DNA from: Candidatus Levyibacteriota bacterium | GTDB lineage: Bacteria > Patescibacteriota > Microgenomatia > Levybacterales > UBA12049 | NCBI GenBank assembly: GCA_052034235.1 | Contig: JBPOIT010000013.1 | Coordinates: 3,257 to 67,256 of the forward strand | Direction: 5' to 3' | DNA length: 64,000 nucleotides | Shown: positions 1 through 64,000 of the stretch, piece after piece | Numbering within the stretch: the first letter of the stretch is position 1 | Layout of the letters: each line of letters begins with the position of its first letter | Program-made: the position numbers and the translations under genes | Notes under the pieces: generated by a model | What the model was told of the DNA's origin: nothing | Databases searched by the model: none | Seen by the model: the letters and a program-made list of their open reading frames with translations, nothing else

Positions 1-495
1 AACAAGACGTGCCGCTACTGATTCATTTGATCCTTCAAAACTCGTCGTGACAAAACCATCAACCCCAAAATTGATATCAGGACTACCATCAGTATTGTAT
101 CTGCCCAATGTCCATACAACTGCACTTCCAGGCTGAGCATAACCACCAACTACAATTTTTCCATCTGGTTGGACTATTAAGCTCCATATCATATCATTGG
201 ACCCAAAATCTTTTATTACTTTCCCTGAGACTCCAAAACTTGTATCGAGTGTGCCATCGTTATTATGTCTTGTAATTACCCAGTCACCATTTACGGAACC
301 AGCGGTTAATATTTTTCCATCTGCTTGAACAGCAAACCCTCTGGCTATCGAATCACCACCAAGTTCGATTAATACTTTTCCATCAGTCCCAAAACTAGTA
401 TCCAAATAAGAAGCATGAGTAGTATGTGGGTTTATGAGAGACAAGGAGAAAACAAATAATGCAGCTAGCAATACGTAAAACTTTTTAGTGAGCAT
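1..495 (-). CDS. secreted delta-60-repeat (beta-propeller-like) protein, N-terminal 165 aa; C-terminus lies beyond window start
   Basis: ATG at 495..493 (minus) opens a frame that stays open to position 1 with no stop, which is why it is missing from the ORF track. Translation: MLTKKFYVLLAALFVFSLSLINPHTTHA (signal-peptide-like), then repeated LDTSFGxDGKV...QxDGKI(L/V)xxG units typical of delta-60 repeats. Confidence 0.6.
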   Translation of the reverse strand, partial: MLTKKFYVLLAALFVFSLSLINPHTTHASYLDTSFGTDGKVLIELGGDSIARGFAVQADGKILTAGSVNGDWVITRHNNDGTLDTSFGVSGKVIKDFGSNDMIWSLIVQPDGKIVVGGYAQPGSAVVWTLGRYNTDGSPDINFGVDGFVTTSFEGSNESVAARLV

Positions 496-501
496 AGTAA
501 G

Positions 502-530
502 ATATTAGTGAATGCATTTTTTTTTGTCAA
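502..530 (-). promoter_or_regulatory. putative sigma70-type promoter of the delta-60-repeat gene
   Basis: On the minus strand: -35 TTGACA (530..525), 17-nt spacer, -10 TAATAT (507..502). The ATG begins 6 nt downstream, so the mRNA is probably leaderless. Confidence 0.35.
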
Positions 531-559
531 TATCTCGTATATGATTAGACGATAAAATA

Positions 560-2128
560 TTAATAAATTCCATTTTTCATTTGGAAGATTTTTTGTATTG
601 AGGGTTCGTAGATATCTGATAAAGATGCTGTTGTACCTTGGCATGACTTCTTTAGTGTGTAAATTCTTATTGAATAATTTTGGTCTGGGTTTGGAAAAGT
701 TTTTTCTAGAGTAAAGAAACGCTCCATACCTAAGAGTTGATCGTGTCTCGTCACAAAATATGCAGGATACTTTGAGGTAAGACATTTAAAAGAATCAATT
801 CCAGTAAACATTTTTGAATCTATATGTAGCGGAGCAAGATTGTGAGTTCTTTGTGAATAGACATTTATTGCGCTTTCCGGGTTTCCGATAGTAAAGCCAA
901 AGAGAACCAATGCCACTTCGTTTTTCGAATCTGTTTTCAAAAATTCCATTGCCTCGTAAATTCCATGTCCTGACGTTTGACCCTGAATGTGTGTAGTATC
1001 AGCAAAGTGTGATACTTTTGCGGTTTGTGAAATATATTCTTCCGGATAAAAAATGAGCAGTATTGTAATCACAAACGGAATTATTGCAGAAAATAAGACA
1101 ATAACTTTTTTCCAATAAGTTCCCACCCACAATAGATAAAGAACATAACCAGCTGGAATCACGAGAAACGGCAGGAGTGAAACAATATAACGCAGGCTTT
1201 GTGATTTGCCAGAAATAATTTGCAAAAGCAGCGCTGATAGAAAAAAGATACTGAATGCCAACGAATATTTCAGTTTCTTTTTACTCAGGAGATATAACCC
1301 GACTAAACCTGCTAAAAAAGTGAGAGGGGTTAAAAAGACAAATCCTATTTCAAAAAAACCAAAAAGATTTTTTATCCATGCTTCTATAGGAAAAGTGAGT
1401 AGTTCTCCAAGTGTATAAGCATAACGATTATTAGTGTGAAATGTTTGCCAAAAAAGTGGATTGATAAATAAGAGGAAATCGACACAAAAAAAAGTAAGCG
1501 CAGCAACTGCGTAGGCAGTTACACGATTGATCTTTTTTTCTTTTATAGTGTAACCAAGAATGATCAAGGTAGCTGCAACGACAAAAAGTAAAGCCGAAGA
1601 TTTGATAAAAAATCCTATCCCTAATATTGACCCCAGAAGGATACTATTTTTAACATTTGGTTTGTGAAGGACGTTAATCAATGCAATACATGACCATACA
1701 CCAACAAAGGCAATTCCTGCCTCCAATAGAGCTTGCCTGTTATAAAAAACAAAAAGTGGGGTTATTGCAAAAAGCAATGACGCAATAAGTGCAGCTTCTT
1801 TATTTACGATCTTTATTCCAAGTTTAAATATACCTAGTAGTGTTAGCAAACCAAAAAGGACTGATGTAAACCTTCCTGCATAAAGTGAATCAGGAAAAAT
1901 ACTTGCGAAAAATCCGAAAATCCAAATCATCAAAGGCGGCTTTGCATCAAGAAGTGAATCATATAAATGCCCCGCCATATGCGTATGAGACCACGCCCAA
2001 TCAATATAAATAGATTCATCATTAAAAATCGGAAGTAAATTGAGATTTGCCAAATGAAGCAATAAATACAAAAAACTAATTGAGATGAGTTCTTTATGAA
2101 GGATAATTATTTTATTCCAAAAACTCAT
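560..2128 (-). CDS. GT-C family integral-membrane glycosyltransferase, ArnT/GT83-like (lipid-linked-sugar dependent)
   Basis: 522 aa and hydrophobic throughout. The first extracytoplasmic loop carries LPIFNDESIYIDWAW, the DE motif of ArnT/PMT-type GT-C enzymes. Paralog of 55029..56546. Confidence 0.6.
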   Translation of the reverse strand: MSFWNKIIILHKELISISFLYLLLHLANLNLLPIFNDESIYIDWAWSHTHMAGHLYDSLLDAKPPLMIWIFGFFASIFPDSLYAGRFTSVLFGLLTLLGIFKLGIKIVNKEAALIASLLFAITPLFVFYNRQALLEAGIAFVGVWSCIALINVLHKPNVKNSILLGSILGIGFFIKSSALLFVVAATLIILGYTIKEKKINRVTAYAVAALTFFCVDFLLFINPLFWQTFHTNNRYAYTLGELLTFPIEAWIKNLFGFFEIGFVFLTPLTFLAGLVGLYLLSKKKLKYSLAFSIFFLSALLLQIISGKSQSLRYIVSLLPFLVIPAGYVLYLLWVGTYWKKVIVLFSAIIPFVITILLIFYPEEYISQTAKVSHFADTTHIQGQTSGHGIYEAMEFLKTDSKNEVALVLFGFTIGNPESAINVYSQRTHNLAPLHIDSKMFTGIDSFKCLTSKYPAYFVTRHDQLLGMERFFTLEKTFPNPDQNYSIRIYTLKKSCQGTTASLSDIYEPSIQKIFQMKNGIY

Positions 2129-2144
2129 GCTACTTTCTTATAAT

Positions 2145-3623
2145 TTATTTATTCCGTAGATCAAAAATGATGTATTGGTCGGTTTTTTCTAGGATTTTGT
2201 AGGTTTTGGCAAAAACCATATCGGCTTCTGTTGGGTTGAGAAGGACGAGGTAGCTGGCTCCTTTTTGGACCAGAATTGGCATGTCTGCTTGGAAACTTGG
2301 CCAACCTTTGCGTTTGGTGTGGTACAAAAGAGTCGTATCGCCGGTCATATTGGCAACAACTTTTGCATCTTTAGGAGTTAACCTATCAACTGCAGCACCG
2401 GCAGCGATGATTGAACGATTGTTTATATTGAAATAATCTTTGATTTGTTGCCAGCCAAACCAGAACATACCAACAAGTGCCGCAATAAGGATAATTCTGC
2501 CAGCAGGGAATTTTTTAAATCGTAATGCATAGAGATAATAACTTCCGATTGCAAAACAGATTGAGACACTTGGCATAACAAGAATTTGATAATAATCATG
2601 CTGGACGTTCCCAGTTGCGAAAATGCTGATGTAGAGTAAACTGCTTACGATAAAAGAAAGGAAAAACCACTTTTCTTTCATCTTCCAAAGTTTGAAGACA
2701 CCAAAAGCTAAAATAAGCATACCCGCGTAGCCTGAGATCAGCTTGGTTAAACGCTCATAAAAAAGCCAGCGGAAAAATGATGGTCTAAACCTGATACCAT
2801 TACCATTAAGAAGCCACATATTTGCAGGTACTCCTTCAGGATACTGCGTTATCCATATACGCCAGCCAATAAGTGGAGCGACTGCGATTGCCGCAAAAAA
2901 ATATAATTCCCACACTTTTATAAATCTCCATCCCCACTGTTGAAACACAATAGCAAGCATTGGCAGAACAAAAAACAGAGCATATGGTTTGAGAAGAAAA
3001 GCAGATGATGTGAATACGAGTGCCAAAACAAAAGAGAGATAGGTATTTTTGAGAGATGTTTTTGATTTTTGTTTTTTTCTGTTCACCTTTTCCTCGACCC
3101 ATTTATCAAAAAAATAAATTCCTCCTGTGACAGCAGTCACCATAGTTGTATCTGGCAAAATTGTTCTACCGTAATAAATGTTGTACGGAATAAACATATA
3201 AAAAAACGTTGTCAAAAGTCCAATGGGCTTATTACTATGTTTTGAGACAATCAGATATAAAAAGAGCCCAGTAAGTACCGAGGCAAACATGGAAACAAGT
3301 CTCCCCCACTGCTCAATACTAAATATCCCAAACAATTGATAAAAGCCAGCTTGGAAAAGGTTATAAAGAGGAAATTCGACAAAGCGATATCCTTCCGGAT
3401 TATCTACGCCTGTTTGGATGTTTGAGATATCATCATAACGAGGATGGAGTACATCGTATCCCTGATTTACAAAGTTTCTTGAAACTGCTGAAGTATCAAC
3501 TTGTCTCCAGCTATGCCAATCAGCAATTGGGTTATCAAAACCGTGAAGACGTACAACAAATCCTAAAAGAAGGATACCTGTTAGGATTATCTGGACGGTT
3601 TTTTTATTTTTTAAAGTAATCAT
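2145..3623 (-). CDS. GT-C family integral-membrane glycosyltransferase (GT39/PMT_2-like)
   Basis: 492 aa polytopic membrane protein with N-terminal TM then an aromatic-rich loop (DNPIADWHSWRQVD). No soluble catalytic domain. Confidence 0.5.
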   Translation of the reverse strand: MITLKNKKTVQIILTGILLLGFVVRLHGFDNPIADWHSWRQVDTSAVSRNFVNQGYDVLHPRYDDISNIQTGVDNPEGYRFVEFPLYNLFQAGFYQLFGIFSIEQWGRLVSMFASVLTGLFLYLIVSKHSNKPIGLLTTFFYMFIPYNIYYGRTILPDTTMVTAVTGGIYFFDKWVEEKVNRKKQKSKTSLKNTYLSFVLALVFTSSAFLLKPYALFFVLPMLAIVFQQWGWRFIKVWELYFFAAIAVAPLIGWRIWITQYPEGVPANMWLLNGNGIRFRPSFFRWLFYERLTKLISGYAGMLILAFGVFKLWKMKEKWFFLSFIVSSLLYISIFATGNVQHDYYQILVMPSVSICFAIGSYYLYALRFKKFPAGRIILIAALVGMFWFGWQQIKDYFNINNRSIIAAGAAVDRLTPKDAKVVANMTGDTTLLYHTKRKGWPSFQADMPILVQKGASYLVLLNPTEADMVFAKTYKILEKTDQYIIFDLRNK

Positions 3624-6600
3624 TACTGTCCTTTCATAATCCTACCCTGATCATCAAACATAAATATGACATTTTGGTCAGTTTTTTGTGCAGAGATTTG
3701 AGCTCGTGCATCTTCAATCGTTCCAACATGGTGAACCTGCGGAAGCCGATCACGATAAATAAACCATAGCGCATCATTCAAACCAACTGGGAAGAGCCAG
3801 ACTGAATCATACATATATGGAGCGCCTACAAAATATAAGTTCGTACTATTTGAAAAGCTTTCGTGTTCCAGACGGAAATAAGCTAGTGTTTCTTTGGTAA
3901 TTGAGCTTACTTTGGCCCATTTTTTGCCCATATGCTGATTTTCCTGGTAATAAACAAATGACATGATTGTCACAATAATAATGAGTCCAATGGTTATATA
4001 TTTTTGTTTCATATGCATAAGCACTACTGCTATAAAATTAAGCGCAGCAACAAACATGATGACAAATCCAACAGATGCTAAATAAAGATATCTTGGAGCT
4101 ATATTTCCCAGTCCAAGGAATGGAAGTAAACTAACTGCCGCAAACACCAATCCAAAACACACGAGAACGATTTCGTTATGTTTAAAGACATGAATAAGTT
4201 TTCGTCTAAATGTATAGAGAATAATTCCAACAATTACCATAAGGATCAAAAGTATTGAAGCGGCAAGTAATGAGTCTTCCCTGAGTCCTGAGCGGAGTGA
4301 ATCATACAGAGGAAATGCTGTATTTCCGCCAAAGAATACCAAGAGATAGCCAATGTAGTTTCCTACAAAATTGAACGGCAGATTGAGAAGATTATAACTA
4401 TAATCCCCACCACCACTGAACGCATTGGAGATCGCTCTCATAGCAAAATATGCAGGGACTAAAAGTACAAAAGGCAAATAGTGAAGCATCAGATTTTTCT
4501 TGAGTTTTGGTCTGGTTATGAATAGATCAACCACAACAAGCAGAAGTGGAATAATTACGGCTATTTCATAGGTTAAGAAGGCAAGTATGCTTAAAATAAA
4601 TGCTGTTGTGTAGGAAGGCATTGGATGCTTTCCGTTTCTGAATTTAATAAAGGCAAGTACTACATAGACAATAAACATACTTCCCATCGTTACAGATATC
4701 GTTGAGAACCAGAAAAGATTTTCATGATGAACCGGATGCAGTGCAAAAAGTACTGCAGTAACGAAACTAAGGAATCTCTTTTTAAAGAGTTTTTGTGAAA
4801 GATAATAAACGCCAAGCACGGTTATAAAATGCATAAGAAGCGTGAATAGATGATATCCTTGCGGCTGGAATGAGAAGAGTTGGTAAAGGAAATAAACGAC
4901 TGTTTTATCAAAAGGTCTATAGAAGAAATTATCAGCATTAATAAAGTAACCTGGAATATCTTTCAGTTCTGTCGTTGCTGCCCATTTGAGCCACGTGAAG
5001 TCATCAGCGACAAAAAAGTTACCTATAGATCCTGCGTATGCGGTAAGAATAATGACCAGAAGATAGATGAGTACCATGACTCTGGATGTAAAGAATTGGA
5101 ATAATTCTTGTTTGTAATTAAAGGTTTCCTTTTTATAAAGATATGCACCTCCAACTCCTATACCCAATAACATCCACATAGGTTCAGCTACTTTAGATGC
5201 CTCAAAAACATCGATCAAAATAGCATTTATTAAAAGCCCGACAACCCCTCCAGATAGTCCAAAGAGTAATGCTTTGATAATTGGATCTTTAACCAAAGGC
5301 ACGCTGTTTTTTAAGAAAATGCCTAATATGACAAAGATAAAGAGGAATGATAATAAGCCAACAAGCCCGGTTTCACCAAGTGCCCGAAGATAGTCATTAT
5401 CCGTTGCAAGTGTTAACGTCGAATATCCAGTGCCAAAGACCGGACTGAAAAGAAATGCGTTCCAGTTTCTTGGCCATTCAGCCTGGAAACGAGTTGTAAA
5501 TGAGATATCAAGTGCATATGCTTTTTTGATAAGAAAAGTCCCTGAGATAGATGATATCGCAACTTCATCCATGGTAAGCCTTTTCAATTGTGCATCTGTT
5601 AAAACAGTTGAGAAACCGCTACTTGGTGTCGCAATAGTACTTTTGTCACCTACCATAAAATCACTAGCAGGTGGTACTTCTGAAGCTTTAATTTCTTCAG
5701 CTTCCTTCGTTTTGGCGATAATTTCTTTTAAGTCAGAAGGCAAAGCTTCTTCTGTTGAAACAACCTGTACTTGCTGAATCGTTTTCCCAAAACGCTTAAT
5801 TGTCGCGTCGCTTGATATGGACATGGCGCCTATGCTGATAATCAAAACTGGAATAATCCAACGTTTGCGATTCCAGAAAACAAGCATCGATGTAATACCC
5901 ACAACATATGCTCCAAAAGACGTACGGGAAGAGGTAAAGTTAAGAACATCTAGTGCCAAAATAGCGAGTATAAATAGAAGCGCCTTATACTTAAAACGCT
6001 TTACTGCAAAAAATAATGCAACAAGAATTGGAATGACAAAAACCATGTATGCTGAAAGATCATAGTGCCCTCCAAATGTTGAAGAAACACGCGACGTCTC
6101 TGTTAAACAAAGCGGAATACCTTTTGCAAATTCTTCATTTCCTGTTAAGAATGCCGGAAAACAAAAAGGGTATTTTTCGAAAAAATTAGGGAACATCGCC
6201 CATAAAATCGTGTAGAATCTCTGTCCAAAACCATAAATGACAACACCAAGAACAGTTACACAAAGCGTAATGAGATAAAAATAGACATCCTTAACATGTC
6301 TCACTGTCGCAAATGCGATGAAAAACAGAATCATGTATTCAATTCGCCTTGCGTATTGAAGTCCGGCAACAGTTGGGAAGAAATTTACCAGGTTTGGGGC
6401 AATAAAAAGCAAACAATAAATAAGAGACGCAAGCCCGGCAATCCAGTAGAGAACAATTGCGTATCCTTCTGGTCGAGGTAGTGAAACTTTGCGACGCAGC
6501 AGCTGTACAAACCAAATGATAGCAAGGGTCAGTATGACAAAGTCTTCAAGTCGTATGTAAACCCACGTACGATCGACATGGACACTTGGGAGTTTGGGAT

Positions 6601-6679
6601 AAAGTGCAGTAAAAAGAATTGCAAAAGCAACTCCAAAACGAAGTAAATTATCATCCAAAAACTTCAAGAGTTTTTTCAT
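3623..6679 (-). CDS. 1018-aa fusion: O-antigen-ligase/Wzy_C-like domain followed by a second polytopic GT-C-like domain
   Basis: The N-terminal half contains PVFGTGYSTLTLATDNDYLRALGETGLVGLL, matching the GxGxxxxxxxxx(H/D)NxYLxxLxExGxxG signature of WaaL/PglL/Wzy_C ligases. The C-terminal roughly 480 aa form another multi-TM block (FFVADDFTWLKW...) with a soluble tail. Confidence 0.5.
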   Translation of the reverse strand: MKKLLKFLDDNLLRFGVAFAILFTALYPKLPSVHVDRTWVYIRLEDFVILTLAIIWFVQLLRRKVSLPRPEGYAIVLYWIAGLASLIYCLLFIAPNLVNFFPTVAGLQYARRIEYMILFFIAFATVRHVKDVYFYLITLCVTVLGVVIYGFGQRFYTILWAMFPNFFEKYPFCFPAFLTGNEEFAKGIPLCLTETSRVSSTFGGHYDLSAYMVFVIPILVALFFAVKRFKYKALLFILAILALDVLNFTSSRTSFGAYVVGITSMLVFWNRKRWIIPVLIISIGAMSISSDATIKRFGKTIQQVQVVSTEEALPSDLKEIIAKTKEAEEIKASEVPPASDFMVGDKSTIATPSSGFSTVLTDAQLKRLTMDEVAISSISGTFLIKKAYALDISFTTRFQAEWPRNWNAFLFSPVFGTGYSTLTLATDNDYLRALGETGLVGLLSFLFIFVILGIFLKNSVPLVKDPIIKALLFGLSGGVVGLLINAILIDVFEASKVAEPMWMLLGIGVGGAYLYKKETFNYKQELFQFFTSRVMVLIYLLVIILTAYAGSIGNFFVADDFTWLKWAATTELKDIPGYFINADNFFYRPFDKTVVYFLYQLFSFQPQGYHLFTLLMHFITVLGVYYLSQKLFKKRFLSFVTAVLFALHPVHHENLFWFSTISVTMGSMFIVYVVLAFIKFRNGKHPMPSYTTAFILSILAFLTYEIAVIIPLLLVVVDLFITRPKLKKNLMLHYLPFVLLVPAYFAMRAISNAFSGGGDYSYNLLNLPFNFVGNYIGYLLVFFGGNTAFPLYDSLRSGLREDSLLAASILLILMVIVGIILYTFRRKLIHVFKHNEIVLVCFGLVFAAVSLLPFLGLGNIAPRYLYLASVGFVIMFVAALNFIAVVLMHMKQKYITIGLIIIVTIMSFVYYQENQHMGKKWAKVSSITKETLAYFRLEHESFSNSTNLYFVGAPYMYDSVWLFPVGLNDALWFIYRDRLPQVHHVGTIEDARAQISAQKTDQNVIFMFDDQGRIMKGQ

Positions 6680-6686
6680 AGCTAGT

Positions 6687-7280
6687 TTAACGGAACCATG
6701 CAGCGCGACCTAAGTGATAATGTAACTCTTTTTCACTTCTCTCGCCTATTACTTTGGCAGGTACTCCACCTACAATTTCAAAAGCTCCAACATCCTTTGT
6801 AACAACTGCACCAGCAGCAACAATTGCACCTTTACCTATAGTTACTCCTGGCAAGATGATTGCTCTCGGACCAACAAAGACGTAGTCTTCTATAATAACA
6901 GATTGTGGTACTGCTTTAAATTCCGGATCGTGAATATCATGCTGGCAATTATAGACCATGACTTCGCTCGCAAAATCTACATGATTGCCAATCTGAAGCT
7001 TGGCTCGTCCATCCAGAACAACGCCTTCACCAATTATCGTATCTTTGCCAATCGTAATATTTGAAGGATTATAAAATCTGGCACCTGTGTGAATTGTTGA
7101 TCCTTCACCAATAATCATCCCTCCTGCTCTATAAAAAAATCTCCTAACATGGTGAAATGGAACATGACCTACAATATGCAAAATAAAAATAAAAAATTCT
7201 AAAAGCACTGTATTGGTACGGTTTTTACCCTTGTTATAAAATTCTCTTGAATTAAGTGTTCTACCTTCTCTATCTTTCAT
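6687..7280 (-). CDS. hexapeptide-repeat (LbH) sugar O-acetyltransferase, WbbJ/WcaF-like, with N-terminal membrane anchor
   Basis: Repeated [LIV]G-x4 hexapeptides ([35 protein letters not shown]...[19 protein letters not shown]). One hydrophobic helix near the N-terminus. Confidence 0.7.
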
Positions 7281-7283
7281 ATC

Positions 7284-8420
7284 TTAATGTTTCTTTGCAA
7301 CCTGCTGTAATACTTCAAGTGTTTCCCTTGCAGCTTTATCCCAACTAAATTTTGCTACCTGTTTTTTACCCTTTGCTACTAATTCTTCACGAAGATTTTT
7401 ATCAGTAATAACTTGTGTTATTTTTTGAGTAATATCCTCAACATCTTCAGGGTCTACATATAACGCAGCATCACCGCCTGCTTCAGGCAAACTTGATACG
7501 TTGCTTGTGATAACTGGACATCCTTGTTTCATTGCTTCAAGTACGGGAAGTCCGAAGCCTTCATAAAGGCTTGGCAAAACATAACAAAGCGCATTATTAT
7601 AAAATATTGTGAGTTCATCATCAGTTACATTTTCTAAAAATTTCACAGAACCTTCCACACCATGTTTTTGCGGAGCAGCCAAAATGTCTTCATAAAGCCA
7701 TCCTTTTTTCCCGATAATCACCAATTCCAGATCTTTATTATCTTTGGTTTGTTCGTGATTTTTAATACGAGCAAATGCCTCAATAAGCCTGGAGATATTT
7801 TTACGCGGCTGAAGTGTTCCTACAAAAAGTATAAAATTGCCACTGAGATGATATTTGTCTTGCAGTTGATTCATACCATAAATCCGCGGCTCAAGCGTGG
7901 TAATTTCCTTTATACCAGGATATATCGTCACAACTTTTTCCGCAGATATGTTATATGCTTTGATTATATCATCTTTACTAGAATTACTAATCGTTAACAC
8001 ACGAGCTGCATTTTGGACTGAATATTTTGTCCAACTTTGAAGCTGATAGAGATCAGATTTATTAAATAATTCAGGAAATCGCAAAAAAGACATATCCATA
8101 ACTGAAACAACTGTCGGAATAGGTGAGAAACGAGGTGCATAATGAGTTGGACTAAAAAAGACATCAGGTCTTGGCCTATGAGTATATAAGTCAAGCGGCA
8201 ACCGCCATTGCGTCCATAACTTTCCTGGCCCAAAAACTCTATAATTCCATGTTGTCGTTTCCTTGGGCAAGGTTTGTAATGGTTTGCTCTTTAAATAGAT
8301 TTGATTCGTGATACCTGCACCTTGATTGCGAGAAAACTGCATAAGCAACTGAAATGCATATTCACTTATTCCTACTCGTTTATGTACATTGGCTTCATTG
8401 CCGTCAATTCCAATAATCAT
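7284..8420 (-). CDS. GT4 family glycosyltransferase
   Basis: C-terminal EGFGLPVLEAMKQGCPVITS (EX7E motif). N-terminal IGIDGNEA start typical of the GT4 N-domain. Confidence 0.8.
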   Translation of the reverse strand: MIIGIDGNEANVHKRVGISEYAFQLLMQFSRNQGAGITNQIYLKSKPLQTLPKETTTWNYRVFGPGKLWTQWRLPLDLYTHRPRPDVFFSPTHYAPRFSPIPTVVSVMDMSFLRFPELFNKSDLYQLQSWTKYSVQNAARVLTISNSSKDDIIKAYNISAEKVVTIYPGIKEITTLEPRIYGMNQLQDKYHLSGNFILFVGTLQPRKNISRLIEAFARIKNHEQTKDNKDLELVIIGKKGWLYEDILAAPQKHGVEGSVKFLENVTDDELTIFYNNALCYVLPSLYEGFGLPVLEAMKQGCPVITSNVSSLPEAGGDAALYVDPEDVEDITQKITQVITDKNLREELVAKGKKQVAKFSWDKAARETLEVLQQVAKKH

Positions 8421-8423
8421 AAT

Positions 8424-8972
8424 TTAAACACCTGGATAAATAACACTCAAGCGCTTCTCATCTATTCCCAGAATCTCGATAGCATCTTTTTTTGTCGCTT
8501 CTGAGATACACAGTATATGGCTCGTTTCTTTTTTTACATGTGCTAATTTTCGCTTTTGGGTTTCAACAATCTTTTGTGCTGTTTCCGCGGGATGCTTATA
8601 TATAATTAAATCATAAAGAATTGTCATTTTTTTGGCTTTTTTTACAGGTGGTTCAGTCCAGTCCGAAGTAATAAAAATATCGACATCGCCTATCAGATTT
8701 TCAATCGGCATTATATGAAGTTTATTCCAAAGCAAATCAAGCACACTAGGTGGAAATCGAAATTTTTTAAACGATACTTTTGCATTCTTCGCTTTAAGTC
8801 TTTCTTCCTGATCTGTAATATCTCTTCGCAAACTCGAAAAAAAGAAAACATAGTCGTTTTCTTTATCTTGATCTACCAGTCCCTCTATAAGCTGTCCAAG
8901 GTAATTTGAGACACCTGTGTGTGAAAAAGCGAGCTGAGAAACATCAATGCCAATCTTCATAAAACTAATCAA
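8424..8972 (-). pseudogene. GT4 N-terminal-domain-only fragment (truncated duplicate of the neighbouring GT4)
   Basis: 182 aa beginning IGIDVSQLAFSHTGVSNY (compare IGIDGNEANVHKRVGISEY of 7284..8420). It ends at ...VIYPGV, exactly where the catalytic C-domain should start, and no EX7E half follows. The stop lies 3 nt before the next gene start. Confidence 0.4.
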
Positions 8973-9011
8973 CCACGCGGGGCTTGTATCAATTTTAGCA
9001 TATAGTCGGGC

Positions 9012-9959
9012 TTATTTATCACTCGTATATTTGAGAGGAAATTGATGGGTATAATCACTTTGAGAACGAGTTGTGTGAGAGATATTGATGATGAGATCCG
9101 CAAGAAATCCTGTAAAAAACGATTGTAAGCCACTAATAATAAAGAGTATGCCAATAAAGAGTATCGGTCTCGTACCTACGCGTTCACCATAAGCGTAGTG
9201 AATAAATGTAAGATAGCTTAGGATACCTACACCAATAAAAATAAGGAAAATACCAATAAACCCAAAGAAATGAAGCGGCTTTTTTCCAAATTTGAGAAGA
9301 AAAATGATAGTAAATAAGTCAGGTATATTTTTAAATACCTTTGAAAATCCATATTTTGAATAACCAAATTTTCTCGTATCATGTTCTACGACGACTTCAT
9401 CAACGACAAAGCCTTGTTGATGGAGAAGAAGTGGAATAAAGCGATAAAGACCTCCGTATATATGCAAATTCTGTGCTGCATCTTTTGAAATGAGTTTATA
9501 TCCACAATCAATATCATGAAGTTTCAAACCGAATAATATCCTATTAAGATAGTTAAAAAATTTTGAAATGATAACCATCTTTGATTTGTCTTTTCTGTGC
9601 TTACGCCATCCAACGACAACATCGACGCCTTCCTCATGCTTTTTAAGCAATTTATGAAGCTCCGAGGGTTTATCCTGTAAATCTGCATCCATGGTGACAA
9701 ATACCTCACCCTTTGCAACAGAAAAACCCAGAGCAAGCGCATCAGCCTTGCCGCGATTTTTTTTGAAGGAATAGACGCGAACATGATTGTTCTTGTGTTG
9801 AATCGACTTAAGAACGCTTAACGTGTCATCTGTTGACCCATCATCAACAAAAACAAACTCGTAGTCTTTTGACAACTTGGTAACTTCACGTAATGTCTCT
9901 TCGTAGAAGGTCTTGATACCATCTTCCTCGTTATATGCCGGTACGATAATACTTATCAT
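9012..9959 (-). CDS. polyprenol-phosphate glycosyltransferase (GT2, GtrB/ArnC/DPM1-like) with C-terminal TM helices
   Basis: IVPAYNEE...FVDDGSTDDT...TMDADLQDKP...GWRKHRKDK plus DCGYKL motifs, and two C-terminal hydrophobic helices. Confidence 0.75.
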   Translation of the reverse strand: MISIIVPAYNEEDGIKTFYEETLREVTKLSKDYEFVFVDDGSTDDTLSVLKSIQHKNNHVRVYSFKKNRGKADALALGFSVAKGEVFVTMDADLQDKPSELHKLLKKHEEGVDVVVGWRKHRKDKSKMVIISKFFNYLNRILFGLKLHDIDCGYKLISKDAAQNLHIYGGLYRFIPLLLHQQGFVVDEVVVEHDTRKFGYSKYGFSKVFKNIPDLFTIIFLLKFGKKPLHFFGFIGIFLIFIGVGILSYLTFIHYAYGERVGTRPILFIGILFIISGLQSFFTGFLADLIINISHTTRSQSDYTHQFPLKYTSDK

Positions 9960-9998
9960 GGCTACTATTGTACCATTTCCTGCTTTGATAATATAGCT

Positions 9999-11576
9999 TT
10001 ACCTGAAGATTAAGTTTTGGTGGTAGCTTGGATCAGAAGGCTCCTCGCCAGGCTTTATTGAAAGTTTTTCGACAATAATACCTCCGCTAAATTCTTTTTT
10101 TAAGGAGACGGCTGCGGTTGTTTTTATTTTATGTTTCTTCCAAAAAGCATGCGCACCAGCGTCGCCTTCAAGTGTCGGATAGAGAATAAGATATGTTGTT
10201 GGCAGTTTTTTGCTTTCAGGTTTTGGAAAATTATATTTTTTTGCTTTCCATGACATGAGATAATCCATGCCGTAGGTATATGTTTCGGCAGTATAGACAT
10301 AGTACCCAAATTCCTTCCCACCACTATCTTTTATTATCCATTCAGCGACATCTTGTTGGTTTTTATATGAACCTGAGGTTGTATTCTGCTTATGTGGTGT
10401 TGCGATAGAAATACCTGCCTCAAAAAGCGTCACACTTACGAATAAAACGATCAATAATTTTATAATAGTATGTTTTCTTAAAGTATGGACGAGATATGTT
10501 ATAGCCATTGCAATTGGCACGGTAAGCCCGAAAACATATTCAGAATAGATAGGATACGCATACAAAAGATAAAGGAAAAACATTAAGATTGGGAATAGTA
10601 TAAGATACATAAATTCACTAAAGTTTTTACTTTTATAAAGCTGCTTTTTATAGACAATGATACCGGTAGCTATTATTAGACTGACAAATAGTAGTTTAAG
10701 CAGCAAGGTGTCCTGTATCAGAACAGATGTATAAACACCTTTAAATGTTTCTATGTGGCTATACAAACGTTCAGGAAAAGCTAGATACCCTTGGCTTTTT
10801 TCCCCTGAGAACAAAGTTAGTAAGGCTCTGGTCATAAGGAAATTATGTCTGAGGTCAAAAAGTATGAATGTTGAAACCGAAAGCATAAACGACAAAATAC
10901 TAAAGATAATAATCTTCGGCTTTTTAAAAGCTTTTTTATTAAGGAAGAAACTGAAAAATATTACTGGAAAAATAAGTAATGGAAGCGCTGTTTCAAAATG
11001 CAGCGATAAACCTGCAAAAAAAGCCACAAAAATAAACGCGTTTTTATCTCCCCTGATATATTTCACCAAAAAATAAAACATGAAGAGAAAAACTAAAGGC
11101 ACGAGATTCGCCCCGATTGTAAAAGGAACAAACAGCCAAATACTTGGGCTTACAGCAAGAAGAAAGGCTAAAAGTAAACCAGCATTTTTGTTGTATAGTC
11201 GGGTTCCTACAACATACCCGAAAAAAACAGTAACAACTGCGACGAGGACATACAAATACGTAAAGATCAAAGGATCTCCTCCTCCAATAATATAAAACGG
11301 TGTCAGAAGATATAACCATAAAGGACCGTGGAAAAATCCTCCCAGTCCGCTATGTGTACCGATAAGCGTTATATTTCGATTATCGACAATATCCTGCGCC
11401 AATAAATAATCTCTGGCTTGATCTGATAAATAGAAGAAATCACCTGTAATAATCATTTTGGTGCTCAAAAGAAACGAAAGCAGCAAAATAGCGGCGAGAA
11501 GAATTATATGAAGCAGTTTTGGCATTTTATTTATAAATGATATGTTAAACATGAGTTTCAGATTTATACCATTCAA
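9999..11576 (-). CDS. polytopic membrane protein, probable GT-C glycosyltransferase (type C; paralog of 33375..34928)
   Basis: 525 aa. YLSDQARDYLLAQD...TLIGTHSGLGGFFHGPLWLYLL aligns with WYDPARDLILATQ...TFIGPTTGIPGIFYGPYWIWLL of the paralog. The real start is probably an internal Met, since this ORF overlaps the upstream gene by 32 nt. Confidence 0.45.
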   Translation of the reverse strand: MNGINLKLMFNISFINKMPKLLHIILLAAILLLSFLLSTKMIITGDFFYLSDQARDYLLAQDIVDNRNITLIGTHSGLGGFFHGPLWLYLLTPFYIIGGGDPLIFTYLYVLVAVVTVFFGYVVGTRLYNKNAGLLLAFLLAVSPSIWLFVPFTIGANLVPLVFLFMFYFLVKYIRGDKNAFIFVAFFAGLSLHFETALPLLIFPVIFFSFFLNKKAFKKPKIIIFSILSFMLSVSTFILFDLRHNFLMTRALLTLFSGEKSQGYLAFPERLYSHIETFKGVYTSVLIQDTLLLKLLFVSLIIATGIIVYKKQLYKSKNFSEFMYLILFPILMFFLYLLYAYPIYSEYVFGLTVPIAMAITYLVHTLRKHTIIKLLIVLFVSVTLFEAGISIATPHKQNTTSGSYKNQQDVAEWIIKDSGGKEFGYYVYTAETYTYGMDYLMSWKAKKYNFPKPESKKLPTTYLILYPTLEGDAGAHAFWKKHKIKTTAAVSLKKEFSGGIIVEKLSIKPGEEPSDPSYHQNLIFR

Positions 11577-12525
11577 TTGTTTGTTTTAGTCCCTCCTCCA
11601 GTGATACCTGTGCTTTAAAACCAATCTTTTCAAACGCCTTTGCATTATCGCTATTTCTACGCATACTGCCGTCTGGTTTAGAAGTGTCAAACTCAATAGT
11701 ACTTTTTACGCCGCTGAGTTTAACAATTTTATTAACGAGTTCTTTAATCGATACTTCTTCATCAGTACCGAGATTAATTGGATCAGGTTCTGGGTATCGT
11801 TCTATCGCAAGAATCATCCCTTCAGCTAAATCCTCAATAAACAGAAATGCCCGAGTTTGTTTTCCACTACCCCATACTTTAACAGGATTCTCTCCATCAA
11901 TGACACGTTTTATTAAAGCTAAAACAACATGGGACTTTTCAGGGTCAAGATGTCCTCGAGGACCATAACAATTATATGGTCTGACAATTCCCACCTTCAT
12001 GCCAAATTCTTCAGCGTAATACATTCCGAGTTTTTCAGCCATTCTTTTCGCCCAGCCATATCCTCCCGTTGCTGGTTCTGGTTCACCGATAAAGCCTTCA
12101 GCCTCAGGAGTGGGAACAGAACAGCTTTGGGGATAAATACATGCAGAAGATACGACGAGGAATCTTTCAACATCGGCACGCTTTGCAGCATCCATCATGA
12201 CAGTCGCTATTTCAAGGTTATCACGAAGCATGGTCGCCTGATGTGTTTTATTATATTCGATTCCACCTACCCGTGCGGCCAAATTCATGACGACATCTTG
12301 ACCCTTACAAGCTATAAAGGCGTCATCTCGATCCGTGCAGCTTCCTTTGATCTTTCGTATATCGTTGATTACAGTTTTCAGATTTTTTTCCTTTCCTTCA
12401 CCAAATGAGCCCAGTACAGTAACAAGTGCACCCCTTCTTACCAGTTTCTCAACAACGTGACTTCCAATAAATCCTGTCCCTCCAGTAACGAGTACTTTTT
12501 TATGTTTCCAAAAATTCTTTTCCAT
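11545..12525 (-). CDS. NAD-dependent epimerase/dehydratase (extended SDR, UDP-glucuronate-decarboxylase/GDP-sugar-reductase-like)
   Basis: VLVTGGTGFIGSHVV Rossmann motif, YGWAK (YxxxK), and RPYNCYGPRG. Confidence 0.7.
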   Translation of the reverse strand: MEKNFWKHKKVLVTGGTGFIGSHVVEKLVRRGALVTVLGSFGEGKEKNLKTVINDIRKIKGSCTDRDDAFIACKGQDVVMNLAARVGGIEYNKTHQATMLRDNLEIATVMMDAAKRADVERFLVVSSACIYPQSCSVPTPEAEGFIGEPEPATGGYGWAKRMAEKLGMYYAEEFGMKVGIVRPYNCYGPRGHLDPEKSHVVLALIKRVIDGENPVKVWGSGKQTRAFLFIEDLAEGMILAIERYPEPDPINLGTDEEVSIKELVNKIVKLSGVKSTIEFDTSKPDGSMRRNSDNAKAFEKIGFKAQVSLEEGLKQTIEWYKSETHV

Positions 12526-12559
12526 AAGTTATCTTTAAGTATACTACAACAAACTAAAT

Positions 12560-13606
12560 TTAAGTCTTTTTATATTCTCGCAAACGAATCGCCTGCAATA
12601 ATGCAATAAAATAAAATATAAATGCCCAAGAAGCTGCTCTTTCAGAGATATTTGGCATATTAACTGTTAAATAAAATGGAGATAGTAAAAGAAGTAACGA
12701 GGCAAAAATAAATGTTGGTTTCGTATTAATTCTTCCGACTTTTGCAACAGAATACCACATACCTCCTAAGAAAATGTAAAGTAAATCATTAATAATTTGT
12801 AAAAAGAAAACATCAACTAATACAACACTGATGATGAAGATGACTCCGTAGTTGTTAATAAAGTGAAGCACTATGCGCTTTGCTTTTGTATCTCCAAATA
12901 ATCGTTGTGCAATTGGATTTGCAACACGTGAAAGGACAGGCACAATCGTTATGATATATATGATAAACGGCATGAGGTACACAAAAGAAGAAAAAACAAC
13001 ATCAATCGTAGAGAGAGAATTAAGCGTTTTTCTTTCTATAAAATGCAGAAATAACGACTTGTCAGCTAATAATTCTTCCTTTGAAAATTGATATTTGCTG
13101 GCGAAAACTGGGCTCCTATCATTTAACTGCATAGCATTGTGGGAATTTCCCTTAAGCGATTCCAATTCAAAATAATATGACTTTCCTTTTGAATCTTTAA
13201 TAACTGGAAACCCAATAGGTAAAAAAGGTAATTCATAAATAAATCCTGATCGATACACATTTTCATAGTACCAATTGTTTGCACCTTTCTCTTTAAGTCT
13301 GAATACAAGTGCATCTTCGTCTTTGTAAGCAACCCTTTTTAGAGATTTAAACCTGATTGAAACAATGCCCATGTTGTTATCTTCCGCTTGAAAGACACCA
13401 GTTATTTTATTGCCCTTCAAGATCGGTTTATCGGAGTAATCTCTGAAGATAGATTTGTCGTGATTATTTGAAAAAACGAGAAAACTGCTATCAAAATTTA
13501 TTATGTACCATGACGTAGCCGCTACCCATAATGCTAATAAGGCAATCGGAACGATAAACCATCTGAAAAGTTTCATTCTAAAATTTAGTTTATTTGGTTT
13601 TGGCAT
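12560..13606 (-). CDS. membrane protein of unknown function (N-terminal TM, about 170-aa extracytoplasmic domain, C-terminal multi-TM block)
   Basis: 348-aa ORF in an operon-like position. I recognised no family motif. Confidence 0.45.
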   Translation of the reverse strand: MPKPNKLNFRMKLFRWFIVPIALLALWVAATSWYIINFDSSFLVFSNNHDKSIFRDYSDKPILKGNKITGVFQAEDNNMGIVSIRFKSLKRVAYKDEDALVFRLKEKGANNWYYENVYRSGFIYELPFLPIGFPVIKDSKGKSYYFELESLKGNSHNAMQLNDRSPVFASKYQFSKEELLADKSLFLHFIERKTLNSLSTIDVVFSSFVYLMPFIIYIITIVPVLSRVANPIAQRLFGDTKAKRIVLHFINNYGVIFIISVVLVDVFFLQIINDLLYIFLGGMWYSVAKVGRINTKPTFIFASLLLLLSPFYLTVNMPNISERAASWAFIFYFIALLQAIRLREYKKT

Positions 13607-15734
13607 ATTTCTTTCTCCTTATAGTTGTAACAGACAGTAAAATTATCACACTAACAAAACTTACAGCACTAATCATTGTTCCAATATATGTGTATGTCTG
13701 CGGAACAAAATAGAGGGTCATGTTAAGCGTAATCGATCCGTCTTTATTTGTAATTACTTTCCCTCCGTCCAAAGTTTTTGGATCTATAAAATATGAATTG
13801 AGTTTTGCATTATTTTTTGTGTGAATATTAGCAGGCATGAAGTACTTTTTATCACCTAATACATCTAGCCAATTAAAATCTCCAACTCGCAATCTCCAAT
13901 CAGGATGGTAACTGTCAGCAAAATGGAGATAGAATGGTTTTGTTATATTTTCTATTTTTATATGATATTGTGCATTTGTTATTTTTTCAGAAGTAACACC
14001 TTTGTATTCTATGTCTTTCGTGATTGATTCAGGAATTTCAGTCGTATAGAGGTGTGGTTTAACAGAAGTGTTTTCGTAAACAATAATAGAACCATTATAG
14101 TCATCGACTTTTTTCAAATGAGAAACTTTATCCAGTGTTTTTATATATTCACTTCTGTCTTTACCAAATAATTCAAAAAAATTATCATCATTTGCTTTAT
14201 CAATTTTTGGAATAATAATATATTTAATAGAGGTTACATTTAATAACTGTGCACTTTCAGGCAAAGCATAAAATGCTATAAACTTTTCTCCAAGACTTGG
14301 ATAATCACCTGATTTATCGACATCTTTCCAAATACCTGACGCCATATTTGCTGCACCAACTCTTGGATGTAAATCCGTATTACTTCCCCATCGTGAATCA
14401 GATGGCAACCAAAGTGTTCTGAAAAACGTGTTTTGACTATCTATGTATGAGTTAAATGATTCATACTCCGTAGGCATCGTACGAGTAACAAAAAGTGTGT
14501 CAAAACTGCCAGTTACGAGTGGTTTAAGATTCCAAATGTTTAGCAACACAACGAAGATCACCACTCCATATTTTAATTTTTGATAAATGCCATTATTCCA
14601 GTGCGCCCACACCCACGAAATCAATGCCCCCATTAGTACAGAATAACCAAGAGCTATAATGAAGTAAAATTTACTCGCTTCTCGAAAAGCTCCAAATCCA
14701 GGGAAGTATAAATAAAGCCACATGTATACATCTGGAAAAGGTACATTATTTTGTTTCGCAAGAAAAATACCCACAAGTGTGAGCAAACCAAAAAAGAGTA
14801 TTTTTTTATTTTTTCGGTTAAGATAAAGACCTGTGAATGCGAGTAATGGTGTCAGAAAAAAATAAAACGGTATTGGTTGTGTTATGAAAGGAAAATACTT
14901 TCCACCAGTCCAAAATGGGTGAAACGCAGTGAAAGCAGTATTAATGTCAAAAAATTCTTTTCCAAATAAAGCTCTGTTAAATACTGCGCCTTCTATGGAA
15001 ACTGTTGCAAACAAATACGGTAATATCCAATAAATATTAAATACCCCTACGATGATTAGAGGTATCACTGCATACAAAAAAGTTTTTTTTATAGTCATGA
15101 AGGCTTTTTCAGTTGAAAGAGAAAAAATAAAGTAAAGATAATAACTGAGCGCAATAAGTGTTACTAAATAAAAGGCCCTAAATTCATAAAAGCTGATTAC
15201 GAAGGTAACGAGTCCGCACAAAAGTGCATGTTGCAAGCTTTTTTTCTCCAATGACTGCATAAAAAGAACTATGACAAGCGGGGCAAGTGCAAATCCTACC
15301 ATGAGTGTTAAATGTCCTGTTTGAATAATAAAAAAGTAAGTATTATAAGCATAGACAAGAGCACCCACAAGTGCAGCCAGACGGTTTTGAACTAAATATT
15401 TAATGAAAAAATAAGAGATTGGAATTGTCAAAATCGCAATTGGCCAAAAAAAAGTGATCCTTTCTATATAGCCATAACTAAGTCCAAGATTTGAAAGTAT
15501 TCCCTCAAGTAAAAGGAAAATATAAAATGGTGGAGTGAGATCAATAGAACCAATAGCATAACTTTTCCAAATAATAGGCACACTTAAAAGGCTTTTAGAA
15601 TAATTTGGAAGACTTAACATCCAATCACCATGTGAAAGTATTCCTGAAGAGAATAGCCACACTCTATACGCGAAAAGATGAATAATCGTAATACCTGCTA
15701 CGAGACTATAAAAAAAGAGATTGTGTTTTTTCAT
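13590..15734 (-). CDS. large polytopic membrane protein, probable GT-C-like glycosyltransferase with C-terminal extracytoplasmic domain and terminal TM anchor
   Basis: 714 aa. Roughly 450 aa are hydrophobic, followed by a soluble region with DSYHPDWRLRVGD and a final TM (MISAVSFVSVIILLSV). Confidence 0.4.
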   Translation of the reverse strand: MKKHNLFFYSLVAGITIIHLFAYRVWLFSSGILSHGDWMLSLPNYSKSLLSVPIIWKSYAIGSIDLTPPFYIFLLLEGILSNLGLSYGYIERITFFWPIAILTIPISYFFIKYLVQNRLAALVGALVYAYNTYFFIIQTGHLTLMVGFALAPLVIVLFMQSLEKKSLQHALLCGLVTFVISFYEFRAFYLVTLIALSYYLYFIFSLSTEKAFMTIKKTFLYAVIPLIIVGVFNIYWILPYLFATVSIEGAVFNRALFGKEFFDINTAFTAFHPFWTGGKYFPFITQPIPFYFFLTPLLAFTGLYLNRKNKKILFFGLLTLVGIFLAKQNNVPFPDVYMWLYLYFPGFGAFREASKFYFIIALGYSVLMGALISWVWAHWNNGIYQKLKYGVVIFVVLLNIWNLKPLVTGSFDTLFVTRTMPTEYESFNSYIDSQNTFFRTLWLPSDSRWGSNTDLHPRVGAANMASGIWKDVDKSGDYPSLGEKFIAFYALPESAQLLNVTSIKYIIIPKIDKANDDNFFELFGKDRSEYIKTLDKVSHLKKVDDYNGSIIVYENTSVKPHLYTTEIPESITKDIEYKGVTSEKITNAQYHIKIENITKPFYLHFADSYHPDWRLRVGDFNWLDVLGDKKYFMPANIHTKNNAKLNSYFIDPKTLDGGKVITNKDGSITLNMTLYFVPQTYTYIGTMISAVSFVSVIILLSVTTIRRKKYAKTK

Positions 15735-16999
15735 GAGATATAATCAAGATATGAATCCAAAATATTATTCCAATCATATAATTGCCTCGTCTTGAGAGCA
15801 TTTGCCGAAAGTTTGGTCAGTAAAGACGGATTATCGGACAATTTAACCAGCACACTTGCTATAGCCTGAGGATCTTGAGGAGGTACAACATAGCCATTGA
15901 TTCCCGGTTTTACTCGTTCTGCGTTTGAACACACATCAGTAACAATTACAGGCTTACCGCTTGCCATAGCCTCTTTTGTAACGGTAAACGTTTCAGATAA
16001 TGCAGGAAGACACACAATATCTGTTTTATAATAGGTATGAACGATTTCTTCATTTGATTTTACGCCTCCGAGAAATGTTATATTTTTTTCTACACCAAGT
16101 TCTTTGGCTAGACAGGCCAATTCGTCTTTGAGTGGCCCGACCCCAAGGATATCACAGTGCAGTTTAATATCTTTTTTTATTTTTTTGGCTTCGAAAAGTG
16201 CTCTTATTAAATACTCACATCCTTTTCTTTTTGTTAATCGTCCAACAAAGAGCACACGGAGTGTATTATCCTTTCGTTTTGTTTCTTCTTTTATTTGCGG
16301 TTTAAAAACTGAAGTATCAATCCCAGTATCCAAAACCAAACCTCGTTGCTTTTTTGTTAAATACTTTTTGTGGTAATTATATGCGTGGTTATCGCTAAAA
16401 AAAACAATATCAGCATTTCTCAGAGTTCGTAGGCTGAGTTGATATAGCATTTGTCCAAATAAACCAAGCAGCACCGATTTGCTCGTTTTATTCAAAAATT
16501 CTTTCAATCGGATTAACAAATTCTTATCTGCAACGAAAACATATTCCTCATCCGCGGTTATTTGGGTATTAATGTGCGGTCCAATTATCGGCCCGATAAT
16601 ATACTTTTTTTTCTTATTCCGAAAAAGGAAAAATAAGTTAAAACTTCTCCCAAAAGCAAATGGGATAATGTGATGTACAACCTGTGCTTTTCGATAATAT
16701 GAAGAGTTTACAAATTTAAAATAGGAAATAATATAAAAATATAAACTATCATAGTCAGTAAGTGCGGCGTTTTTTTCTTTTTTTAATAACGGAACAATTT
16801 TTGTTTTTTGAATTGGTTCAACATCTAAACTCATTATGACTGCTCCAAAGAGTGTGGATACAGTTGTCTTCTTTGCTAGATGTTTGAGGAATTGATATGA
16901 TATCTGGCCGTGACTTCCTGTTTCGTTATATTGGTTTAAATAATCTGATGCTGGACAAAAAAAGAAGTGTAAATAGGAAGGCTTATTTGATTTAGGCAT
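15731..16999 (-). CDS. GT4 family glycosyltransferase
   Basis: VLFVGRLTKRKG...TFTVTKEAMASGKPVIVTD (EX7E-like). Confidence 0.75.
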   Translation of the reverse strand: MPKSNKPSYLHFFFCPASDYLNQYNETGSHGQISYQFLKHLAKKTTVSTLFGAVIMSLDVEPIQKTKIVPLLKKEKNAALTDYDSLYFYIISYFKFVNSSYYRKAQVVHHIIPFAFGRSFNLFFLFRNKKKKYIIGPIIGPHINTQITADEEYVFVADKNLLIRLKEFLNKTSKSVLLGLFGQMLYQLSLRTLRNADIVFFSDNHAYNYHKKYLTKKQRGLVLDTGIDTSVFKPQIKEETKRKDNTLRVLFVGRLTKRKGCEYLIRALFEAKKIKKDIKLHCDILGVGPLKDELACLAKELGVEKNITFLGGVKSNEEIVHTYYKTDIVCLPALSETFTVTKEAMASGKPVIVTDVCSNAERVKPGINGYVVPPQDPQAIASVLVKLSDNPSLLTKLSANALKTRQLYDWNNILDSYLDYIS

Positions 17000-17037
17000 A
17001 TATTCTTAGCTTTTTGAGTTAAATGAAAACAAGTCTC

Positions 17038-17066
17038 ATTCTATAAGTAATTGCAAAAGTATGCAA
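17038..17066 (-). promoter_or_regulatory. putative internal sigma70-type promoter in the 74-nt gap upstream of 15731..16999
   Basis: On the minus strand: -35 TTGCAT (17066..17061), 17-nt spacer, -10 TAGAAT (17043..17038), about 38 nt before the ATG. Confidence 0.3.
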
Positions 17067-17073
17067 GAGTAAA

Positions 17074-19263
17074 TCATAATTTTTCTATTATTGGGACTTC
17101 CGATAATATAATATATCCATCTCCAGAGATGTCAATAAAAATAGATTCATTTTCTTCTACGTTTACTTTTACTTTTTCCCAATAAATACCTGTTTTTTGT
17201 GTATAAGGTGAAATTTCTTTGACTTTTTTGTCCTCTACCCGAACGATAATTTTTGCATCCTTCATTAGTTTACCTTCACTTATATATTTCAATAGCGGGA
17301 TATAAACATTATATGATCCTTTTTCGTGATTATTAGATTGAAATACACTTTTTTGATTTCCGAAAATTTGCATAACCTCTTTGTCGAAAAGTATTTTTTC
17401 ATTAAGAAGTGCCGTATGGAGAATAGGATCAAGAATACTTTTTGTGTATATGCTATTTTTACGTGTAATCATTTTTGTTCCGATTTTTTGAGGGTTCACT
17501 TCTAAATCAAATTCTGTTTGAGTTTTGTTGAGTAGCTTAACATCTGGATCGTATGAAGTACAATAATCGAGGGTTACTGTACCATAGCCTTTTTTACATT
17601 CATTGCTGCGATCTTTTAAGCGCAAAATCGTAATATTCCCAAACTTCTTTTCTAATTCAGCATTTTTTTCTAAAACATTTAAATCAAATGTTGGATAGTT
17701 TTCTTTCCATTTATAATTGTTATCGACAATAAGATATCTAATCCCTCGAAGCTCAAGTGCCTTAATGATATCTTGAGGCTTCATAGCCAAATCTGTGAAA
17801 TAGTATAATTCTAAATATTTAGGAGATAATAAGTAAGGAAATCTTTCAAATTGAATAAGATTCCTGATAGGAAGTAAGCTTGTATAAGGATTTTTGTACA
17901 AAAGAATAGTCGAATTATAGTTGGGATTCCCCCATGAATAGTCTGTTGCAAAATTATGAAAAAGTGGTGTTCTTGTAGGAAAGTAAATTTTGCTTTCTTC
18001 CCTCTTATTCAAATATTCTTGTGCCAGGAAATAGTCATTGGGAAGTGATACTTTTAGAAAATAATTTTTGTGAAGTAACATGTGTTGAAGAGGTAAGTAA
18101 ACAAATATTATTGAGAAGATTGTAAATAATAAAATATTAAATGATTTTCTGTTTAGAAGCCGCTGTAGCGCAAGAAAAATAAAAGTAAAAAATATTACAA
18201 ATTCAAAAAACATAAATCTGTACGTTGCGCGCATAGAATCAAGAAGTGGAGCATATTCGAACATCCATCCATAAATATTTACAAGGCTATTTTTACCTGA
18301 GATCATTAATGCAATCATTATATAAACAAACAATAATGATAACTTATATTTTCTCTTGAGAGGTGCATATATAAAACTAGAAATAAACAGGATTGCAAAA
18401 GAAAAAATAATTATGGGATTAGTCTGCGCCGTAGAAAGTCCGCTTAAAAAGCTATCTATAAAATCAAATGAAATATATCCTTCATAGTGTCGAGAATTTC
18501 CTAATTGAAGAAGGGAATTTATCATTGGATAATTTATTGAAAGTGCAATGAGTGATAAAAGTGTAAATAATATAAATACCTTAAATTTGTTACGAAATAT
18601 ACTTTTAAAATGAAGTGTGCAAATTATTAAAATCGTGTAAATAACAATCGGCAAAAACGCAATATTAATATTGAAAAAGGTTGAAAATATGAGGCCTATT
18701 ATTAATGAAAATCCCAGTGTCTTTCTAAAACTAAATTTATATGCATTACTAAAAAACCAATGCAAAGCAGATATAAAAAGCAGCATGGCACTATAAAGTA
18801 ACCCATCATGCGTTTCTATGAGGAGAGAAAATTTGTATGGATAAAAAATAAATACAAATGCTGCTACAAAAAATGGTGCCCAACGAAAATTAGAGAAGAA
18901 AACACGAGAAAAGATATACAAACTAAGAAGTTGAGTCACAACCATTGATGCTACGAGGAAAAGAAATGGATGGAGAAAGAGTATCTGCGCAAGCGAATGA
19001 TAGCCAATCTTAAATAAAGAATACCATCTTGAATAATGATAAAAATCAGGACAATCAAAACAATTGGTATTGTCCTGAGCAAGAATACTGCGAGGGTCAT
19101 TTAGTATGTTCTGCACATGTCCAAAAGCATCAAATGTGAAGATATATTCACCACCGAGGATGATAGTATTTCTTGAAATAAAGAAATTTAGGAAATATGT
19201 AGCAATAATAATCGCGAGCAATGCTAAAACTATTGGTTTATGCTTGCCAGTTTTTTTTAACAT
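17074..19263 (-). CDS. large polytopic membrane protein (about 430-aa hydrophobic N-terminal part, roughly 300-aa soluble C-terminal domain), possible GT-C-like
   Basis: 729-aa ORF. Architecture resembles 13590..15734. No family motif recognised. Confidence 0.4.
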   Translation of the reverse strand: MLKKTGKHKPIVLALLAIIIATYFLNFFISRNTIILGGEYIFTFDAFGHVQNILNDPRSILAQDNTNCFDCPDFYHYSRWYSLFKIGYHSLAQILFLHPFLFLVASMVVTQLLSLYIFSRVFFSNFRWAPFFVAAFVFIFYPYKFSLLIETHDGLLYSAMLLFISALHWFFSNAYKFSFRKTLGFSLIIGLIFSTFFNINIAFLPIVIYTILIICTLHFKSIFRNKFKVFILFTLLSLIALSINYPMINSLLQLGNSRHYEGYISFDFIDSFLSGLSTAQTNPIIIFSFAILFISSFIYAPLKRKYKLSLLFVYIMIALMISGKNSLVNIYGWMFEYAPLLDSMRATYRFMFFEFVIFFTFIFLALQRLLNRKSFNILLFTIFSIIFVYLPLQHMLLHKNYFLKVSLPNDYFLAQEYLNKREESKIYFPTRTPLFHNFATDYSWGNPNYNSTILLYKNPYTSLLPIRNLIQFERFPYLLSPKYLELYYFTDLAMKPQDIIKALELRGIRYLIVDNNYKWKENYPTFDLNVLEKNAELEKKFGNITILRLKDRSNECKKGYGTVTLDYCTSYDPDVKLLNKTQTEFDLEVNPQKIGTKMITRKNSIYTKSILDPILHTALLNEKILFDKEVMQIFGNQKSVFQSNNHEKGSYNVYIPLLKYISEGKLMKDAKIIVRVEDKKVKEISPYTQKTGIYWEKVKVNVEENESIFIDISGDGYIILSEVPIIEKL

Positions 19264-19266
19264 ACC

Positions 19267-20514
19267 TTATGATTTAATAAGTTCATTGATAACATCCCAC
19301 TCTTGTTTTGCAATTCTATCCCAGCTAAACATCGCTGCATTCTTCAAAGCATTATTTTGTATTGTTGCTTTTGTTTTTTCGTCCAAATTTGAATACGCTA
19401 GGATTAATTCTGCAGCTTTGGACTTGTTTAAATTTGCAACTGGATAGAGACATTCTGTTGAAAAGTTAAATTCTTTTAGTGCTGAATCATAAACAGACAT
19501 GTCATAAAATACTGTCGGTAATCCATGCGCCCAACCTTCAAGAATTGTAATAACAGGAAAAAGAGGCTCGCGATGCGCTAAATGAATAAACAATTCGCTA
19601 TCACTTAAGAGTTTACTTTTCAACTCATCGGAAACTGAATCTATAAATGTGATAGATTTTTCAAGGTTTTTTTCAATAATATCTTTCTTAATTGCATTCT
19701 TTGCAGCTTCGTCCGCGAATCCACCTAACAGCAATTTAGCATCTTTATTTTGTTTGACTACTTTTTCCCATACTGCGATTAGTTCAAAAATCCCCTTTTC
19801 TACGGTCATTCTTCCAATATAGATACCTAAGTAGTGCTTAGGTTTATCAAAATGCTGTTTACCAGGCAAAGATACTCCTGATGGCGTAAAGTTTATTGAC
19901 TCTTTTTGATAATCTTTTTTTATTCTCTCCATAAACTCTCTGCTAACAGTAAATATATAATCAGCATGTCTTATTGTATATTTCATAAGCATATGACTAA
20001 ACCAAATAGTTATAGTTATCACGACCGCTCGCACTAAACCGATACCGCTTTTTTGTAAACGTTTAAAATAAGATTGGTAATTTTTATCGAGGATTCCATA
20101 ATTCAAAATGTCCAGAATTACTTTGACTCCTGGATATCTTAATTTTATTAAATACGAAACGGTATATAATTGGAGGAATTCTCCCGTAGGAAAGTATAGA
20201 ACTCTGATATTGTTTTTTTTAATAAGTTCAGCAGATTTTGTATAAAGAATGACTGTTGAAGAGATAGTCTCGAGCAAAAACCATAGGATAAATGCTTTCT
20301 TTTGTAGATTGCTTATCCATCGAGGACTTTTATATTCAATTATTCTTTCTTTTTTAACAATGTCAGAATAAATAGATTTGTAATTATCGAGTATGACAAA
20401 ATCTGTTTTGTTGGGAACTCTCTTGAGAAATTCTCTTAATCTAACATACCCACCCGCATAAGAAGAAAGATAGGTTTGGTGCCATGTAACGATTGCCAAT
20501 TCAATGTGCTGCAT
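19267..20514 (-). CDS. GT4-like glycosyltransferase
   Basis: 415 aa. The C-terminal half carries LLLGGF...FIHLAHREPLFPVITILEGWAHGLPTV (retaining GT-B fold motif). TATAAT lies 7 nt upstream of the ATG. Confidence 0.6.
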   Translation of the reverse strand: MQHIELAIVTWHQTYLSSYAGGYVRLREFLKRVPNKTDFVILDNYKSIYSDIVKKERIIEYKSPRWISNLQKKAFILWFLLETISSTVILYTKSAELIKKNNIRVLYFPTGEFLQLYTVSYLIKLRYPGVKVILDILNYGILDKNYQSYFKRLQKSGIGLVRAVVITITIWFSHMLMKYTIRHADYIFTVSREFMERIKKDYQKESINFTPSGVSLPGKQHFDKPKHYLGIYIGRMTVEKGIFELIAVWEKVVKQNKDAKLLLGGFADEAAKNAIKKDIIEKNLEKSITFIDSVSDELKSKLLSDSELFIHLAHREPLFPVITILEGWAHGLPTVFYDMSVYDSALKEFNFSTECLYPVANLNKSKAAELILAYSNLDEKTKATIQNNALKNAAMFSWDRIAKQEWDVINELIKS

Positions 20515-20570
20515 AGAATTAATTATATGCAGTAATGAACCGCGTTTGTATACATTGAATATTCATATTA

Positions 20571-21743
20571 TCAGCTAAATATAGAAAGAATTTGCTTGAT
20601 TTCACTTCGAGTTAATTCCGGATTATTTCCAAAATACAAACCTTGCTCATGTATAAGTCCGGCATTCGAGTTACTGAGGACATATTTCTTTTCGTACTTA
20701 CTAAAAAAAGGCTGTTTGGTCATGTCTCCACCAACAATCGGTCTGAGTTCGATAATACCATCACATTTATTTACTAATTCATCTCGAACTTTTTTAGATT
20801 TACAAATGACAGGAAAAGCAAAATTTGAAATGAGATCTATGTGGTCATAACGTATCGGATAAAAAAGATCTTTTTTTGCATATATCTTTTCTGCCACTTC
20901 TAAAAATGTTTCTTTTCTCTTTTTAACTATTTCATCCAGGTATGGAACTTGTGTATTACCGATAAATCCATTAATTTCTGTCGGACGCAAATTGTAACCG
21001 AGATCATAGAAGGTATAGCGTGAATAAAAAGTGGAATTTACTTTATGTTTGTTTCTAATTTTTAACTGAGGCTTTTCTGCTAAATTTCTATCCCAACCAT
21101 GTGCTCTGACAAGACGCAGCATTGTTGCGAGGTTTTCATTATCAGTACATACAGCCCCTCCTTCAATTGTAGACATATGATGACCAACATAAAACGAAAA
21201 TGTGCTCGCAGCGCCATAATTCCCTAGTTTTTTTCCTTTATAGACAGTACCTAACGATTCACAATTATCTTCAATGAGTATTATTTTCTCCTCATCACAA
21301 ATTTTTTTAATTTCATCAATATCATCACAAAATCCAAGCAAATTGGTCAGAAACACCATTTTTAGATCATGCTTTCTGAGCGTTTCTCTTAATTTTTTAC
21401 TGGAAACATTTAGAGTATCGATTTCAACATCAATTGGCACTGCACGTAAGCCAAGCTGAATAAGTGGCATAACGTTTGTTGACCAGGTAAGTGCTGAGAA
21501 ACCAACTCTGTCACCTTTACTTATTTTTCCTAGATTAAGTAGTGCTTGCACGATAGCAAGATTTGCTGAACTACCGCTATTGAGAAAGATACAATGTTTA
21601 CGACCCTGCCATTTTGCAAAAGCTGCTTCAAATTTATGGCATTCAGGACCAAAACTCATCATATCAGCATGTTGAATAAAGTTTGTTAACTTTTTCTTTG
21701 TATCTGATTCATTGTAGAAAGTTGATTTTATTAATTTAATCAT
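20571..21743 (-). CDS. DegT/DnrJ/EryC1-family PLP enzyme with His in place of the catalytic Lys: ColD/E1-like sugar 3-dehydratase
   Basis: 390 aa with FLNSGSSANLA, SFYVGHHMSTIEGG (His188 where aminotransferases have Lys), RAHGW and YNLRPTEI motifs. Confidence 0.6.
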   Translation of the reverse strand: MIKLIKSTFYNESDTKKKLTNFIQHADMMSFGPECHKFEAAFAKWQGRKHCIFLNSGSSANLAIVQALLNLGKISKGDRVGFSALTWSTNVMPLIQLGLRAVPIDVEIDTLNVSSKKLRETLRKHDLKMVFLTNLLGFCDDIDEIKKICDEEKIILIEDNCESLGTVYKGKKLGNYGAASTFSFYVGHHMSTIEGGAVCTDNENLATMLRLVRAHGWDRNLAEKPQLKIRNKHKVNSTFYSRYTFYDLGYNLRPTEINGFIGNTQVPYLDEIVKKRKETFLEVAEKIYAKKDLFYPIRYDHIDLISNFAFPVICKSKKVRDELVNKCDGIIELRPIVGGDMTKQPFFSKYEKKYVLSNSNAGLIHEQGLYFGNNPELTRSEIKQILSIFS

Positions 21744-21749
21744 AAGTAA

Positions 21750-22904
21750 CTATAATGTTTTTTGTAATGCCGAGGAAAAAATAGTTTCCCAACTATAATC
21801 TTTACTCATTATAACAACATTTTTTTTCATTTGCTTAAGTAAGACGTCATCTGTGAGTAGTTTTATGCTGGCATCAACAAATTCTTTTTTATCATACTTA
21901 ATCGCAACTCCGCAAACTCTGTCGTTAATTTCGTAAGCAATCTGTGTCATTTTCGTTATGATAATTGGCAAGCCAGCAGCTAAATAAGCTTTTACTTTTC
22001 CAGGGTCTGTATACTGAATATAATTATCTTTTGTATTCACATAGGGTGCTAATCCATACGCTCCATATGAAAGCATTTTTTCAACCTCAGAGTGATCTTT
22101 CACAAAGCCATGCCAAGTTATATATTTAGTAACATTATATTTCTTAGCCATTGCTTTTAGCTCAGGCTCATAACTTCCGCCACCAATAATTTCTAAGTGA
22201 AATTTGGGTACTTTTTTTATAATATCTGGAATTGCTTCTATTATTAACTGTACGCCTTGTTTCGGAATAAGATGTCCCATATGAACTGCTGTGGTTCGTT
22301 TTATTTTTGCAAACGGTACAGAAGTAATATTGCCTTCAGTACCCATCGGAACAACAATTTGTTTTTGTCTATACTCCTTACTCACACCTTTTTTTTCTCT
22401 TTCAGAAACCATAACTTTTGAAAGATTCCAAACCATGTCACTATTTTTAACACAATAGGTGTCTAGCGCATGATACATATTATTCATAATGCTATTGGGA
22501 AAACGATTTGGGATATAATCGATTGTCCAGAAAGCAGTTTTTTTGACTACTCCAATTTTTTTGAGTAAAACTCCAACTGATGCATTAAAGCAATCTGCCC
22601 CTACAAAAAGGTCAATAGGCCTATTCTTTATTAACCAAGCAAAGGTCAAAACATTATCTTTTATCAGGCTCAAAAATTGATTTTTCGGAGTAAATCCTGA
22701 AAAGGTATTTACAGATTTGGATTTACCTTTTGTATAGACTCTCATATGTGATCTTGTATCCTTTGCAAAAACAAAAGGATGTCCTATGAAAATAAGTTTA
22801 TCTGTCTTTCCTGTGAGGTATGTTTCGAGAGCATGAGTCGGACCAGTCGCGTAGATATGACTTACAATTGCAATCTTTTTATTTTCGAGTTCATGTTTAT
22901 TCAT
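21750..22904 (-). CDS. GT4 family glycosyltransferase
   Basis: 384 aa. C-terminal domain HLEIIGGGSYEPELK...YGLAPYVNTKDNYIQYTDPGKVKAYLAAGLPII. Confidence 0.6.
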   Translation of the reverse strand: MNKHELENKKIAIVSHIYATGPTHALETYLTGKTDKLIFIGHPFVFAKDTRSHMRVYTKGKSKSVNTFSGFTPKNQFLSLIKDNVLTFAWLIKNRPIDLFVGADCFNASVGVLLKKIGVVKKTAFWTIDYIPNRFPNSIMNNMYHALDTYCVKNSDMVWNLSKVMVSEREKKGVSKEYRQKQIVVPMGTEGNITSVPFAKIKRTTAVHMGHLIPKQGVQLIIEAIPDIIKKVPKFHLEIIGGGSYEPELKAMAKKYNVTKYITWHGFVKDHSEVEKMLSYGAYGLAPYVNTKDNYIQYTDPGKVKAYLAAGLPIIITKMTQIAYEINDRVCGVAIKYDKKEFVDASIKLLTDDVLLKQMKKNVVIMSKDYSWETIFSSALQKTL

Positions 22905-23877
22905 TCGTTTCTTCTTTTTTAATCTCCTTTACCATCCATTCATAAAGTTTTTTAAAGCCGTCTTTGGTTGAATATTTATCACGGTATGTATAATGACGAT
23001 AAAATTTTGAATTATCTATCCCACGTGCTAAAACACCGCTTGGTTTTGAAAGGTCATAGGTATATTTCTTTTCAACTCCTGCAATTTCACACACCCAATC
23101 AGCACATTCTTGAACTGAAACGATCTTATCACTTGCTATATTTACTTCACCGAAATATGACTTGGCTGTCATTACTTCATACATTTTTTCTAAAGCGTCC
23201 TTAATGTATAGGAATGTTCTTGTCTGTTTACCGTTACCCCAAATTTCAATAGGCTTGCCGCTTTTTTTTGCATGCGCAACTTTATAAACAACTGCTGGTG
23301 GGAATTTCGCTCGCTCGCCTTTCCATTCCTGATATTCTCCAAAAATAGTATTGAGGATACCAACTCGAACATCAACCGGAGCTTCTTTTGCTAGGAGTAT
23401 CATAATAAACTTTTCCCACCCATACATTTGATCTGCATTCGCAGGTATAAGCATTTCCTCCTTCAACATGGGTGTGACCTGCTCCGTTGCCTGGATATGA
23501 ATAGGATATGCACAAGCGCTAGCCGGATAAAAAAGTCTTTTTACCTTCTTTTCCTCACAAGCTTTAAGGATATTCATATCCATGTACATATTATCCATAA
23601 ATGGCGTGTAATTATGAGCGTTAAAAAATCCAACCCCTCCCATATTTGCTGCAAAATGGAAAATGCCATCTACACCGTCTACTGCTTTGAGAGCATCTTC
23701 ATATTTTGTAAGATCAAGAAGTAAGACCTCATCCGCTTGTTCATACTGAGATCTAGTAAGTTCGTAGTGTTTTCGAATAACTGCTCTTACTTTATGCCCC
23801 TTTTTCTTGAGAAATGTTACCATTTGGCAACCAATAAAACCGGTCGCGCCGGTGACAGTAATTGTTTTTAGATTCAT
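22897..23877 (-). CDS. NAD-dependent nucleotide-sugar epimerase/dehydratase (SDR)
   Basis: ITVTGATGFIGCQMV Rossmann motif, YGWEK (YxxxK), and EIWGNGKQTRTFLYIKD. Confidence 0.7.
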   Translation of the reverse strand: MNLKTITVTGATGFIGCQMVTFLKKKGHKVRAVIRKHYELTRSQYEQADEVLLLDLTKYEDALKAVDGVDGIFHFAANMGGVGFFNAHNYTPFMDNMYMDMNILKACEEKKVKRLFYPASACAYPIHIQATEQVTPMLKEEMLIPANADQMYGWEKFIMILLAKEAPVDVRVGILNTIFGEYQEWKGERAKFPPAVVYKVAHAKKSGKPIEIWGNGKQTRTFLYIKDALEKMYEVMTAKSYFGEVNIASDKIVSVQECADWVCEIAGVEKKYTYDLSKPSGVLARGIDNSKFYRHYTYRDKYSTKDGFKKLYEWMVKEIKKEETNE

Positions 23878-24971
23878 AGTTGAGGAAATTTACTAATGGT
23901 CTCCGCTATATACTCAATTTCTTTTTTTGTAAGTTCTGGATACATTGGCAAAGATAATATTCTCTTTGCGCTTTGATCAGCATTTGGAAAGTCGCCTTGT
24001 TTGTAACCAAGATATTTATAGCATTTTTGCAAATAAATAGGAAGTGGATAATGGATGAGTGTGCTTATTCCATGATCTGTAAGATAGGATTGTAGTTTAT
24101 CTCTCTGTTCATGTTCGGCAACAAAGACATGATAACACGATACACTCTTGTCATACAGTTTTTGTGTTTTTACACCAACGAGTAATTGATTATAATATTC
24201 TGCATTTTTTACCCTTGCTTTATTCCATGTATCCAGGTGTCGTAGTTTAACACGTAAGACAGTAGCCTGTATTTCATCAAGACGAGAATTGATGCCGATT
24301 GAATCATGATAATATTTTTTTGATTGTCCATAATTTCGAAGTTTTAATAATTTCTCATATAACTCTTTACTGTTTGTGCTAATACCTCCGCCATCACCGT
24401 ACGCTCCCAAATTTTTTCCCGGATAAAAACTGAACACTCCTAAGTCACCAAAACCCCCTACACGCTTATCTTTGAAGGTTGCCCCGTGTGCTTGAGCAGC
24501 ATCCTCCACAAGAAAAAGTTTCTCACGCTTTGCAAGTGCTTTTATTGCCTCAATATCACTAGGTGCACCGTAAAGGTGAACAGGCATTATTGCTTTTGTA
24601 TTTTTCGTTATTTTCTTTTTTATCTCTTCAATATCTATTTGATGTGTCTCTTTATCGATATCGACAAAAACAGGAGTTGCACCAATTTGTGAGATGCCTA
24701 ACGCTGTCGCTATAAAGCTATTAACCGGCAGAATAACCTCATCACCTTTTCCAATACCAAGTGACCATAAAGCCAAAATTAATCCATCTGTTCCTGAAGC
24801 AACTCCAACAAAATATTTTACTCCTAAGTATTTCGCAAATTCCTTTTCAAACTGTGCTAATTCTTCCCCCAAAATAAAATATTGCCGTTTGATAACACCT
24901 TCAACGGCATCATCAACTTCATTTTTTATTTGTGCATATTGTTTTTGAAAATCTAAGAATTTAATATTCAT
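23874..24971 (-). CDS. DegT-family nucleotide-sugar aminotransferase (FdtB/QdtB-like)
   Basis: 365 aa. SFYPGKNLGAYGDGG retains the PLP-binding Lys. Also RNYGQ and NSRLDEIQA motifs. Confidence 0.75.
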   Translation of the reverse strand: MNIKFLDFQKQYAQIKNEVDDAVEGVIKRQYFILGEELAQFEKEFAKYLGVKYFVGVASGTDGLILALWSLGIGKGDEVILPVNSFIATALGISQIGATPVFVDIDKETHQIDIEEIKKKITKNTKAIMPVHLYGAPSDIEAIKALAKREKLFLVEDAAQAHGATFKDKRVGGFGDLGVFSFYPGKNLGAYGDGGGISTNSKELYEKLLKLRNYGQSKKYYHDSIGINSRLDEIQATVLRVKLRHLDTWNKARVKNAEYYNQLLVGVKTQKLYDKSVSCYHVFVAEHEQRDKLQSYLTDHGISTLIHYPLPIYLQKCYKYLGYKQGDFPNADQSAKRILSLPMYPELTKKEIEYIAETISKFPQL

Positions 24972-25531
24972 TACATTAGTGATACCTTTCCATTATCGAT
25001 TTTATATTTTTTGTGACAGCTGCATTCAAATTCGGATAAGTCCAATTCGATTTTATTCGCACAGACACATACAAACCCTTTGAGCTCCGCGGGATTACCA
25101 TATACCAAACCGAAATCAGGAACATCTTTTGTAACGACCGCACCTGCTCCTACAAGTGCGTATTGTCCCACTGTTACACCAGCAAGTATAGTCGCATTGG
25201 CACCGATCGATGCTCCCTTTTTAATAATTATAGATTGCTGAACGTAATCTTTATTTTTGCTTCGTGGATGTAAATCATTCGTGAATGCAGCTGCTGGACC
25301 AACAAAAACATTGTCTTCTAACCTAACTCCGTCCCATAAATAAACACCGCATTTAACTGTTACGTTATCTCCGAGTACAACATCATTTTCTATAAAACAA
25401 TGGTCATTAATATTTGCATTTTTCCCAATGACCGCACCTTTAAGAATATGTGTAAATGCCCAAATCGTTGATTCATCACCAATTGCATTTGTTTCAACTA
25501 TTGCTTTATCGTGTATAAAAAAATTTGCCAT
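24971..25531 (-). CDS. LbH sugar N-acetyltransferase (FdtC/QdtC-like)
   Basis: 186 aa of hexapeptide repeats (IGKNANINDHCFIENDVVLGDNVTVKCGVYLWDGV...IGANATILAGVTVGQYALVGAGAVV). Confidence 0.65.
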   Translation of the reverse strand: MANFFIHDKAIVETNAIGDESTIWAFTHILKGAVIGKNANINDHCFIENDVVLGDNVTVKCGVYLWDGVRLEDNVFVGPAAAFTNDLHPRSKNKDYVQQSIIIKKGASIGANATILAGVTVGQYALVGAGAVVTKDVPDFGLVYGNPAELKGFVCVCANKIELDLSEFECSCHKKYKIDNGKVSLM

Positions 25532-25534
25532 AGA

Positions 25535-25939
25535 CTATTTCATGAGAATTGACGGGAAAACATCATCTTGTGACCATTCCTGGTCTGTGTAATTCACAAC
25601 CGATGCCGATGCTGTAAGGCTTTTAAAAGCGTGTGCGACATGAGGTCCAATTTCAAGTCTAATATATTTTTTATCTTTGGAGTCGAGTATGAGTTTCTTT
25701 TTTTGTCCAGTTTTGACATCTTGCAATACAACGCTAACCTTCCCATGAACAACACCAAACCATTCTCGAATTCTTTTGTGATAATGATTTGCTCTTACTG
25801 TGCCCTTTTTTTTGAAGGTAACAAAATATATTTGGCCAAAATGTTCATACTTCTTTTCTAAATTTGAAGCGCGCAAAAAAACAATAAGGTCACCCCTCGC
25901 ATCACTGAATTTATCAAAATACTCTATCTTATAATCCAT
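25535..25939 (-). CDS. cupin-fold dTDP-4-keto-6-deoxyhexose 3,4-ketoisomerase (FdtA/QdtA, WxcM-like)
   Basis: 134 aa with FSDARGDL, YFVTF...RANHYHK, and HGKVSVVLQD. Confidence 0.6.
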   Translation of the reverse strand: MDYKIEYFDKFSDARGDLIVFLRASNLEKKYEHFGQIYFVTFKKKGTVRANHYHKRIREWFGVVHGKVSVVLQDVKTGQKKKLILDSKDKKYIRLEIGPHVAHAFKSLTASASVVNYTDQEWSQDDVFPSILMK

Positions 25940-25940
25940 C

Positions 25941-26936
25941 TTATTTTTGGCGAGACACTATTGCGCTTGTTGTCGTCTTGTATAAAATTACCTCCACAAT
26001 ACTCGCATATGCTGACAAAAAACACAAGACTGGATGCATTAACCAAACTGGATTCTTGTCACGAAATACACCATAGACACTAACAACAAGCGGAGCAATG
26101 ATTGTTAATGCGTACAGCGGCCAAAGTTTTATTCGCAATTTCTGCTGTTGAGATAATTGGCTTGCCCTTAATACTATACCATACTTTTTCTTTTCCAGAG
26201 CGTTTCTCGTAGCCCATCTTTGCTTTCTAAAAAAATGATCAAAATCTCGTACTGTATCATGATATAAATGAACTGAATGAACATAAGCTATTTTTTTCTT
26301 TTGGTCAAGTAAATCCAAAATTGGTCGAATGTCATCCATGGCGTCACTCTTTTTTCTTTTAAAACCTTTTCTAACGGTAAATCCTTGAGCAAATGCCATC
26401 ATTGGCCGAGTTTCATTTGATGAATAATCATAAAGATCATAAATTTCGTTGTGATCAAGTGTTTTATATATTCGATGGAATGTTCTGGCATTCGCAGCAT
26501 ATCCATAAACAAAATGATTATATGGGTCAGTAAACGTATTGACGTATTTGCTGTATATGGTGTAATTATCTTTACTATCCTGCATTGGAAATGCCGCATA
26601 TATTGTTTTATCCTCAAAAACTTGAGCCATTCTTTTTAAGCTCTCTTTGTCATGTAAAAAGTTATCTACAGCGAGAACCATCATTAAGTCTCCTGTAGCA
26701 ACAGACATACCGAGAGTAATTGCAGGTTCTGCTAATCTTTTCTCATTGTGATACACTTTGACCTTATATTTTTTTGCAATACTAAGCGTATTATCTGTAG
26801 ATCCCCCATCCAATATCAGTAATTCAATTTTATGCTTTGGATAAGTTTGATTAGTAATTGTTTCGAGAAAAGAGTGAATTATTTTGGCATTGTTATATGT
26901 TGGGGTGAGTATGGAAATGGTAGGTAATTCTTGCAT
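25941..26936 (-). CDS. GT2 family glycosyltransferase with C-terminal TM helices
   Basis: SILTPTYNNAKII...LILDGGSTDNT...LAVDNFL, then a hydrophobic C-terminus. Confidence 0.65.
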   Translation of the reverse strand: MQELPTISILTPTYNNAKIIHSFLETITNQTYPKHKIELLILDGGSTDNTLSIAKKYKVKVYHNEKRLAEPAITLGMSVATGDLMMVLAVDNFLHDKESLKRMAQVFEDKTIYAAFPMQDSKDNYTIYSKYVNTFTDPYNHFVYGYAANARTFHRIYKTLDHNEIYDLYDYSSNETRPMMAFAQGFTVRKGFKRKKSDAMDDIRPILDLLDQKKKIAYVHSVHLYHDTVRDFDHFFRKQRWATRNALEKKKYGIVLRASQLSQQQKLRIKLWPLYALTIIAPLVVSVYGVFRDKNPVWLMHPVLCFLSAYASIVEVILYKTTTSAIVSRQK

Positions 26937-26937
26937 A

Positions 26938-28038
26938 TTATGTCTTAATTTGAGATTTTATAAATTGTAATGCAACCTCAGCTGTTTTATCCCAGGAATA
27001 TTTTTTTGAATGATTTTGCCCCGCTACCTGCAATGCTTTATATTTTTTGTCGTCCTGCAATAATCCAATTGTTTCTTTTGCTAAATCATTGGGATTTGAA
27101 TTCACGAGTATACCGGTCTTATTTTGTATAATAATATCACGAAATCCAGGAATATTATAGACTACTGAAGGTGTGTTTACGAAGCCTGCTTCAGGGACAG
27201 TTAAACCCCATCCTTCCTGAGCTGAAGCACTAATGAGAATGTGCGCTCTAGCCATTAATGAAAATTTTTCTCTTTCGCTGACGAACCCCCAGAGTCTAAC
27301 TTTATTCTTTATTTTCTCTGAAATAAGCATGTTTTCAATTTCTTTTCGAAACTCACTGGTAGCAGATCCTACAAGCCATAAATTTGCATTCGGAAAAGAA
27401 TCATGGATTTTTGAAAAGGCTTCTAAAATTGAAATTGTCCCTTTTTGAATATTTAATCGGCCGACGGATATAAGAGTAGGATTTTTTTCTTTTTTTTCAA
27501 GTTTTAAATTATTTGGAAGTGTCAGACCCATTGGAATGACGATTATTACACGCTCGTTATAACCAGTTTTAATAAGATCAAGACGCGTAGATTCTGAGAT
27601 AACCATCGTAGGTGTGTTTTTATACAGTGCTAGATAAAGCTTCTCAATTAAAGAAAATGCCAGTGCTATTGGACGAGGAAAAATCTTATAGAAAAGGTTT
27701 GTTGCAACTTCACAGGTAAGTGCGATCGTTTTCTCTCGAGCATAAAGCACAGAAAAAAATGGGAACCAATGGACTTCATCTATTACGATATCGAATTTCT
27801 TTTTATTTTGAAGATAATAAAAGAATGCAAAGACATGTACGCTCCACCATCTTCCTCTTCTCATAAAATGAATGCCATTTATTACTTCTTCTTTTCGGGC
27901 ATTTGGAAATAGTGATGAATATTGATAGACTTCATGCCCGTTATCTACCCAGCGTTTAGCCATTTCATGAGTCAATTGTTCAGCACCGCCACCTGAAGGA
28001 TTTGCAATGTCACGCCAATTTAGAATTAGTATTTTCAT
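26938..28038 (-). CDS. GT4 family glycosyltransferase
   Basis: ILILNWRDIANPSGGGAEQ N-domain and C-terminal ISASAQEGWGLTVPEAGFVNTPSVV. Confidence 0.7.
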   Translation of the reverse strand: MKILILNWRDIANPSGGGAEQLTHEMAKRWVDNGHEVYQYSSLFPNARKEEVINGIHFMRRGRWWSVHVFAFFYYLQNKKKFDIVIDEVHWFPFFSVLYAREKTIALTCEVATNLFYKIFPRPIALAFSLIEKLYLALYKNTPTMVISESTRLDLIKTGYNERVIIVIPMGLTLPNNLKLEKKEKNPTLISVGRLNIQKGTISILEAFSKIHDSFPNANLWLVGSATSEFRKEIENMLISEKIKNKVRLWGFVSEREKFSLMARAHILISASAQEGWGLTVPEAGFVNTPSVVYNIPGFRDIIIQNKTGILVNSNPNDLAKETIGLLQDDKKYKALQVAGQNHSKKYSWDKTAEVALQFIKSQIKT

Positions 28039-28829
28039 GAAGATTTTATCGAAGAATCAGCTTTTTTTCTTGGGAGTCCCTTTGTATAGTAATGAATAAT
28101 CCTCAATCTATAAAAAACAGCCGCTGTATCCCAAAGCATCAGAAAAATAATCCTCCACATATTTTTAGAGGTGATACTACCCCCTTTAAAATTTATTTCA
28201 ACTGGCGCTTCATAAATTCTGGTATAACCTAACGCATACGCTACTGCGAGAATTTCAATGTCAAAGGCATAACGTTTTACAAGCAGGCGGGGTAATACAT
28301 CTTGAACGACTTTTCTTTTGAAAAATTTAATCCCAACCTGGGTGTCTCTCACTTTAAAACCAAAAAGAACTCGAGTTAACAAACGATATCCTCTTGATAA
28401 AATTTTTCTATAGAAAGGATAGTTTACTTTTGAAACAGGATGCAATTTTGATCCAACAACGATATCAGCATTGTACCATTCCATATGATTTAAAAGCATC
28501 ATAAAACCTGCTGGATGAATATCCATTCCGGAATCAATAAACCCTATCACATCACCTTTTGCCTCAAGCATCCCAAACCGAACTGCATAACCTTTGCCTT
28601 GGTTCAATTTATACCCAACAACTTTTACTTTTCTGGAGGCACATTTTTTTGCTTTTTCATGCGTTTTATCATCAAATCCGTCAACGACAATAATAACTTC
28701 GTAGTTATAACCGATTGAATCAAGAGTTTCAGTGATGTTTTTTATATCTCTTACGATTGTTTTTTCTTGTTTATATGCGGGGATGACTACAGAAAGAAGA
28801 TCCAGGGAGAAATCACTACGACTTTGCAT
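28035..28829 (-). CDS. GT2 polyprenol-phosphate glycosyltransferase-like (DPM1/GtrB-like) with hydrophobic C-terminus
   Basis: VVIPAYKQEKTI...IIVVDGFDDKT...FIDSGMDIHP...DTQVGIKFF. Confidence 0.6.
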   Translation of the reverse strand: MQSRSDFSLDLLSVVIPAYKQEKTIVRDIKNITETLDSIGYNYEVIIVVDGFDDKTHEKAKKCASRKVKVVGYKLNQGKGYAVRFGMLEAKGDVIGFIDSGMDIHPAGFMMLLNHMEWYNADIVVGSKLHPVSKVNYPFYRKILSRGYRLLTRVLFGFKVRDTQVGIKFFKRKVVQDVLPRLLVKRYAFDIEILAVAYALGYTRIYEAPVEINFKGGSITSKNMWRIIFLMLWDTAAVFYRLRIIHYYTKGLPRKKADSSIKSS

Positions 28830-28855
28830 AGACGTAGTATACCAAAAGGATATTA

Positions 28856-30130
28856 TTATGGTAAAGCAATTTTATGTTTTCTAATGACAAAATAATAATG
28901 CGAAAAGAGTCCAACAACGAGAAAACCAGTAATAGTAACAGAGATTGTTATTATTTGTTCAAATGATTGATGAAATACGTAGATAAGTACGCATTGCAAT
29001 AGTGCTCCTATCAGAATTGGTATATATACTTTTGTTTTTTGAATGGATAAATATAAATTAGCTATTATATAAAGTAATGAATATAAAGAAATAAACACTC
29101 CGAAGAAACCAAGAATGGGGCTCACGATAAGATTTTCAGTCTTTTTTGTAAAAAAGAGTATTGCTTGTTCAGGAAAAAGAAAATATCCTGCAGTCAATAC
29201 AAAAGCAAAAGCAAAGACAATGAGAAAAGACAAATTGAACGTATTCGAAAAACTTTCATTATTGCTCTTTTTTTGAATTATCATTGGAAACATAACTGCT
29301 CCTATTGGTGATGAAATATAGAAAATAACTTTCGCGATGAGTGCCATTGCCGCATAGATACCGGCACTTGTAGGGTCAAAGAAATGTTTTACCAACAAAA
29401 TATCTACAGTTATAAAGGATGTTAAACCCACCCAAGTTAGCATTGAGGGAATTCCATAGCTAAATAATTCCTTTGCTTTTATTTTAGGAACACTTTTATT
29501 TTTAGTAAAAACAAATTTTATAGGAACAAAACTAATAAGATATGCAAGTAGCGCAGAAATAAATATCGCTACTACTGCTCCAAAGACTTTATAACCAATT
29601 ATGATGGCAATAAAGCCAACTATTAACTTTGAGACAGCGCCAACAAAACTAATCATCACTTGTGATTTAAATGCCAATTTTGCCTGAATGAAAGCTATAT
29701 TTATGACACTTATTGTCCCCAAAAATATAATAAAACCTGTTAAGACAAACAAATTCATATCATAGATATGGAGGAAATCACTCACATATGGAATTAGTAA
29801 CAGAAAACCTATAAAGAGTATTACGCCGATAACAAAAAAGAACTTCATTATTTGATAATAAAAACCTCTTGCCATATCTAAATTTCCCTTCGCGAAATAA
29901 GTACCCGCGAAATTTATAACTAAAGGAATCGTTGCTGCCGTAATCAGTGAAGGAAAGGAGAAAACTGAAATAATACTAGCTAATACACCATAATCAGCAT
30001 TAGATAAATTTCTCGTCATGAAGACATTGAAGAGAAAATTAAAAAAGTTTACGAGGAGATTGCCAAGTACAACTATCGAACTACCATAGATTAAAGGATG
30101 TTTCGCTAATTTTTTGACTTTCTCACGCAT
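28856..30130 (-). CDS. Wzx-type oligosaccharide flippase (MOP superfamily, polysaccharide biosynthesis protein)
   Basis: 424 aa with about 12 hydrophobic segments. N-terminal KHPLIYGSSIVVLGNLLVNFFNFLFNVFMTRNLSNADYG matches the Wzx family. Confidence 0.7.
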   Translation of the reverse strand: MREKVKKLAKHPLIYGSSIVVLGNLLVNFFNFLFNVFMTRNLSNADYGVLASIISVFSFPSLITAATIPLVINFAGTYFAKGNLDMARGFYYQIMKFFFVIGVILFIGFLLLIPYVSDFLHIYDMNLFVLTGFIIFLGTISVINIAFIQAKLAFKSQVMISFVGAVSKLIVGFIAIIIGYKVFGAVVAIFISALLAYLISFVPIKFVFTKNKSVPKIKAKELFSYGIPSMLTWVGLTSFITVDILLVKHFFDPTSAGIYAAMALIAKVIFYISSPIGAVMFPMIIQKKSNNESFSNTFNLSFLIVFAFAFVLTAGYFLFPEQAILFFTKKTENLIVSPILGFFGVFISLYSLLYIIANLYLSIQKTKVYIPILIGALLQCVLIYVFHQSFEQIITISVTITGFLVVGLFSHYYFVIRKHKIALP

Positions 30131-30154
30131 AGTTTTTAAAAAACCTCGAAGAGT

Positions 30155-31207
30155 TTATTTGTTTATGACCTCATTGTATGTCTCAGCTGTCAATTCAGCT
30201 GTTTTTCGCCAGGTGAAATTTTTTGCCTGTTCCAAACCCTTTTCACTAAATTCTTTCTGTAGTTTTTCAGAGTGAAATACTTGGTTTAGTGCTTTTTCAA
30301 TGCTGGAAGCATCATATGCATCAACATATATCGCTGCATTTCCCGCGACTTCTTCAAGTGAACCTTCTTTTGTAGTAATCACAGGACACCCGGCCTGCAT
30401 TGCTTCGATAACAGGCAATCCAAATCCCTCGTATAAAGAAGGGAAAATAAAGACGGATGCCAAGTTATACAGCTGAACTAAATCTTCTGTTGGAACGAAT
30501 CCTAATCTTATGATATTTGATGATGTTTCTGCAAGTTTTTGTACTTTTACTAAATCACTATTCCAAGGATTCGTTGTATCAAAATCCTCTGAAAGTAAAG
30601 CCTTACCCACCATTACGAGAGGAATATCTGTGGCTATCGCTGATTGCATAAGCCTGGGTAGGTTTTTATTCCAGGTTACATCTCCTACATATAATGCAAA
30701 TTTTTCTGGAAGTCTATACTTTTTTCGTATGTCTTCTCTTTTCAATTCATGTGTATTAAGTTTTCTAAATGCTTCACCCGCAGCCAAATGAATAACAAAT
30801 ACTTTATTTTCAGGAATACCCGCAATGCTGACAACATCTCGTTTTGATGCATGTGAATCCGTAATTATGGCATCAACTCCACGCAAATGAAATTTTTGAA
30901 TCTGCCACTTAATAGCTCCTTTCAAACCCGTGGGGAAATGTTTTGGGAAGACAAGAGGAGTCAAATCGTGGACGGTTACAACTGTTTTATACTGCTTTTT
31001 GAAAGGTAGTGTTAAAAAAAATGGATCAAAATATGGATAATGAATAAGATCCATATCTTTGGGGAGCTCTTTTGATGTTATGAAAAAATTATATTGATTT
31101 TCAGGCAAGTATGTAACAAGCGCTTTTTTTAAATATTCGAGATAAAAACCAACACCGCGAACCTTGTGCCCTGATTGTAAAGGAGATATATCAATCGCAA
31201 TTTTCAT
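30155..31207 (-). CDS. GT4 family glycosyltransferase
   Basis: IAIDISPL... N-domain and C-terminal FPSLYEGFGLPVIEAMQAGCPVITT (EX7E). Confidence 0.8.
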   Translation of the reverse strand: MKIAIDISPLQSGHKVRGVGFYLEYLKKALVTYLPENQYNFFITSKELPKDMDLIHYPYFDPFFLTLPFKKQYKTVVTVHDLTPLVFPKHFPTGLKGAIKWQIQKFHLRGVDAIITDSHASKRDVVSIAGIPENKVFVIHLAAGEAFRKLNTHELKREDIRKKYRLPEKFALYVGDVTWNKNLPRLMQSAIATDIPLVMVGKALLSEDFDTTNPWNSDLVKVQKLAETSSNIIRLGFVPTEDLVQLYNLASVFIFPSLYEGFGLPVIEAMQAGCPVITTKEGSLEEVAGNAAIYVDAYDASSIEKALNQVFHSEKLQKEFSEKGLEQAKNFTWRKTAELTAETYNEVINK

Positions 31208-32370
31208 TTTTTATGTTTACCCCTTCGCATATAAATTGTACTTATTTGTACTACACCGTAAACGGACACGAGATACATAACCGGAAGAAGGATTACGATA
31301 TATCTTGCAGTTATTTGTCCAACACTAAAGAAAAGCAAATATACGATTGACCAAACAAGGAGAATTTCAACTTCAGGCTTTCTAGGAAGCTTTTTCATAA
31401 AGTATGCTATAAATGTAATGAGTGTTAGGGTTGTGGTAAGTGGCCACATAAATGTCCATTGGGCCTCTGAAAGAATTGGTTTATCCCCCCACCAAACATA
31501 CCATTGATTAAGATAGAGAAACGGCCAAATTGAAAATGGAAACATAAGCTGACTTTGATGATAGAGGTAAACATATTTTTGTATTCCTAAAAAACTTCGA
31601 ATATTTGGATCATCAAAGAGCACCCTGACATAAGAAAGTAGTAATACGAAAACAGAGAGTGGTGTTGTTGCCGTATATAGAAACAGTTTTCGTTTATTGA
31701 AATTAAGAAGTAAAACGATACCTGCAGCTGTGATAATTGTGACGCCGCTTACAAAAAATTTGGTAGCAATAAAACATCCTAATAAAATACTTGCTAAAAC
31801 AAAATTTTTTGCGTAATGCTTTTTCATAACCAGTGCTTTGTTGAAAAAATAAAAAGTTGGTAATAAAAACATAAGCTGCATTAGATCAAGGAGTGGAGTA
31901 AAAACAAATTGGTTCCTAAAGAGTGGCTCAAAACTAAGAAGCGCAGGAGGTACTAAGGCTAGAATTCTTGAAGAAAATAACTGCGTGCCAAGTAAATAGA
32001 AAAAAATCAAAGCAACGACGCCTACAATGATTGTTAATATATTCTCGTTGTTGAAAAGGTTCCCAAATATACCAATAAGATATCTACCAAGAGGTGGTGT
32101 ATCAACTGCTATGAGAATTGGACTAATTCCTTTTACATAAGCGACGCCTGCATAGGTATTTACTGCCTCATCAGGAATCCAGAATTTTGCATGTTTATTT
32201 GCATACTGTGAATCTTCGTAGGCAAATTTTAATGAAGCATAACGTTTATCAAGATCTCTTGAAATGTACTTTTCTTTTGCTGAAAAAACAGCCGTTCCTA
32301 TATTTACTACAGTAATCAGGATCAGCACAAAGGCTAAAAACGGTTTTATATATTGGCGGACAGTTTTCAT
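31204..32370 (-). CDS. GT39/PMT-like GT-C membrane glycosyltransferase (type B; paralog of 56543..57739)
   Basis: Loop-1 WIPDEAVNTYAG...DTPPLGRYLIG resembles the PMT DE and HPPLGK motifs. SFEPLF is shared with the paralog. Confidence 0.5.
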   Translation of the reverse strand: MKTVRQYIKPFLAFVLILITVVNIGTAVFSAKEKYISRDLDKRYASLKFAYEDSQYANKHAKFWIPDEAVNTYAGVAYVKGISPILIAVDTPPLGRYLIGIFGNLFNNENILTIIVGVVALIFFYLLGTQLFSSRILALVPPALLSFEPLFRNQFVFTPLLDLMQLMFLLPTFYFFNKALVMKKHYAKNFVLASILLGCFIATKFFVSGVTIITAAGIVLLLNFNKRKLFLYTATTPLSVFVLLLSYVRVLFDDPNIRSFLGIQKYVYLYHQSQLMFPFSIWPFLYLNQWYVWWGDKPILSEAQWTFMWPLTTTLTLITFIAYFMKKLPRKPEVEILLVWSIVYLLFFSVGQITARYIVILLPVMYLVSVYGVVQISTIYMRRGKHKK

Positions 32371-33344
32371 TTTGTAGCCTGTTTTTTATGCCATTCCCAT
32401 GCAGTTTTTATAATCGTTTCTAAATCTGAATATTTCGGAGTGAATCCAAGTTCCTGGTTTATTTTTGAAGAATCAGCAACTGTTTCCTGTACATCACCTG
32501 GTCGTCTCTCTTTGATATTAATTGGGAAATCTACACCTGAGATTTTTTTGACCATATCAAGTACTTCTTTATTGGTTGTACCCTTGCCTGTCCCAACATT
32601 ATAGATATATTCTCCGTTTTGCTCTTCAAGTTTTTTTAGAGTAAGGATATGTGCTTGGATAAGATCCAGAACATGAATGTAATCCCTTATACAAGATCCA
32701 TCTCTCGTTTCATAGTCTCCACCGTATAAAGTAAATTCAGTATTGCTAAGTGCTGCTTTAATCGCATTTGGAATCAGATGCGTCTCTGGATCGTGATCCT
32801 CTCCTGTACTGGCATCCAGTGCTGCTCCCGACGCATTAAAATAGCGAAGCACTGCTGAACCAATACCATGAATTTGATAATACCAATGAAGCACAGTCTC
32901 AACCATTAATTTACTTTCGGCATAAGGATTTTCAGGGTCTTTTGTATGGGTTTCAGGTATAGGATTTACTTTTGGTGTTCCGTAGACAGTGCCGGTTGAA
33001 GAGAAAATAAACTTCTTTGTTCCATGCTCTTTCATAGCTTCTAGAAGTGAAATCGTTGTAAACACATTATTGGAGAAATATGCTCCTGGTTGTTGCATTG
33101 ATTCGCCTACTGCAATATATGCAGCGAAATGCATAACACAGTCAAAAGGTTCAGCTGAAAAAAGGTCAGTAATGTATTCTTTATCCAGTAAATTGCCTTT
33201 TTTAAAAACTGCTCTTGAATCGACAAATTGTTCATGCCCGCGCTCAAGACTATCTGCAATGGTCACATTGTGTCCTTCGTCTAAAAGACGTTTAACCATG
33301 TTGCTTCCAATATATCCGGCACCACCTGTTACAAGAATATTCAT
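32367..33344 (-). CDS. galE: UDP-glucose 4-epimerase
   Basis: ILVTGGAGYIGSN, FSSTGTVYG, YAESK catalytic motif. 325 aa. Confidence 0.9.
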   Translation of the reverse strand: MNILVTGGAGYIGSNMVKRLLDEGHNVTIADSLERGHEQFVDSRAVFKKGNLLDKEYITDLFSAEPFDCVMHFAAYIAVGESMQQPGAYFSNNVFTTISLLEAMKEHGTKKFIFSSTGTVYGTPKVNPIPETHTKDPENPYAESKLMVETVLHWYYQIHGIGSAVLRYFNASGAALDASTGEDHDPETHLIPNAIKAALSNTEFTLYGGDYETRDGSCIRDYIHVLDLIQAHILTLKKLEEQNGEYIYNVGTGKGTTNKEVLDMVKKISGVDFPINIKERRPGDVQETVADSSKINQELGFTPKYSDLETIIKTAWEWHKKQATK

Positions 33345-33374
33345 AGGTATATTGTACCAGAAAAAGCAAAATAT

Positions 33375-34928
33375 TTATTCTTTTGATATTTGTGCTGAAC
33401 TGGTAACTTTGATTTGTTTCATTATTTTCGTACCATCCTGAATCATCCATGTTTTATCAGTTTTATATAGCGTAGGAGGCGTTCTGTAATTAATAAAATT
33501 TTGACTATTAATGTCACTTTTTTGAGGTGCAATTATATATACGAGATCTCCACTTGCTGGAGAACTACCAGGATCGAAAGGTACATCTTTTCCAGCTATC
33601 CAGCTAAAAAGATATGAGTAATCATATACGTAAATTGGTGGATTATAAGCATATACTTCATACGCTTTTTCTCGTGCATCTTTCTTAATAAGTTTTACAA
33701 TGTATTCTTTATTTGCAAGAGTTGGGCTTGATAATCTGTCATCTGTAAAAGATTGGATGATCGTTGGTAGTTGATGTAATAAACTGATTATTACCCATGC
33801 TGTGAGCATGAATTTAAAAAAACTACTTTTGCTTGCAATAAAACCTAGCAAAAACAAAAATAAAATTTCAACACCTATGAAATGATATCCCCACACGGGA
33901 TTTTTTGACGTAAGATAGAGAATTAGCATGGCTATAGTCACTGTTACGAGCAATAGGAGTAGTTTTTTGTCTGCAGTATTCAGTTGAAGTTTTTCTTGTT
34001 TTTTTTGGTTATACAGAAGTCCTAACCCAACCAACAATAGAACTACTGCAAATCCCAATGGTATTTTTAGCAAATTTGCGAGCGTGTTACCGAATTGTTC
34101 TAAAATTTGCAAGTCATTTAAACCCCGCACAAGCACAACCGATCCATTAGCTGTGAAGACATTAATGGCAGTTTGTATTTGATGAAACCCATGTCTTATT
34201 TCAAACAGGACAAATGGGACAAAGACGATAAATATACCGAAACAGTAAAGTAGCATGAGTAAGATACTATCCGTAAAGATCTGTTTTCTGCTTTTTTTAG
34301 TCTTTGAGAAAAAAGCGTTATAAATTATGTAATAAAATCCGACACCTGCAGCGACCGCAAGTCCGAAAGAAATATGAAAATTAATAATTAGACCTGAAAG
34401 TAAACCAACAAGAAAGATATCTATATTCTTCAGTTTTATCTTTAACGTATCTTTGGAGAGAGCAATAAGCGTAATAAGTAAACAAAACAGTAATGGTGCA
34501 GGAAATGGATTCCAAGGATTTGTCGCATATTGCATACCTGGTCCCAATATAAAAAGCAGCCAAAGAGAGCTGATTGTTACGAATCCAAATTGATTACGCC
34601 ACTTCCAAAGTAGTACTGGTAGTAGAATAAAATAAGGAATTGTCAAAGCAATAAAAATAACAATACGAGGGTCTTGCGAAAAGAGTAACCCGATACTTAA
34701 TAACCAGATCCAATATGGGCCGTAAAAAATCCCGGGGATCCCGGTTGTCGGGCCGATAAATGTTAATTTGTGTAGATTTTGTGTAGCAAGTATCAGATCA
34801 CGTGCTGGATCATACCAAAAAGCAAAACCACCACTGAAGACAATATTTATCGCTATTAATAGTGGAAGGACATATGCTGCTGCAATAAGAAAAAATTTTA
34901 GAAAATCTCGAGGAGATGTTGTTTTCAT
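33375..34928 (-). CDS. polytopic membrane protein, probable GT-C glycosyltransferase (type C; paralog of 9999..11576)
   Basis: 517 aa; shares WYDPARDLILA and FIGPTTGIPGIFYGPYWIWLL blocks with 9999..11576. Confidence 0.45.
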   Translation of the reverse strand: MKTTSPRDFLKFFLIAAAYVLPLLIAINIVFSGGFAFWYDPARDLILATQNLHKLTFIGPTTGIPGIFYGPYWIWLLSIGLLFSQDPRIVIFIALTIPYFILLPVLLWKWRNQFGFVTISSLWLLFILGPGMQYATNPWNPFPAPLLFCLLITLIALSKDTLKIKLKNIDIFLVGLLSGLIINFHISFGLAVAAGVGFYYIIYNAFFSKTKKSRKQIFTDSILLMLLYCFGIFIVFVPFVLFEIRHGFHQIQTAINVFTANGSVVLVRGLNDLQILEQFGNTLANLLKIPLGFAVVLLLVGLGLLYNQKKQEKLQLNTADKKLLLLLVTVTIAMLILYLTSKNPVWGYHFIGVEILFLFLLGFIASKSSFFKFMLTAWVIISLLHQLPTIIQSFTDDRLSSPTLANKEYIVKLIKKDAREKAYEVYAYNPPIYVYDYSYLFSWIAGKDVPFDPGSSPASGDLVYIIAPQKSDINSQNFINYRTPPTLYKTDKTWMIQDGTKIMKQIKVTSSAQISKE

Positions 34929-35773
34929 TTTAAACTTTTTATGTAAGAAATAGGAAATCTCAAAGATGAAAAAAATGAAAAAACAAAACCAGGCCAGCCA
35001 TCTTTATAACCTTTGTGTCTCACATAGGTCAGCCCAAACCACCAACCAGGCAACAATACGAGCTGCTTAACAGGAGTTAAGGGATTTACTTTTTGTTCTT
35101 TAAGCTCCGATGCAAGAAGATCTGTATATCGATTATTACGCTCAAGATAACGCTTAAATGTCGGTGAATCAACATGATAGAGATCATGTTCCAACCAACC
35201 GACTTTACCATCTACAGTCATTTGCTCATGAACGCTTTTACACGGTAGATAAGCTTTGCCTTTTCTAATCAATCTAATAACACCGTCAGGATAGACCCCA
35301 CCATATCTCATATAATGTCCCAAAAAGTAATTGAGTCGGGGAAGAAAAAAAGCAGCATAGTTACCATGTATAGTGCCAATATTACCGTCTCTTTTTTCTA
35401 ACAATTTTTGATGTCTGAGAAATAATTTTCTTTTTGGTAATGATTCCTGATACTTTTCAATTTCGTCATCTTTCATTTTTGTCAATTTGATAATTTCCTG
35501 ACCTAATTCCGGACTCACCCGTTCATCAGCATCTAATTGAAGAATCCATTCGTATTTTGCTAAATCAATAGCTTTTTGTTTGTTAATATGAAATATGGGG
35601 GGATTATCCGTTACGACAACACGCGCACCGAATTTTTTAGCTATGTCGACTGTATTATCAGTTGATGACCCATCAACAATGACAATATCATCAGTAATAT
35701 CTTTGACTGACGAGAGACATGCTTCAAGATTTTTACTTTCGTTAAATGTAGCGAGAACAACAGAAACAGCCAT
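34925..35773 (-). CDS. GT2 family glycosyltransferase (type D; paralogs at 48397..49149 and 50190..51110)
   Basis: VVLATFNESKNLEACLSSV...IVIVDGSSTDNT...LQLDADERVSPEL. Confidence 0.7.
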   Translation of the reverse strand: MAVSVVLATFNESKNLEACLSSVKDITDDIVIVDGSSTDNTVDIAKKFGARVVVTDNPPIFHINKQKAIDLAKYEWILQLDADERVSPELGQEIIKLTKMKDDEIEKYQESLPKRKLFLRHQKLLEKRDGNIGTIHGNYAAFFLPRLNYFLGHYMRYGGVYPDGVIRLIRKGKAYLPCKSVHEQMTVDGKVGWLEHDLYHVDSPTFKRYLERNNRYTDLLASELKEQKVNPLTPVKQLVLLPGWWFGLTYVRHKGYKDGWPGFVFSFFSSLRFPISYIKSLK

Positions 35774-37428
35774 TATTTTATACCTACAATGTTTATAGCA
35801 GGTTTCCCATCCAGATAATAGATAGTTTTCAATGGCTTCAAATCTTCTGGGAAATTGCCTGGTTCTCCAATAAGGAGTGTCTTAGAAAGGTTTTTATCAG
35901 TATCCCAATTAAGTCTTCTAAATTCATATTTTGCAAAATTATTTTTGAGTTTATCCTTTCGACTTTGAAAATCTTGTGGTGAAAATCTCAAATGATATAA
36001 AAAGAAAATATACGATTGATCCATCGGTGAAACATCAGAAATAATAATTTTATCGTATTCGCCTGAAACTTTATTTACTTCTGAAACCGTTTCAGCATAA
36101 CCATATTGCCACGATTTGGAGAAAAAATAATTCTGCTGAACAAAGTATTGATTAAGAAAATAAGATACATTAAAAACAATCATCCCGAAAAGGAACATAT
36201 AAAAAAGCACTCTAACACGATATTTCAGCATAAAGGCAATCGAACCAAGTAATCCGAACGCTGTGATGATTTGAAAAGTCGGCAAAAAATTAAGTGTCCG
36301 AACTGCATGCGGAACGTCTTTTGTAATTGAAGCCGGAATGGGCGCTATAAGAAGCCAAGCGAAAATAAAAAGTTTTGTATGTTTAGAAACATTGGCGAAA
36401 AGAAGCATATAGAAACCAATTAAAAGAAATGGCAGTTCCCAAAGATATAAAATTCCCATATTTGGCGCATGGTGCCTTTCTAAATCTCCGGTTATAAATA
36501 ACCAATTAAGATTAAAATGAGATGTATAGTTGAGGACAACTTCTTTCGCGTAGACAACTCGTCTGTTATGAATGAGTGTTCCTAAAAGATCATTATTCTC
36601 TTTATCATCCAGAAGCCTTTCTCGCTCCTGTATTATCATCGGTGTTTGTTCAGAGAAAACGCTAACCCCTTTAGCCCTCGCAAAAACTTGATCATCGATA
36701 AGTGACAACTGTACAAGCGGCAGCATCACAATAATTCCTACCATCACTGCACCAATAAGATATTTCTTCTGTAGCAAAATGAGCTTCTTCCAATAGATTA
36801 CAAATAACGCAGTCACAAGAAGCGGCACAAATACACGTTCGCTATGATATGCATACATACTCAGTGCGAAACATATAGCTGAACAAACAAGTAGCCATGG
36901 TTTTTTTAAACCTTTTAGAAAAAAGAGTGCACCGAAAATATTTAATGTCAACCCAATATTTGTTTCAAAAGCTACACGTGAGAATTGAATATGCCAAGGC
37001 GAAAAAGCAAGAAGTGCTGTCGTAACAAGAGGCATTGCAAAGAATATTGGTAGAGTTTTTTTGTTATTATTTTTAAGACTATAACTGAATAATTCTGAGA
37101 CAAGGAAATAGGTTCCTAGTAAAGCAAGAATTCCAAAGATTGCTGATGGTAATCGAACTGAGAACGTATCAAGTCCAAAAAGAGCAACTGACGGAATTGC
37201 CAAATACATATAAAGCGCAGGTTTATAATCCCCAAATGACTGGAGAATAATTGGCATGAACGCTCCATGTTCATCTCTACCGGTTTGTAAAACAGATAAT
37301 GCGTTATAGCCTAGTGCTGCTTCATCCCAATCAGGAGATGGCGGCACATTACCTAATTGCCATAATCTTAAAACTGCACCAATAGAAATGATGAGTGTCA
37401 ATAAAATTAATACGTATTTTCTTTTCAT
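35773..37428 (-). CDS. GT39/ArnT-like GT-C membrane glycosyltransferase (type E)
   Basis: LRLWQLGNVPPSPDWDEAALGYNA (DE motif) and AFSPWHIQFSRVAFE. 551 aa polytopic. Confidence 0.7.
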   Translation of the reverse strand: MKRKYVLILLTLIISIGAVLRLWQLGNVPPSPDWDEAALGYNALSVLQTGRDEHGAFMPIILQSFGDYKPALYMYLAIPSVALFGLDTFSVRLPSAIFGILALLGTYFLVSELFSYSLKNNNKKTLPIFFAMPLVTTALLAFSPWHIQFSRVAFETNIGLTLNIFGALFFLKGLKKPWLLVCSAICFALSMYAYHSERVFVPLLVTALFVIYWKKLILLQKKYLIGAVMVGIIVMLPLVQLSLIDDQVFARAKGVSVFSEQTPMIIQERERLLDDKENNDLLGTLIHNRRVVYAKEVVLNYTSHFNLNWLFITGDLERHHAPNMGILYLWELPFLLIGFYMLLFANVSKHTKLFIFAWLLIAPIPASITKDVPHAVRTLNFLPTFQIITAFGLLGSIAFMLKYRVRVLFYMFLFGMIVFNVSYFLNQYFVQQNYFFSKSWQYGYAETVSEVNKVSGEYDKIIISDVSPMDQSYIFFLYHLRFSPQDFQSRKDKLKNNFAKYEFRRLNWDTDKNLSKTLLIGEPGNFPEDLKPLKTIYYLDGKPAINIVGIK

Positions 37429-37431
37429 AAG

Positions 37432-39135
37432 TTACCTTGTATAAATTGTAATGTATTCGTCGCCGTTTACTAAATGAAACTTCTTTAATACTTTCACACC
37501 TACTGGTACATCTTTACTGCTTGAGAGATAAAGTGTTTTTTGACCGTTTGTCGGAAGATCTTCAACTTTGTAGGTAAAATAAAATTTATCATAGCTGTCA
37601 ATATGCATAAATCCAAAATCGTTCCCCCGTATTTTTGCTTGTTCCCTAAATTTACGAGGGTCATACTTCTGATAAAACAGCGTGTATATGTATCCTCGTT
37701 CAAGTGTATCTGCGATATGTATTCGCTGATATGAATCTTTATGTGCGTTGAGATACTGGACAGCCTCCTTATACGTATATTGCCATTGCAGCGAATATTC
37801 TTTTGAATAATGTGTGTAATACCCGTGCAGGTAATAAATTAAAAATAATGTAATAGTTGCAGCGAGTAAACTATAAGCAAAGACCTTATATCGTTTTAAT
37901 GATAATAAAAATACCGTTAACCCGTAAGCTGAAAATATTTGCCAGGTAGGAAGTGTTGATTCAATTCTAAGCGCGTGAGGTGTTTCACGAGCAACAGCTG
38001 CGGGGATGATGCCAATAAGAAGCCAAAGAGGTATCAGCCACCATTTACCTTTTCTTTGTCTAAAAAGAAACACCATCCCGACAAAAAAGAATGGCAATTC
38101 CCATAAGTAGAGCTGCCCAACATCTTTAGTTGAGAATTTAGGATTCCCATCACCTTGAATAAAAAGAAAATTAGGATTGAAATGGTCAAAATAATGTTTA
38201 AAAAACTCGTTTGTATAAATAACCCTGCGATTATGAATGATATTAGACCACCAAGCATTATTATCATTTACCTGCTGCTGATTAGAAGTTTCGACAAGTG
38301 ATACATCAGAAAAGAAATTCACCTCTTCAAATCTGAGTTTTGCCTGCGGGGCTAAGAGATGTGGAACTAAAGGAGCTAAAGCAATGATACCCACAACTGC
38401 CGCTGTAACTGTTTGTTTTTTCAAAGCCCACAAGGATTTAAAATGTACACTCGCTAGCAGCAAAAACAAAAGTGGTGCGACTACTCTCGTGCTATTAAAT
38501 GTGTAAATTGAAGCGACGAAACAAAGAACTGACAGCACAAGAAGATAAGGCTTTTTCCTAATAGAGAAAAGAAAAAGCCAAACGCCGCTTATTATAAAAA
38601 AAGAGGAAACATTTGCTTCAAATGCTGCTCTTGAAAGCATCATATGCCAGGGGGAAATTGCAAGCAATAACGTTGTGAGAAGTGCAACATATTCAGAGAA
38701 AATTTTTGTCTTTGCATCTTTTTTCTCATCACTTCTAAATATTTCCTTTACGAGAAAATACGAAATAAGCACGGTAATGGTGCCAAAAAAAGCCGAGGGA
38801 AATCTGACTGCAAATTCTGTTAGTCCAAAAAGCATTATCGGTAACACTGATAGGTAGACGTATACCGGCGGTTTATAATCTCCAAAGGAAAGGAAATATT
38901 CATAGGGTAAAAATTTTCCAAATTCATCTCTCCCATCGATACTTATGGAATAAGCATTGTAACCCAATGCAACTTCATCCCACGTTAATGCAATTGGATT
39001 CGCACCGAGTTGATAAAAGCGTAAGATTCCAGCCAAAAGAACAATAATAAATAGAAGGAATTTTTTATTTTTGAGAAGACTTTGTAACATGATTGTTAGT
39101 GTAATTATATAAGAGACTATATGTCTATTCAACAA
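37432..39135 (-). CDS. GT39/ArnT-like GT-C membrane glycosyltransferase (type E, tandem paralog)
   Basis: LRFYQLGANPIALTWDEVALGYNA and AISPWHMMLSRAAFE. 567 aa. Confidence 0.7.
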   Translation of the reverse strand: MLNRHIVSYIITLTIMLQSLLKNKKFLLFIIVLLAGILRFYQLGANPIALTWDEVALGYNAYSISIDGRDEFGKFLPYEYFLSFGDYKPPVYVYLSVLPIMLFGLTEFAVRFPSAFFGTITVLISYFLVKEIFRSDEKKDAKTKIFSEYVALLTTLLLAISPWHMMLSRAAFEANVSSFFIISGVWLFLFSIRKKPYLLVLSVLCFVASIYTFNSTRVVAPLLFLLLASVHFKSLWALKKQTVTAAVVGIIALAPLVPHLLAPQAKLRFEEVNFFSDVSLVETSNQQQVNDNNAWWSNIIHNRRVIYTNEFFKHYFDHFNPNFLFIQGDGNPKFSTKDVGQLYLWELPFFFVGMVFLFRQRKGKWWLIPLWLLIGIIPAAVARETPHALRIESTLPTWQIFSAYGLTVFLLSLKRYKVFAYSLLAATITLFLIYYLHGYYTHYSKEYSLQWQYTYKEAVQYLNAHKDSYQRIHIADTLERGYIYTLFYQKYDPRKFREQAKIRGNDFGFMHIDSYDKFYFTYKVEDLPTNGQKTLYLSSSKDVPVGVKVLKKFHLVNGDEYITIYTR

Positions 39136-39835
39136 ATCTATATTTTATGAGCGTCCAGAGGGCCTTTGGACCATCAGTCAAACCGTTAATTTTTTTTCCT
39201 TCATTATAGCCTCGTGGGTTTGTCGAAATTTTCACTTCGGCTATTTTATAGCCTTTTTTTAACAATTTTGCAGTGATTTCTGGTTCAAATTCAAATCCTC
39301 TAGCATGCAGCACTGTTCCATGTAGAGCTTTTTTTGGGAAAAGTTTATAACAGCATTCCATATCAGTAATCCAATGAGAATATAAAATACTTGTTACAAG
39401 GCTTAAGAATTTATTTCCCATATAATGCGAAAAAAATTGAAAAGTACGCTCATCTCGCGTAAAATCCGGAAGCCTATTCAAACGCGTGCCATAGACAATT
39501 TCTGCTTTCTTTTCACGAATTGGATTGAGGAGGTTATCAATGTCTGCTGGATCGTATTCTAAATCAGCATCCTGAATAACAATGTAATCACCTGTTGCAT
39601 ATTTTATGCCTGTACGAACGGCAGCTCCTTTCCCCTGGTTTTTTTTATGAACGTATAGTTTTAGACCAGGAATTTCAGTAGCAGTGATTTTTTTAACAGA
39701 TTTATCAGTTGAACCATCATCAACGACAATTATCTCTTTTGTTATTCCTTTAAATTTTACATCTGCAACTTTTTTTAGAACTTGTGCAACTGTTTTTTCT
39801 TCATTAAAAACAGGCATTACAATTGATAGCTTCAT
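39125..39835 (-). CDS. soluble polyprenol-phosphate sugar synthase (GT2, DPM1-like)
   Basis: IVMPVFNEE...IIVVDDGSTD...IQDADLEYDP...VYGTRL; no TM segment. Confidence 0.75.
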   Translation of the reverse strand: MKLSIVMPVFNEEKTVAQVLKKVADVKFKGITKEIIVVDDGSTDKSVKKITATEIPGLKLYVHKKNQGKGAAVRTGIKYATGDYIVIQDADLEYDPADIDNLLNPIREKKAEIVYGTRLNRLPDFTRDERTFQFFSHYMGNKFLSLVTSILYSHWITDMECCYKLFPKKALHGTVLHARGFEFEPEITAKLLKKGYKIAEVKISTNPRGYNEGKKINGLTDGPKALWTLIKYRFVE

Positions 39836-40785
39836 GAAGTATATTTTCTCAGAATGTCAGAGTCCTTTCTAACTGAAATTTTTCTAGCTTTCTCCCTTGA
39901 CTGCTTTACCTGAGATAGCATTCCCAATGCCTCCCAAAAACCAGCCATAAATATCCAATCTCTTGCTAATAAAGCCTTTAAGAAATGATATGGTAGCCAA
40001 AGGATATGAGAAATGAGTAACCCCTGCTGCGTTATATTTTTCCAAATAAAGATAAATTGATTTCGAAAAACTATTTTACGAACCTGAGCTGATTTAAATT
40101 TAGTTTTTATTGCACCTTTCTCATGTTCATGCCTCACGACACTTTCAGGTTCAAATACTAATCGGTAGCCAGCTTTCAAAGCTCTATATGACAGATCTAT
40201 ATCCTCCCAATAAAATGGATTATATAATGGATCAAGTCCACCAAGTCGATCCCACATATTCTTTCTAAACGCCCCACTTCCTCCGCTTACCCATAATGTA
40301 GTATTTTTATCGTTGTCTCCTTTACTATGCATGAGAAATCCTCGCTGCCATTTACCAATTCCTCTACCTCTGAGAACGGTTTTACCGTCCTCAATGCTTT
40401 CGTCCATACAACCTACTGCAAAAACGATACCATCGTCGAAATGTTTCAGAAGCGGTGTGAGAAAATCTTTATGTGGAGCGACATCTGAATTAAGTAAAAT
40501 CAAAATATCACCGTTAGCAAGTGTAACTCCTCTATTTACATTTTTAGAAAAACCTCCTTCTTTTTTAACCGTATTTGAGATTGTTTTACCAATGACATGT
40601 TTTTCTTTGATACCTGCGATGAAAGCTGCTATTACTTGTTTTGAATTATCGGTTGAAGGATCGTCGGGGATAATAATTTCGACTTTACCATTTTTATAAT
40701 TTTTCACTGATTCCAATACCTTTGGTAAATTCTTTTTAAGAATTTCTGCACCATTGTAATTTGGAATGATGATACTAATGTTCAT
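39832..40785 (-). CDS. GT2 family glycosyltransferase (WbbL/rhamnosyltransferase-like)
   Basis: ISIIIPNYNGAEIL...ILLNSDVAP...WVSGGSGAFRKNMWDRLGGLDPLYNPFYWEDIDLSYR. Confidence 0.7.
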   Translation of the reverse strand: MNISIIIPNYNGAEILKKNLPKVLESVKNYKNGKVEIIIPDDPSTDNSKQVIAAFIAGIKEKHVIGKTISNTVKKEGGFSKNVNRGVTLANGDILILLNSDVAPHKDFLTPLLKHFDDGIVFAVGCMDESIEDGKTVLRGRGIGKWQRGFLMHSKGDNDKNTTLWVSGGSGAFRKNMWDRLGGLDPLYNPFYWEDIDLSYRALKAGYRLVFEPESVVRHEHEKGAIKTKFKSAQVRKIVFRNQFIFIWKNITQQGLLISHILWLPYHFLKALLARDWIFMAGFWEALGMLSQVKQSREKARKISVRKDSDILRKYTS

Positions 40786-40824
40786 TATGATTATTATAGC
40801 AGGCTGTTATAAAATTCGATACGA

Positions 40825-42513
40825 TTATTTCGATTTTATAATTATTTTCATCAATCGTTTTCTCGTTATAAAAAGACCGGCAACAATAACAACAAATATG
40901 AGACTTACGACTTTACCCAATATACGCACCTTGGTATCTTCGAACTGTAATTTGATGTCATGTTTGCCGGCAGGAACGGTATAGGTAATCACACCTCTAT
41001 AATTTGGATCTTGAAATTGTATCTCTTGTTTTTGACCATCAACATAGAGCGTCCAACCTGGGAAATAAAATGTATAGTCAACTATATGCAATGGTGTTTT
41101 AGCTTCAATCGTATACATTCTTGACGAGTTTTTTATAGTTTTAGAAAGAATTTTGCCTTCTCCTCCAACAATTTCTATTTGCTCTTTTTTAACAGGGTAT
41201 GTTTCTGTCTCCCCTGTCCAAATAGTATTCATGTTATTTGAGTGAAGATTAATCGTGGTAAATGTATATGTACTTTGGGGATATGCTGTAAAATTCTTCC
41301 CGTAAAGTTGAGGGAAACGAGTAATACAAACGAGCAAGACGATGGCAATAATTAATATATTTTTATTGAATTTACTTAAGAGTGCGATAATAATAATCGG
41401 CGGAATAAAAATAAACGCTGAAAACATGCGCCATGGAAACTGAATATTCCCAAGGAAACTAAAAATTTTATAAAAGCTTTCTGAATACTGTGTCGTGAAG
41501 AATATAATGATTAGCCCTGTCACAACTGCAAAGTCTAAAAGCGTAATTTGTTTTTTAAGTGAGCCTTTAATGAGTCTCGTAACAACCACTATCAAACCAA
41601 TAAGTACTCCAATTGTTTCAATAAGACCAGACTGTATAAAATGTCCCCTTGAAAAGATATCATCCTTATAAAAATAATACCAATTAGGATCAAAGTAATT
41701 TATGAGCCCAACAAATTGATTGGCAACCAGATGATTTTTTTCACTTCCGTAATAAAAGTACTTTAATTCTTGTGTCAGTGGGATAATATACCATCCTGTT
41801 AAACCAAGCGCAAAAACTATAGAAAAGAAAAATAATCCAAAAAAGAAAATTGTCTTCTTTGTTATACGAAATCCTGTAACTGAAATAACGTTGAATAAAA
41901 AATACGGTATAAAAAGAAAAGCATATGTTACAAACATCATAGGGTGTGTGATGATAATACCTGCTAGACAAAGTGTCATAAGAAAAAATGCATTAACACT
42001 TTTCTTTTGGATCAGATGATAAATACTAATAAGAGTCAACGGTAATAGAATTGTTGAAAATGTTTCAGGAATTGCGCCACGAATATACAGATCAATAATC
42101 CTAAACGGCGCAAAATTAAAAAGGAAAGTTCCTAGAAATGCGTATTTTGGCTCAAAATAAAGACGCAAGAAATAATAGAAGAAAACGTTTGAAAGAAGAA
42201 TTCCTATGAACGCAACAATGTTATATGCAAGCACAGGATCATTTGTGAACAAATTAAAGAACATGCCCAAATAACTAGTGGCCTGCTGTGAGAACATGCC
42301 GATTGGCATTCCATAATTTGCAAAACCATCTAGCCACATCACTGGAAAATCTCCACTTTTGAATGCGTCAGTATATTGAGCAGCTGTTGTTATGTGTACA
42401 AGACCATCCATATTTGCAGATCTGCCGACATGGATAAAAAGATCAAGAACTGAAAAAACTGATATAATAGCAATGAGGAGAAGCGGAGCGAGGTTATTTT
42501 TTTTGTGGCTCAT
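40825..42513 (-). CDS. YfhO-like polytopic GT-C-type membrane protein with C-terminal extracytoplasmic beta-rich domain and terminal TM (type F; paralog of 53250..54983)
   Basis: 562 aa; shares YIRGAIPE and C-terminal YFPGWTLYVDGQKQE blocks with 53250..54983 (YVRGAIGE, YFPGWHVYIDNKQQE). Final hydrophobic helix VVSLIFVVIVAGLFI. Confidence 0.4.
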   Translation of the reverse strand: MSHKKNNLAPLLLIAIISVFSVLDLFIHVGRSANMDGLVHITTAAQYTDAFKSGDFPVMWLDGFANYGMPIGMFSQQATSYLGMFFNLFTNDPVLAYNIVAFIGILLSNVFFYYFLRLYFEPKYAFLGTFLFNFAPFRIIDLYIRGAIPETFSTILLPLTLISIYHLIQKKSVNAFFLMTLCLAGIIITHPMMFVTYAFLFIPYFLFNVISVTGFRITKKTIFFFGLFFFSIVFALGLTGWYIIPLTQELKYFYYGSEKNHLVANQFVGLINYFDPNWYYFYKDDIFSRGHFIQSGLIETIGVLIGLIVVVTRLIKGSLKKQITLLDFAVVTGLIIIFFTTQYSESFYKIFSFLGNIQFPWRMFSAFIFIPPIIIIALLSKFNKNILIIAIVLLVCITRFPQLYGKNFTAYPQSTYTFTTINLHSNNMNTIWTGETETYPVKKEQIEIVGGEGKILSKTIKNSSRMYTIEAKTPLHIVDYTFYFPGWTLYVDGQKQEIQFQDPNYRGVITYTVPAGKHDIKLQFEDTKVRILGKVVSLIFVVIVAGLFITRKRLMKIIIKSK

Positions 42514-42535
42514 GCTTATGATTATACCTAAGACA

Positions 42536-43132
42536 ATGAAAAAACTAAAGAACAGTCCTTGGTTGCTCTATGGGATTCTCGGAGCAATAATAGTCGTCAC
42601 TTTTGTTATATTTCAACCCAAAGTCGCAAGCTCTCTTTTTCAACCGAAGCGAGCTATGCTTCTTGAAACATATAGTACTGCGGTTAAAACCCAATCTCCA
42701 TTTAATCCACAAAACTATTGGGAATTTAGGGAATTTTATTCTCCAGGACATTTTCTCTATGAAAAGACTGGCCTTCCCAAAGAAATTCTGAGTGAATTCC
42801 TATCAGATTCACCAATTCCTCTCCAGCAAAAGCACTTTATAACACCGTTCCTTTCTTTCGAATCACCATATTTAGAAAGTATAGACAGTTTAACTACAGC
42901 AAATAGTATTGATGAGATACTTGATTCAAATAGATTAAACTCTCAAGCTATTGTGGCAAAAAATAAGCACGCGATGCTTTATAGGTATGAAAAAGATAAA
43001 TTATTCCTTATATTTGTTCTCTCCGGAGATGAAATGAAGAAAGCCAATGGATTCTTTGATTATCGAGAAGCTGATAAAGAATTTGTAAAAGGTAAAAATT
43101 GGCTTAATGTCACGTATATTCAGGTTAAATAA
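42536..43132 (+). CDS. membrane-anchored protein of unknown function (N-terminal TM plus roughly 160-aa soluble domain)
   Basis: The ORF-track frame 42392..43132 would overlap the divergent upstream gene. The first plausible ATG is at 42536 (MKKLKNSPWLLYGILGAIIVVTFVIF...). No motif recognised. Confidence 0.4.
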   Translation: MKKLKNSPWLLYGILGAIIVVTFVIFQPKVASSLFQPKRAMLLETYSTAVKTQSPFNPQNYWEFREFYSPGHFLYEKTGLPKEILSEFLSDSPIPLQQKHFITPFLSFESPYLESIDSLTTANSIDEILDSNRLNSQAIVAKNKHAMLYRYEKDKLFLIFVLSGDEMKKANGFFDYREADKEFVKGKNWLNVTYIQVK

Positions 43133-44195
43133 GAAGATCGTTTACCTTTTTACAAAAAATTTCTTTGCTGTACTCTTTTGCATCTTTTTGAGCAGTTTCT
43201 GAAAGATGCTCCCACATTTTTTGATTTTTGGTAAGTTCGATAGTTTTTGTTTGTAATTCTTCTAGAGTATTCCATAGCAGACCATTTGCACCATCTCGCA
43301 CGATCTCTTTTTGTCCACCTGCATTTATCACAACAGGAACAACTCCTGCGCCCATTGCCTCAACTGTTGAAATGCCGAAATGTTCTGCCAAATGAGGACG
43401 CAGCTGCAAATCTTCTCCGAATCCTGATGCATGCCAATAAATTTTTGCTTTATTATAAATCTCCCATAATTCTTTATTTGTTTTATTCACTGCAAATTCA
43501 ATTGGATAGCGACTTGCACTCTTTAACATTGCTTGAAACTTCCCGTCGTTTTCATCATGAATACTTGTTGCGATAACAAGTTTCCATTCTTTAAAACCTT
43601 TATCAACCATCTGTTTAAAGGTCTCTACCATAAATTGTTGTTTTTTAAAATCATTACTCACAACATTTGCTGTCCTGAATCGACCAACATGAAGTATTAT
43701 ATTTTGTTTTGGAGTTTTTTGAGCATATAATGCAACTGGAGGATAAATTATTTCTGTTTTTACCTTTCCAAAAAGTTTCGTATTGCAAGCCTTTGTGAAA
43801 ATGGAATTATAAAAAATTTTATTAACTCGTTTTAGTTTTATCCCACCTTTCCAGGTAGTCACTTCACTTTTCGCAAGAGGTTGTTGAATATGTAAAAAAA
43901 GTTTTTTTGAAAGGACAACAGGTATACTGCCGTCACTGAGCACAATAAGTACGTCGTATTTTTTAGATTCCGCAAGTCGTTTGATCAATGAAGTTTTAGA
44001 TGAAAATATATTTTGGGTGCGTTTTATTCTATCCAAATTTATGGAAAACCGTTTTTTAAGCGCTTCGATGTCTTCATTATTCTCCCAAAAAAGAGACACA
44101 TCGTGATTCTGAGATAGGCATTCTGCTATCGTCATCATATATTTCTCACCGCCACCTAGATCATCAAGATATGGATCAAAAATTCCTATTCGCAT
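43125..44195 (-). CDS. GT4 family glycosyltransferase
   Basis: C-terminal LAEHFGISTVEAMGAGVVPVV (EX7E). 356 aa. Confidence 0.7.
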   Translation of the reverse strand: MRIGIFDPYLDDLGGGEKYMMTIAECLSQNHDVSLFWENNEDIEALKKRFSINLDRIKRTQNIFSSKTSLIKRLAESKKYDVLIVLSDGSIPVVLSKKLFLHIQQPLAKSEVTTWKGGIKLKRVNKIFYNSIFTKACNTKLFGKVKTEIIYPPVALYAQKTPKQNIILHVGRFRTANVVSNDFKKQQFMVETFKQMVDKGFKEWKLVIATSIHDENDGKFQAMLKSASRYPIEFAVNKTNKELWEIYNKAKIYWHASGFGEDLQLRPHLAEHFGISTVEAMGAGVVPVVINAGGQKEIVRDGANGLLWNTLEELQTKTIELTKNQKMWEHLSETAQKDAKEYSKEIFCKKVNDLLI

Positions 44196-44261
44196 ACCTA
44201 GATTCTAACAGCTTTTTATGCGCTTGCATATGTGTTAAGCTCATGTTACGATATTTCCACG

Positions 44262-44528
44262 ATGAATTTTGGCCCTACAATCCCCTTCGGTCAGGCACTA
44301 ATTATTTACTTTGTTACAACCTGGATTCTGATATGGAAAGGAATTGCATTATGGAGAGCAGCGCAATCACATCAGCGCAACTGGTTTATTGTAATGCTCG
44401 TTCTTAATCTTGATACATTGGGAATCCTTGAAATAATTTATTTGTTTAGATTTGCTAAAAAGCGACTGACGCTTAAAGATATACAACACTGGTTTGAAAA
44501 AACCTTTACCCGCAGATCTTCAAAGTAA
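44262..44528 (+). CDS. small two-TM membrane protein of unknown function
   Basis: ATG at 44262 within ORF-track frame 44232..44528. MNFGPTIPFGQALIIYFVTTWILIWKGIALWRAAQSHQRNWFIVMLVLNLDTLGILEIIYLF, then a basic tail. Confidence 0.35.
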   Translation: MNFGPTIPFGQALIIYFVTTWILIWKGIALWRAAQSHQRNWFIVMLVLNLDTLGILEIIYLFRFAKKRLTLKDIQHWFEKTFTRRSSK

Positions 44529-44578
44529 CATCTTACAGTTTACCTCTACAATAGCGTATAATAAGCTTAATATTATCT

Positions 44579-46531
44579 ATGGGAAATTTTTTCCTTGAGG
44601 CAGTCCTTTTTATAATTGCAGTCATAGTCTGCTTCTATTTCACTGGAAATGTCTTCTTCCACTTTCTCAAAATCAAACTCCAAGGAATTGAAAAATTATT
44701 CCTCACGATAGTCGCAGGATTATCAGTTTTTACAATAGTACTTTACTTACTTTCCTGGATTAATGCAGAGCTATTAGCTTGGCCTCTTTTACTCGTAATA
44801 TCAATAATCGCATTCAAAAAAAATCTCTATATAATTTCTTTTGAAAAAAAAGAATATGCACCACTTATGTTTATTATCTCGTGTTCAGTAATCTTTAGTA
44901 CGCCGCTTATGTTGTACGGATTATTCGGAAATACGATATCACATCGATTTGATGATTTATGGCATTTAGCACTCATTCAGGAAATGAAAGTACACTTTCC
45001 TCCTGACATACCGACCTACGCTGGTGTACCCCTTAAGGGATATCATTTTTTCTCAGATTTTATCGTTGCAAAAATAAGTAATTTATTCTTTATCACTCCG
45101 TTTTATTTGTTTTATCAATTTTTTTCAATTTTCCTGAGCTTTCTTTGGGGTATGGGTGCTTATACGTTGCTATATCTTTGGTCCAAAAAAGTCTCTGCTG
45201 CGATGTGGGCAGTTTTTCTCACAATGTTTGGGGGTAGTTTTGCCTATATCTTTCACTGGTTTGGTCATCCGGAAATTAATCTTCAGGACGGATTACGGAT
45301 GCTCCAACCAGCAGTATCACTTTTTAATCCGCCATATACGCTCTCTGTAATAGTATTATTTTTTTGTCTCAGTCTGCTTTACAAATATATCACAACTCGT
45401 GAGAAACGCTGGCTGATACCTTTTATCTTTGGTGCAGGCATTTTACCGATGATAAAAGTCTATGCTGGAATAATTTTATTTGGAGGATTAATTGTCACAG
45501 CATGTAACGAAATCCTAAAGAAAAAATACTTTCTCATCATCATTTTCTTATGCATAGGATTTCTTTTCTTAATTACCTACGGTCTTTTTGTTCTTGGTCA
45601 TGGAAGTCTTATTTGGTATCCTCTCTGGCCTACGCATCAACTGCTCGGAGGATTCAGCGGCGCTGGTTATGAAGAGAAAATAGCTACTTATTATAAAGTG
45701 GGTGTTCTTTCTAAAATTATTCCGATTGAGCTATGGGGACTCTTTTTGTTTCTCATCGGCAATTTAGGAACGAGGCTTTTTGGCATACTTGCACTTCTAT
45801 TTTTGTTAAGACAGAAGAAAAGGCCGAGCAATTTTGCACTATCAGTTTTCGTAATGTTACTTATTTCAGTCTTACTTCCACTGTTTTTTATACAAACGGG
45901 CAAGGTCTTTGAAATGATTCAGATGACAAATTATTATCTGATGTTTTGCTCTCTATTCGCTTCACTTGGCATCGCTGCTTTTATCAATCTCAAATTTCGT
46001 CATAAAAAAAGCATACTATGGTTGACTGCATTTATATTTATTGTTTTGACAATACCCTCAGCAATTGCTATGCAAAATTCAATGATTACAAATGCATCTA
46101 GTAGACATGAATTATCAGAACCACGATATAAAGCTTTATTGACGCTTCGTAATCAAGGTACTTATTCAGATACAATACTTGAACTTCCCGAACTTGGAAC
46201 ATCTTCTACTCAGGAGTCATTAAAAAGTTGGCATGACTACACCGAACCACTTGCGGCTGTTTTGTCAAATAAAAGAGCATATCTTATTGATGGAGGTATT
46301 TTATTCCCAGGCATGAAACTAGAGGATCGTTTAGATGATCATGCCTCTATCATTAATTACCGCATTGATCCAACACTACAATCCGCTGAAAAAGTAAAAG
46401 AAATATTACAAAAAAAGAGTATTCGATATATCATTTCTCCCTACAATTTTCCTGATTTAGAAAAAATATCAGGTATACAAGCTATCTATACTGATCAATA
46501 TTTTATATATGAATTTATTAACAAAAAGTAG
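44579..46531 (+). CDS. large polytopic membrane protein with soluble C-terminal domain, possible GT-C-like glycosyltransferase
   Basis: 650 aa. Roughly 480 aa are hydrophobic, then a soluble tail of about 170 aa. HRFDDLWHLALIQE loop. No firm motif. Confidence 0.4.
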   Translation: MGNFFLEAVLFIIAVIVCFYFTGNVFFHFLKIKLQGIEKLFLTIVAGLSVFTIVLYLLSWINAELLAWPLLLVISIIAFKKNLYIISFEKKEYAPLMFIISCSVIFSTPLMLYGLFGNTISHRFDDLWHLALIQEMKVHFPPDIPTYAGVPLKGYHFFSDFIVAKISNLFFITPFYLFYQFFSIFLSFLWGMGAYTLLYLWSKKVSAAMWAVFLTMFGGSFAYIFHWFGHPEINLQDGLRMLQPAVSLFNPPYTLSVIVLFFCLSLLYKYITTREKRWLIPFIFGAGILPMIKVYAGIILFGGLIVTACNEILKKKYFLIIIFLCIGFLFLITYGLFVLGHGSLIWYPLWPTHQLLGGFSGAGYEEKIATYYKVGVLSKIIPIELWGLFLFLIGNLGTRLFGILALLFLLRQKKRPSNFALSVFVMLLISVLLPLFFIQTGKVFEMIQMTNYYLMFCSLFASLGIAAFINLKFRHKKSILWLTAFIFIVLTIPSAIAMQNSMITNASSRHELSEPRYKALLTLRNQGTYSDTILELPELGTSSTQESLKSWHDYTEPLAAVLSNKRAYLIDGGILFPGMKLEDRLDDHASIINYRIDPTLQSAEKVKEILQKKSIRYIISPYNFPDLEKISGIQAIYTDQYFIYEFINKK

Positions 46532-46534
46532 CTG

Positions 46535-48400
46535 ATGAAAACGAGATTATTATTTATTATTATATTTTCTGTTTTTTGTTTACTAGGTGCTTTTTCGCGA
46601 CTCTATCAAATTCAAGTTGTCCCAGCTTCAATCAGTTATGATGAGCTTGACCATGTGATAAATGGACTCAGTATTTTTTATACAGGAAAAGATATACAAG
46701 GTGAACATTTTTTTTGGGAACTATATCCTACGCAAACACATACATTTACTGCCGAATTAAGCGGCTTGTGGCATAGTTTTGTCTCATTTCTACCTCTTCC
46801 AAACTATACACTAGCACGGTTACCCAATATCATTGCAGGCTTTGTAGCATCCGGTGCATTTGCTTTTTTTGTCTATCAGGTCTTTCGATCGAGAAAAATT
46901 GCTCTCATAGTTCTTGCGCTTATGCTGGTCTCACCATGGCATATTTTACTTTCAAGAACTGCCTATGAAGCACCAGTTGCACTAGCATGGCTCATTAGTA
47001 GTATTGTATTCTTCTGGCAAATGCTAGAGAAGAGAAAAAATAAACAAAAAATTATCTATTTGGCACTCACAATTTTTTGTATGCTCGCGTCATTTTATAC
47101 GTATCACGGTTACAAAATGCTCTTTCCTTTCATCTTTATCCTAGTATTTCTTTGGAATAGAAAAACATCAATCAAAACAAGTTTTACGAAAAAGGGTATA
47201 AAGGAAATTTCAAATTATGCAATTCTTCTAATTCTCTTCTCTTGGCTTGTCGCATTCGCATTATTCAGTTATCGATTGAATGAGGGACACTATGGAAATC
47301 GAACAAGTGAAATCTCCATCCTCAACACTGAAGGCGCAACAGAAAAAGTGAATGCTGTGAGACAGGGTAGTTTAGAAAATCGATACAATTCAGTATTTGT
47401 AAATAAAGGTACGGTCGTTAGTGATCAAATAGAGAATAATTTTTTAGAGTCTTTTGACCCGGCAATGCTCTTTTTTAATGGATATGATAAATCGTATGTG
47501 TTAGGTCTTTGGGAACACGGCTTTTTGTATATTATTCAGCTGCCGTTGATTATCATAGGTTTCTTGTGGGCAAGTAAATATAAATCACGGGATACTATCT
47601 TTTTACATATTTTTATACTTATATCGGTTATTCCTGTCGTTATTCATACAAACACATCTGTCGCACTCCGTTCAGGGCTCCTTATTCCAATTCTGATACT
47701 ATTTTCTGCATTTGGAGTATATATACTCATTGCAAAAAAGTATTTTGGCAAACCAATAATGGTAACCCTATTGCTTACTGCTTTGTTGTTTAGTGTTTTT
47801 CGATTTCAACACATGTATTTCTTCCGTTTTCCAATCAATAATATAGATACATCATTATTCCAAGAAAGATTAGCGTCTGGCTATGTTGCAAGCACACATG
47901 ATGAAGGTATTCCTGTAATTGTTTTTGCAAATGAACCATATAATTCAATTCGTGTGACTGCATTTTCAGCTAGGCTTATCAATAGCAGTACAATAAGAGA
48001 TTGGCAAAAAATTCTTTCAAATCCTCGCCAAGGTACTTATACATATAACAATTTTACATTTACCAACGAGTGTAAACACGCAGGTACCATACAACCAGGA
48101 CGTGTCATTGTTGCATCACCAGATCTTGCTGCAAACTGTAATTTAGAAAATAACTATGCAGCATATGCTGCAAATCTCAAAGTGAAGAATATGGGACCAC
48201 AAGTAATAGTACTTCCATCACCACGAGATAATCATGATTATTATAGAGTTTTTAACGATCAGCTGTGCAAAAACCGTTTTGTACCTGGACAAATATGGAT
48301 AAAAAAAGCTGAAGATTATAAGATTGAGGCATTATCACCTGATGATTTATGTGGGAAGTGGACAAAAATAGAGAGTTTTCGTCTTAAAAAAAGCACTTAG
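46535..48400 (+). CDS. GT39/ArnT-like GT-C membrane glycosyltransferase (type E, third paralog) with C-terminal soluble domain
   Basis: ISYDELDHVINGLSIF (DE motif) and LVSPWHILLSRTAYEAP. 621 aa. Confidence 0.65.
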   Translation: MKTRLLFIIIFSVFCLLGAFSRLYQIQVVPASISYDELDHVINGLSIFYTGKDIQGEHFFWELYPTQTHTFTAELSGLWHSFVSFLPLPNYTLARLPNIIAGFVASGAFAFFVYQVFRSRKIALIVLALMLVSPWHILLSRTAYEAPVALAWLISSIVFFWQMLEKRKNKQKIIYLALTIFCMLASFYTYHGYKMLFPFIFILVFLWNRKTSIKTSFTKKGIKEISNYAILLILFSWLVAFALFSYRLNEGHYGNRTSEISILNTEGATEKVNAVRQGSLENRYNSVFVNKGTVVSDQIENNFLESFDPAMLFFNGYDKSYVLGLWEHGFLYIIQLPLIIIGFLWASKYKSRDTIFLHIFILISVIPVVIHTNTSVALRSGLLIPILILFSAFGVYILIAKKYFGKPIMVTLLLTALLFSVFRFQHMYFFRFPINNIDTSLFQERLASGYVASTHDEGIPVIVFANEPYNSIRVTAFSARLINSSTIRDWQKILSNPRQGTYTYNNFTFTNECKHAGTIQPGRVIVASPDLAANCNLENNYAAYAANLKVKNMGPQVIVLPSPRDNHDYYRVFNDQLCKNRFVPGQIWIKKAEDYKIEALSPDDLCGKWTKIESFRLKKST

Positions 48401-49149
48401 TGCACTTTATTCTGTTTCTCCCACAATTTTGCATAGGTGATGAACATGCTAAATGATTGATAGATACTTTCAACAAGTCCTGCAGTGCCCGCTCGCCATC
48501 CTTCTTGTTTTATATACGAACCATAAAAGGCAGTTAGCATGACACGAAAGAATCTCCAGCCTGACATTTTAGGATGATTTGCTTTTAGTCGCAAATCAGC
48601 CTCAACATCTGACCATTTGATAGTTTTTTCGACCATAGACGTTAAGTCACGATGCGTGTAATGGAATAGAAATCCGTCTTCAATATCTGCAATTTCTCCA
48701 TCAACTTTTGCTGTCTCATGCAAATCACCATACCACTCCTGCAGTTTTGTTTTTTTGAATAACCGCTCAAGTTTTTCAATATATGGCCATTCATGATTTC
48801 CAAAGTAAAAGTTTTTTCTTTTTATCCGGTAAGCACTAACTGTTGATCGCTCTTTTGCAACGAGATCCTGAATGCTTGTCTTCAACTCAGGAGATATCCG
48901 CTCATCTGAATCAACATACAGTATCCATTTTCCCTTTGCTTTTTTCAGTCCGAAATTCCGTTTTTCAGCAAAACTTTTTGCTTCATCTGAGAACACATGG
49001 GCCCCCATATGTTTTGCTAGATCAACTGTCCGATCGGTTGAATTATCATCAATAACAATTATCTCATCACAAAAAGAAACAGAATCAAGACAGTCTGCAA
49101 TCAACTCTTCTGCGTTTTTAGTAAGTATAATAGCTGAAATCTTTATCAT
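48397..49149 (-). CDS. GT2 family glycosyltransferase (type D paralog)
   Basis: ISAIILTKNAEELIADCLDSV...IIVIDDNSTDRT...LYVDSDERISPEL. Confidence 0.7.
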   Translation of the reverse strand: MIKISAIILTKNAEELIADCLDSVSFCDEIIVIDDNSTDRTVDLAKHMGAHVFSDEAKSFAEKRNFGLKKAKGKWILYVDSDERISPELKTSIQDLVAKERSTVSAYRIKRKNFYFGNHEWPYIEKLERLFKKTKLQEWYGDLHETAKVDGEIADIEDGFLFHYTHRDLTSMVEKTIKWSDVEADLRLKANHPKMSGWRFFRVMLTAFYGSYIKQEGWRAGTAGLVESIYQSFSMFITYAKLWEKQNKVH

Positions 49150-49168
49150 GTATTGCTATTGTATCAAA

Positions 49169-49864
49169 CTAAGCATAAACTGGAAATCTCGTGTTTTCTT
49201 CTGCTTCAATAAGCATATCTCTGAAATCCGCGATGATACGTTCTTCAAGACTGGAAAGCCCTGGCTGCTCAACCATTCGCACATCGACCGGATCCATAAG
49301 AAGTTTAACAATATGCAATTTGTTAGCCGCAACAGCAGCTCCTGTTGCTGTGATATCTAGAATACCATCACATCCAGGAACTGCATACTGAAGCGCCTCT
49401 GTAGAACCAGGCATTGCCCAAACCTCAACAGTATCTGCAAATAAATCTCCTGCAATACCTGGAAATTTGGTAACAATGGTACTACCTCTTAAATCATCGG
49501 ATACAGGTTCTCTGCCTTTTTCGTCAAGAACCCGATTTCTCAAAGAGTTAGTGACTCCAATAAATAATGTCCCGCTATTCGGAATAGTTGGGATAGGCTC
49601 GCCTTGCTCTCTCATTCCTGCATTCCAAAGGATATCACCTCCTGTTATCCCCGCTCTTGTCTTTGTTCTTTCACTAGTAACAATTTCAGGTACACTACTC
49701 GGACGAATAAGCAACATTTCAATTCCCAAGCGATCAACTGTTACAAGATTCTGCTTTGTCTCAACAGGAATTGCTAAACCCGCACGTCGTAATTGCATAT
49801 TTACCGGCTTTCCTAATTCACCTGTTGGAACTGCAATTTGCACTCTATTAAATTTTTCAGTCAT
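49169..49864 (-). CDS. hisG: ATP phosphoribosyltransferase, short (HisZ-dependent) form
   Basis: Start chosen at ATG 49864, preceded by AAAGGAGG 7 nt upstream. The ORF-track frame extends to 49915 but would run into the terminator. MTEKFNRVQIAVPTGEL..., LLIRPSSVPEIVTSERTKTRAGITGGDIL, and MPGSTEALQYAVPGCDGILDITATGAAVAANKL match HisG signature blocks. Confidence 0.75.
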   Translation of the reverse strand: MTEKFNRVQIAVPTGELGKPVNMQLRRAGLAIPVETKQNLVTVDRLGIEMLLIRPSSVPEIVTSERTKTRAGITGGDILWNAGMREQGEPIPTIPNSGTLFIGVTNSLRNRVLDEKGREPVSDDLRGSTIVTKFPGIAGDLFADTVEVWAMPGSTEALQYAVPGCDGILDITATGAAVAANKLHIVKLLMDPVDVRMVEQPGLSSLEERIIADFRDMLIEAEENTRFPVYA

Positions 49865-49896
49865 ATTAATCCTCCTTTCTTTAATTTTTTTTCCAC

Positions 49897-49952
49897 AAAA
49901 AAACCTTTCGTTCACTACTTATTACGAAACGTAATAAATAAGGAACGAAAGG
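49897..49952 (-). terminator. strong hairpin plus U7 (second terminator-like element of the hisG leader)
   Basis: The minus-strand RNA forms a perfect 10-bp stem (CCUUUCGUUC...GAACGAAAGG) with an extended inner stem, followed by U7 (49903..49897). It lies between the T-box core and the hisG RBS. Confidence 0.5.
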
Positions 49953-50135
49953 TACAAAAAAAGGACCTTCCGCGGTCCCATCCTTATTCCTAATCTATTG
50001 CTAAACTAGGCTCTTAACGGCGACTCCGCGATAGCGACATCGTCTGTTGTATTTAACGGTTCAACTTCCGTAAGGCATTTTGGCCTTCAGCTCCCGGATC
50101 GTGACTCCGGTCAAACGCTTTTATTATTAAATTGT
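49945..50135 (-). promoter_or_regulatory. T-box riboswitch-like leader, probably tRNA-His responsive, upstream of hisG
   Basis: The RNA contains AGGAAUAAGGAUGGGACCGCGG, against the T-box consensus AAUUAGGGUGGNACCGCGG. N = G fits the C73 discriminator of tRNA-His. An upstream hairpin CCGGAGUCACGAUCCGG exposes CAC. The region is GC-rich and structured, and is followed by two hairpin-U7 elements and the hisG SD. Confidence 0.5.
49956..49978 (-). terminator. hairpin plus U7 overlapping the T-box core (first terminator-like element)
   Basis: RNA GGACC-GCGGAA-GGUCC followed by U7 (49962..49956). The stem includes the ACC of the UGGGACC bulge sequence. Confidence 0.45.
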
Positions 50136-50141
50136 AATTTT

Positions 50142-50169
50142 ATTATAACAGCTCAGGAAATAAAGTCAA
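50142..50169 (-). promoter_or_regulatory. sigma70-type promoter of the T-box/hisG transcript
   Basis: On the minus strand: -35 TTGACT (50169..50164), 16-nt spacer, -10 TATAAT (50147..50142). Confidence 0.45.
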
Positions 50170-50189
50170 TAGATACTATAAGCTTTTAT

Positions 50190-51110
50190 CTATAAACCTA
50201 TTTTTCTGCGGATTTTATAAAATTGTTTTTTTAAATTTGTCGACTCTTCTCCAATCTTTTTATCATAAGACCAAAAATGCAGCTGTTTTGTTGATTCGTT
50301 TACCGATTCTTCAAACCCCTTTATGACATCTTCTGATTGCACCTCAGCAAAACCTTTACGTTCCCATACTTTGAGACATGTAATGAATTCGTAAAACGCT
50401 TCAAGCAGTGAAAGCACTAAACCATGAAGTCCGTCTTTATAACCTTTTCTGGCAAAATATCTGCTAAGAAATTCATGTACGGGAAGCATAAGAATATCTC
50501 GCCAATGGAATTCTTTATTCTCTTCTATGCGTTCCCGTGCAGTTATTGACGTATAATTATCAAGTTTACGAAGAAATTGTGAAATCGAATCATAATTAAA
50601 ATGAGTAAGAGCATTTTCTTCATGCGGTCCTAAATCGACAACTAATCCATGCACTTCCGCCTGAGCATGAATTTTATTGGGCCATGTTACTTTACCTTTT
50701 CTGAAAAAACGAATGTTGTAATCAGGCCACCAACCAGTATGCTGCATCCATTTATTAAAAATAATATTTTTCCTCGGTATTCGAACACATTCAGCTTTAG
50801 AAGTGCCTTCTGCAATCTCCTGAAGCTTATAGACTAAACTTTGCGGTACAATTTCATCCGCATCCACAACAAGTATCCAGTCCCCTGTTGCCTTACTAAT
50901 CGCGAAATTTCGTGAAGGTTCTACAAAACCCATATTTTTATGAGGAAAAATATGTGAAGTATATTTTTTGGCGATTTCGATCGTTTTGTCAGTTGATTCG
51001 TCATCGACAATAATTATTTCATCAGCCCATTTTACTGATTCCAAACAATCCTTAATTCGTTTTTCTTCGTTGAAGACAGTCATTACGACCGAAATAGATG
51101 GTTTATTCAT
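50190..51110 (-). CDS. GT2 family glycosyltransferase (type D paralog)
   Basis: ISVVMTVFNEEKRIKDCLESV...IIIVDDESTDKT...LVVDADEIVPQSL. Confidence 0.7.
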   Translation of the reverse strand: MNKPSISVVMTVFNEEKRIKDCLESVKWADEIIIVDDESTDKTIEIAKKYTSHIFPHKNMGFVEPSRNFAISKATGDWILVVDADEIVPQSLVYKLQEIAEGTSKAECVRIPRKNIIFNKWMQHTGWWPDYNIRFFRKGKVTWPNKIHAQAEVHGLVVDLGPHEENALTHFNYDSISQFLRKLDNYTSITARERIEENKEFHWRDILMLPVHEFLSRYFARKGYKDGLHGLVLSLLEAFYEFITCLKVWERKGFAEVQSEDVIKGFEESVNESTKQLHFWSYDKKIGEESTNLKKQFYKIRRKIGL

Positions 51111-52632
51111 GTTTTTTAAAGAGTAACCGTTTTATTGCAAAAAGTTCCTTTTTAGCAAAAAAGTAAAAAATTGAAACGTATGTTACAATTCCAAGTAAAA
51201 TAACGAGCCCCAAACTGAGAAAATCGTGTACCAGTAATTTGGTGCCGGCAAAAACAATTATACCCATTACTACTGTGCAAAACAAAGGCTTATAAATACT
51301 TTCAATAAAACTGAATTGTACGGATTGTTTGACCAGTTTTGCAGTGTAGAGAATAGTAAGCGAGATAACAAAGGTCGCAATCGCAACCCCGTTAAATCCA
51401 TAAAAATAGATTAAAATCGGTGTTAAAATCCACGTACCAATAGTCCAGATAACCATGAGTTTAAGTGTTGTTTTCACTCTTCCTGTCGCGTCAAGTATAT
51501 TTACCAGTATGCCAGAGAGTGAGGAAACTGCTGCATTGAGACAGAAGAATATCAAACTCATCACTGCTGGTTCCCATTTATGCCATTGAGGAAAATACTG
51601 GATAATATATGGCATGGTAAGCATGACACCCGTTAAAACTGGAAACATAAGACTTGCGACAAAAAAGAAAGATTTTTCAATTGCTTTTCTCAAGACTTCG
51701 GTATTATCCTGAATGCGTGAGTATGCAGAAAAGGTTACTTTGGTGACGCTATCAACAATATATCTATACGCCATAAATGCAATTCGTTGCGCAAAACCAA
51801 TATAACCAATCTCTGTGAAAGAAAGAAACTTTGTCAGAATCACAGTCAACATATCATCCTTTATTGTAGCAAGTATATTTTTGGCTTGAAATTGTGCACC
51901 AAATTTCAGATGATGTAAAGATTCTCTGTCAATTCCTATGCGTATTTTCCAAGGAGCTATCGCGTAATAAATTGGGACTGTTATAATACTCGAAACCAAG
52001 AATGCATAGGTATAACTTTCCAAACGATATCCCTGAAGAATAAGAAAAATTAACAAGACATTAAATACCAATGATTCTACAATTTGAGGAATAATAAGTT
52101 TTTCAAATTTAATTTTTCGCTCAAGAATAATCGAAGGAATTGTTTTGAACGAAGAAATAAATATTGTAGCCACTAAAGCCACCAATAATCCTTCACCGGC
52201 ATTACCCAATTGAAAGTATGATGATAGTTGATCACGAAAGGCAAGAACACCAAGGAAAATGAGCAGCGTAATACCCGACTGAAGTGTGAAACTCGTTTTT
52301 ATATCATTATCAGTTAAATCCCCCTTTTTTTGTATCAAAGCTGCACCTAAACCAAAATCTGTAAAGAAGCTGATCACCCGCTGAATTGCGATAACTGCAA
52401 CATAAATACCCACATCAGCAGGAACGAGAACACTGAGAATAATAAGCGAAGCAGTAGTTTGAATAATTTGAAGCACAAACGTCCTTGAAATCAGCGCCAA
52501 AACTCCCTGCACCGATTTTTTGCCAAGCCCTAGTAGTTCATGCTCGTCCATAATGTAAATCGTACCACAGAATGAGGCTTTCGAGAACAGCCCGCATGAT
52601 AACCGGCAGATTTGCTCCAGTTTGATGCCCAA
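51103..52632 (-). CDS. Wzx/PST-family polysaccharide flippase-like membrane protein
   Basis: Polytopic with about 12-14 hydrophobic segments. LALISRTFVLQIIQTTASLIILSVLVPADVGIYVAV...GLGAALIQKKG is typical of Polysacc_synt. The true start is probably the internal Met near 52551. Confidence 0.6.
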   Translation of the reverse strand: MGIKLEQICRLSCGLFSKASFCGTIYIMDEHELLGLGKKSVQGVLALISRTFVLQIIQTTASLIILSVLVPADVGIYVAVIAIQRVISFFTDFGLGAALIQKKGDLTDNDIKTSFTLQSGITLLIFLGVLAFRDQLSSYFQLGNAGEGLLVALVATIFISSFKTIPSIILERKIKFEKLIIPQIVESLVFNVLLIFLILQGYRLESYTYAFLVSSIITVPIYYAIAPWKIRIGIDRESLHHLKFGAQFQAKNILATIKDDMLTVILTKFLSFTEIGYIGFAQRIAFMAYRYIVDSVTKVTFSAYSRIQDNTEVLRKAIEKSFFFVASLMFPVLTGVMLTMPYIIQYFPQWHKWEPAVMSLIFFCLNAAVSSLSGILVNILDATGRVKTTLKLMVIWTIGTWILTPILIYFYGFNGVAIATFVISLTILYTAKLVKQSVQFSFIESIYKPLFCTVVMGIIVFAGTKLLVHDFLSLGLVILLGIVTYVSIFYFFAKKELFAIKRLLFKKHE

Positions 52633-53257
52633 GTTCTCTTGGGTAATGAGTTACTCCAATTTCTTTGATCTTTAGTCCTTTCTTTTTTGCTTTAGCAAGA
52701 ATTTCAGTTGAAATCAGTGCTCCTTCTGAACGAAGCGGTAAAATTGTATCAACAGCGTGCCGTGTGAACATTTTAAAAGCACAATCGATATCCTTGAAGT
52801 AAAATCTGAAAAGAACTAAATCCCATACTTTTAATAAATACATTAACAATAATCGTTTAAAAAGATTTTTATCTCTCCGTTTTTTTCGGTAACCAATGAC
52901 AACATCAGCTTTATCAATTTCTTCAATAAATTTTGATATCTCTGAAAAATCAAATTGCCCATCACCGTCAGTAAAAACAACAGTATTATATTTCGTGTTT
53001 TCAAATCCAGCTTTAAGGGCAGCACCATATCCTCGGTTAGGCTGATGTGAAACAACATGCAGCCTTTTATCTTGCTTAGCAAGTCTTTTGGCAATTTTCA
53101 AGGTATCATCATAAGAACCGTCATCAACCATAACGATTTCCCATTTTGAAGCAATTTTTTCAGCAGTTTTAATTGCTGATTTAACTGTTTGTTCAATATT
53201 TTCTTCTTCGTTCCAAAAAGGAAAGAAGATTGAGAGTTCGGAGAGTTTTTTAGCCAC
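52538..53257 (-). CDS. soluble polyprenol-phosphate sugar synthase (GT2, DPM1-like)
   Basis: SIFFPFWNEEENI...IVMVDDGSYDDT...FTDGDGQFD...GYRKKRRDK...DCAFKMF. Confidence 0.75.
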   Translation of the reverse strand: MAKKLSELSIFFPFWNEEENIEQTVKSAIKTAEKIASKWEIVMVDDGSYDDTLKIAKRLAKQDKRLHVVSHQPNRGYGAALKAGFENTKYNTVVFTDGDGQFDFSEISKFIEEIDKADVVIGYRKKRRDKNLFKRLLLMYLLKVWDLVLFRFYFKDIDCAFKMFTRHAVDTILPLRSEGALISTEILAKAKKKGLKIKEIGVTHYPRELGHQTGANLPVIMRAVLESLILWYDLHYGRA

Positions 53258-54983
53258 GTTTATTAACCTTTCTGGAAAGGATTATACCAGCTAGCAGTAC
53301 AATAACTCCAGTGAGAGATAATGCATTCCCCAGCATTTCAATTGGCGTTTGTGTATAAATAACTTCAAGCGTATGTTTTCCCTGAGGAACATTCACAAGA
53401 AGCCCTTTTTTAAAATATTTAAATTCCTGCTGCTTATTGTCTATATAGACATGCCAGCCCGGGAAATAAGCAACGGAAAGTAATACTTCAGTTTGTTTTG
53501 CTGCCTCGATTTCTGCTTTGATGATGGTCGTCTTCTCACTATATGAAATTACTTTAATATTTTTATTCTCTGTTAGTTTTTGTTTTGGAACATCCTTAAT
53601 ACTGACTGGTTTTTGAAATCCTTTTGGCATATACTCATCCGAAATGAGAGAAATGTCCCATGTTAATTCTTCTTTACTCGTAAAGTCTTTTGCTGTTTTT
53701 TCATAAATTTTATCAGGGGCAAATAATTTTCCGTTAAAAACAATAATCGCTGCTATGATAACGATTCCTGCCGCAATCTGCACTGTTGATTTTTTCTGTA
53801 AGAGTACAAAGATCGCCCCTCCCAGGAACGAAAGACAAAAAGTTATAAGGAGTAAGAATCTCCATGGGAATTGAAAAAATGCCATGTGCGGAATGCTATC
53901 CCAAATAAATTTAGAAAATTGGCTAGTTAGAAAAATCGAAAAGACTGCAACCAGTATGGATAAGAGAATTGCGAAGCGCACGCGTTTTTGCGCTCGATAG
54001 ATATATAAAGGGATGAGAGATAATAAAGCTAAGAGAATATGTAATTTGCCAATTTTAAAAGACATCCCGTCTAAACAGCCAGGTGCCGAACCTGCAAATC
54101 CCCACTGACTTTCCCATAATTGGCTGAGACAGAGAAAGTGATCTTTATAATCTGAGCCACCGCCAACAACAGATAATACGTTGGTGTATTGCATTTCAAA
54201 GAGGACTGGCAGCCAATAAAACCCAGAGAGCAAAATACCAAGAAGAAAACTCAGAAGAATAAAAAATGATTTAATAGTCTGAAATTTAAATCTGGCGATA
54301 GAATAGAGCAAGATTGCAAAACCAAACAAAAATGGGGTTACCATCATGGCAGTCAGGTTATGAGAAACAACAATCGCACAGTACCCTAAAGCAGCAGCAG
54401 CAATCCAATACCATACATTGCTTTGACTTTTGGTTTTTGATTTTGAGTCAGTTTTTTTTGTTACATTCTCAAAGATTTTATAGAGTGCAAGAAACGCAAG
54501 TGGTAGAAATCCATATGCCCATAACTCCCCAATTGCTCCACGTACATAAATATTTAGTGCGTGATACGGAGCATACATATAGAGCATTGCTGCGACAATC
54601 CCTCCAATTTTGCCCCAGAATTCTTTAGCTAGAAGATACATAAAGATTCCGGCAAGAAGTGTCCCTAGTCCTATCATAATTTTTGTGGCGATTAAACTAT
54701 CAAAGCCGAGCAGATTGAAAATTCCGCCGACATAATAAGCAAGCGGGCCGTAAAAATTAAAAATTGGATATCCATAGTTATAACCCAGGTCTGGAACCCA
54801 ACGTACTGGAAACATACCATCGGCAAGTGCAGTTTTCATTTCATAAACTCTCGCTACTTGTGTATCGTCGTGTACTCGAAAAAATCCTGCAGAAAAAAGT
54901 GGTTTGACAGCAAAGAAAGAAAGTACAATAACGAGTATTAGGGCAGCATATTTTTTAAAATAGTTCATTTTTAAATTATACAT
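53250..54983 (-). CDS. YfhO-like polytopic GT-C-type membrane protein with C-terminal extracytoplasmic domain and terminal TM (type F paralog)
   Basis: 577 aa with FRVHDDTQVARVYEM, YVRGAIGE, YFPGWHVYIDNKQQE and a final helix LTGVIVLLAGIIL. It overlaps the downstream DPM1-like gene by 8 nt. Confidence 0.4.
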   Translation of the reverse strand: MYNLKMNYFKKYAALILVIVLSFFAVKPLFSAGFFRVHDDTQVARVYEMKTALADGMFPVRWVPDLGYNYGYPIFNFYGPLAYYVGGIFNLLGFDSLIATKIMIGLGTLLAGIFMYLLAKEFWGKIGGIVAAMLYMYAPYHALNIYVRGAIGELWAYGFLPLAFLALYKIFENVTKKTDSKSKTKSQSNVWYWIAAAALGYCAIVVSHNLTAMMVTPFLFGFAILLYSIARFKFQTIKSFFILLSFLLGILLSGFYWLPVLFEMQYTNVLSVVGGGSDYKDHFLCLSQLWESQWGFAGSAPGCLDGMSFKIGKLHILLALLSLIPLYIYRAQKRVRFAILLSILVAVFSIFLTSQFSKFIWDSIPHMAFFQFPWRFLLLITFCLSFLGGAIFVLLQKKSTVQIAAGIVIIAAIIVFNGKLFAPDKIYEKTAKDFTSKEELTWDISLISDEYMPKGFQKPVSIKDVPKQKLTENKNIKVISYSEKTTIIKAEIEAAKQTEVLLSVAYFPGWHVYIDNKQQEFKYFKKGLLVNVPQGKHTLEVIYTQTPIEMLGNALSLTGVIVLLAGIILSRKVNKRG

Positions 54984-55028
54984 CTTTACTCTTGTATACG
55001 TGGTCTTTTGGGTAACTTTTATATTTTC

Positions 55029-56546
55029 TCATTCTGAGAGTAACTGATAAACAGTATGATATGTATCCTTTTCTATCTTTTGATATTGATATATCTTTTT
55101 AACGGGCCATGCTTTTGGAGCTTCACCTGTAAATCTGCAACTTGAACACGATTGATAAAAAACAACATATGTTGGCATTTTTTTACTCATTTCAATAAGT
55201 TCTTGAGGAGGATTATCTTCAACTGGCCATATCCCTTCAATAGTTATATTTGGATTGTCATGCAAATAAATTTCAAGTGCGTATGGAAGGAGACCAAACG
55301 TACCGCCAGTCGCTACATATATTCTTTTGTTTTTACTTTCTTTTTCTAAAAGAGCAACTGTCTCAGCAACTCCTCCCCCAGCAGGCCATGCTCTGTAATA
55401 CTGATTAAGATCAGATCTTGCGATTGAAGCTTTATCAAAGTCTGTCAGAATGAACATATCTGTAATGACATATGGAAGCATAAAAACAAAGAGAATTCCA
55501 GCTTTTATCCACCTATTAGGTAATCCATGAAGAATGGTATAAAAAGAAAATGCCCCTAATGCTAAAAGCGGCATTGTCATAAATAAAATATATCGAGGGT
55601 ATAATAATTTACCAAATGTCGCTAGTGCAATAAATGGAATGATAAACCAAGCAAAGAGTAATAATTTTTCTCTCAGATATTTTTTGCCGATAAAAAAAGA
55701 AGCAAAAATAAAAATAAGGACAGGTACCTCCGTGTAATCAACAAGCCATCCCCAAAGCGTAATGATATTCGGAGTAAGAAAAGTGAATGGATGCTGAATC
55801 CATTCATTAAATGGATAAACAAAAACTGCGTCTTTTTGAGCTACGATATAAAAGAATGGTGAGAGACGCAATAACGCGTAAATTGCTTGCGCGATAAAAA
55901 CCGCGATAAAGGCACAGATACCCCATCTTATTAATTTCTTTTTCCAAACCTTATCTTTAAAATTAAAGAGGAAGAGTGAAAATGGAAGGAGAATTACTGC
56001 AAAATTTGCACTTGATTTATTGAGGAGTCCTATCCCAATAACGACACCCAACAAAACTGCTAAACGAAAATCTCGTTTTCTTACCAGAAGAATTTCTATA
56101 TATAACGACCAAATAATAAATGCCGCAACTAACGAATCATAGAGCGCAATCCTGTCATAAACGAGTGCAAATGGGTAGAGTAAATACAGAAATGACGCAA
56201 CAATAGCAATTTTTTTACTACGGAATAATTCTTTTGTGAGAAAGAATAATCCCACCATAGAAGCCAAACCTGCCATTACAGAAACCAGTCTGCCAGCAAG
56301 AAGTGGATCGGAAATGACATACATATTTAGCATGGCTAGCCAAACAAACAGTGGTTGCTTTCCGTCAGTGAGCGAAATAAAAATCCAATCAGGATCATTT
56401 CCAGCTATCTGCGCCCAACGAAGGTAAATTGCTTCATCAGTAAAAATTGGAAAAGCTGTAATATTTGCAAGCCTGGTAAAAAGATATACTGCAAGAAATC
56501 CAAAACCAAGGATCCAAAGAATTTGTTTTTTATGTAATCGCGTCAT
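55029..56546 (-). CDS. GT-C family integral-membrane glycosyltransferase, ArnT/GT83-like (type A paralog of 560..2128)
   Basis: AFPIFTDEAIYLRWAQ DE motif, then LYPFALVYDRIALYD. 505 aa polytopic. Confidence 0.6.
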   Translation of the reverse strand: MTRLHKKQILWILGFGFLAVYLFTRLANITAFPIFTDEAIYLRWAQIAGNDPDWIFISLTDGKQPLFVWLAMLNMYVISDPLLAGRLVSVMAGLASMVGLFFLTKELFRSKKIAIVASFLYLLYPFALVYDRIALYDSLVAAFIIWSLYIEILLVRKRDFRLAVLLGVVIGIGLLNKSSANFAVILLPFSLFLFNFKDKVWKKKLIRWGICAFIAVFIAQAIYALLRLSPFFYIVAQKDAVFVYPFNEWIQHPFTFLTPNIITLWGWLVDYTEVPVLIFIFASFFIGKKYLREKLLLFAWFIIPFIALATFGKLLYPRYILFMTMPLLALGAFSFYTILHGLPNRWIKAGILFVFMLPYVITDMFILTDFDKASIARSDLNQYYRAWPAGGGVAETVALLEKESKNKRIYVATGGTFGLLPYALEIYLHDNPNITIEGIWPVEDNPPQELIEMSKKMPTYVVFYQSCSSCRFTGEAPKAWPVKKIYQYQKIEKDTYHTVYQLLSE

Positions 56547-57739
56547 AGGTGTTTTTTCTTTGCTTTAAGATGTTTTTTTTCTTTCATAAGGCTCCATATA
56601 GCAAGATTATACATAAACGGCAGAACGACTAGCAAATATCTTGGCCATGTTGGAACAACTGATAGGAAAATCAAATAAATAATAATCCAAATTGCACACA
56701 ACACAATAGGCTCTTTTATCTGTTCACGAATAATCTTATAGAGTGCATAAAGTGAGAGCAGAACAAGAAGAGGCCATCCAAGATGCCATTCTGAGACATT
56801 CATATACTCCCCCCACCATGTATGCCATTTACCAGTAAATAATATTTCCCATGGAGCCATGAATGATCCTTGTGCACCACTGCTGTAGAAATTGATAATC
56901 CATTTTTGAACACCCAGAAATTCAGTAAAAGAATTGCCGAGAATAAAAAATTGAATATACGTTACGGTAAAGACCACGCCTGCAATAGGTAAACTAATCG
57001 TGTACTTTTTAAAAAGTTTATATTGCTTCGTAAGTATGAGATAGAAAACTGATAAAGCTATGACAAGTGGGAAAGTTGATGCAGCAGATTTAGTAGCCGC
57101 CGCAAGACCGAGCATAATTGAAGATCTGATTAACTGCTTTTTAATAAGAAAAGTCATTGCAAGAAGTAACAATCCAAGGAAAAGTAAATCGAGAAACGGT
57201 GCACGAAGTTGTGTATAGAAGAGCGGTTCAAATGAGAAAAAGAGTACTGGTAGAAAAGAAAGCACGCGATCTTTAAATATTTGCATACTAAAAAGATAAA
57301 GTGCACCAAGTGCAAAAAGACCGCTTAAAAGAGCAAATATATTTTGATTTTTAAAGACAACTTCTGATAAACCGATAAGGTATTTCCCAAAAGGTGGAAC
57401 TTCTGCATTGAGTAATGTCGGATCACGTCCATGGATATATTCCCACCCAGCATAGGTATAGAGACTATCATCACCAATTGATTGCTTTTTAAAATCATTG
57501 CCTTTTTTCCCCTCTTCACTTTTTGCATACCAATGATCGTCCCAGACGCAGGTAAATGGATTCACATGCGGGTCTAAATTCTCACATGCGGGCTTGGTAC
57601 TCCATTGAGAATATTCGTAACGTTCTTTCCAGAAATCCGGATCATATGGGGTAAGATATTCTTGTCTATATTCAAATATCCGAAAACCTAGGTGTATTGA
57701 AAAAAGGACGACGAGTAAAAGAAATACTTTTTGTTTCAT
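56543..57739 (-). CDS. GT39/PMT-like GT-C membrane glycosyltransferase (type B paralog of 31204..32370)
   Basis: NAEVPPFGKYLIG, SFEPLF and WHTWWGEY blocks shared with 31204..32370. Confidence 0.5.
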   Translation of the reverse strand: MKQKVFLLLVVLFSIHLGFRIFEYRQEYLTPYDPDFWKERYEYSQWSTKPACENLDPHVNPFTCVWDDHWYAKSEEGKKGNDFKKQSIGDDSLYTYAGWEYIHGRDPTLLNAEVPPFGKYLIGLSEVVFKNQNIFALLSGLFALGALYLFSMQIFKDRVLSFLPVLFFSFEPLFYTQLRAPFLDLLFLGLLLLAMTFLIKKQLIRSSIMLGLAAATKSAASTFPLVIALSVFYLILTKQYKLFKKYTISLPIAGVVFTVTYIQFFILGNSFTEFLGVQKWIINFYSSGAQGSFMAPWEILFTGKWHTWWGEYMNVSEWHLGWPLLVLLSLYALYKIIREQIKEPIVLCAIWIIIYLIFLSVVPTWPRYLLVVLPFMYNLAIWSLMKEKKHLKAKKKHL

Positions 57740-59004
57740 AGTTTTTTTGTGAGCTTTTGTTTTTTATGCGCTTTTACAAAGGCATATTGTTTGTAAGAGA
57801 AGATAACAGCGAAAACAAAAAAAGATACGCTATAACTGAAAAAATTTATATCAGATAAGATTTGAGGGATTGGCTTGTCCCAATTCCCAACAAAAAGATA
57901 CGGTACATAATTTAATAATGCTGCAAAAGAAATAATTATTGAAGGAATAAGAACGTAATATCTATGCGCGAGAAAAACTGCAAAAGGAAATATTGCCAGG
58001 AGATACCATGGTTGAAAATTTGAAATTGTAGATTCCACATATACACCTATGACCATAAGCAGCAATCCAATTGTCATGAGCGGTTCCCAATGCAATTCTT
58101 TTTTTCTCCACAAGAACAAATGCATCAGGAGGAAAACCGGTGCGATAAAAGCAGTAACAAATTTCACACCAACAGATAAAGCAAAGAGGATATATGCAAA
58201 AATATATTTTTTAGTCAGTAATAAATAAAATGCCCACAGACTCAAAAACATCATAACAATATCTAAATGTCCACTCACCAAACTTTCAATCAGTACCAAT
58301 GGATTAAGCGCGAAGAAAATTAAACCAAAAACTTCTCTATCTGGTGCAAGTTTTTGAAAGATTTTACCGATAAAATAAGAGCATCCTATGAAACTTGCTA
58401 CCATAAGGAATTTGAAAAGAAAAAATGTCGGTAGAAAAAACTGCATACCTACAAATGATAAAGGCAGAGAAATACCAAGCCAAACCGGACCATACGGATA
58501 TACTCGATGAGTCCATCTCATAAAAGAGAGCATCGGATCCCCCGGATAATCAAGTGCTTTATGTTCATATGGATTTTCATGATACTGCGTGACAATCTTT
58601 GCATCAAAAATGTAATTAAACATATCATACGAAAATGCATTGTAGGAAAAAACTAAAAGAAGTGCCGAAATAATTATCGATGACCAGACGAACGGTTTGC
58701 CAATTTTCTTCTTGTGAGCTAATCGAAGAATTACAGCATAAAATATATAAAGAAGTACAACAATACTTATATAAAGAAGTGTCGATAGCGGCCTGTCAAA
58801 ATAGCCTATGCGTTGGAATGCAGTCGTGATTGTGCGTAGGACTTCTATTCGGGAGAATGTAAGACTCAAATCTACCTGAGTAAACGAATAAAGAAATAAT
58901 CCTAGAAGTACAATGCTGTAAAGGAAAAGAAGTATTTTTTCTCTATTCTGTAATTTTATTAAGACTCCAAACATATGCCACTTTCTAACACCCATCCACA
59001 TCAC
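57736..59004 (-). CDS. polytopic membrane protein, GT87/DUF2029-like (PimE-type polyprenol-P-mannose-dependent mannosyltransferase-like)
   Basis: 422 aa hydrophobic throughout. HENPYEHKALDYPGDP loop and LNPLVLIESLVSGHLD (NP...GH.D pattern). The start is probably ATG at 59001 after AGGTG. Confidence 0.35.
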   Translation of the reverse strand: MMWMGVRKWHMFGVLIKLQNREKILLFLYSIVLLGLFLYSFTQVDLSLTFSRIEVLRTITTAFQRIGYFDRPLSTLLYISIVVLLYIFYAVILRLAHKKKIGKPFVWSSIIISALLLVFSYNAFSYDMFNYIFDAKIVTQYHENPYEHKALDYPGDPMLSFMRWTHRVYPYGPVWLGISLPLSFVGMQFFLPTFFLFKFLMVASFIGCSYFIGKIFQKLAPDREVFGLIFFALNPLVLIESLVSGHLDIVMMFLSLWAFYLLLTKKYIFAYILFALSVGVKFVTAFIAPVFLLMHLFLWRKKELHWEPLMTIGLLLMVIGVYVESTISNFQPWYLLAIFPFAVFLAHRYYVLIPSIIISFAALLNYVPYLFVGNWDKPIPQILSDINFFSYSVSFFVFAVIFSYKQYAFVKAHKKQKLTKKL

Positions 59005-59763
59005 CTAACTATACTTCCCAGCTAAAATGTTCCTTTTTATACGGAGTAAATCTTTAATCCCTTGAATTGAATCACTGACTGGGTTAACTCTTCTCGTTTC
59101 GACATGCAGCCATTCGATACCTACTTCCTTTACTTTAAAACCTTTTTGTTTGGCTAGGTAGAGAATTTCAATATCTAGTCCAAAAGTAATCGCTGTTCCC
59201 TTCACCTGCGTAAATCCCTCTTTTAAATCACGGAATTTTGTAAAAACTGTTTCTGCTGCTTCACTCGTGAAGAGTTTAAAACCACACTGCGTATCAGAAA
59301 TTTCACGAATTCCGATGATCATTTTACGAAGCAGAATAGCGCTTTTGGAAATAAGTAGTCGTATTGCTGGAGCACCTTTACGCACGTCATTTCGTGAACC
59401 TATTGCAATATCATATTCTTTACTCTCAAGAAACGGCAGTAATTTATTTACTTCTTCAATTGGGGTTGCTTGATCCATATCGGTAAACAAACGATACGAA
59501 CCTGTTGCCTTAAGCATGCCGGTTGTAACAGCTCCAGCTTTACCATAATGTGGATTTTGAATAAGTATAAAATGAGGGTTATCTTTAATAAACTTCTTAA
59601 GAAACGCAACACTGCCATCTTTGGAGCCGTCATCGACAACAATCACTTCATAAGCGAATTTTTTCTTTTCGAGGAAGTGTTCAATCTTATCAAGAACACC
59701 TTTCTGCAGATTAGCCATCTCATCATAACAAGGTATTATTACTGAGAGATATATTTTCTTCAT
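59005..59763 (-). CDS. soluble polyprenol-phosphate sugar synthase (GT2, dolichyl-phosphate beta-glucosyltransferase/DPM1-like)
   Basis: SVIIPCYDEMANL...VIVVDDGSKDGS...FTDMDQATP...GSRNDVRKG...DTQCGFKLF. TATAAT lies 7 nt upstream of the ATG. Confidence 0.75.
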   Translation of the reverse strand: MKKIYLSVIIPCYDEMANLQKGVLDKIEHFLEKKKFAYEVIVVDDGSKDGSVAFLKKFIKDNPHFILIQNPHYGKAGAVTTGMLKATGSYRLFTDMDQATPIEEVNKLLPFLESKEYDIAIGSRNDVRKGAPAIRLLISKSAILLRKMIIGIREISDTQCGFKLFTSEAAETVFTKFRDLKEGFTQVKGTAITFGLDIEILYLAKQKGFKVKEVGIEWLHVETRRVNPVSDSIQGIKDLLRIKRNILAGKYS

Positions 59764-59874
59764 TACAAAAATTATACTACACCTACGCCCCTTTTGCTAA
59801 AGAATATTCTTTAAGGCTAACTTTCTATATACTTACATGAAAATATTAATACATGCTTTTTTAAATTTAAACTA

Positions 59875-59903
59875 TTGACATTAATATTATTCTAATGTAT
59901 ATT
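59875..59903 (+). promoter_or_regulatory. sigma70-type promoter of glnA
   Basis: -35 TTGACA (59875..59880), 17-nt spacer, -10 TATATT (59898..59903). The ATG is 27 nt downstream with no obvious SD. Confidence 0.45.
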
Positions 59904-59930
59904 TAAGTTAATAATAATATTTTTTAATCT

Positions 59931-61370
59931 ATGGATTCCCAAACAAAAACATTAGCATCATTCCTCGAAATACCATATGACAAGTTGGAAGAAATGAATC
60001 TTGATGTCATGGCAAAAGCAGAAACTCTTTCCCCCAAAGAACTCGAAAAAGAATTTACAACGTTTCTCAAAAAAGAAAAGGGCATAAAGGCTGTAACCGT
60101 ATGTTTCACCGATATTGAAGGCCGCTTCCATATGCTTGATTATGATAAGAAATTTTTACTTGATTCTTTAAGCAATTTAACGTTTGATGGATCTTCAATT
60201 CGAGGATTTTCAGCTCAATCAGAGTCCGATTTGCGACTTGATGTTGATTGGTCCAGTGTCAGATATTTACCGGCAGATGTCTTTGGACCTGGGAAAATAA
60301 TGGTTTTTGCATCGGTTCTCAATAGAGATCGCTCCCCGTATGAATCTGATTTTCGTGGTCAATTAAAACTGTACACCGAGCAGCTTAAGAAAAAAGACGG
60401 TTTGACGGCTTTTGCTTCACCTGAAATTGAAGGATTTTTAGTTGACGGTGTTAATGCTGAGCAGGATTACGCAATGAGTCATGGATTCAAACTTATCTCA
60501 ACGGGCGGATATTTCCATTCGCTCCCAATGGATAAACTTCGTACCTTTATCGATAAAGCAGCAGAAGTACAAAGAGCCCTCGGTTTCCGCAATGAAAAAG
60601 ATCATCCTGAAGTTGCTCCTTCACAATTTGAAATGAATTTCTCTTATTCAGAGATTGTCAGAGCAGCTGATCAGATCCAGTTATATAAACTCGTCTGCCG
60701 TCAGGTAGCACGAACAATGGGCATGACTGCAACCTTTTTACCTAAACCAGTAATCGGTATCAATGGTTCTGGAATGCATTCTAATTTCTCACTCGCTAAA
60801 AACGGCAAAAATATTTTCCATGATCCAAAAGGCCAGGAAGGACTTTCTGATGTCGCATGGGATTTAATCATGAAGCTTTTAAACCATGCACAAGAAATTT
60901 GTTTGATTATGAATTCATCAGTTAATGCATATAGAAGACTTGATCCGCACTTTGAAGCACCAAACCAAATCAAAGTTTCAGCACTCGACCGCGGATCAAT
61001 GATCAGAATTCCCGTCGGAAATGAAAAAACATCAAGAATTGAAATCCGCTCAGTTGCACCTGATGCCAATCCATATATGTGGTTTTATACCATCCTGCAA
61101 GTACATAAACACGGAACCAAACTGCAAAAGAATGAAGAAAAGCGCGACAGAATGCGTTTCCTTCCAGACAACATTAATGATGCAATTAGGCTTTTCAAAT
61201 CAAGTGACTTTATAACAACAATTCTCGGCGCACAGAATAAAGAAAAATATGCAGCATTTAAACAAGCAGCTGCCGACAGAAGTCCAAAGGCACTTGGAAC
61301 ACTCGTTAAAGATTCTGAAGTTATTTATCATCACGAAGTAACCAACCAAGTTCTTTGGAATAATTTCTAA
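59931..61370 (+). CDS. glnA: glutamine synthetase
   Basis: TFDGSSIRGF, HPEVAPSQFEM, KPVIGINGSGMHSNFSL, NAYRRL and RIPVGNEKTSRIEIRSVAPDANPYM are GS signature blocks. 479 aa. Confidence 0.85.
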   Translation: MDSQTKTLASFLEIPYDKLEEMNLDVMAKAETLSPKELEKEFTTFLKKEKGIKAVTVCFTDIEGRFHMLDYDKKFLLDSLSNLTFDGSSIRGFSAQSESDLRLDVDWSSVRYLPADVFGPGKIMVFASVLNRDRSPYESDFRGQLKLYTEQLKKKDGLTAFASPEIEGFLVDGVNAEQDYAMSHGFKLISTGGYFHSLPMDKLRTFIDKAAEVQRALGFRNEKDHPEVAPSQFEMNFSYSEIVRAADQIQLYKLVCRQVARTMGMTATFLPKPVIGINGSGMHSNFSLAKNGKNIFHDPKGQEGLSDVAWDLIMKLLNHAQEICLIMNSSVNAYRRLDPHFEAPNQIKVSALDRGSMIRIPVGNEKTSRIEIRSVAPDANPYMWFYTILQVHKHGTKLQKNEEKRDRMRFLPDNINDAIRLFKSSDFITTILGAQNKEKYAAFKQAAADRSPKALGTLVKDSEVIYHHEVTNQVLWNNF

Positions 61371-61436
61371 GTAGCATCGTCATTCGCACTTACAGCTAAA
61401 TTACCTAAGTATGAGTGGCGATTCTTTGTTTTTACA

Positions 61437-62747
61437 ATGAAAAACAGACGAACATATTATTCGTATCAGACAAAACTAGCACACGAAAACTTCCCCTTCA
61501 CCTCGACTCCTGCGCACAAAGACATCCTCATCGCGATGGCCGATATTAAAGAAGCCGCAGCCTTTGCCCATATGAATACCGGCGAAATGGATGAAGACAT
61601 CGCATTTGCTATCATCAAAGCCGCACGCGAAGTCAGAAAAGGAAATTTTGATGATCAATTTACCCTTCCGGGTCTTCAGGGTGGTGCCGGTACATCAATT
61701 CACATGAATCTCAATGAGGTCATCGCCGCAAGAGCAACTGAGATACTTATGAATAAGGGTATCAATAAAACAGTTCACCCAAATGATCATGTCAACAAAA
61801 GCCAATCAACAAATGATGTCGGGCCGTCAGCATTAAAAATCGCCAGTGCGCGTCTTGCCAAAACTCTTTTACAAACGTTAAATGAAACGACTAGTGTGTT
61901 TGAAGAAAAACAAAACCAATTTCGTCACATTGCCAAACTCGGCAGAACCCATCTGCAGGATGCAGTTCCGACGACATTGGGTGAAGAATTTGGTTCGTAT
62001 ACCGCAACCATTCAACGCGGCAGGACAAGAATTGAAAGTGTTCTCCCCTACCTTTACGAATTAAACATCGGCGGCACTGCAATTGGTAATTGCGTCAATG
62101 CATCATTTGCCTACAGACAAGAGGTCTACAAAGCACTTAAACGCATTACCAAACTGCCAGTTAAGCCGGCACCAAATCTTATGTCACAAACAAGTTCACA
62201 AACTGATTTTGTCTTTCTTTCACAAGCACTGACATCAGTGATGGCAGATTTATCAAAAATTGCCAACGATTTTCGTTTGATGACAAGTGGACCAAACGGC
62301 GGGCTTGGAGAGATACGAATTAAGGAACTACAACCTGGTTCATCAATTATGCCAGGCAAAGCAAATCCTATCCTTCCGGAATCTATCAATCAGGCGTACT
62401 TTTTTATATCCGGCAACAACCTCACCATCGAAATGGCTGCACAAGCAGCACAACTTGAGTTGGGTGTTATGATTCCAGTTATTGCTGACAGACTTATTGC
62501 CTCCATGCAGCTGGCAGATGAAGTCATAGAAGTCTTCACGAAGAAGTGTGTCAAAATCATTGAAGCAAATGAAGAACGCTGTAAAGAGCTTTTAGAAAAT
62601 TCAACTGCGTACGCAACAATGCTTACACCCAAACTCGGCTATGAACAGGTGAGCAAAATGGTTAAAGCGTCGAGAGAAAATACTACCGCTCTTTCGGATA
62701 TTCGGGAACATGCAAACTACGGCAATTTTGTAATAAAACAGAAATAA
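61437..62747 (+). CDS. aspA: class II fumarate-lyase family enzyme, aspartate ammonia-lyase-like
   Basis: GSSIMPGKANP signature and SQSTNDVGPS. The post-signature stretch NPILPESINQAYFFISGNNLTIEMAAQAAQLEL looks more like aspartase than FumC. 436 aa. Confidence 0.6.
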   Translation: MKNRRTYYSYQTKLAHENFPFTSTPAHKDILIAMADIKEAAAFAHMNTGEMDEDIAFAIIKAAREVRKGNFDDQFTLPGLQGGAGTSIHMNLNEVIAARATEILMNKGINKTVHPNDHVNKSQSTNDVGPSALKIASARLAKTLLQTLNETTSVFEEKQNQFRHIAKLGRTHLQDAVPTTLGEEFGSYTATIQRGRTRIESVLPYLYELNIGGTAIGNCVNASFAYRQEVYKALKRITKLPVKPAPNLMSQTSSQTDFVFLSQALTSVMADLSKIANDFRLMTSGPNGGLGEIRIKELQPGSSIMPGKANPILPESINQAYFFISGNNLTIEMAAQAAQLELGVMIPVIADRLIASMQLADEVIEVFTKKCVKIIEANEERCKELLENSTAYATMLTPKLGYEQVSKMVKASRENTTALSDIREHANYGNFVIKQK

Positions 62748-62797
62748 TCTCCCAAAGAGTCTTGCGAAAAACCTCAATTGTGTTATATTTTAAGTAC

Positions 62798-63385
62798 ATG
62801 ACGATCCGTTCATTTATAAAATCACTTCCAGCTGTTCTTGTCGTTTTTCTTCTCGCACCTTCTCCTGCAAGTGCACATGTGATCGGCGGCAACGGTTTTG
62901 CAAGCGGGATAACACATCCACTCCTTGGTTTGGATCATCTTCTTGCCATGATTGCTGTCGGCATAATCGCAGTTCAGTCAGGAGGCAGAGCTGTGTGGTC
63001 AGTGCCTCTGGCATTTGTATCAGCGATGATTTTGGGAGGCATACTAGGAATGGCCGGCGTGCAGCTTCCCTTTGTTGAAACCGGCATTGCGTTTTCACTG
63101 TTAGTATTTGGAAGCCTTATCGCAGTTTCTAAAAAACTCCCAACGAGTTTGGCAATCGTTTGTGTATCGCTCTTTGCCCTTTTCCATGGTCATGCACACG
63201 GGACGGAAATGACTGCAGCTTCCAATCCTGTTTTGTTTACAACAGGTTTTATTCTCTCAACAGCTGCTCTTCATAGCGCTGGTATCTTGGCAGGCTTATC
63301 TGCGAAACGCGCATCATTTTCTTTACACGTTCTAAAAGCCTCAGGCGTCGCGATGAGTGTCGCCGGAGTTGTTTTCTTCATATAG
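62798..63385 (+). CDS. HupE/UreJ-family Ni/Co transporter-like membrane protein
   Basis: Signal peptide ending ASA-HV, then the HPLLGLDHLLAMIAVG (HxxxGxDH) motif, and a hydrophobic Gly/Ala-rich body with a second His cluster FHGHAHG. Start taken at the internal ATG 62798 of ORF-track frame 62762..63385. Confidence 0.65.
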   Translation: MTIRSFIKSLPAVLVVFLLAPSPASAHVIGGNGFASGITHPLLGLDHLLAMIAVGIIAVQSGGRAVWSVPLAFVSAMILGGILGMAGVQLPFVETGIAFSLLVFGSLIAVSKKLPTSLAIVCVSLFALFHGHAHGTEMTAASNPVLFTTGFILSTAALHSAGILAGLSAKRASFSLHVLKASGVAMSVAGVVFFI

Positions 63386-63394
63386 ATTGTAAAC

Positions 63395-63423
63395 TTGACA
63401 CATACCCCCTATAGGTATATTAT
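63395..63423 (+). promoter_or_regulatory. promoter with embedded operator-like inverted repeat for the CsoR/RcnR-family gene
   Basis: -35 TTGACA (63395..63400), 17-nt spacer CATACCCCCTATAGGTA, -10 TATTAT (63418..63423). The ATG is 6 nt downstream (leaderless). The spacer holds ATACC-N7-GGTAT with a C5 tract, like CsoR/RcnR operators. Confidence 0.45.
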
Positions 63424-63429
63424 AACTTC

Positions 63430-63705
63430 ATGAAATCACATTACGAAGACGTCAAAGTCCATGCACAAAAGCGTATCAATATAATAAAAGGCCAACTAGA
63501 TGGCCTGCAAAAGATGATTGAGCAGGACGAATACTGCGTCGATCTTCTCACCCAAAGCCTCGCCATCCAAAGCTCTCTCAAAAGCCTTGACGGCGTCCTT
63601 CTTGAAAGGCATCTCAGAACGCATGTTGTTGAAATGATAAAAAACGGAGAAGAAGAAAAAGCAGTCGAAGAGTTGCTAAAGTTATTCAAACGCAGTGGAA
63701 AATAA
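63430..63705 (+). CDS. CsoR/RcnR/FrmR-family metal-sensing transcriptional repressor (H-C-H-H fingerprint, RcnR-like)
   Basis: 91 aa. MKSH (His4), EYC (Cys36), ERHLRTH (His61, His65). Coiled, all-helical DUF156-type sequence. Confidence 0.7.
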   Translation: MKSHYEDVKVHAQKRINIIKGQLDGLQKMIEQDEYCVDLLTQSLAIQSSLKSLDGVLLERHLRTHVVEMIKNGEEEKAVEELLKLFKRSGK

Positions 63706-63706
63706 T

Positions 63707-64000
63707 ATGAAGAAAAATCTTTCTCTTGCCCTCATTATTATCACAATCGCAATAGTCGCGTCGACAGGCATTGCATGGTTTGTCTCAAGTAGTATCGTCA
63801 AACAAACACAAAATAGTAATACCCAATCAGGACAAATGCCCAAAATGATGATGGATCATAGCGAGCATGCCGCGATGGTAACTGATGATAAGTCATTTAT
63901 CCTCAGTATGGTTCCCCACCATGAAGAAGCTGTTACCAGTTCACAAGAACTCCTCAAAGTCGCCACAACCCCGGAAGTCATATCTCTAGCAAAGAATATA
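63707..64000 (+). CDS. DUF305-family protein (metal-stress associated), N-terminal 98 aa; continues beyond window end
   Basis: ATG at 63707 begins 1 nt after the upstream stop. MKKNLSLALIIITIAIVASTG (signal/TM), then DHSEHAAM and FILSMVPHHEEAV (DUF305 HH motif). Open to position 64000. Confidence 0.55.
   Translation, partial: MKKNLSLALIIITIAIVASTGIAWFVSSSIVKQTQNSNTQSGQMPKMMMDHSEHAAMVTDDKSFILSMVPHHEEAVTSSQELLKVATTPEVISLAKNI

Follow-up and report, generated by a model that had tools for sequence, protein, structure and literature searches.

The gene content of the window (the whole stretch of 64,000 nucleotides that we analysed) is best explained by a composite locus for assembly of cell-surface glycoconjugates, in which several co-oriented modules share one logic; we put the probability of this reading at roughly 0.7. 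Most likely, a lipid-linked glycan would be made in the cytoplasm, flipped across the membrane by Wzx and then elaborated on the outside by GT-C enzymes that draw on polyprenol-phosphate (Pol-P) sugars. The enzyme types themselves are already known, and three of the GT-C families found here were previously unannotated.

The ORF listing, together with Pfam searches of all 50 main ORFs, confirms that a near-continuous glycan locus of ~59 kb spans positions 560-59763. As a first, sequence-only reading had proposed, this run is dominated by glycan genes on the minus strand, which carries 45 of the 49 genes, and 45 genes can be linked to glycans by their profile, fold or paralogy. The four plus-strand exceptions, the only genes below not on the minus strand, are two small ORFs (42536-43132 and 44232-44528), g36 (44579-46531) and g37 (46535-48400). 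Spacing is operon-like, with overlaps of 4 nt (ten), 8 nt (three), 11 nt (one) and 1 nt (three) in the spacing table and remaining intergenic gaps mostly below 40 nt. The right end at 59763 holds: beyond it Pfam recognises GlnA, a Lyase_1 enzyme and HupE/UreJ. The proposed left end at 560 does not, since a secreted delta-60-repeat protein with a signal peptide starts at 495 on the same strand, directly downstream of g1.

GT-C enzymes, of which at least 14 had been predicted, account for 17 modules, namely 16 stand-alone proteins and one half of the fusion protein g3. Seven proteins exceed the curated cut-offs of GT-C families (in bits, 26.1 for PF13231, 22.7 for PF02366 and 25 for PF09594; the Wzy_C family PF04932 has 31.7). 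The PMT_2/ArnT-like g1 (560-2128; 522 aa, ~10 TM) reaches 69.9 bits with PF13231 and has an NDE motif after TM1; its paralogue g44 (55029-56546; PMT_2/PMT) reaches 54.3 with PF13231 and 34.7 with PF02366, and g2 (2145-3623; PMT_2/PMT) exceeds both cut-offs with 34.4 and 30.8, respectively. The PMT_2 protein g8 (9999-11576) scores 30.9 with PF13231, and g37 (PMT) 24.2 with PF02366. Both g34 (40825-42513; PTPS_related/DUF6541, YfhO-like architecture; PF10131 41.5, PF20176 35.8 bits) and its paralogue g43 (53250-54983; YfhO/PTPS_related; PF09586 42.4, PF10131 34.3 bits) exceed the cut-offs of two families each. The PMT_2-like g31 (37432-39135) falls 0.5 bits short of the PF13231 cut-off with 25.6, is related to g37 and g44, and shares 38% identity (E 4e-105) with the PMT-like g30 (35773-37428), which has a DWDE motif after TM1; g37 is a paralogue of both. 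Likewise, g28 (33375-34928) is a paralogue of g8 (blastp 2e-14 over 468 aa). Three GT-C-like assignments are based on sub-threshold scores or paralogy only: the GT87-like g45 (56543-57739; PF09594 20.2 bits, below 25, E 5.5e-4), its polytopic paralogue g26 (31204-32370; blastp 1e-39) and the MptA/MptB/GT87-like g46 (57736-59004; PF09594 24.7 bits, below 25; TIGR03459 E 5e-13, MptB 1e-6).

The previously unannotated proteins g11, g13 and g36 are predicted, from profile comparisons, to share the GT-C fold. The first (13590-15734; YfhO-like architecture) belongs to a Pfam-less family whose members come from CPR MAGs wherever the source names an organism; g13 (17074-19263) belongs to a small Levybacteria-type family and has a C-terminal CBM-like beta-sandwich; and g36 represents a Pfam-less family of 911 representative clusters. 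In hhalign, g13 matches g11 at 96%, and g36 matches the g11 family at 97%, the g1 group at 96.6% and g34/g43 at 95.5%; conserved D/E residues are aligned in both the g13-g11 and the g36-g11 match. For the combined g8 and g28 profile the match is 96% with the g36 family and 91% with the g1 group; for that of g26 and g45 it is 89-91% with the g1 group. The fusion protein g3 (3623-6679; 1018 aa) has an N-terminal Wzy_C half of the O-antigen ligase/polymerase type (PF04932 34.3 bits, above 31.7) and a GT-C-like C-terminal half, whose profile gives 92% against the g1 group. At least 1392 proteins belong to its family, and the best 120 are all ~1015 aa and full length, with PF13231 or PF10131 also present in 7 of these 120. 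A wider hhalign network joins all PMT-like, YfhO-like and GT87-like groups with the C-terminal half of g3. Acidic motifs in the loop after TM1 were read directly from the sequences, and an acidic residue is invariant in the three families tested (D37 in g11, D125 in g36, and D560, within VADDF, in g3).

The donors for such enzymes would come from five DPM1/GtrB-like GT2 proteins, as many as had been counted before. The GtrB/ArnC-type g7 (9012-9959; two C-terminal TM helices) matches solved structures end to end (ArnC E 1e-36, GtrB 4e-29, Pyrococcus DPMS 4.5e-16; full-length alignment to the first two), scores 144 bits with PgfS and 138 with ArnC in NCBIfam, and has a DAD motif. The soluble DPM1/AglJ-like g32 (39125-39835; TIGR04182 AglJ 121 bits, residues 3-232) also has DAD; the soluble ArnC/PgfS-like g42 (52538-53257; PgfS 85, ArnC 83.5 bits, residues 3-213) has DGD; and the DPM1-like g47 (59005-59763; PF00535 91, PgfS 52 bits), first gene of its unit, has DMD and matches a Dol-P-hexose transferase model over residues 12-220. 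In the weaker, DPM1/PpgS-like g23 (28035-28829; PF00535 78, PpgS 44, ArnC 41 bits) the DxD motif is degenerate (DSG), so that four of the five retain it. Genes for these putative synthases lie beside GT-C genes (g7-g8; g32-g31-g30; g43-g42; g47-g46-g45-g44), as in known three-component glycosylation systems. We found neither a reassignment of most polytopic proteins to transporter or other non-glycosyltransferase families nor a general loss of the DxD motif and Pol-P-sugar synthase architecture, which supports the original coupling of GT-C enzymes with Pol-P-sugar synthases.

The remaining glycan genes are of more familiar types. There are two Wzx/MOP flippases, as noted before: g24 (28856-30130; 11 TM; PF13440 57, PF01943 55 bits) and g41 (51103-52632; PF13440 150.6, NF007773 104 bits). 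Instead of nine GT4 proteins we count seven complete ones, with PF00534 scores in bits of 131 for g5 (7284-8420), 122 for g12 (15731-16999), 60.7 for g14 (19267-20514), 66 for g16 (21750-22904), 105 for g22 (26938-28038), 102 for g25 (30155-31207) and 69 for g35 (43125-44195), plus a stand-alone GT4 N-terminal domain, g6 (8424-8972; 182 aa; PF13439 only), a conserved partner of g5 that is a separate gene in the related loci L083 and L085 and in many others. Further GT2 proteins number five rather than six: g21 (25941-26936; C-terminal TM helices; PF00535 74.6 bits), g29 (34925-35773; 67.5), g33 (39832-40785; 86, PF13641 72), g38 (48397-49149; 76) and g40 (50190-51110; 97.5). Eight tailoring enzymes complete the set: UDP-glucose 4-epimerase GalE (g27, 32367-33344; TIGR01179 395.7 bits, above 262.3); an FdtA-like cupin, a keto-sugar isomerase (g20, 25535-25939; PF05523 41.6 bits, above 23); the DegT-family PLP enzymes g15 (20571-21743; RfbH-like; PF01041 210 bits) and g18 (23874-24971; DegT/PseC-like sugar aminotransferase; PF01041 398 bits); the SDR sugar epimerases/reductases g9 (11545-12525; Fcl-like; PF01370 186 bits) and g17 (22897-23877; PF01370 122 bits); the NeuD/PglB/VioB-type sugar N-acetyltransferase g19 (24971-25531; PF00132 77 bits); and the WcaF-like hexapeptide O-acetyltransferase g4 (6687-7280; PF00132). 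More specific models stayed below cut-off for g15 (NF011936 214), g18 (TIGR03588 248), g9 (NF047922 209), g19 (TIGR03570 98) and g4 (NF007797 104 bits).

This standard content of Wzx, GT4/GT2, Wzy_C and acetyl- and aminotransferases is what a conventional capsule or O-antigen-like heteropolysaccharide locus of the Wzx/Wzy-dependent type would hold, its polytopic proteins being mostly polymerases, ligases, acyltransferases or structural membrane proteins rather than glycosyltransferases; g26, which has no Pfam match of its own, even occupies the usual place of a Wzy polymerase, between GT4 and GalE and near Wzx. Nevertheless, we regard such a locus as very unlikely, given the seven proteins above GT-C cut-offs and the conserved acidic motifs after TM1; moreover, it would leave five Pol-P-sugar synthase-like GT2 proteins with no consumer, and the window holds neither an initiating phosphoglycosyltransferase nor a chain-length regulator. 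Since the left part shares the classical content of O-antigen or S-layer-glycan loci, the earlier statement that this is not a classical O-antigen or capsule locus is only half right: the locus is a hybrid of that content with the GT-C/Pol-P-sugar theme.

Read from gene content, the composite pathway would run as follows. First, in the cytoplasm, GalE, the FdtA-like isomerase, the two DegT-type enzymes, the N- and O-acetyltransferases and the two SDRs would supply modified nucleotide sugars, from which the seven GT4 proteins, the GT4 half-protein and the five GT2 proteins would build one or more lipid-linked oligosaccharides. Second, the two flippases would carry these across the membrane to its outer side, where the Wzy_C half of g3 could polymerise the glycan or ligate it to its acceptor. 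In parallel, the five synthases would load single sugars onto polyprenol phosphate, and the seventeen GT-C modules, all of which carry an acidic motif in the loop after TM1, would use them on the extracytoplasmic side to lengthen, branch or decorate the product. Pfam and NCBIfam searches of the window found no initiating phosphoglycosyltransferase (Bac_transf or MraY/WecA type), GtrA-type small flippase, chain-length regulator, LCP ligase, NDP-sugar pyrophosphorylase or 4,6-dehydratase, nor were these functions seen in the opening residues of recurrent unassigned ORFs in related loci; in cis, therefore, the proposed pathway lacks some of its parts.

Gene order in the block g3-g24 recurs on many metagenome contigs, with named homologues from CPR MAGs, and points to a conserved envelope-glycan pathway. 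Across 80 metagenome loci the genes repeatedly follow the order Wzx, GT2, GT4, GT2, GT4, g11, g10, PMT_2, GtrB-like GT2, GT4 N-domain, GT4, acetyltransferase, Wzy_C, and the g11 homologue shares its orientation with 405 of the 423 genes recognised there; in the 34 loci that span 12 kb or more, a DPM1/GtrB-like GT2 is present in 27 and a GT4 in 32. L083 preserves the order from g24 to g4 at 38-85% identity. As a local copy of this recurrent CPR order, the block probably makes an envelope glycopolymer or glycoprotein glycan typical of the lineage, and the modules beyond it would be strain-variable elaborations. Parts of the locus are mobile, as shown by cassette swapping between close relatives and by a G+C content that is lower in the cluster (0.35) than in the right flank (0.41).

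Whether these modules are in fact three or more independent adjoining glycan loci in a small genome, each with its own product (a core at ~3.6-30 kb, a second set at 30-42.5 kb, the plus-strand pair g36-g37 and a right unit at 50.2-59.8 kb), is a question on which we lean slightly to the negative. The right-hand unit has its own Wzx, real breaks interrupt the gene run at 42513-43125, 44195-44579 and 49915-50190, the promoter-like site at 50169-50142 is the strongest in the region, cassettes are replaced between close relatives, and recurrence beside g11 homologues is limited to g3-g24 and, sporadically, g36, g37 and g45. However, co-orientation with 0-40-nt spacing extends over 42 kb from g34 to g1, homologues of g36, g37 and g45 lie within the core in L087, L105, L106, L153 and L155, and Pol-P-sugar donors are plausibly common to several modules; in mechanism, moreover, the two views are compatible. 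The composite locus probably comprises several modules rather than one pathway, and the two Wzx genes, the three breaks and the small extent of the conserved block speak for more than one product.

We agree with the sequence-only reading that the acceptor is not identifiable from the window. A role mainly in O-glycosylation of proteins (S-layer proteins, pilins or secreted adhesins) rather than in polysaccharide or lipoglycan synthesis, with PMT/PMT_2-type GT-C enzymes and the Wzy_C protein as a PglL/WsaB-like O-oligosaccharyltransferase, seems to us rather unlikely. In its favour, CPR cells are usually described as monoderm and lacking LPS, in which case the Wzy_C protein could not be a lipid A-core ligase. 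The protein O-mannosyltransferase family PF02366 is above cut-off in g2, g37 and g44, but the family name leaves the acceptor unfixed, since PMT_2 also spans ArnT and many enzymes that modify glycans or lipids. Also in favour of protein glycosylation are the top NCBIfam match of g7, PgfS, which comes from a streptococcal adhesin-glycosylation system, and the match of g41 to an O-glycosylation flippase model (86.6 bits, below cut-off). Pilin O-glycosylation has been predicted in Saccharibacteria (PMC11623550). In L085, likewise in favour, PMT_2/TPR genes, including PMT_2-TPR fusions, adjoin the cluster on its left side, and the delta-60-repeat gene next to g1 would offer a secreted candidate; yet that gene is not at the same position in L085, and the related loci have no conserved acceptor protein. 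A long polymer would be a better fit than short protein-bound glycans for the seven GT4, the five additional GT2, the two Wzx and the CBM-like domain of g13.

By sequence similarity, the host is placed as a Levybacteria-like Patescibacterium (CPR): GlnA is 73-78% identical to CPR MAG proteins, and named homologues of g13, g11 and g3 are from Levybacteria, Woesebacteria, Staskawiczbacteria or Patescibacteria. As a crude control, we searched 1.27 Mb flanking glnA in 80 other genomes with the window proteins (tblastn, E<1e-10); GT-C homologues were absent and GT2/GT4 matches were confined to two loci, as against 17 GT-C modules in 59 kb here. The core is unusual, as had been suggested for the locus, relative to well-studied bacteria, but common among contigs of the poorly studied CPR.

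Four genes within the locus have no glycan assignment. The orphan membrane protein g10 (12560-13606), which has no match in Pfam, NCBIfam or PDB, accompanies g11-type GT-C genes, following the g11 homologue in 22 loci. On the plus strand, 42536-43132 is a small ORF with an N-terminal TM helix, no Pfam match and uncertain cluster membership, and 44232-44528, first gene of the plus-strand unit, encodes a small DUF5652 membrane protein (PF18893 75.9 bits). Finally, g39 (49169-49915) is HisG-like (PF01634 44.7 bits, above 25.5; TIGR00070 60.8, below 75.75; PDB HisG 1e-4).

Between 560 and 59763, a six-frame ORF listing yields 47 large ORFs, called g1 to g47 here from left to right, and two small plus-strand ORFs, and 45 of these 49 lie on the minus strand. 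Their spacing is operon-like, with ten overlaps of 4 nt, three of 8 nt, one of 11 nt and three of 1 nt, and most of the remaining intergenic gaps are shorter than 40 nt; real breaks occur only at 42513-43125, at 44195-44579 (the divergent region) and at 49915-50190. The only plus-strand unit is headed by a DUF5652 small membrane protein (44232-44528, plus strand; 75.9 bits) and continues with g36-g37, a pair of GT-C genes, i.e. genes for polytopic extracytoplasmic glycosyltransferases. The G+C content of the cluster is 0.35 versus 0.41 in the right flank, and it goes down to 0.31-0.33 at 16000-22000 (g12-g15), a region that includes g13, the member of the smallest and most lineage-restricted family. 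The right boundary is sharp: beyond 59763 there are genes for glutamine synthetase, a Lyase_1 enzyme, HupE/UreJ and a CsoR-like repressor. The latter two (the repressor being CsoR/RcnR-like), together with a small secreted protein that looks DUF305-like by eye, make up a metal-homeostasis group (62762-64000, plus strand) that has nothing to do with the glycan locus. On the left, 560 does not mark the end: a minus-strand gene for delta-60 repeats begins at 495, directly downstream of g1, and leaves the window. Its product (1-495, minus strand; TIGR02608, 114 bits) has a signal peptide and could possibly be a surface protein or the acceptor. A conserved acceptor at this place is unsupported, as a different, polytopic gene occupies the position in L085, a related contig in which g1 is followed by more PMT_2-TPR, methyltransferase and TPR genes.

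All 50 main ORFs were searched with Pfam and subsets of them with NCBIfam; a simple hydropathy script, used to count TM helices, predicted at least five for 18 proteins other than the Wzx-type flippases. Seven proteins (g1, g2, g8, g34, g37, g43 and g44) score above curated Pfam GT-C cut-offs. PMT_2 (PF13231) is matched by g1, g2, g8 and g44 and PMT (PF02366) by g2, g37 and g44; g34 exceeds the cut-offs of PTPS_related (41.5 bits) and DUF6541 (35.8 bits), and g43 those of PTPS_related (PF10131; 34.3 versus 26.4 bits) and YfhO (PF09586; 42.4 versus 28.5 bits), the latter over the last 75 model positions only. To judge by these profiles, g34 and g43 are probably members of the wider clan, with the YfhO match of g43 a partial one. 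The score of g31 is narrowly under the PMT_2 cut-off (25.6 versus 26.1), and g28 and g30 are placed by paralogy and hhalign only. All-against-all BLASTP paired g1 with g44, g8 with g28, g34 with g43 and g26 with g45, and grouped g30 with g31 (38% identity) and g37. In hhalign comparisons, the g1 group matched the g30 group at 97%, the g36 family at 96.6%, g34/g43 at 94%, g8/g28 at 91% and g26/g45 at 89-91%, the last of these values supporting a relation of g26 and g45 to GT-C enzymes. Altogether we count 16 stand-alone GT-C proteins plus the C-terminal module of g3, occupying 29.3 kb or 49% of the region; the sequence-only reading had claimed at least 14. The cut-off of GT87 (PF09594) is not reached, with both g46 (24.7) and g45 (20.2) scoring below 25. 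Against the mannosyltransferase-type models, g46 reaches 48.7 bits for TIGR03459 (cut-off 439; E 5e-13) and 27.3 for MptB (cut-off 40; E 1e-6), and we regard g45 and g46 as GT87-like by sequence rather than as members of GT87. In every GT-C candidate, the loop that follows TM1 contains an acidic motif (NDE, TDE, WDE, DWDE, YDE, HDD, GDW, GGEY, FDDLWH, PDE or GDD). Given their families and their adjacency to synthase-like GT2 genes, the 17 GT-C modules would use polyprenol-phosphate or -diphosphate sugar donors on the outer face of the membrane.

Four polytopic proteins, g10, g11, g13 and g36, were left as orphans after Pfam, BLASTP and NCBIfam. The g11 family comprises at least 195 clusters, all of them "hypothetical" and from CPR MAGs wherever named, the g36 family 911 representative clusters (E <1e-3) and the g13 family 13 clusters, one of which is a named Levybacteria; no Pfam domain is assigned to any of the three. 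PDB sequence and profile searches with the g11, g13, g36, g3 and g10 families returned nothing. By hhalign, g36 matches g11 at 97.1% (E 5e-11), g13 matches g11 at 96.2%, and the g34/g43 pair matches the g11 family at 96%. The alignments superpose acidic residues D125 of g36, D37 of g11 and E39 of g13, which follow TM1 and are invariant, the former two in 46 sequences each and the latter, along with D45, in 12. At the level of fold, g11 is similar to solved GT-C enzymes, with an N-terminal TM bundle and long outside loops, and its overall layout (N-terminal TM bundle, outside domain, C-terminal TM anchor) is YfhO-like; g13, which carries a CBM-like domain, is likewise similar to solved GT-C enzymes, and both have AftD and AftA among their best structural matches. 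The top structural match of g11 is STT3B, with STT3, PglB and AglB also among the best; membership of this oligosaccharyltransferase family was rejected for lack of an STT3 or any other Pfam match at E <=10 and of WWD or WWDxG in the g11 sequence, and the resemblance is one of fold only. The fourth orphan, g10 (12560-13606, minus strand), has one TM helix at the N terminus and four at the C terminus, with an outside domain of ~170 aa in between, and it found no Pfam, NCBIfam, PDB or hhalign match even with a 16-member profile. Its candidacy as a GtrA-like flippase was dropped because none of 16 family members has a Pfam match. In 22 related loci a g10 homologue directly follows the g11-type GT-C gene.

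The N-terminal half of g3 scores 34.3 bits against Wzy_C (PF04932; gathering cut-off 31.7), a domain that is also precomputed for most members of its family. This family has at least 1392 members, and the best 120 are all ~1010-1035 aa long and alignable from end to end (44-72% identity), with the name "O-antigen ligase family protein" given to them in MAGs of Levybacteria and Patescibacteria; precomputed Pfam lists PMT_2 or PTPS_related as well in 7 of these 120. VADDF comes after the first TM helix of the C-terminal half, and its D560 does not vary among 36 aligned members. Since in hhalign the profile of this half reaches 92.4% with the g1 group, 88.7% with the g11 family and 88.8% with the g36 family, and that of the N-terminal half matches none of the three, we conclude that g3 is a conserved fusion of Wzy_C with a GT-C module. 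Its Wzy_C domain may act as a ligase, a polymerase or an O-oligosaccharyltransferase.

Both the five DPM1/GtrB-like synthases of polyprenol-phosphate sugars and the two Wzx-type flippases proposed from sequence inspection were recovered. The former (g7, g23, g32, g42 and g47) fall into a single BLAST group and all exceed the PF00535 cut-off; the DxD motif is present in four (DAD in g7 and g32, DGD in g42, DMD in g47) and degenerate in g23 (DSG). The 315-aa g7 aligns end to end with solved ArnC (1e-36, residues 2-306), GtrB (4e-29) and Pyrococcus DPMS (4.5e-16) and has two C-terminal TM helices at 229-279. Such full-length similarity, including the TM hairpin, is seen for g7 only, the other four showing a catalytic-domain match and no TM helix. 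The best models are AglJ for g32 (121 bits) and PgfS and ArnC for g42 (85 and 84 bits), with weaker matches for g23 and g47; because all five scores lie far below the NCBIfam equivalog cut-offs, sugar specificities are not assignable. The synthase genes adjoin GT-C genes (g7 next to g8; g32 to g31 and g30; g42 to g43; g47 to g46, g45 and g44). As for the flippases, g24 (57.3 and 55.4 bits) and g41 (150.6 and 47.2 bits) score above the Polysacc_synt and Polysacc_synt_3 cut-offs, with 11 predicted TM helices each. The listed TTG start of g41 (51103-52632, minus strand) overlaps g42 by 95 nt, and the true start is probably further downstream. No ORF of the window matched the GtrA-type small flippase profile (PF04138).

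On the cytoplasmic side there are seven complete GT4 enzymes (g5, g12, g14, g16, g22, g25 and g35), the GT4 N-domain-only g6 and ten GT2 enzymes, and the glycosyltransferase genes of the cluster number ~35 in all. The stand-alone N-terminal domain g6 (8424-8972, minus strand; 182 aa) lies directly upstream of the complete GT4 g5 (7284-8420, minus strand). It might be taken for a pseudogene fragment, were it not that g6 and g5 remain two genes in the related contigs L083 and L085 and in many metagenome loci; this conservation in distant loci makes g6/g5 a conserved split or partner arrangement. Tailoring enzymes comprise an FdtA-like cupin (g20), two DegT-family PLP enzymes (g15 and g18), a NeuD/VioB-type N-acetyltransferase (g19), a WcaF-type O-acetyltransferase (g4) and two Fcl-like SDRs (g9 and g17). 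Upon first Pfam impression g27 was a dTDP-glucose 4,6-dehydratase, but it scores above the GalE equivalog cut-off and is thus GalE, and a full Fdt pathway is therefore not demonstrable. Profile searches of the window found no nucleotidyltransferase, 4,6-dehydratase or LCP ligase, and among the 50 main and the small window ORFs there was neither an initiating phosphoglycosyltransferase (Bac_transf or MraY/WecA) nor a chain-length regulator.

The gene order from g24 to g4 is retained in L083, a 203-kb contig, at 38-85% identity and with only g9 missing. A close relative is represented by the contig L085 (112 kb), in which identity is 77-96% for g2-g7 (g6 lowest) and only 50% for g1, and comparison of its positions 1-16141 with 560-19263 of the window shows the g8-g13 stretch replaced by analogues of g10, g11 and g16 with 27-33% identity, a swap of cassettes such as occurs at surface-antigen loci. 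Scanning metagenomes with the g11 profile added 80 loci, in which 405 of the 423 genes recognised run in the same direction as the g11 homologue. Their recurring order is Wzx, DPM1-like GT2, GT4, GT2, GT4, g11, g10 and PMT_2, followed by g36 or g45 (optional), GtrB-like GT2, GT4 N-domain, GT4, acetyltransferase and Wzy_C. Among the 34 loci of at least 12 kb, GT4 is present in 32, DPM1/GtrB-like GT2 in 27, a further new-type GT-C in 15 and Wzx in 13. On account of this recurring order we regard g3-g24 as a conserved block, with less conservation elsewhere in the window. An ORF family absent from the window (78 ORFs of 188-330 aa) occurs in 42 of the 80 loci and reads as a putative methyltransferase from the motif VVDVGCFIG in one representative; other recurrent neighbours, going by opening residues only, are UDP-glucose dehydrogenase-like, further GT-C-like and CDP-alcohol phosphotransferase-like. 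The same reading of opening residues, made without profiles, revealed no apparent phosphoglycosyltransferase among the recurrent unassigned ORFs of these loci.

While the parts and their order are observed, the steps of the following model are drawn from established properties of these families. Tailored nucleotide sugars would feed GT4 and GT2 enzymes, which assemble a lipid-linked glycan in the cytoplasm; Wzx would flip it, and the Wzy_C domain of g3 would polymerise or ligate it. In parallel, the five DPM1/GtrB-like enzymes would make polyprenol-phosphate monosaccharides, with which the GT-C enzymes could extend and decorate the glycan extracytoplasmically. The initiating phosphoglycosyltransferase may be encoded outside the window, wecA being located elsewhere for many O-antigen loci. 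Another possibility is that a DPM1-like enzyme begins the assembly on polyprenol monophosphate, by analogy with archaeal AglJ-initiated glycans, which would explain why a phosphoglycosyltransferase is missing.

Two kinds of product can be envisaged. Protein glycosylation is favoured by the PMT-type matches, by a Wzy_C domain without a lipid A-core target (CPR cells are usually described as monoderm and without LPS and, if so, offer no lipid A-core for ligation) and by the neighbouring secreted repeat protein. The many GT4/GT2 genes and the CBM-like domain of g13 speak for a polymer. In a more far-reaching reading, to which we would give a probability of roughly 30%, the product of the conserved core (Wzx, the GT2/GT4 set, g11-type GT-C with g10, PMT_2-type GT-C, a GtrB-like synthase, the split GT4 pair and the Wzy_C-GT-C fusion of 1015 aa) would be an envelope glycopolymer characteristic of Patescibacteria. 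Functionally it would correspond to teichoic acids or mycobacterial lipoglycans; GT-C enzymes would polymerise it, for the most part outside the membrane, from polyprenol-phosphate sugars, and envelope integrity or attachment to host cells would depend on it. Pressure from phages or hosts would lead to its diversification through the variable cassettes that flank the core.

Several known systems share elements of this arrangement. In three-component extracytoplasmic systems, such as GtrA/GtrB/Gtr of enterobacterial O-antigen modification, CsbB-YfhO (LTA) and GtlA/GtlB in Firmicutes, and GacI/GacL and PgfS/PgfM in streptococci, a GtrB/ArnC-type GT2 adjoins a polytopic GT-C, as it does here; g43 and g34 match YfhO/PTPS_related models, and the layout of g11 is YfhO-like. 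Those systems have one of each component, whereas the cluster has 17 GT-C modules and five synthases, lacks a GtrA-type flippase, has no C-terminal TM hairpin on four of the five synthases and includes three GT-C families that match nothing in Pfam. Mycobacterial assembly of lipomannan/lipoarabinomannan and arabinogalactan (Ppm1; PimE, MptA/MptB; AftA-D, Emb) likewise deploys many different GT-C enzymes, each of which, in the cluster, would presumably form one linkage outside from polyprenol-phosphate sugars; g11 and g13 have structural matches to AftD/AftA, and g46 resembles MptA/MptB. Sequence identity, however, is only 10-13%, no decaprenyl-phosphoribose pathway (UbiA-type) was recognised in the cluster, Wzx and Wzy_C are present in addition, and genes that are scattered over 4.4 Mb in mycobacteria are packed here into 59 kb of a genome of probably 1 Mb.

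Wzx/Wzy-dependent O-antigen loci, and Gram-positive S-layer glycan (slg) clusters with a Wzy_C-type O-oligosaccharyltransferase (WsaB, PglL), have in common with the cluster Wzx, GT4/GT2 enzymes and a Wzy_C protein, along with an FdtA-like isomerase, an aminotransferase and an N-acetyltransferase for an acetamido-deoxy-sugar. Unlike them, the window lacks both an initiating phosphoglycosyltransferase and a chain-length regulator, its Wzy_C domain forms part of a fusion with a GT-C module, and GT-C proteins, normally missing from such loci, take up half of the cluster DNA. Archaeal Agl N-glycosylation (Haloferax AglJ, AglD, AglR, AglS and AglB) can start on polyprenol monophosphate via a DPM1-like GT2, and has a Wzx-like flippase and a GT-C that adds the final sugar from Dol-P-sugar. 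Here the likeness consists in AglJ being the best model of g32 and AglB a structural match of g11, yet the organism is a bacterium, all equivalog cut-offs are missed widely, and no oligosaccharyltransferase was recognised, g11 having neither the STT3 match nor the motif. Finally, actinobacterial and eukaryotic O-mannosylation (Ppm1/Dpm1 with Pmt, GT39) relies on one Pmt family, in contrast to the many paralogous families here, and no MIR domains were detected in the cluster. Overall, the logic appears to combine that of three-component systems and of the assembly of mycobacterial lipoglycans with a Wzx/Wzy_C module resembling those of O-antigen and S-layer-glycan loci.

We found no description of such a locus in the searchable literature. 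New are its scale, 17 GT-C modules at a single site in a genome of probably 1 Mb, and a core order that recurs across many metagenome contigs, with named homologues from CPR. The GT-C repertoire would gain three candidate families without profile annotation (the g11, g13 and g36 types), a widespread Wzy_C-GT-C fusion and the orphan partner g10, and the split GT4 pair g6/g5 appears to be new too. Patescibacteria account for much of bacterial diversity, have genomes of ~1 Mb and spend their lives attached to other cells; their surface chemistry is, to our knowledge, essentially unknown. Glycosylation in Saccharibacteria has been called "unexplored" (PMC11623550), a survey counted on average 15 CAZy genes per freshwater CPR genome (PMC9166423), and in one Tn-seq study of Southlakia predicted EPS genes were essential or fitness-relevant (PMC10633639). 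The cluster supplies concrete candidates for the molecules of envelope structure, host attachment or phage recognition in these bacteria.

The neighbouring glnA (59931-61370, plus strand) encodes a protein 73-78% identical to those of Levybacteria, Kaiserbacteria, Saccharimonadales and other CPR MAGs and ~74% identical to those of Nitrospira MAGs, which suggests either lateral spread of this glnA type or mis-binning; none of 80 loci fetched by glnA-anchored synteny had cluster genes beside glnA. Within the cluster, g39 (49169-49915, minus strand) is a HisG-like protein of the ATP phosphoribosyltransferase fold that scores above the cut-off of PF01634 and under the equivalog cut-off of TIGR00070, with PDB HisG matches of only 1e-4; from its sequence, PRPP use or ligand binding is conceivable. 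Neither an Rfam family, the gap at 49915-50190 included, nor a tRNA was found in the window, and as promoter-like sites in a promoter scan were no commoner than in shuffles, we draw no operon map from them. The best such site of the region (50169-50142, minus strand; 11/12 matches plus an upstream TG) lies in this 274-nt gap, with a terminator-like hairpin at 49979-49962 between it and the g39 start, and the gap may hold a leader or regulatory element, or an alternative start of g39.

Follow-up and report, generated by a model that had tools for sequence, protein, structure and literature searches.

The window analysed here, a 64,000-nt stretch of DNA, carries from position 560 to 59763 (~59 kb, ~50 genes) what is, in our judgement, probably a single envelope-glycan supercluster, one that was inherited vertically, is under purifying selection, consists of ancient paralog families and operates as a transmembrane assembly line. 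Its host belongs to the CPR / Patescibacteria, Microgenomates group, and is Levybacteria-like with a tiny genome. The Pfam families found in the window are PMT_2, PMT, YfhO, PTPS_related, Wzy_C, Polysacc_synt, GT2 and GT4, with weak matches to GT87, and the supercluster stands out by its density of GT-C genes and its deep conservation. Since its gene order is shared with distant relatives, we regard it as an assembly line passed on in stable form rather than as a site of active duplication and shuffling. Coordinates are those of the window, and genes lie on the minus strand unless marked (+).

An earlier note on this DNA had drawn attention to recurring paralogs, and the open reading frames and peptides that it quoted were all present exactly. 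In all-vs-all BLASTP, the window's paralog pairs share 24-38% protein identity: A1 (560..2128) and A2 (55029..56546) 27% over 443 aa (E 1e-34), B1 (31204..32370) and B2 (56543..57739) 31% over 325 aa (E 1e-39), C1 (9999..11576) and C2 (33375..34928) 24% over 468 aa (E 2e-14), E1 (35773..37428) and E2 (37432..39135) 38% over 550 aa (E 5e-105), and F1 (40825..42513) and F2 (53250..54983) 24% over 581 aa (E 2e-28). E3 (46535..48400, +) is ~24.5% identical to each of E1 and E2 (E 6e-25 and 1e-27), and the D-type GT2 trio (34925..35773, 48397..49149 and 50190..51110) shares 26-34% (E 7e-24 to 6e-42). The listed pairs are real, and far closer to each other than to unrelated GT-C proteins, with Smith-Waterman scores of 269-881 (z = 22-137 against shuffles) versus a cross-family median of 70 and maximum of 133 (129 pairs, 17 polytopic proteins). 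One detail needed correction: E3, described as bearing a WDE motif, has YDE, while its SPWHILLSR is present. Further paralogs had gone unmentioned, namely two GT4 genes (7284..8420 and 30155..31207; 33% identical, E 5e-42), three epimerases, two DegT aminotransferases and two hexapeptide acyltransferases. At the profile level the GT-C families merge into one superfamily web, with hhalign links of 99% for A-E, 98% for A-C, E-C and C-F, and 95% for A-B, though among hydrophobic proteins composition may inflate such links.

The paralog splits are old. Comparison of the window with itself revealed no nucleotide-level similarity between any paralog pair and no direct DNA repeat of >40 nt at 65-83% identity, the longest inverted pair being 50 nt at 70%; we thus agree that no single clean segmental duplication produced the locus, and the paralogs indeed follow one order at 28-42 kb and another at 48-59 kb. 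Counterparts outside the genome, wherever found, were closer than the in-window paralog, at 42-81% identity in distant relatives and 90-98% in the sister species. E1 is 50-57% identical to >120 cluster representatives versus 38% to E2; A2 reaches 78% outside versus 27% to A1, A1 46% versus 27% to A2, and B1 72% versus 31% to B2. For B2, the sister species (L175) supplies an ortholog of 94% identity, while the best-matching B1 orthologs reach 31-36%; for E3 no counterpart above 27% was found, distant relatives included. Similarly, in neighbor-joining trees each tested window copy clustered with orthologs from outside the genome and no two window genes paired as sister copies (bootstrap 94-100% for most clades, 72% for E2 and 50% for E3). 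The recurring types are therefore paralog families of ancient origin, whose divergence long predates the host lineage.

The arrangement of these genes is inherited as well. Over the 20-60 kb of the window for which synteny with relatives was compared, it is colinear with L091 and L094 (together on one 72-kb contig) and with L092 and L093 (one contig of roughly 56 kb), at 42-81% protein identity, and the GlnA junction is retained in L091. Among 80 metagenomic loci the backbone gene order recurs, 58 of 59 have E2 directly before E1, and in a locus of roughly 21 kb the median number of GT-C-like genes is 10 of 16. Strain L088 has the same gene content as the window, and L175, colinear and 90% identical at the nucleotide level, carries identical genes over 50-60 kb. 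dN/dS against L175 is 0.02-0.10 (0.04 for the housekeeping gene PurB), and the supercluster is thus under purifying selection. Repeated duplication and shuffling, by which the earlier note had explained the locus, is accordingly not supported: low paralog identity, the lack of nucleotide similarity and of sister copies, closer counterparts elsewhere, 20-60 kb colinearity, E2-E1 adjacency and low dN/dS all speak for ancient duplications and an inherited order. What survives of that explanation is a toolkit of few recurring families; that the expansion reflects a glycan still being diversified is not supported, given the closer outside counterparts, the colinear relatives and the low dN/dS.

The comparison with related loci did uncover the gene-content variation anticipated by the note, limited to single GT-C genes gained, lost or replaced at a few slots and to one low-GC island, with C-like genes frequent occupants of the relatives' variable slots. 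The conserved backbone consists of cytoplasmic GT2 and GT4 genes, one dehydratase/epimerase, two Wzx genes and a core of GT-C genes (E2-E1, A2, F2 and a GT87-like gene).

Structural models place the GT-C assignment on proteins that Pfam hardly covers. B1, a short protein (388 aa; orthologs 45-72%) with no assigned Pfam family, yielded an AlphaFold model of pLDDT 90 whose top Foldseek matches were STT3, AglB, ArnT, ALG3 and PimE, and the model of E1 (pLDDT 86) best matched ArnT (5ezm); both models thus show the GT-C fold. E1 and E2, the downstream and upstream members of the conserved tandem pair (both ArnT-fold; E2 orthologs 50-59%, E2-E1 ortholog overlap usually 4 nt), score under the Pfam PMT_2 cut-off, and none of the A, B and E profiles matches a solved structure by sequence. 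The acidic motifs that follow TM1 are invariant or nearly so in the A, B and E families, as are PDE in the B1 family and WDE and SPWH..SR in the E1 family. A1 (PMT_2, 69.9 bits; 10 predicted TM helices) has NDES after TM1 and the backbone gene A2 (PMT_2, 54.3 bits) has TDEA. The other family members are C1 (PMT_2, 30.9 bits), C2 (variable slot; hhalign 100% to the C family; a 42% ortholog in L094 only), the divergent E3 (variable slot; PMT, 24.2 bits), the short B2 (variable slot; missing from L091 and L092), F1 (YfhO/PTPS_related-type; PTPS_related, 41.5 bits) and the backbone gene F2 (same type; YfhO 42.4 and PTPS_related 34.3 bits; orthologs 54-64%). At the F1 position most relatives have a 750-aa YfhO-like gene, a group to which hhalign links F1 at 96.5% and F2 at 99.4%; the F1 ortholog of L091 (50%) lies at a different location.

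Additional GT-C or GT-C-like genes fall outside these pairs. The singleton 2145..3623 (PMT_2 34.4, PMT 30.8 bits) is linked by hhalign to the A (96%) and E (95%) families, and the backbone gene 57736..59004 is GT87/MptA-B-like (GT87 24.7 bits, cut-off 25; NCBIfam MptB and crt_membr matches under their cut-offs), with orthologs (58-68%) bearing PF26314 MptA_B_family. A 1018-aa fusion (3623..6679; 18 hydrophobic segments) joins Wzy_C, O-antigen polymerase/ligase-like (34.3 bits, cut-off 31.7), to a GT-C-like C-terminal half with a weak PTPS_related match (19.8 bits), and has a 92% hhalign link to the C family. A 650-aa polytopic protein in a variable slot (44579..46531, +; 13 hydrophobic segments; no Pfam match) is possibly a GT-C, being linked to the C family at 85%, and has 41-42% homologs in L145, L153 and L163.

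Five DPM1/GtrB-like GT2 genes (mutual identity 26-33%) and two Wzx genes, both counts as the earlier note had given them, accompany these enzymes. The nearest solved structures of the five are DPM synthase, GtrB and ArnC. Only 9012..9959, which adjoins C1, is membrane-anchored, with C-terminal TM helices and full-length matches to ArnC (E 1e-36) and GtrB (E 4e-29); the other four, which are soluble backbone proteins, lack a membrane anchor, which counts against the mechanism set out below. They are 28035..28829 (adjoining the first Wzx; same-position orthologs 70-75%), 39125..39835 (adjoining E2; DPM synthase 5mlz at E 2e-14, then GtrB and ArnC; orthologs 59-78%), 52538..53257 (between F2 and the second Wzx; same-position orthologs 72-77%) and 59005..59763, which adjoins the GT87-like gene, opens the right-hand array (orthologs 61-77%; 98% identical in L175) and occupies the same position beside GlnA in L091. 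Each of the five adjoins a GT-C and/or Wzx gene and four adjacencies are kept in relatives, but adjacency alone is not significant because GT-C and Wzx genes make up ~40% of the total. The Wzx-type (MOP) flippases are 28856..30130 (Polysacc_synt_3 and Polysacc_synt; same-position orthologs 52-57%) and 51103..52632 (Polysacc_synt_3, 150.6 bits; orthologs 64-74%).

Remaining glycosyltransferases with Pfam support include the D-type GT2 backbone genes at 34925 (orthologs 46-77%; nearest solved structures SunS and GmaR, N-terminal region only), 48397 (64-79%) and 50190 (79% L091, 95% L175), the GT2 genes 25941..26936 (Glycos_transf_2, 74.6 bits) and 39832..40785 (backbone; 53-75%), and the GT4 genes 7284..8420 (Glycos_transf_1, 131 bits), 21750..22904 (Glycos_transf_1; no counterpart at the corresponding position in L094), 26938..28038 (backbone; 32-40% at the same position in L093, L094 and L174), 30155..31207 (backbone; 56-63%) and 43125..44195 (backbone; 44-58%), the last being the first gene of a 43.6-kb co-directional array. 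A stand-alone GT4 N-terminal domain (8424..8972; 182 aa; Glyco_transf_4 only), 47% identical in its N-terminus to that of 30155, is possibly a relic.

Nucleotide-sugar tailoring is represented by NAD-dependent epimerases/dehydratases at 11545..12525 (Epimerase, 186 bits; L094 ortholog 74%) and 22897..23877 (122 bits), a backbone NDP-sugar 4,6-dehydratase/epimerase at 32367..33344 (GDP_Man_Dehyd and Epimerase; orthologs 59-80%), DegT-type aminotransferases at 20571..21743 (DegT_DnrJ_EryC1, 210 bits; L094 ortholog 73%) and 23874..24971 (FdtB-like; DegT, 398 bits; L094 ortholog 53%), Hexapep proteins at 6687..7280 (sugar N/O-acyltransferase) and 24971..25531 (acetyltransferase, 76.8 bits) that are 34% identical to each other, and a 134-aa FdtA/WxcM-like cupin, ketoisomerase-like (25535..25939; FdtA, 41.6 bits), detected by scanning gaps between accepted ORFs.

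From this composition, the most likely function is multi-component transmembrane glycosylation, or an extracytoplasmic glycan assembly line, and it agrees with the Wzx-type variant of such glycosylation that has been described (PMC8035078). Nucleotide sugars would be tailored by the epimerases, DegT aminotransferases, acyltransferases and FdtA-like protein; GT4 and GT2 enzymes would make lipid-linked units in the cytoplasm, the five DPM1/GtrB/ArnC-like GT2 would charge polyprenyl phosphate with single sugars, and Wzx-type flippases would export the lipid-linked intermediates. GT-C enzymes (13 firm and up to 4 more probable) would then transfer sugars outside the cytoplasm, probably sequentially, to cell-wall glycan and/or surface proteins; we infer donor lipids, sugars and acceptor from family membership, and the order of steps is likewise conjectural. 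Pfam and gap scans of the window found neither a priming phosphoglycosyl transferase (Bac_transf, MraY/WecA type) nor a GtrA-type flippase, so neither how the pathway starts nor how polyprenyl-P-monosaccharides are flipped is explained locally. GT-C paralogs act one after another in the ER ALG pathway and in mycobacterial LM/LAM assembly, and the earlier opposition of a mosaic to a linear pathway is hence a false dichotomy, the paralog set being fully compatible with the latter.

The low-GC island (12.5-20.5 kb) is lineage-specific. It holds a polytopic membrane protein (12560..13606; no Pfam/NCBIfam match, no hhalign link and no counterpart in L094), two GT4 genes (15731..16999 and 19267..20514; Glycos_transf_1, 122 and 60.7 bits) and two genes without a Pfam match that hhalign marks as probable GT-C: the YfhO-like 13590..15734 (714 aa; 11 hydrophobic segments; 92% to the 750-aa YfhO-like group, 88% to the F family) and 17074..19263 (729 aa; 10 hydrophobic segments; 90% to F, 78% to A; GC 31%). 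Elsewhere, a HisG-like gene (49169..49915; HisG 44.7 bits; TIGR00070 60.8 bits, under its 75.75 cut-off) sits in a slot occupied by a GT2 in L091 and L092, and a small DUF5652 membrane protein is encoded at 44232..44528 (+; 75.9 bits). An ORF without a Pfam match (42392..43132, +) overlaps the F1 start; it is 97.6% identical in strain L088, and a 37% identical copy adjoins the F1 ortholog in L160.

The cluster occupies window positions 560-59763 and comprises about 50 closely packed genes with a GC content of 31-38%. It is organized as a 43.6-kb co-directional array on the minus strand, running from 44195 down to 560, a short divergent segment on the plus strand (44232-48400) and a second minus-strand array (48397-59763), from which glnA (59931), purB and a hupE/ureJ gene diverge. 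Scanning all window ORFs of at least 150 aa, as well as ORFs in gaps, with Pfam, we found ten GT2 genes (five DPM1-like, and three of type D, with left coordinates 34925, 48397 and 50190), seven complete GT4 genes plus an orphan GT4 N-terminal domain, three NAD-dependent epimerase/dehydratases, a pair each of DegT aminotransferases, hexapeptide acyltransferases and Wzx-type (Polysacc_synt) flippases, and single genes for an FdtA-like cupin and a HisG-like protein, and a hydropathy scan counted 18 polytopic membrane proteins. No tRNA genes or Rfam families were found in the window. Going by a Levybacteria relative with 1.14 Mb, the genome would be of roughly 1 Mb and the cluster would make up ~5% of it. 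The orphan GT4 (ORF 8424-8972, minus strand, 182 aa) is a lone N-terminal Rossmann domain that ends 3 nt before the complete GT4 gene at 7284-8420, and as it shares 47% identity with GT4 30155 at the N-terminus it may be the relic of a lost paralog.

An earlier note, made from the sequence alone, had described the cluster as a mosaic of recurring paralog families, and all-vs-all BLASTP confirmed every family it had claimed. The pairs of GT-C paralogs, designated here by letter and left coordinate, were 27% identical for A (A1, 560; A2, 55029; E 1e-34), 31% for B (B1, 31204; B2, 56543; E 1e-39), 24% for C (C1, 9999; C2, 33375; E 2e-14) and 24% for F (F1, 40825; F2, 53250; E 2e-28); E1 (35773) and E2 (37432) were 38% identical (E 5e-105), E3 (46535) was about 24.5% identical to both (E 6e-25 and 1e-27), and the three type D GT2 genes shared 26-34% identity (E 7e-24 to 6e-42). 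The note had staked its claim on these pairs being more similar to each other than to unrelated GT-C proteins, and their Smith-Waterman scores were indeed 269-881 (z = 22-137 versus shuffles), against at most 133 across families (129 pairs, 17 polytopic proteins). Its counts of two Wzx genes and five DPM1-like GT2 genes agreed with the Pfam scans, and the peptides it quoted were all present in their genes, the one correction being that the motif of E3 is YDE rather than WDE. BLASTP further revealed paralog sets absent from the note, namely the GT4 genes 7284 and 30155, the epimerases, and the DegT and acyltransferase pairs.

Thirteen of the membrane proteins (A1, A2, 2145, B1, B2, C1, C2, E1, E2, E3, F1, F2 and 57736, the numbers being left coordinates) are firmly predicted, from sequence and structural models, to be GT-C glycosyltransferases. 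A crude hydropathy scan gave them 6-13 hydrophobic segments, with a gap of roughly 40-80 residues after TM1 in most of the 13. In three families the first extracytoplasmic loop carries an acidic motif that is invariant or nearly so (D37-E38 for A, D67-E68 for B and D35-E36, as WDE, for E), and similar D/E motifs are visible in C1/C2, F1/F2 and E3 (YDE). The GT-C fold was assessed on AlphaFold models of B1 and E1 only, to which the other proteins are linked by profile comparison. The model of B1 (pLDDT 90), a protein with no Pfam family, matched STT3, ArnT, AglB, ALG3 and PimE in Foldseek with a probability of 1.00 and a query-normalised TM-score of about 0.55, and that of E1 (pLDDT 86) gave ArnT (5ezm) as its top match (E 3e-6). 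The B family (about 390 aa; 31204-32370 and 56543-57739, minus strand) had no Pfam model above threshold and is named 'hypothetical' in the sources, yet it is widespread in Patescibacteria (195 matches); judging from the B1 model, it can now be recognized as a minimal form of GT-C that lacks any large external domain.

In Pfam, PMT/PMT_2 was matched above cut-off by A1, A2, 2145, C1 and E3 and below it by E1 (PMT_2, 17.8 vs 26.1) and E2 (25.6 vs 26.1), with no match for B1 and C2, PMT_2 being a broad model that is also common to ArnT-like enzymes. F2 matched YfhO (42.4 bits, cut-off 28.5) and PTPS_related (34.3 bits), F1 matched PTPS_related (41.5 bits), and hhalign linked the F family to 750-aa YfhO-annotated neighbours in relatives at 99.4%. 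The scores of 57736 were all below cut-off (GT87, 24.7 bits vs 25; MptB, 27.3 vs 40; crt_membr, 48.7 vs 439), and its orthologs carry precomputed matches to PF26314 MptA_B_family. Searching solved structures with the A, B and E profiles and with E1 and A2 as single sequences, we found no GT-C, ArnT included, at E<=1, the sole match being an unrelated peptidase at chance level (E 0.56). Since these profiles had no sequence match to solved structures, 'ArnT-like' denotes a fold shared in the models and not family membership; such names in databases are automatic annotation.

Between families, hhalign gave 99% for A-E, 98% for A-C, E-C and C-F, 95% for A-B and 96% for 2145 to A, and so the 'small toolkit' of families of which the note had spoken is right, though at superfamily depth only. 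Profile comparison also makes 13590, 17074, 44579 and the C-terminal half of 3623 probable GT-C proteins. The first three have weak hhalign links to GT-C families and 12560 has none; in Pfam and NCBIfam, 12560, 13590, 17074, 44579 and 42392 had no match except a weak partial MmpA for 13590. The gene at 3623-6679 (minus strand, 1018 aa) joins a Wzy_C (O-antigen polymerase/ligase-like) domain, which is marginal at 34.3 bits versus a cut-off of 31.7, to a GT-C-like PTPS_related C-terminal half, an unusual fusion of a polymerase/ligase with a GT-C module. ORF 42392-43132, on the plus strand, shares 122 nt with the start of the oppositely oriented F1 and is conserved beside F1 orthologs, being 97.6% identical in the near-identical strain L088 and 37% in metagenomic locus L160. 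A DUF5652 small membrane protein (44232-44528, plus strand) precedes 44579.

On four lines of evidence drawn from the sequences, of which the profile links between families are one, the duplications behind these families are judged to be ancient. No nucleotide similarity was detected between paralog pairs in the window, direct repeats longer than 40 nt (at 65-83% identity) were likewise absent from it (the longest was 40 nt at 73%), and its longest inverted pair measured 50 nt at 70% identity. Counterparts outside the window, wherever found, were closer than the paralog within it. E1 was 50-57% identical to more than 120 cluster representatives, versus 38% to E2, while the counterparts of A2 reached 78%, versus 27% for A1, and those of B1 were 45-72% identical, versus 31% for B2. 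The best outside counterpart of A1 was 46% identical, with more than 100 representatives outscoring its match to A2, B2 was 31-36% identical to the best-matching B1 orthologs and had a 94% ortholog in the sister species, and for E3 no counterpart above 27% was found. As the earlier note had suggested, we built phylogenies of the glycosyltransferases (simple NJ distance trees with 200 bootstraps, not maximum likelihood) and compared the locus with those of relatives. In the trees, window genes were never sisters of each other, and most copies clustered with the orthologs of other genomes with a support of 94-100%, weaker for E2 (72%) and E3 (50%).

The comparison with relatives showed that gene order is shared. 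In a 72-kb contig of a distant relative (loci L091 and L094; protein identity to the window 42-81%), naming genes by their window orthologs, a first stretch reads GlnA, GT2(59005), GT87-like(57736), A2, an extra GT-C, F2, GT2(52538), Wzx(51103), GT2(50190), a GT2 in the slot of the window's HisG-like gene, and GT2(48397). The second reads GT2(39832), GT2(39125), E2, E1, GT2(34925), C2, an E-like GT-C with a 199-aa ORF, epimerase(32367), B1, GT4(30155), Wzx(28856), GT2(28035), GT4(26938), GT2(25941), an oxidoreductase, an acetyltransferase, DegT(23874), DegT(20571) and epimerase(11545). The same backbone was found in a more distant contig of ~56 kb (L092 and L093, identity there 47-72%) and in L084, L086 and L089. 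A metagenome scan with the E-family alignment yielded 80 loci, and the backbone order recurs in the 29 loci of at least 15 kb, those of at least 20 kb having a median of 10 GT-C-like genes out of 16. Best matches of the GT-C proteins were to proteins named Levybacteria, Roizmanbacteria or 'Patescibacteria group', and together with the GlnA match described below they place the window in a CPR bacterium of the Microgenomates group. At closer range, the ~99% identical strain L088 has the same gene content over window 35-48 kb, the sister species (L175, 90% nucleotide identity) is colinear over window 50092-63706, B2 included, and dN/dS was 0.02-0.10 for eight cluster genes, compared with 0.04 for the housekeeping PurB. 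The HisG-like protein (ATP phosphoribosyltransferase fold; 49169-49915, minus strand) scores above the Pfam cut-off and below that of TIGR00070; its slot in L091 and L092 holds a GT2 of about 300 aa.

What does vary is the content of particular slots. Between the orthologs of E1 and GT2(34925), a slot that is empty in the window, relatives carry 0-6 genes, mostly C-, F- or E-like GT-C, and the slots around epimerase(32367), occupied in the window by C2 and B1, are in other lineages empty, or hold a one-TM small protein with a GT87-like gene, or another GT-C of ~500 aa. Most relatives have a 750-aa YfhO-like gene in the position of F1. B2 was not found at the corresponding position in more distant relatives, and E3, 44579 and the HisG-like gene were without a close ortholog there. 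Window 12560-20514 is an island of 31-34% GC, versus about 35-36% in its flanks, that contains, beside three GT4 genes, the polytopic proteins 12560, 13590 and 17074, none of which has a family assignment; the closest long relative, L094, lacks it, with epimerase(11545) directly after DegT(20571), and is likewise missing the GT4 and epimerase pair at 21750-23877.

Such variable slots, together with paralog families that recur in differing orders, are what one would expect if the locus were in active expansion, its small toolkit being repeatedly duplicated in place and shuffled under diversifying selection on a surface glycan, an expansion that the earlier note had taken as a hallmark of diversification. 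We consider this very unlikely, and its duplication part is largely refuted: the paralogs are ancient, order is inherited and selection is purifying, and the diversification reading is therefore unsupported; gene content, moreover, is unchanged at both 90% and about 99% nucleotide identity. The variation is accessory-gene turnover on a fixed scaffold, not local duplication, and a scrambled order of many paralogs does not by itself signify ongoing duplication or diversifying selection. We also rejected a single segmental duplication, as the paralog order is not colinear (a point on which the note was correct), a recent tandem duplication of E1 and E2, which are only 38% identical and conserved as a pair, and shuffling by mobile elements, as no long repeats, transposase- or IS-related Pfam families, tRNA or Rfam matches were found in the window.

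Of the five DPM1-like GT2 proteins, 9012 is a full-length ArnC/GtrB homolog (ArnC E 1e-36) with C-terminal TM helices, 39125 matches the DPM synthase catalytic domain (E 2e-14), GtrB and ArnC and has no TM helix, and 28035, 52538 and 59005, also with no TM helix, are tied to 39125/9012 by 26-33% paralogy only. Soluble polyprenyl-phosphate GT2 forms that depend on a partner protein are known, human DPM1 and GacI among them. Their neighbours are 57736 for 59005, F2 and Wzx 51103 on either side of 52538, E2 for 39125, Wzx 28856 for 28035 and C1 for 9012, and four of these five adjacencies are kept in relatives; since ~40% of the genes encode a membrane GT or Wzx, such neighbourhoods are not by themselves statistically compelling. 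With five DPM1/GtrB/ArnC-like genes in the same locus, the GT-C donor may be a polyprenyl-phosphate-linked sugar. At 23874-25939 (minus strand), the genes for a DegT aminotransferase, a hexapeptide acetyltransferase and an FdtA-like cupin (134 aa, and so below the 150-aa limit of the ORF list) lie side by side, a trio that by sequence resembles the dTDP-3-acetamido-3,6-dideoxyhexose pathway.

We propose that sugars would first be tailored, by the FdtA/FdtB/acetyltransferase-like trio among others, that GT4 and GT2 enzymes would carry out assembly in the cytoplasm, that Wzx would perform the export and that the GT-C set would elaborate the glycan stepwise outside the membrane. Mycobacterial LM/LAM assembly and the ER ALG pathway resemble such stepwise elaboration, and the paralog set is therefore fully compatible with a linear pathway, which the earlier note had denied in calling it a mosaic rather than one.

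The composition of the locus, with all three classes present (GT-A lipid-sugar synthase, Wzx-type flippase and GT-C transferase), fits the multi-component transmembrane glycosylation scheme, in which the C55-P-sugar formed by a GT-A is exported through a flippase of the GtrA or Wzx type and is then used by a GT-C for sugar transfer outside the membrane (PMC8035078). Its members include GtrA/B/C, CsbB-GtcA-YfhO, GacI/J/K/L and CsdAB/CD/EF of L. lactis, and a soluble GT-A with a Wzx flippase, as in GacI/K/L, is a documented variant (PMC8035078). The window shares with these systems a putative GT-A-fold polyprenyl-P-sugar synthase, the flippase and the GT-C with an acidic loop motif, and genomes with several GT-A/GT-C pairs are already known; it differs from them in having five such putative synthases and 13-17 GT-C genes in one locus, in a CPR host, with GT-C proteins only remotely related to the characterised families and with no GtrA-type flippase or GacJ-like partner identified. 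By Pfam, the GtrA family was absent from ORFs of at least 150 aa and from two unannotated gap ORFs inside the cluster, and a priming transferase, Bac_transf or Glycos_transf_4 (WecA/MraY), from the window; these two absences, and the four of five DPM1-like enzymes with no membrane anchor, are left unexplained within the locus.

Mycobacterial and corynebacterial LM/LAM and arabinogalactan synthesis (Ppm1 with PimE, MptA, MptB, MptC, EmbA/B/C and AftA-D) also employs serial GT-C paralogs outside the membrane, as proposed here, and polyprenyl-P-monosaccharide donors made by DPM1-like GT2, and the likeness may extend to 57736, with its GT87 score just below cut-off and the MptA_B matches of its orthologs; PimE, AftA, AftB, AftD and EmbB are among the fold matches. 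The mycobacterial genes, however, are mostly dispersed, whereas the window has one conserved super-operon, most of its families are PMT_2/ArnT- or YfhO-like and not Emb/Aft-like, and a UbiA-type polyprenyl-P phosphoribosyltransferase was not seen in the window. The ER-lumenal ALG pathway (ALG3, 9, 12, 6, 8 and 10, with DPM1/ALG5) and PMT O-mannosylation offer a strict order of GT-C paralogs fed by GT2 dolichyl-P-sugar synthases, with ALG3, ALG9, ALG12, ALG6 and Pmt1/2/4 among the fold matches of B1 and E1, and Pmt1-Pmt2 is a precedent for paralogous GT-C heterodimers; the window, in contrast, is bacterial and has neither MIR domains nor an OST-type catalytic subunit. With Wzx/Wzy O-antigen, capsule and S-layer-glycan clusters it has in common Wzx, a Wzy_C-domain protein, GT4/GT2 genes, the DegT, hexapeptide, FdtA-like and epimerase tailoring genes and the typical low-GC variable island. 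Wzx occurs twice and a marginal Wzy_C domain is present, but the window has no priming transferase or chain-length regulator, and we did not assign it to this class. It is, furthermore, dominated by GT-C genes, and its architecture has been kept over deep divergence, in contrast to the serotype-variable pattern of Wzx/Wzy clusters.

The PMT and PMT_2 matches raise the question of whether the GT-C proteins are mainly protein glycosyltransferases, acting in a PMT-like manner to O-glycosylate S-layer, pilin or secreted repeat proteins, with no polysaccharide involved and with paralogs corresponding to protein or sequon specificities. Fold matches include Pmt1/2, Pmt4, STT3, PglB and AglB, and among solved structures the D-type GT2 comes closest to two peptide/protein glycosyltransferases, SunS and GmaR, though the latter match is limited to the N-terminal nucleotide-binding region. 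Directly downstream of the cluster and on the same strand lies a gene running off the left window edge (<1..495, minus strand), whose secreted product carries both a signal peptide and DGKIVVGG-type DUF5122 beta-propeller repeats and by this position is a possible surface protein and glycosylation target. However, Pfam detected no MIR or TPR acceptor-binding domains in the window ORFs scanned, the members of YfhO, GT87/MptA-B and Wzy_C type suggest that the acceptors are glycans or polymers, and the two Wzx, the GT4 and the sugar-tailoring genes are those typically found where lipid-linked oligo- or polysaccharides are made. We regard protein glycosylation as the main function as possible but rather doubtful.

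Alternatively, the 59-kb block may consist of two or three independent pathways lying side by side, each with its own Wzx and GT-A/GT-C pairs and making different glycoconjugates. The two Wzx are unrelated, with separate sets of orthologs, and each belongs to a different conserved sub-block (at 48-60 kb and at 26-44 kb); the divergent segment at 44.2-48.4 kb separates the two arrays, and the left part (0.5-26 kb) contains the Wzy_C protein and the classic sugar-tailoring genes. Against this, the sub-blocks are adjacent and in the same order in both L091+L094 and L092+L093, which argues for functional coupling, and none of them has a priming transferase. We consider such a division quite possible, if below an even chance.

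A more novel reading, which we offer tentatively and hold to be less likely than not, is that of an undescribed extracytoplasmic glycan assembly line common to a clade of Microgenomates-type CPR bacteria, combined with an obligate E2-E1 heterodimer and with accessory GT-C slots for tuning. More than ten GT-C proteins encoded in one conserved super-operon may act in sequence and so form a bacterial parallel to the ER ALG pathway or to mycobacterial LAM/AG assembly. E2 lies directly upstream of E1 (window junction 37428-37432) in 58 of the 59 loci with room upstream, and the commonest arrangement among related loci (L095-L174) is a 4-nt overlap, which suggests translational coupling; this adjacency and overlap make the conserved tandem a candidate for an obligate GT-C heterodimer, as Pmt1-Pmt2 or EmbA-EmbB may be taken to illustrate. 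The interchangeable accessory GT-C slots may tune the surface glycan for host attachment or phage evasion.

CPR/Patescibacteria are ultra-small, mostly uncultivated and thought to be attached to hosts, with a surface chemistry that to our knowledge has hardly been characterised. That a Levybacteria-like genome gives over ~59 kb to one GT-C-dominated glycan supercluster, with a backbone conserved in many metagenomic relatives, makes this locus a testable candidate for the main envelope glycoconjugate pathway of the group. In the literature we found no description of such an architecture in CPR bacteria, and nothing relevant on CPR with GT-C, GT39, PMT_2, ArnT or YfhO, a coverage that is incomplete and does not in itself prove novelty. 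The system belongs among known glycan machinery and stands out by its GT-C density and its deep conservation in a CPR lineage.

To the right of the cluster lies glnA (59931-61370, plus strand), whose product shares 71-78% identity with GlnA from MAGs labelled Levybacteria, Saccharimonadales, Kaiserbacteria, Paceibacterota and Nitrospira, the 78% being to a Levybacteria MAG with a 1.14-Mb chromosome, and glnA has a different genomic context in every such MAG (loci L002-L081). High identity across phyla in differing contexts suggests either cross-phylum transfer of this glnA type or mis-binned contigs. GlnA was accordingly a poor synteny anchor, as none of its 80 loci across many phyla had the cluster beside it. 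Further to the right (62762-64000, plus strand) lies a metal-related set consisting of HupE/UreJ, a metal-sensitive repressor of the CsoR type (63430-63705) and a DUF305 protein cut off by the window edge, and the order of HupE/UreJ and the repressor is repeated in the sister species L175.

Follow-up and report, generated by a model that had tools for sequence, protein, structure and literature searches.

The question raised by this locus in Candidatus Levyibacteriota is what a single polypeptide could do that joins an O-antigen-ligase-like domain to a second polytopic glycosyltransferase-like domain. The gene lies at 3623..6679 on the minus strand of the window (the whole stretch of 64,000 nucleotides that we analyzed, to which all coordinates refer) and is a single ORF of 1018 aa with an ATG start and a stop codon at 3623-3625. 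The initial annotation had reported this ORF without its strand; the motif strings that it quoted are all found in the translation (PVFGTGYSTLTLATDNDYLRALGETGLVGLL at aa 413-443, FFVADDFTWLKW at aa 555-566, and HPVHHENLFWF at aa 648-658). It had also named a frameshift or sequencing error as a concern and proposed a search for the same fusion in related genomes. The fusion survives both: we found >118 independent full-length homologs of 44-99% identity, and one unbroken fusion ORF is present in 71 of 80 species-representative genomes or loci, at identities down to ∼30%. Informative labels among the fusion-carrying genomes are Levyibacteriota, Gottesmanbacteria, Microgenomates, and Patescibacteria. 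Rare relatives do look split (L086, L091, L015, and L027), as expected if two neighboring genes had been joined via a frameshift, a missed stop codon, or an assembly error; however, in L086 the split comes from a TAG, in frame, where the N module otherwise has an invariant Glu codon, the breaks in L015 and L027 do not fall at the domain boundary, and the full-length AF2 model is confident (pLDDT 82.8, pTM 0.83). Such an artefact is scarcely credible, and the comparative data already refute it: the fusion is real, a membrane protein conserved widely among tiny, uncultured bacteria of the CPR/Microgenomates type.

The N module (aa 1-520; 5120..6679, minus strand, as are all features of the gene given below) has ∼12 predicted TM helices with its N terminus inside and, as judged by Pfam, Foldseek, and topology, belongs to the Wzy_C/GT-C_B superfamily. 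Its Pfam Wzy_C match (aa 238-446; 5342..5968) scored 34.3 bits, above the gathering score of 31.7, and 35.7 bits when the N half was searched alone, in agreement with the earlier description of this half as Wzy_C-like. Foldseek with the full-length model returned WaaL (7tpg_B; E 7.8e-4), a match lost when the C half alone was the query. A soluble insert of about 90 aa had been said to interrupt the domain; we place a variable extracytoplasmic insert at aa 298-395 (5495..5788), in the large outside loop. It measures 93-116 aa in 119 of 119 aligned family members, is modeled with pLDDT <50 in the full-length AF2 model, and has a conservation (majority-residue frequency across the 119 members) of 0.43 versus 0.68-0.73 for its flanks. 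It truly interrupts the Wzy_C domain, because removal of its core (aa 301-380) raised the Wzy_C score from 35.7 to 44.6 bits.

Three N-module residues, R252 (codon 5924..5926), R397 (5489..5491), and D427 (5399-5401), fall opposite E. coli WaaL R215, R288, and H338 in hhalign, equivalences derived from a profile-to-single-sequence alignment that is weak (E ∼0.06) and from motif similarity. The WaaL residues at these positions are functionally important, and PglL conserves H349 as the counterpart of H338 (PMC3643930). R252, a putative diphosphate ligand, is kept in 119/119 fusions, and R397 in 119/119 fusions and in all 65 relatives that carry the N module alone or in an alternative fusion. D427 lies in the catalytic-loop motif (aa 413-443; 5351..5443), GxG...A-x-D427-N-D-Y-L-R432-x-x-G-E436-x-G, and is Asp in 119/119 fusions and 64/65 of those relatives. 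In CAZy clan GT-C1, two Args bind diphosphate, and Asp or Glu replaces the ligase His in Wzy-type polymerases and SEDS, but not in ligases (PMC10920833). The N module shares this Arg-Arg-Asp pattern with SEDS and inverting Wzy-type polymerases and, for that reason, most likely polymerizes a repeat unit or otherwise transfers it to a glycan acceptor.

The C module (aa 521-1018; 3626..5119) is, in its predicted structure, an autonomous GT-C_A-fold glycosyltransferase with ∼11 TM helices. AF2 of the C domain by itself gave pLDDT 95.0 and pTM 0.94, and Foldseek with this domain placed GT-C_A enzymes or related polytopic ER enzymes at ranks 1-29, including STT3, ArnT, PglB, AglB, DPY19, PMT, AftA, ALG3, and one GPI-transamidase subunit; OST enzymes, which use lipid-PP-oligosaccharide donors, and ArnT scored equally well. 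Autonomous folding of the C half and conservation of both modules bear out the proposal of a second, independent GT-C-like module, which also exists as a stand-alone gene in two relatives (L088 and L089). It had been described as a multi-TM block of ∼480 aa with its own soluble tail: the block is indeed polytopic, and its C-terminal end is a small alpha/beta domain (aa ∼940-1018; 3626..3862, from DSSP of both models) that topology parity predicts to be extracytoplasmic, but its length is 498 aa. The motif FFVADDFTWLKW in the first outside loop (4982..5017) carries D559 and D560, a putative catalytic acidic pair by conservation and topology; D560 is kept in 119/119 and D559 in 116/119 members, and stand-alone C relatives retain the acidic motif. 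The module is under every Pfam and NCBIfam family threshold, with sub-threshold matches to two GT-C-clan families, PTPS_related for the module itself (19.8-21.4 bits, cutoff 26.4) and GtrII for one relative (P0188); the WWDYG and DxD signatures are absent from it.

The chain as a whole appears to consist of two autonomous polytopic glycosyltransferase modules with ∼23 TM helices, joined by a linker (aa 514-532; 5084..5140) that topology and positive-inside analysis place in the cytoplasm and that is the site of the natural split in L091. Lys and Arg make up 33% of inside loops versus 6% of outside loops, and 56 of 56 invariant non-TM residues across both modules lie outside; in this topology model, the catalytic faces of both modules are directed outward.

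The fusion sits in a conserved arrangement, acetyltransferase-(GT2)-fusion-PMT_2 GT-C, and its neighbors described here are also on the minus strand. Downstream is a PMT_2/PMT GT-C_A gene (2145..3623; 492 aa) whose start overlaps the fusion stop by 1 nt (TAATG) and whose orthologs adjoin the fusion in 65 of 71 loci. Upstream are a WcaF-like hexapeptide acetyltransferase gene (6687..7280; present in 66 of 74 loci) and two GT4 genes (7284..8972), also conserved in related loci, of which one encodes a GT4 glycosyltransferase (7284-8420) and the other, a separate small gene, the GT4 N-terminal half only (8424-8972). Farther upstream is a gene for a PgfS/ArnC-like GT2, similar to polyprenyl-phosphate sugar synthases and with two C-terminal TM helices (9012..9959), which scored 143.7 bits with NCBIfam PgfS and 138 bits with ArnC, each under its equivalog cutoff, and is a candidate supplier of a lipid-P-sugar donor. 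Related loci have a Bac_transf priming enzyme and DUF4012 downstream; DUF4012 is associated with CPS/EPS clusters (PMC6744442). We found no priming transferase within the window and saw no GtrA-type small flippase; Wzx-type flippases are encoded in the window, with no Wzx gene in the tightly conserved module. A 388-aa polytopic ORF (31204-32370) that matches no Pfam family adjoins a Wzx gene and could be a conventional Wzy of another sub-cluster.

Other lineages combine the N module differently. In L095 the N module has a gene of its own, which overlaps a PMT_2 gene, and P0219 and P0231 have it joined directly to the PMT_2 ortholog at the corresponding syntenic position, so that the C module is dispensable in the N-PMT_2 lineages. 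Since these N-only and N-PMT_2 relatives form a sister clade separate from the N-C fusions in the N-module tree, the N module has joined GT-C_A partners at least twice. It is always paired with such a partner, in cis or in an adjacent gene, and at 35-60% identity across a class-level group its family shows more conservation than is usual for a Wzy.

The reading that we favor, although with no better than even confidence, is that the fusion is a bifunctional glycan-assembly enzyme acting outside the cytoplasm, with a polymerizing N module and a glycosylating C module; as a single enzyme, it would probably both assemble and decorate a surface polysaccharide rather than serve as a classical O-antigen ligase. 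The neighboring GT4/GT2 enzymes and acetyltransferase would supply a repeat unit, and the N module would bind the Und-PP-linked oligosaccharide through R252 and R397, activate the acceptor hydroxyl with D427 as base, and polymerize the repeat unit or otherwise transfer it onto a glycan acceptor. The C module (via D559/D560) and the translationally coupled PMT_2 enzyme would then add sugars donated by polyprenyl monophosphate to the same product, the fusion holding the two steps physically together. The operon, a conserved set of sugar-building enzymes, speaks for this reading, as do the N-PMT_2 pairings and fusions of other lineages as Rosetta-stone evidence. The evidence also agrees with the initial proposal that a single polypeptide both transfers a lipid-linked glycan and extends or modifies what results. 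Against the reading, the residue equivalences with WaaL come from a weak alignment, an acidic base is compatible with transfer en bloc to non-self acceptors (protein or lipid), a GtrA-type flippase, a Wzx in the module, and a priming transferase in the window are all missing, the 388-aa ORF beside a Wzx gene is a candidate conventional Wzy, the N family is more conserved than is usual for a Wzy, and OST enzymes match the C module as well as ArnT does.

The original view, which makes the N module a WaaL/PglL/WsaB-like ligase or protein O-oligosaccharyltransferase working en bloc, is weakened by its residues and gene context; we consider it doubtful, though the likelier of the two remaining alternatives. 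The N module would move a preassembled Und-PP-glycan onto a protein (S-layer or pilin) or lipid, with the GT-C_A modules priming the acceptor by PMT-like O-glycosylation or modifying the glycan. Wzy_C membership, the WaaL fold match, retention of both diphosphate-binding Args, and partners of the PMT/PMT_2 type, a family that contains protein O-mannosyltransferases, agree with such an activity, and conservation far above that of typical Wzy polymerases would fit a conserved acceptor. However, 119/119 fusions have Asp where WaaL and PglL conserve a His, the PglL_A motif (PF15864) found no match even at E≤10, neither the window nor related loci have a pilin or S-layer gene next to the fusion, no other obvious target gene adjoins it, and CPR bacteria, which lack a Gram-negative envelope (PMC6744442), offer no LPS acceptor. 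The roles could also be reversed, with N acting as a Wzy-type polymerase while the C module (or PMT_2 partner) is a terminal transferase that, using a lipid-PP-oligosaccharide donor as in OST/PglB-type GT-C_A enzymes, moves the finished Und-PP-linked polymer to its final acceptor. Some enzyme must anchor polymer in monoderm CPR bacteria, N is universally accompanied by a GT-C_A partner, and STT3, PglB, and AglB are among the best C-module fold matches; yet ArnT matches equally well, WWDYG and DxD are lacking, the soluble tail is only ∼80-100 aa versus the large periplasmic domains of OSTs, a C-module relative is weakly GtrII-like with a lipid-P-sugar synthase-like GT2 nearby, and N-PMT_2 lineages do without the C module. 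We regard this division of labor as unlikely.

No PDB chain detectably matched the fusion in sequence. Like the O-antigen ligase WaaL (CAZy GT121; PDB 7TPG; E. coli K-12), the N module has the Wzy_C family and fold, ∼12 TM helices with a large outside loop between TM9 and TM10, Args at the R215 and R288 positions, and an HNxxLxxxxExG-like motif, kept as DNDYLRALGETG; unlike WaaL, it has an invariant Asp for the catalytic His, a ∼100-aa family-specific loop insert, a fused second glycosyltransferase, and a host without lipid A-core. PglL/PilO-type O-OTases share the Wzy_C core and an active site that is periplasmic or extracytoplasmic, whereas the fusion lacks the PglL_A motif, an H349 equivalent, and an adjacent pilin or target gene. 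The oligosaccharyltransferases STT3, PglB, and AglB (GT66) belong to the best structural matches for the C module (E ∼2e-5, TM ∼0.5), which in contrast lacks WWDYG, DxD, and a large soluble domain. Inverting Wzy-type polymerases and SEDS (GT-C1: GT119 and GT125-GT129; PMC10920833) have one or two Args plus Asp/Glu at the ligase His position, as in the N module, whose donor would likewise be Und-PP linked and whose cluster also contains sugar-nucleotide GTs and, in relatives, a priming transferase; classical Wzy proteins, however, are much less conserved than the N family, no SEDS Pfam match was found for the N module, and fusion of these families to a GT-C_A module is not described in the literature searched. 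ArnT (GT83), PMT (GT39), and GtrII-type three-component extracytoplasmic systems differ in that the C module is sub-threshold for all families and covalently joined to a Wzy_C module, with no GtrA-like flippase found; nevertheless, the C module shares with them the GT-C_A fold, the acidic pair in the first outside loop, a small C-terminal soluble domain, an ArnT-like size (∼500 aa), and an ArnC/PgfS-like GT2 in the operon region.

The fusion gene occupies a single ATG-initiated frame of 1018 codons on the minus strand (3623-6679), opposite a plus-strand frame rich in stops, and the three peptides quoted in the initial annotation all lie within its product (aa 413-443, 555-566, and 648-658). 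The G+C content of the region (∼36-41%) is similar to that of its surroundings. The gene starts 8 nt past the stop codon of an upstream acetyltransferase gene (6687-7280, minus strand), and its TAA stop shares one base with the ATG of a downstream GT-C gene (2145-3623, minus strand; the PMT_2 partner) in the sequence TAATG, that ATG being preceded by an AAGGA element. Among genomes sampled at one per GTDB species, we found 103 relatives and studied the loci of 80: 71 of the 80 encode an intact single fusion ORF of ≥950 aa, seven are cut by contig ends, and two are broken, at approximately aa 231 and aa 739, away from the domain boundary. The same fusion is therefore present, intact, across related genomes, which rules out the frameshift or gene-joining artifact that the initial annotation had named as a refuting condition.

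A search of 5.8 billion proteins with the fusion protein returned 1392 matches. Nearly all of the best 120 of these are 1007-1082 aa long, with 99-100% query coverage and 44-99% identity; those that are named are called "O-antigen ligase family protein" and come from Levybacteria/Levyibacteriota or Patescibacteria. Informative labels of the related loci are Levyibacteriota, Gottesmanbacteria, Shapirobacteria, Microgenomates, and Patescibacteria. Many contigs in one series of loci (L006-L085) carry this Patescibacteria-type operon under labels such as "uncultured Gammaproteobacteria," Acidiferrales, Sulfotelmatobacter, Methylomirabilota, or Lysobacterales, which look like placeholders or mis-binning. 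Literature searches turned up nothing relevant on the fusion architecture or on CPR O-antigen ligases (CPR bacteria are the group of small uncultured bacteria that includes Microgenomates). Public databases already list the family under a generic label, which is probably misleading and, taken strictly, probably wrong.

The N module (aa 1-520) matches Wzy_C (PF04932) at aa 238-446, scoring 34.3 bits in the full protein and 35.7 bits in the N half, above the gathering score of 31.7. The N-half score rises to 44.6 bits once the core of an insert (aa 301-380) is excised, arguing for a genuine Wzy_C domain with an interrupting insert. This insert (aa 298-395) measures 93-116 aa in every family member, shows lower conservation than the flanking sequence, and has pLDDT <50 in the model. 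PF04932 is also found in the precomputed annotation of most homologs. The full-length AF2 model (pLDDT 82.8; pTM 0.83) matched WaaL (7tpg_B) in Foldseek with an E value of 7.8e-4 and TMt of 0.49, a match that is lost with the C half alone. Because of the Pfam match, the insert evidence, and the 7TPG fold match, we place the N module in the Wzy_C superfamily (structural class GT-C_B); the model predicts a WaaL-like fold of ∼12 transmembrane (TM) helices with a large outside loop bearing the catalytic residues. At E ≤ 10 the N half had no Pfam match to PglL_A, O-antigen_lig, Wzy_C_2, or FtsW/RodA. NCBIfam gave nothing usable for either half (its sole match, IctB-like, scored 17.6 bits, far under the cutoff), nor did PDB sequence searches with the full profile and each half give a meaningful match.

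Aligning the N-family profile with Escherichia coli K-12 WaaL by hhalign, which is weak (E ∼0.06) though two runs agree, equates R252 with R215, R397 with R288, and D427-N428 with H338-N339. [quoted passage not shown] R252 and R397 are invariant in all 119 aligned fusions; the ligase-His position is Asp (D427) in every one of them and in 64 of the 65 N-only or alternative-fusion relatives. PMC3643930 describes R215, R288, and H338 as important for WaaL and conserved in PglL, and the two Args of WaaL bind the lipid diphosphate (PMC3643930, PMC10920833). Within CAZy clan GT-C1, ligases have the pattern Arg-Arg-His, and the SEDS and inverting Wzy-type polymerase families, GT127 excepted, have Asp or Glu aligned with the ligase His (PMC10920833). 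Read against this clan-wide pattern, the Asp at the His position argues that the N module bears a catalytic pattern (R252, R397, and D427) of the polymerase/SEDS type. A cysteine pair, C173/C191, which we considered as a fusion-specific trait, proved to be clade-specific and was rejected as such.

The C module (aa 521-1018) folds confidently by itself (pLDDT 95.0; pTM 0.94), and all of its Foldseek ranks 1 to 29 are GT-C_A or related polytopic ER enzymes (TMq 0.45-0.55), in agreement with the independent second GT-C-like core postulated in the initial annotation. The best matches are STT3 (E = 1.9e-5) and ArnT (E = 2.1e-5); PglB, AglB, DPY19, PMTs, AftA, ALG3, and one GPI-transamidase subunit are also in this range, and Emb arabinosyltransferases appear further down the list. 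By sequence, the module reached no curated Pfam or NCBIfam family (PMT_2, PMT, PTPS_related, YfhO, and others). Its sole Pfam match is PTPS_related at 19.8-21.4 bits (cutoff, 26.4), PF13231 or PF10131 occurs in the precomputed annotation of a few homologs, and a stand-alone relative shows a weak resemblance to GtrII. The predicted structure thus points to a GT-C_A enzyme outside every curated sequence family. Acidic motifs in loop 1 are typical of GT-C_A enzymes, and D559 (116 of 119 fusions) and D560 (119 of 119) are similarly placed: the topology model puts them on the outside face, 8 to 9 residues beyond the first C-module TM helix (aa 533-551), and both are retained in stand-alone C relatives. 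None of the other GT-C genes in the window is a close paralog, so the C module is not a recent duplicate of them.

Combining the helices of the AF2 model with hydropathy gave a topology of 12 + 11 TM helices with the N terminus inside. Lys and Arg account for 26 of 78 residues in short inside loops versus 13 of 211 in outside loops, and all 56 invariant nonmembrane residues fall on the outer face. Together, this bias and the placement of the invariant residues argue that the catalytic centers of both modules are extracytoplasmic; the model puts the linker (aa 514-532) in the cytoplasm.

The window is largely a ∼59-kb glycan island (560-59763), nearly all of it on the minus strand. It contains roughly a dozen polytopic genes of GT-C_A-like type (PMT_2, PMT, PTPS_related/YfhO, and weak GT87), two Wzx-type flippases (28856-30130 and 51103-52632), numerous GT2 and GT4 genes, and genes for aminotransferases, epimerases, and acetyltransferases; no Wzy_C protein other than the fusion was detected there. 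GT4 and GT2 genes adjoin the fusion. In 65 of 71 loci the next gene downstream of the fusion is a PMT_2 ortholog, which overlaps it by 4 nt in 23 of these, and the 197-aa acetyltransferase gene lies upstream in 66 of 74 loci, usually with an intervening GT2 gene of ∼290 aa. Farther downstream, related loci carry GT4, GT2, NTP-transferase, Bac_transf priming enzyme, and DUF4012 genes, the last two in L001, L092, and L093. DUF4012 has been linked to capsular and exopolysaccharide clusters of Gram-positive bacteria (PMC6744442). Of the parts of a Wzx/Wzy-type gene cluster (priming transferase, cytoplasmic GTs, and flippase), we found no Wzx gene within the tightly conserved module and no priming-enzyme gene in the 64-kb window. 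Three-component systems for extracytoplasmic glycosylation pair a GT-C enzyme with a GT2 lipid-P-sugar synthase and a small flippase. Here, a GT2 gene (9012-9959) encodes an ArnC/PgfS-like protein with two C-terminal TM helices; the intergenic gaps hold no GtrA-like small ORF.

Several other features of the island deserve mention. Its density of GT-C_A-like genes is unusual for a genome of ∼1 Mb. Directly upstream of a full GT4 gene (7284-8420) lies a 182-aa gene with a TTG start (8424-8972, minus strand) whose product corresponds to just the N-terminal half of a GT4; this small gene (165-189 aa) is kept in four related loci (L001, L003, L089, and L091), and its conservation indicates a genuine gene of its own, not a pseudogene. 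A HisG-like ATP phosphoribosyltransferase (49169-49915, minus strand) matches Pfam HisG and scores 60.8 bits against TIGR00070 (cutoff, 75.75); this PRPP-using enzyme might serve synthesis of a phosphoribosyl-type lipid-linked donor instead of histidine synthesis. A 388-aa polytopic protein without a Pfam or NCBIfam match (31204-32370, minus strand), encoded between GT4 and epimerase genes and beside the Wzx-type gene at 28856-30130, may be the conventional Wzy polymerase of another subcluster. Membrane proteins of 348 and 714 aa (12560-15734, minus strand), both Pfam-negative and the larger with a weak MmpA-family match, could be transport or flippase components; locus L001 has Pfam-negative genes of equal size at the matching position, beside the module. 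A strand switch ends the island, beyond which (59931-63385, plus strand) lie genes for glutamine synthetase, a Lyase_1-family enzyme, and a HupE/UreJ membrane protein.

Searching 1.84 billion representatives exhaustively with phmmer brought up 281 matches below 1e-30. Among the matches listed, we classed 148 representatives with N and C profiles: 27 are full fusions, 62 are N-only, 15 are C-only, 3 join the N module to another C terminus, and 41 are fragments. Stand-alone N and C relatives retain the key residues. C-only representatives that start near residue 501 are most likely products of broken genes or contig edges, and we accepted genuine stand-alone C genes only for L088, where the gene lies elsewhere in the genome, and for L089/L090, where it accompanies a divergent fusion. 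In L089 (1984-7512), a 1061-aa divergent fusion is followed by a GT2 gene and then a stand-alone C-module copy that is nearer to the C module of our window than is the C half of the L089 fusion itself; the C module thus appears to have been duplicated or exchanged there. A natural fission was considered for L086 (2990-2995) and rejected: an in-frame TAG (a nonsense mutation, or else an error in sequencing) replaces the codon for invariant E493 inside the N module, and gene callers convert the split fusion into N-only and C-only proteins. In L091 (4497-7497), N and C are separate genes of one operon that overlap by 20 nt at an A6 run, and the split is ambiguous because the junction lies in that run. 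The L091 N gene groups in a neighbor-joining N tree with P0165, a stand-alone N protein whose gene in L087 has no adjacent C gene, and the separate genes of this subclade probably reflect secondary fission.

The N module has also acquired a different partner. Proteins P0219 and P0231, encoded in L092 and L093, have a C half that is orthologous to the product of the downstream PMT_2 gene (590 bits) and not to the C module; their genes sit in the operon at the position of the fusion gene, and no separate PMT_2 gene is present. In L095, a lone N gene overlaps a PMT_2 gene by 8 nt, and the operon of this sister clade (L092, L093, and L095) ends with Bac_transf-DUF4012-RecO. All N-C fusions form one clade in a neighbor-joining tree of the N module that is rough and carries no support values; in the same rough tree, a sister clade, most of whose members are stand-alone N proteins, includes the N-PMT_2 fusions. 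This placement, together with P0219 and P0231, argues that the N enzyme was fused with a GT-C_A partner at least twice. Such repeated fusion is Rosetta-stone evidence, from sequence comparison, that the N enzyme and its GT-C_A partners are coupled functionally and probably physically.

The protein joins two autonomous glycosyltransferase modules, outward-facing according to the topology model, within a conserved glycan operon. For its function we give about even odds to a bifunctional enzyme, in which a Wzy-like N polymerase acts alongside glycosylation from polyprenyl-monophosphate donors by the C module and PMT_2 partner. An undecaprenyl-diphosphate (Und-PP)-linked oligosaccharide would be held via R252 and R397, D427 would activate the acceptor hydroxyl, and the N module would most likely polymerize a conserved repeat unit in the manner of Wzy. 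Sugars from the monophosphate donors, for which the ArnC/PgfS-like GT2 (9012-9959) is a candidate synthase, would be added by the C module and the PMT_2 partner.

The initial annotation was right that a Wzy_C domain is joined to a second GT-C-like domain; its further proposal, that the protein could be an O-antigen ligase (WaaL; GT121) or a PglL-type O-oligosaccharyltransferase (O-OTase), we regard as unlikely. Such an enzyme would share the Wzy_C superfamily and the two Args with the N module, yet the conserved ligase His is replaced in all 119 fusions, and PglL_A (PF15864) has no match, whether at E ≤ 0.01 or, for the N half, at E ≤ 10; failing both tests, the fusion should not be filed under either name. 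No gene for an O-OTase target glycoprotein, such as a pilin, lies beside the fusion, the annotated neighbors in the window and related loci being glycosyltransferases, the acetyltransferase, and sugar-modifying enzymes. An O-antigen ligase in the strict sense would also call for a lipid A-core acceptor and an outer membrane; LPS core genes were not detected in the window, and CPR bacteria lack a Gram-negative envelope (PMC6744442). The division of labor might instead be reversed, with the GT-C_A module as the terminal transferase, and the C module does have STT3, PglB, and AglB among its fold matches. We find this distinctly improbable, and a small remainder of the odds goes to other explanations. 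The oligosaccharyltransferase (OST; GT66) signatures are missing, with no WW/WWD (hence no WWDYG) in the whole protein and no DxD in the C half, and the soluble tail of ∼80-100 aa is small compared to the large C-terminal domain of OSTs; the C module is therefore not an OST.

Beyond the bifunctional enzyme itself, the fusion and its translationally coupled PMT_2 partner might form an assembly line, in which polymerization or en bloc transfer of Und-PP repeat units would be obligatorily tied, in one 23-TM chain, to glycosylation from lipid-P-sugars; we propose this only tentatively. If so, it would supply Microgenomates-type CPR bacteria with a conserved envelope glycopolymer that defines the lineage, made by a mode of Wzy-type synthesis so far undescribed, and the fusion would be a natural Rosetta stone for GT-C_B and GT-C_A enzymes acting as a complex. 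Little is understood of how Wzy polymerization or ligation is kept in step with extracytoplasmic side-chain glycosylation by GT-C enzymes, since the partners are usually separate membrane proteins of low abundance. Covalent joining on at least two occasions (N-C and N-PMT_2) argues for a physical complex, and the fusion offers a single-chain target for cryo-EM and for reconstitution of a Wzy-type enzyme with a decorating transferase. More broadly, our findings suggest that a large group of uncultured, host-dependent CPR bacteria, whose envelope chemistry is essentially uncharacterized, shares a conserved glycan operon and, with it, a conserved surface polymer.

As for known systems, the C module is similar in size to ArnT/PMT_2-type enzymes. 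The N module, unlike the 10-TM SEDS proteins (GT119), has a predicted ∼12 TM helices and no FtsW/RodA/SpoVE Pfam match at E ≤ 10, and the SEDS protein FtsW (8p1u_A) matched the fusion model in Foldseek at only E = 0.29. In its R252, R397, and acidic D427, it resembles the inverting Wzy-type polymerases (BP-Pol; GT125-GT129 of clan GT-C1; PMC10920833).
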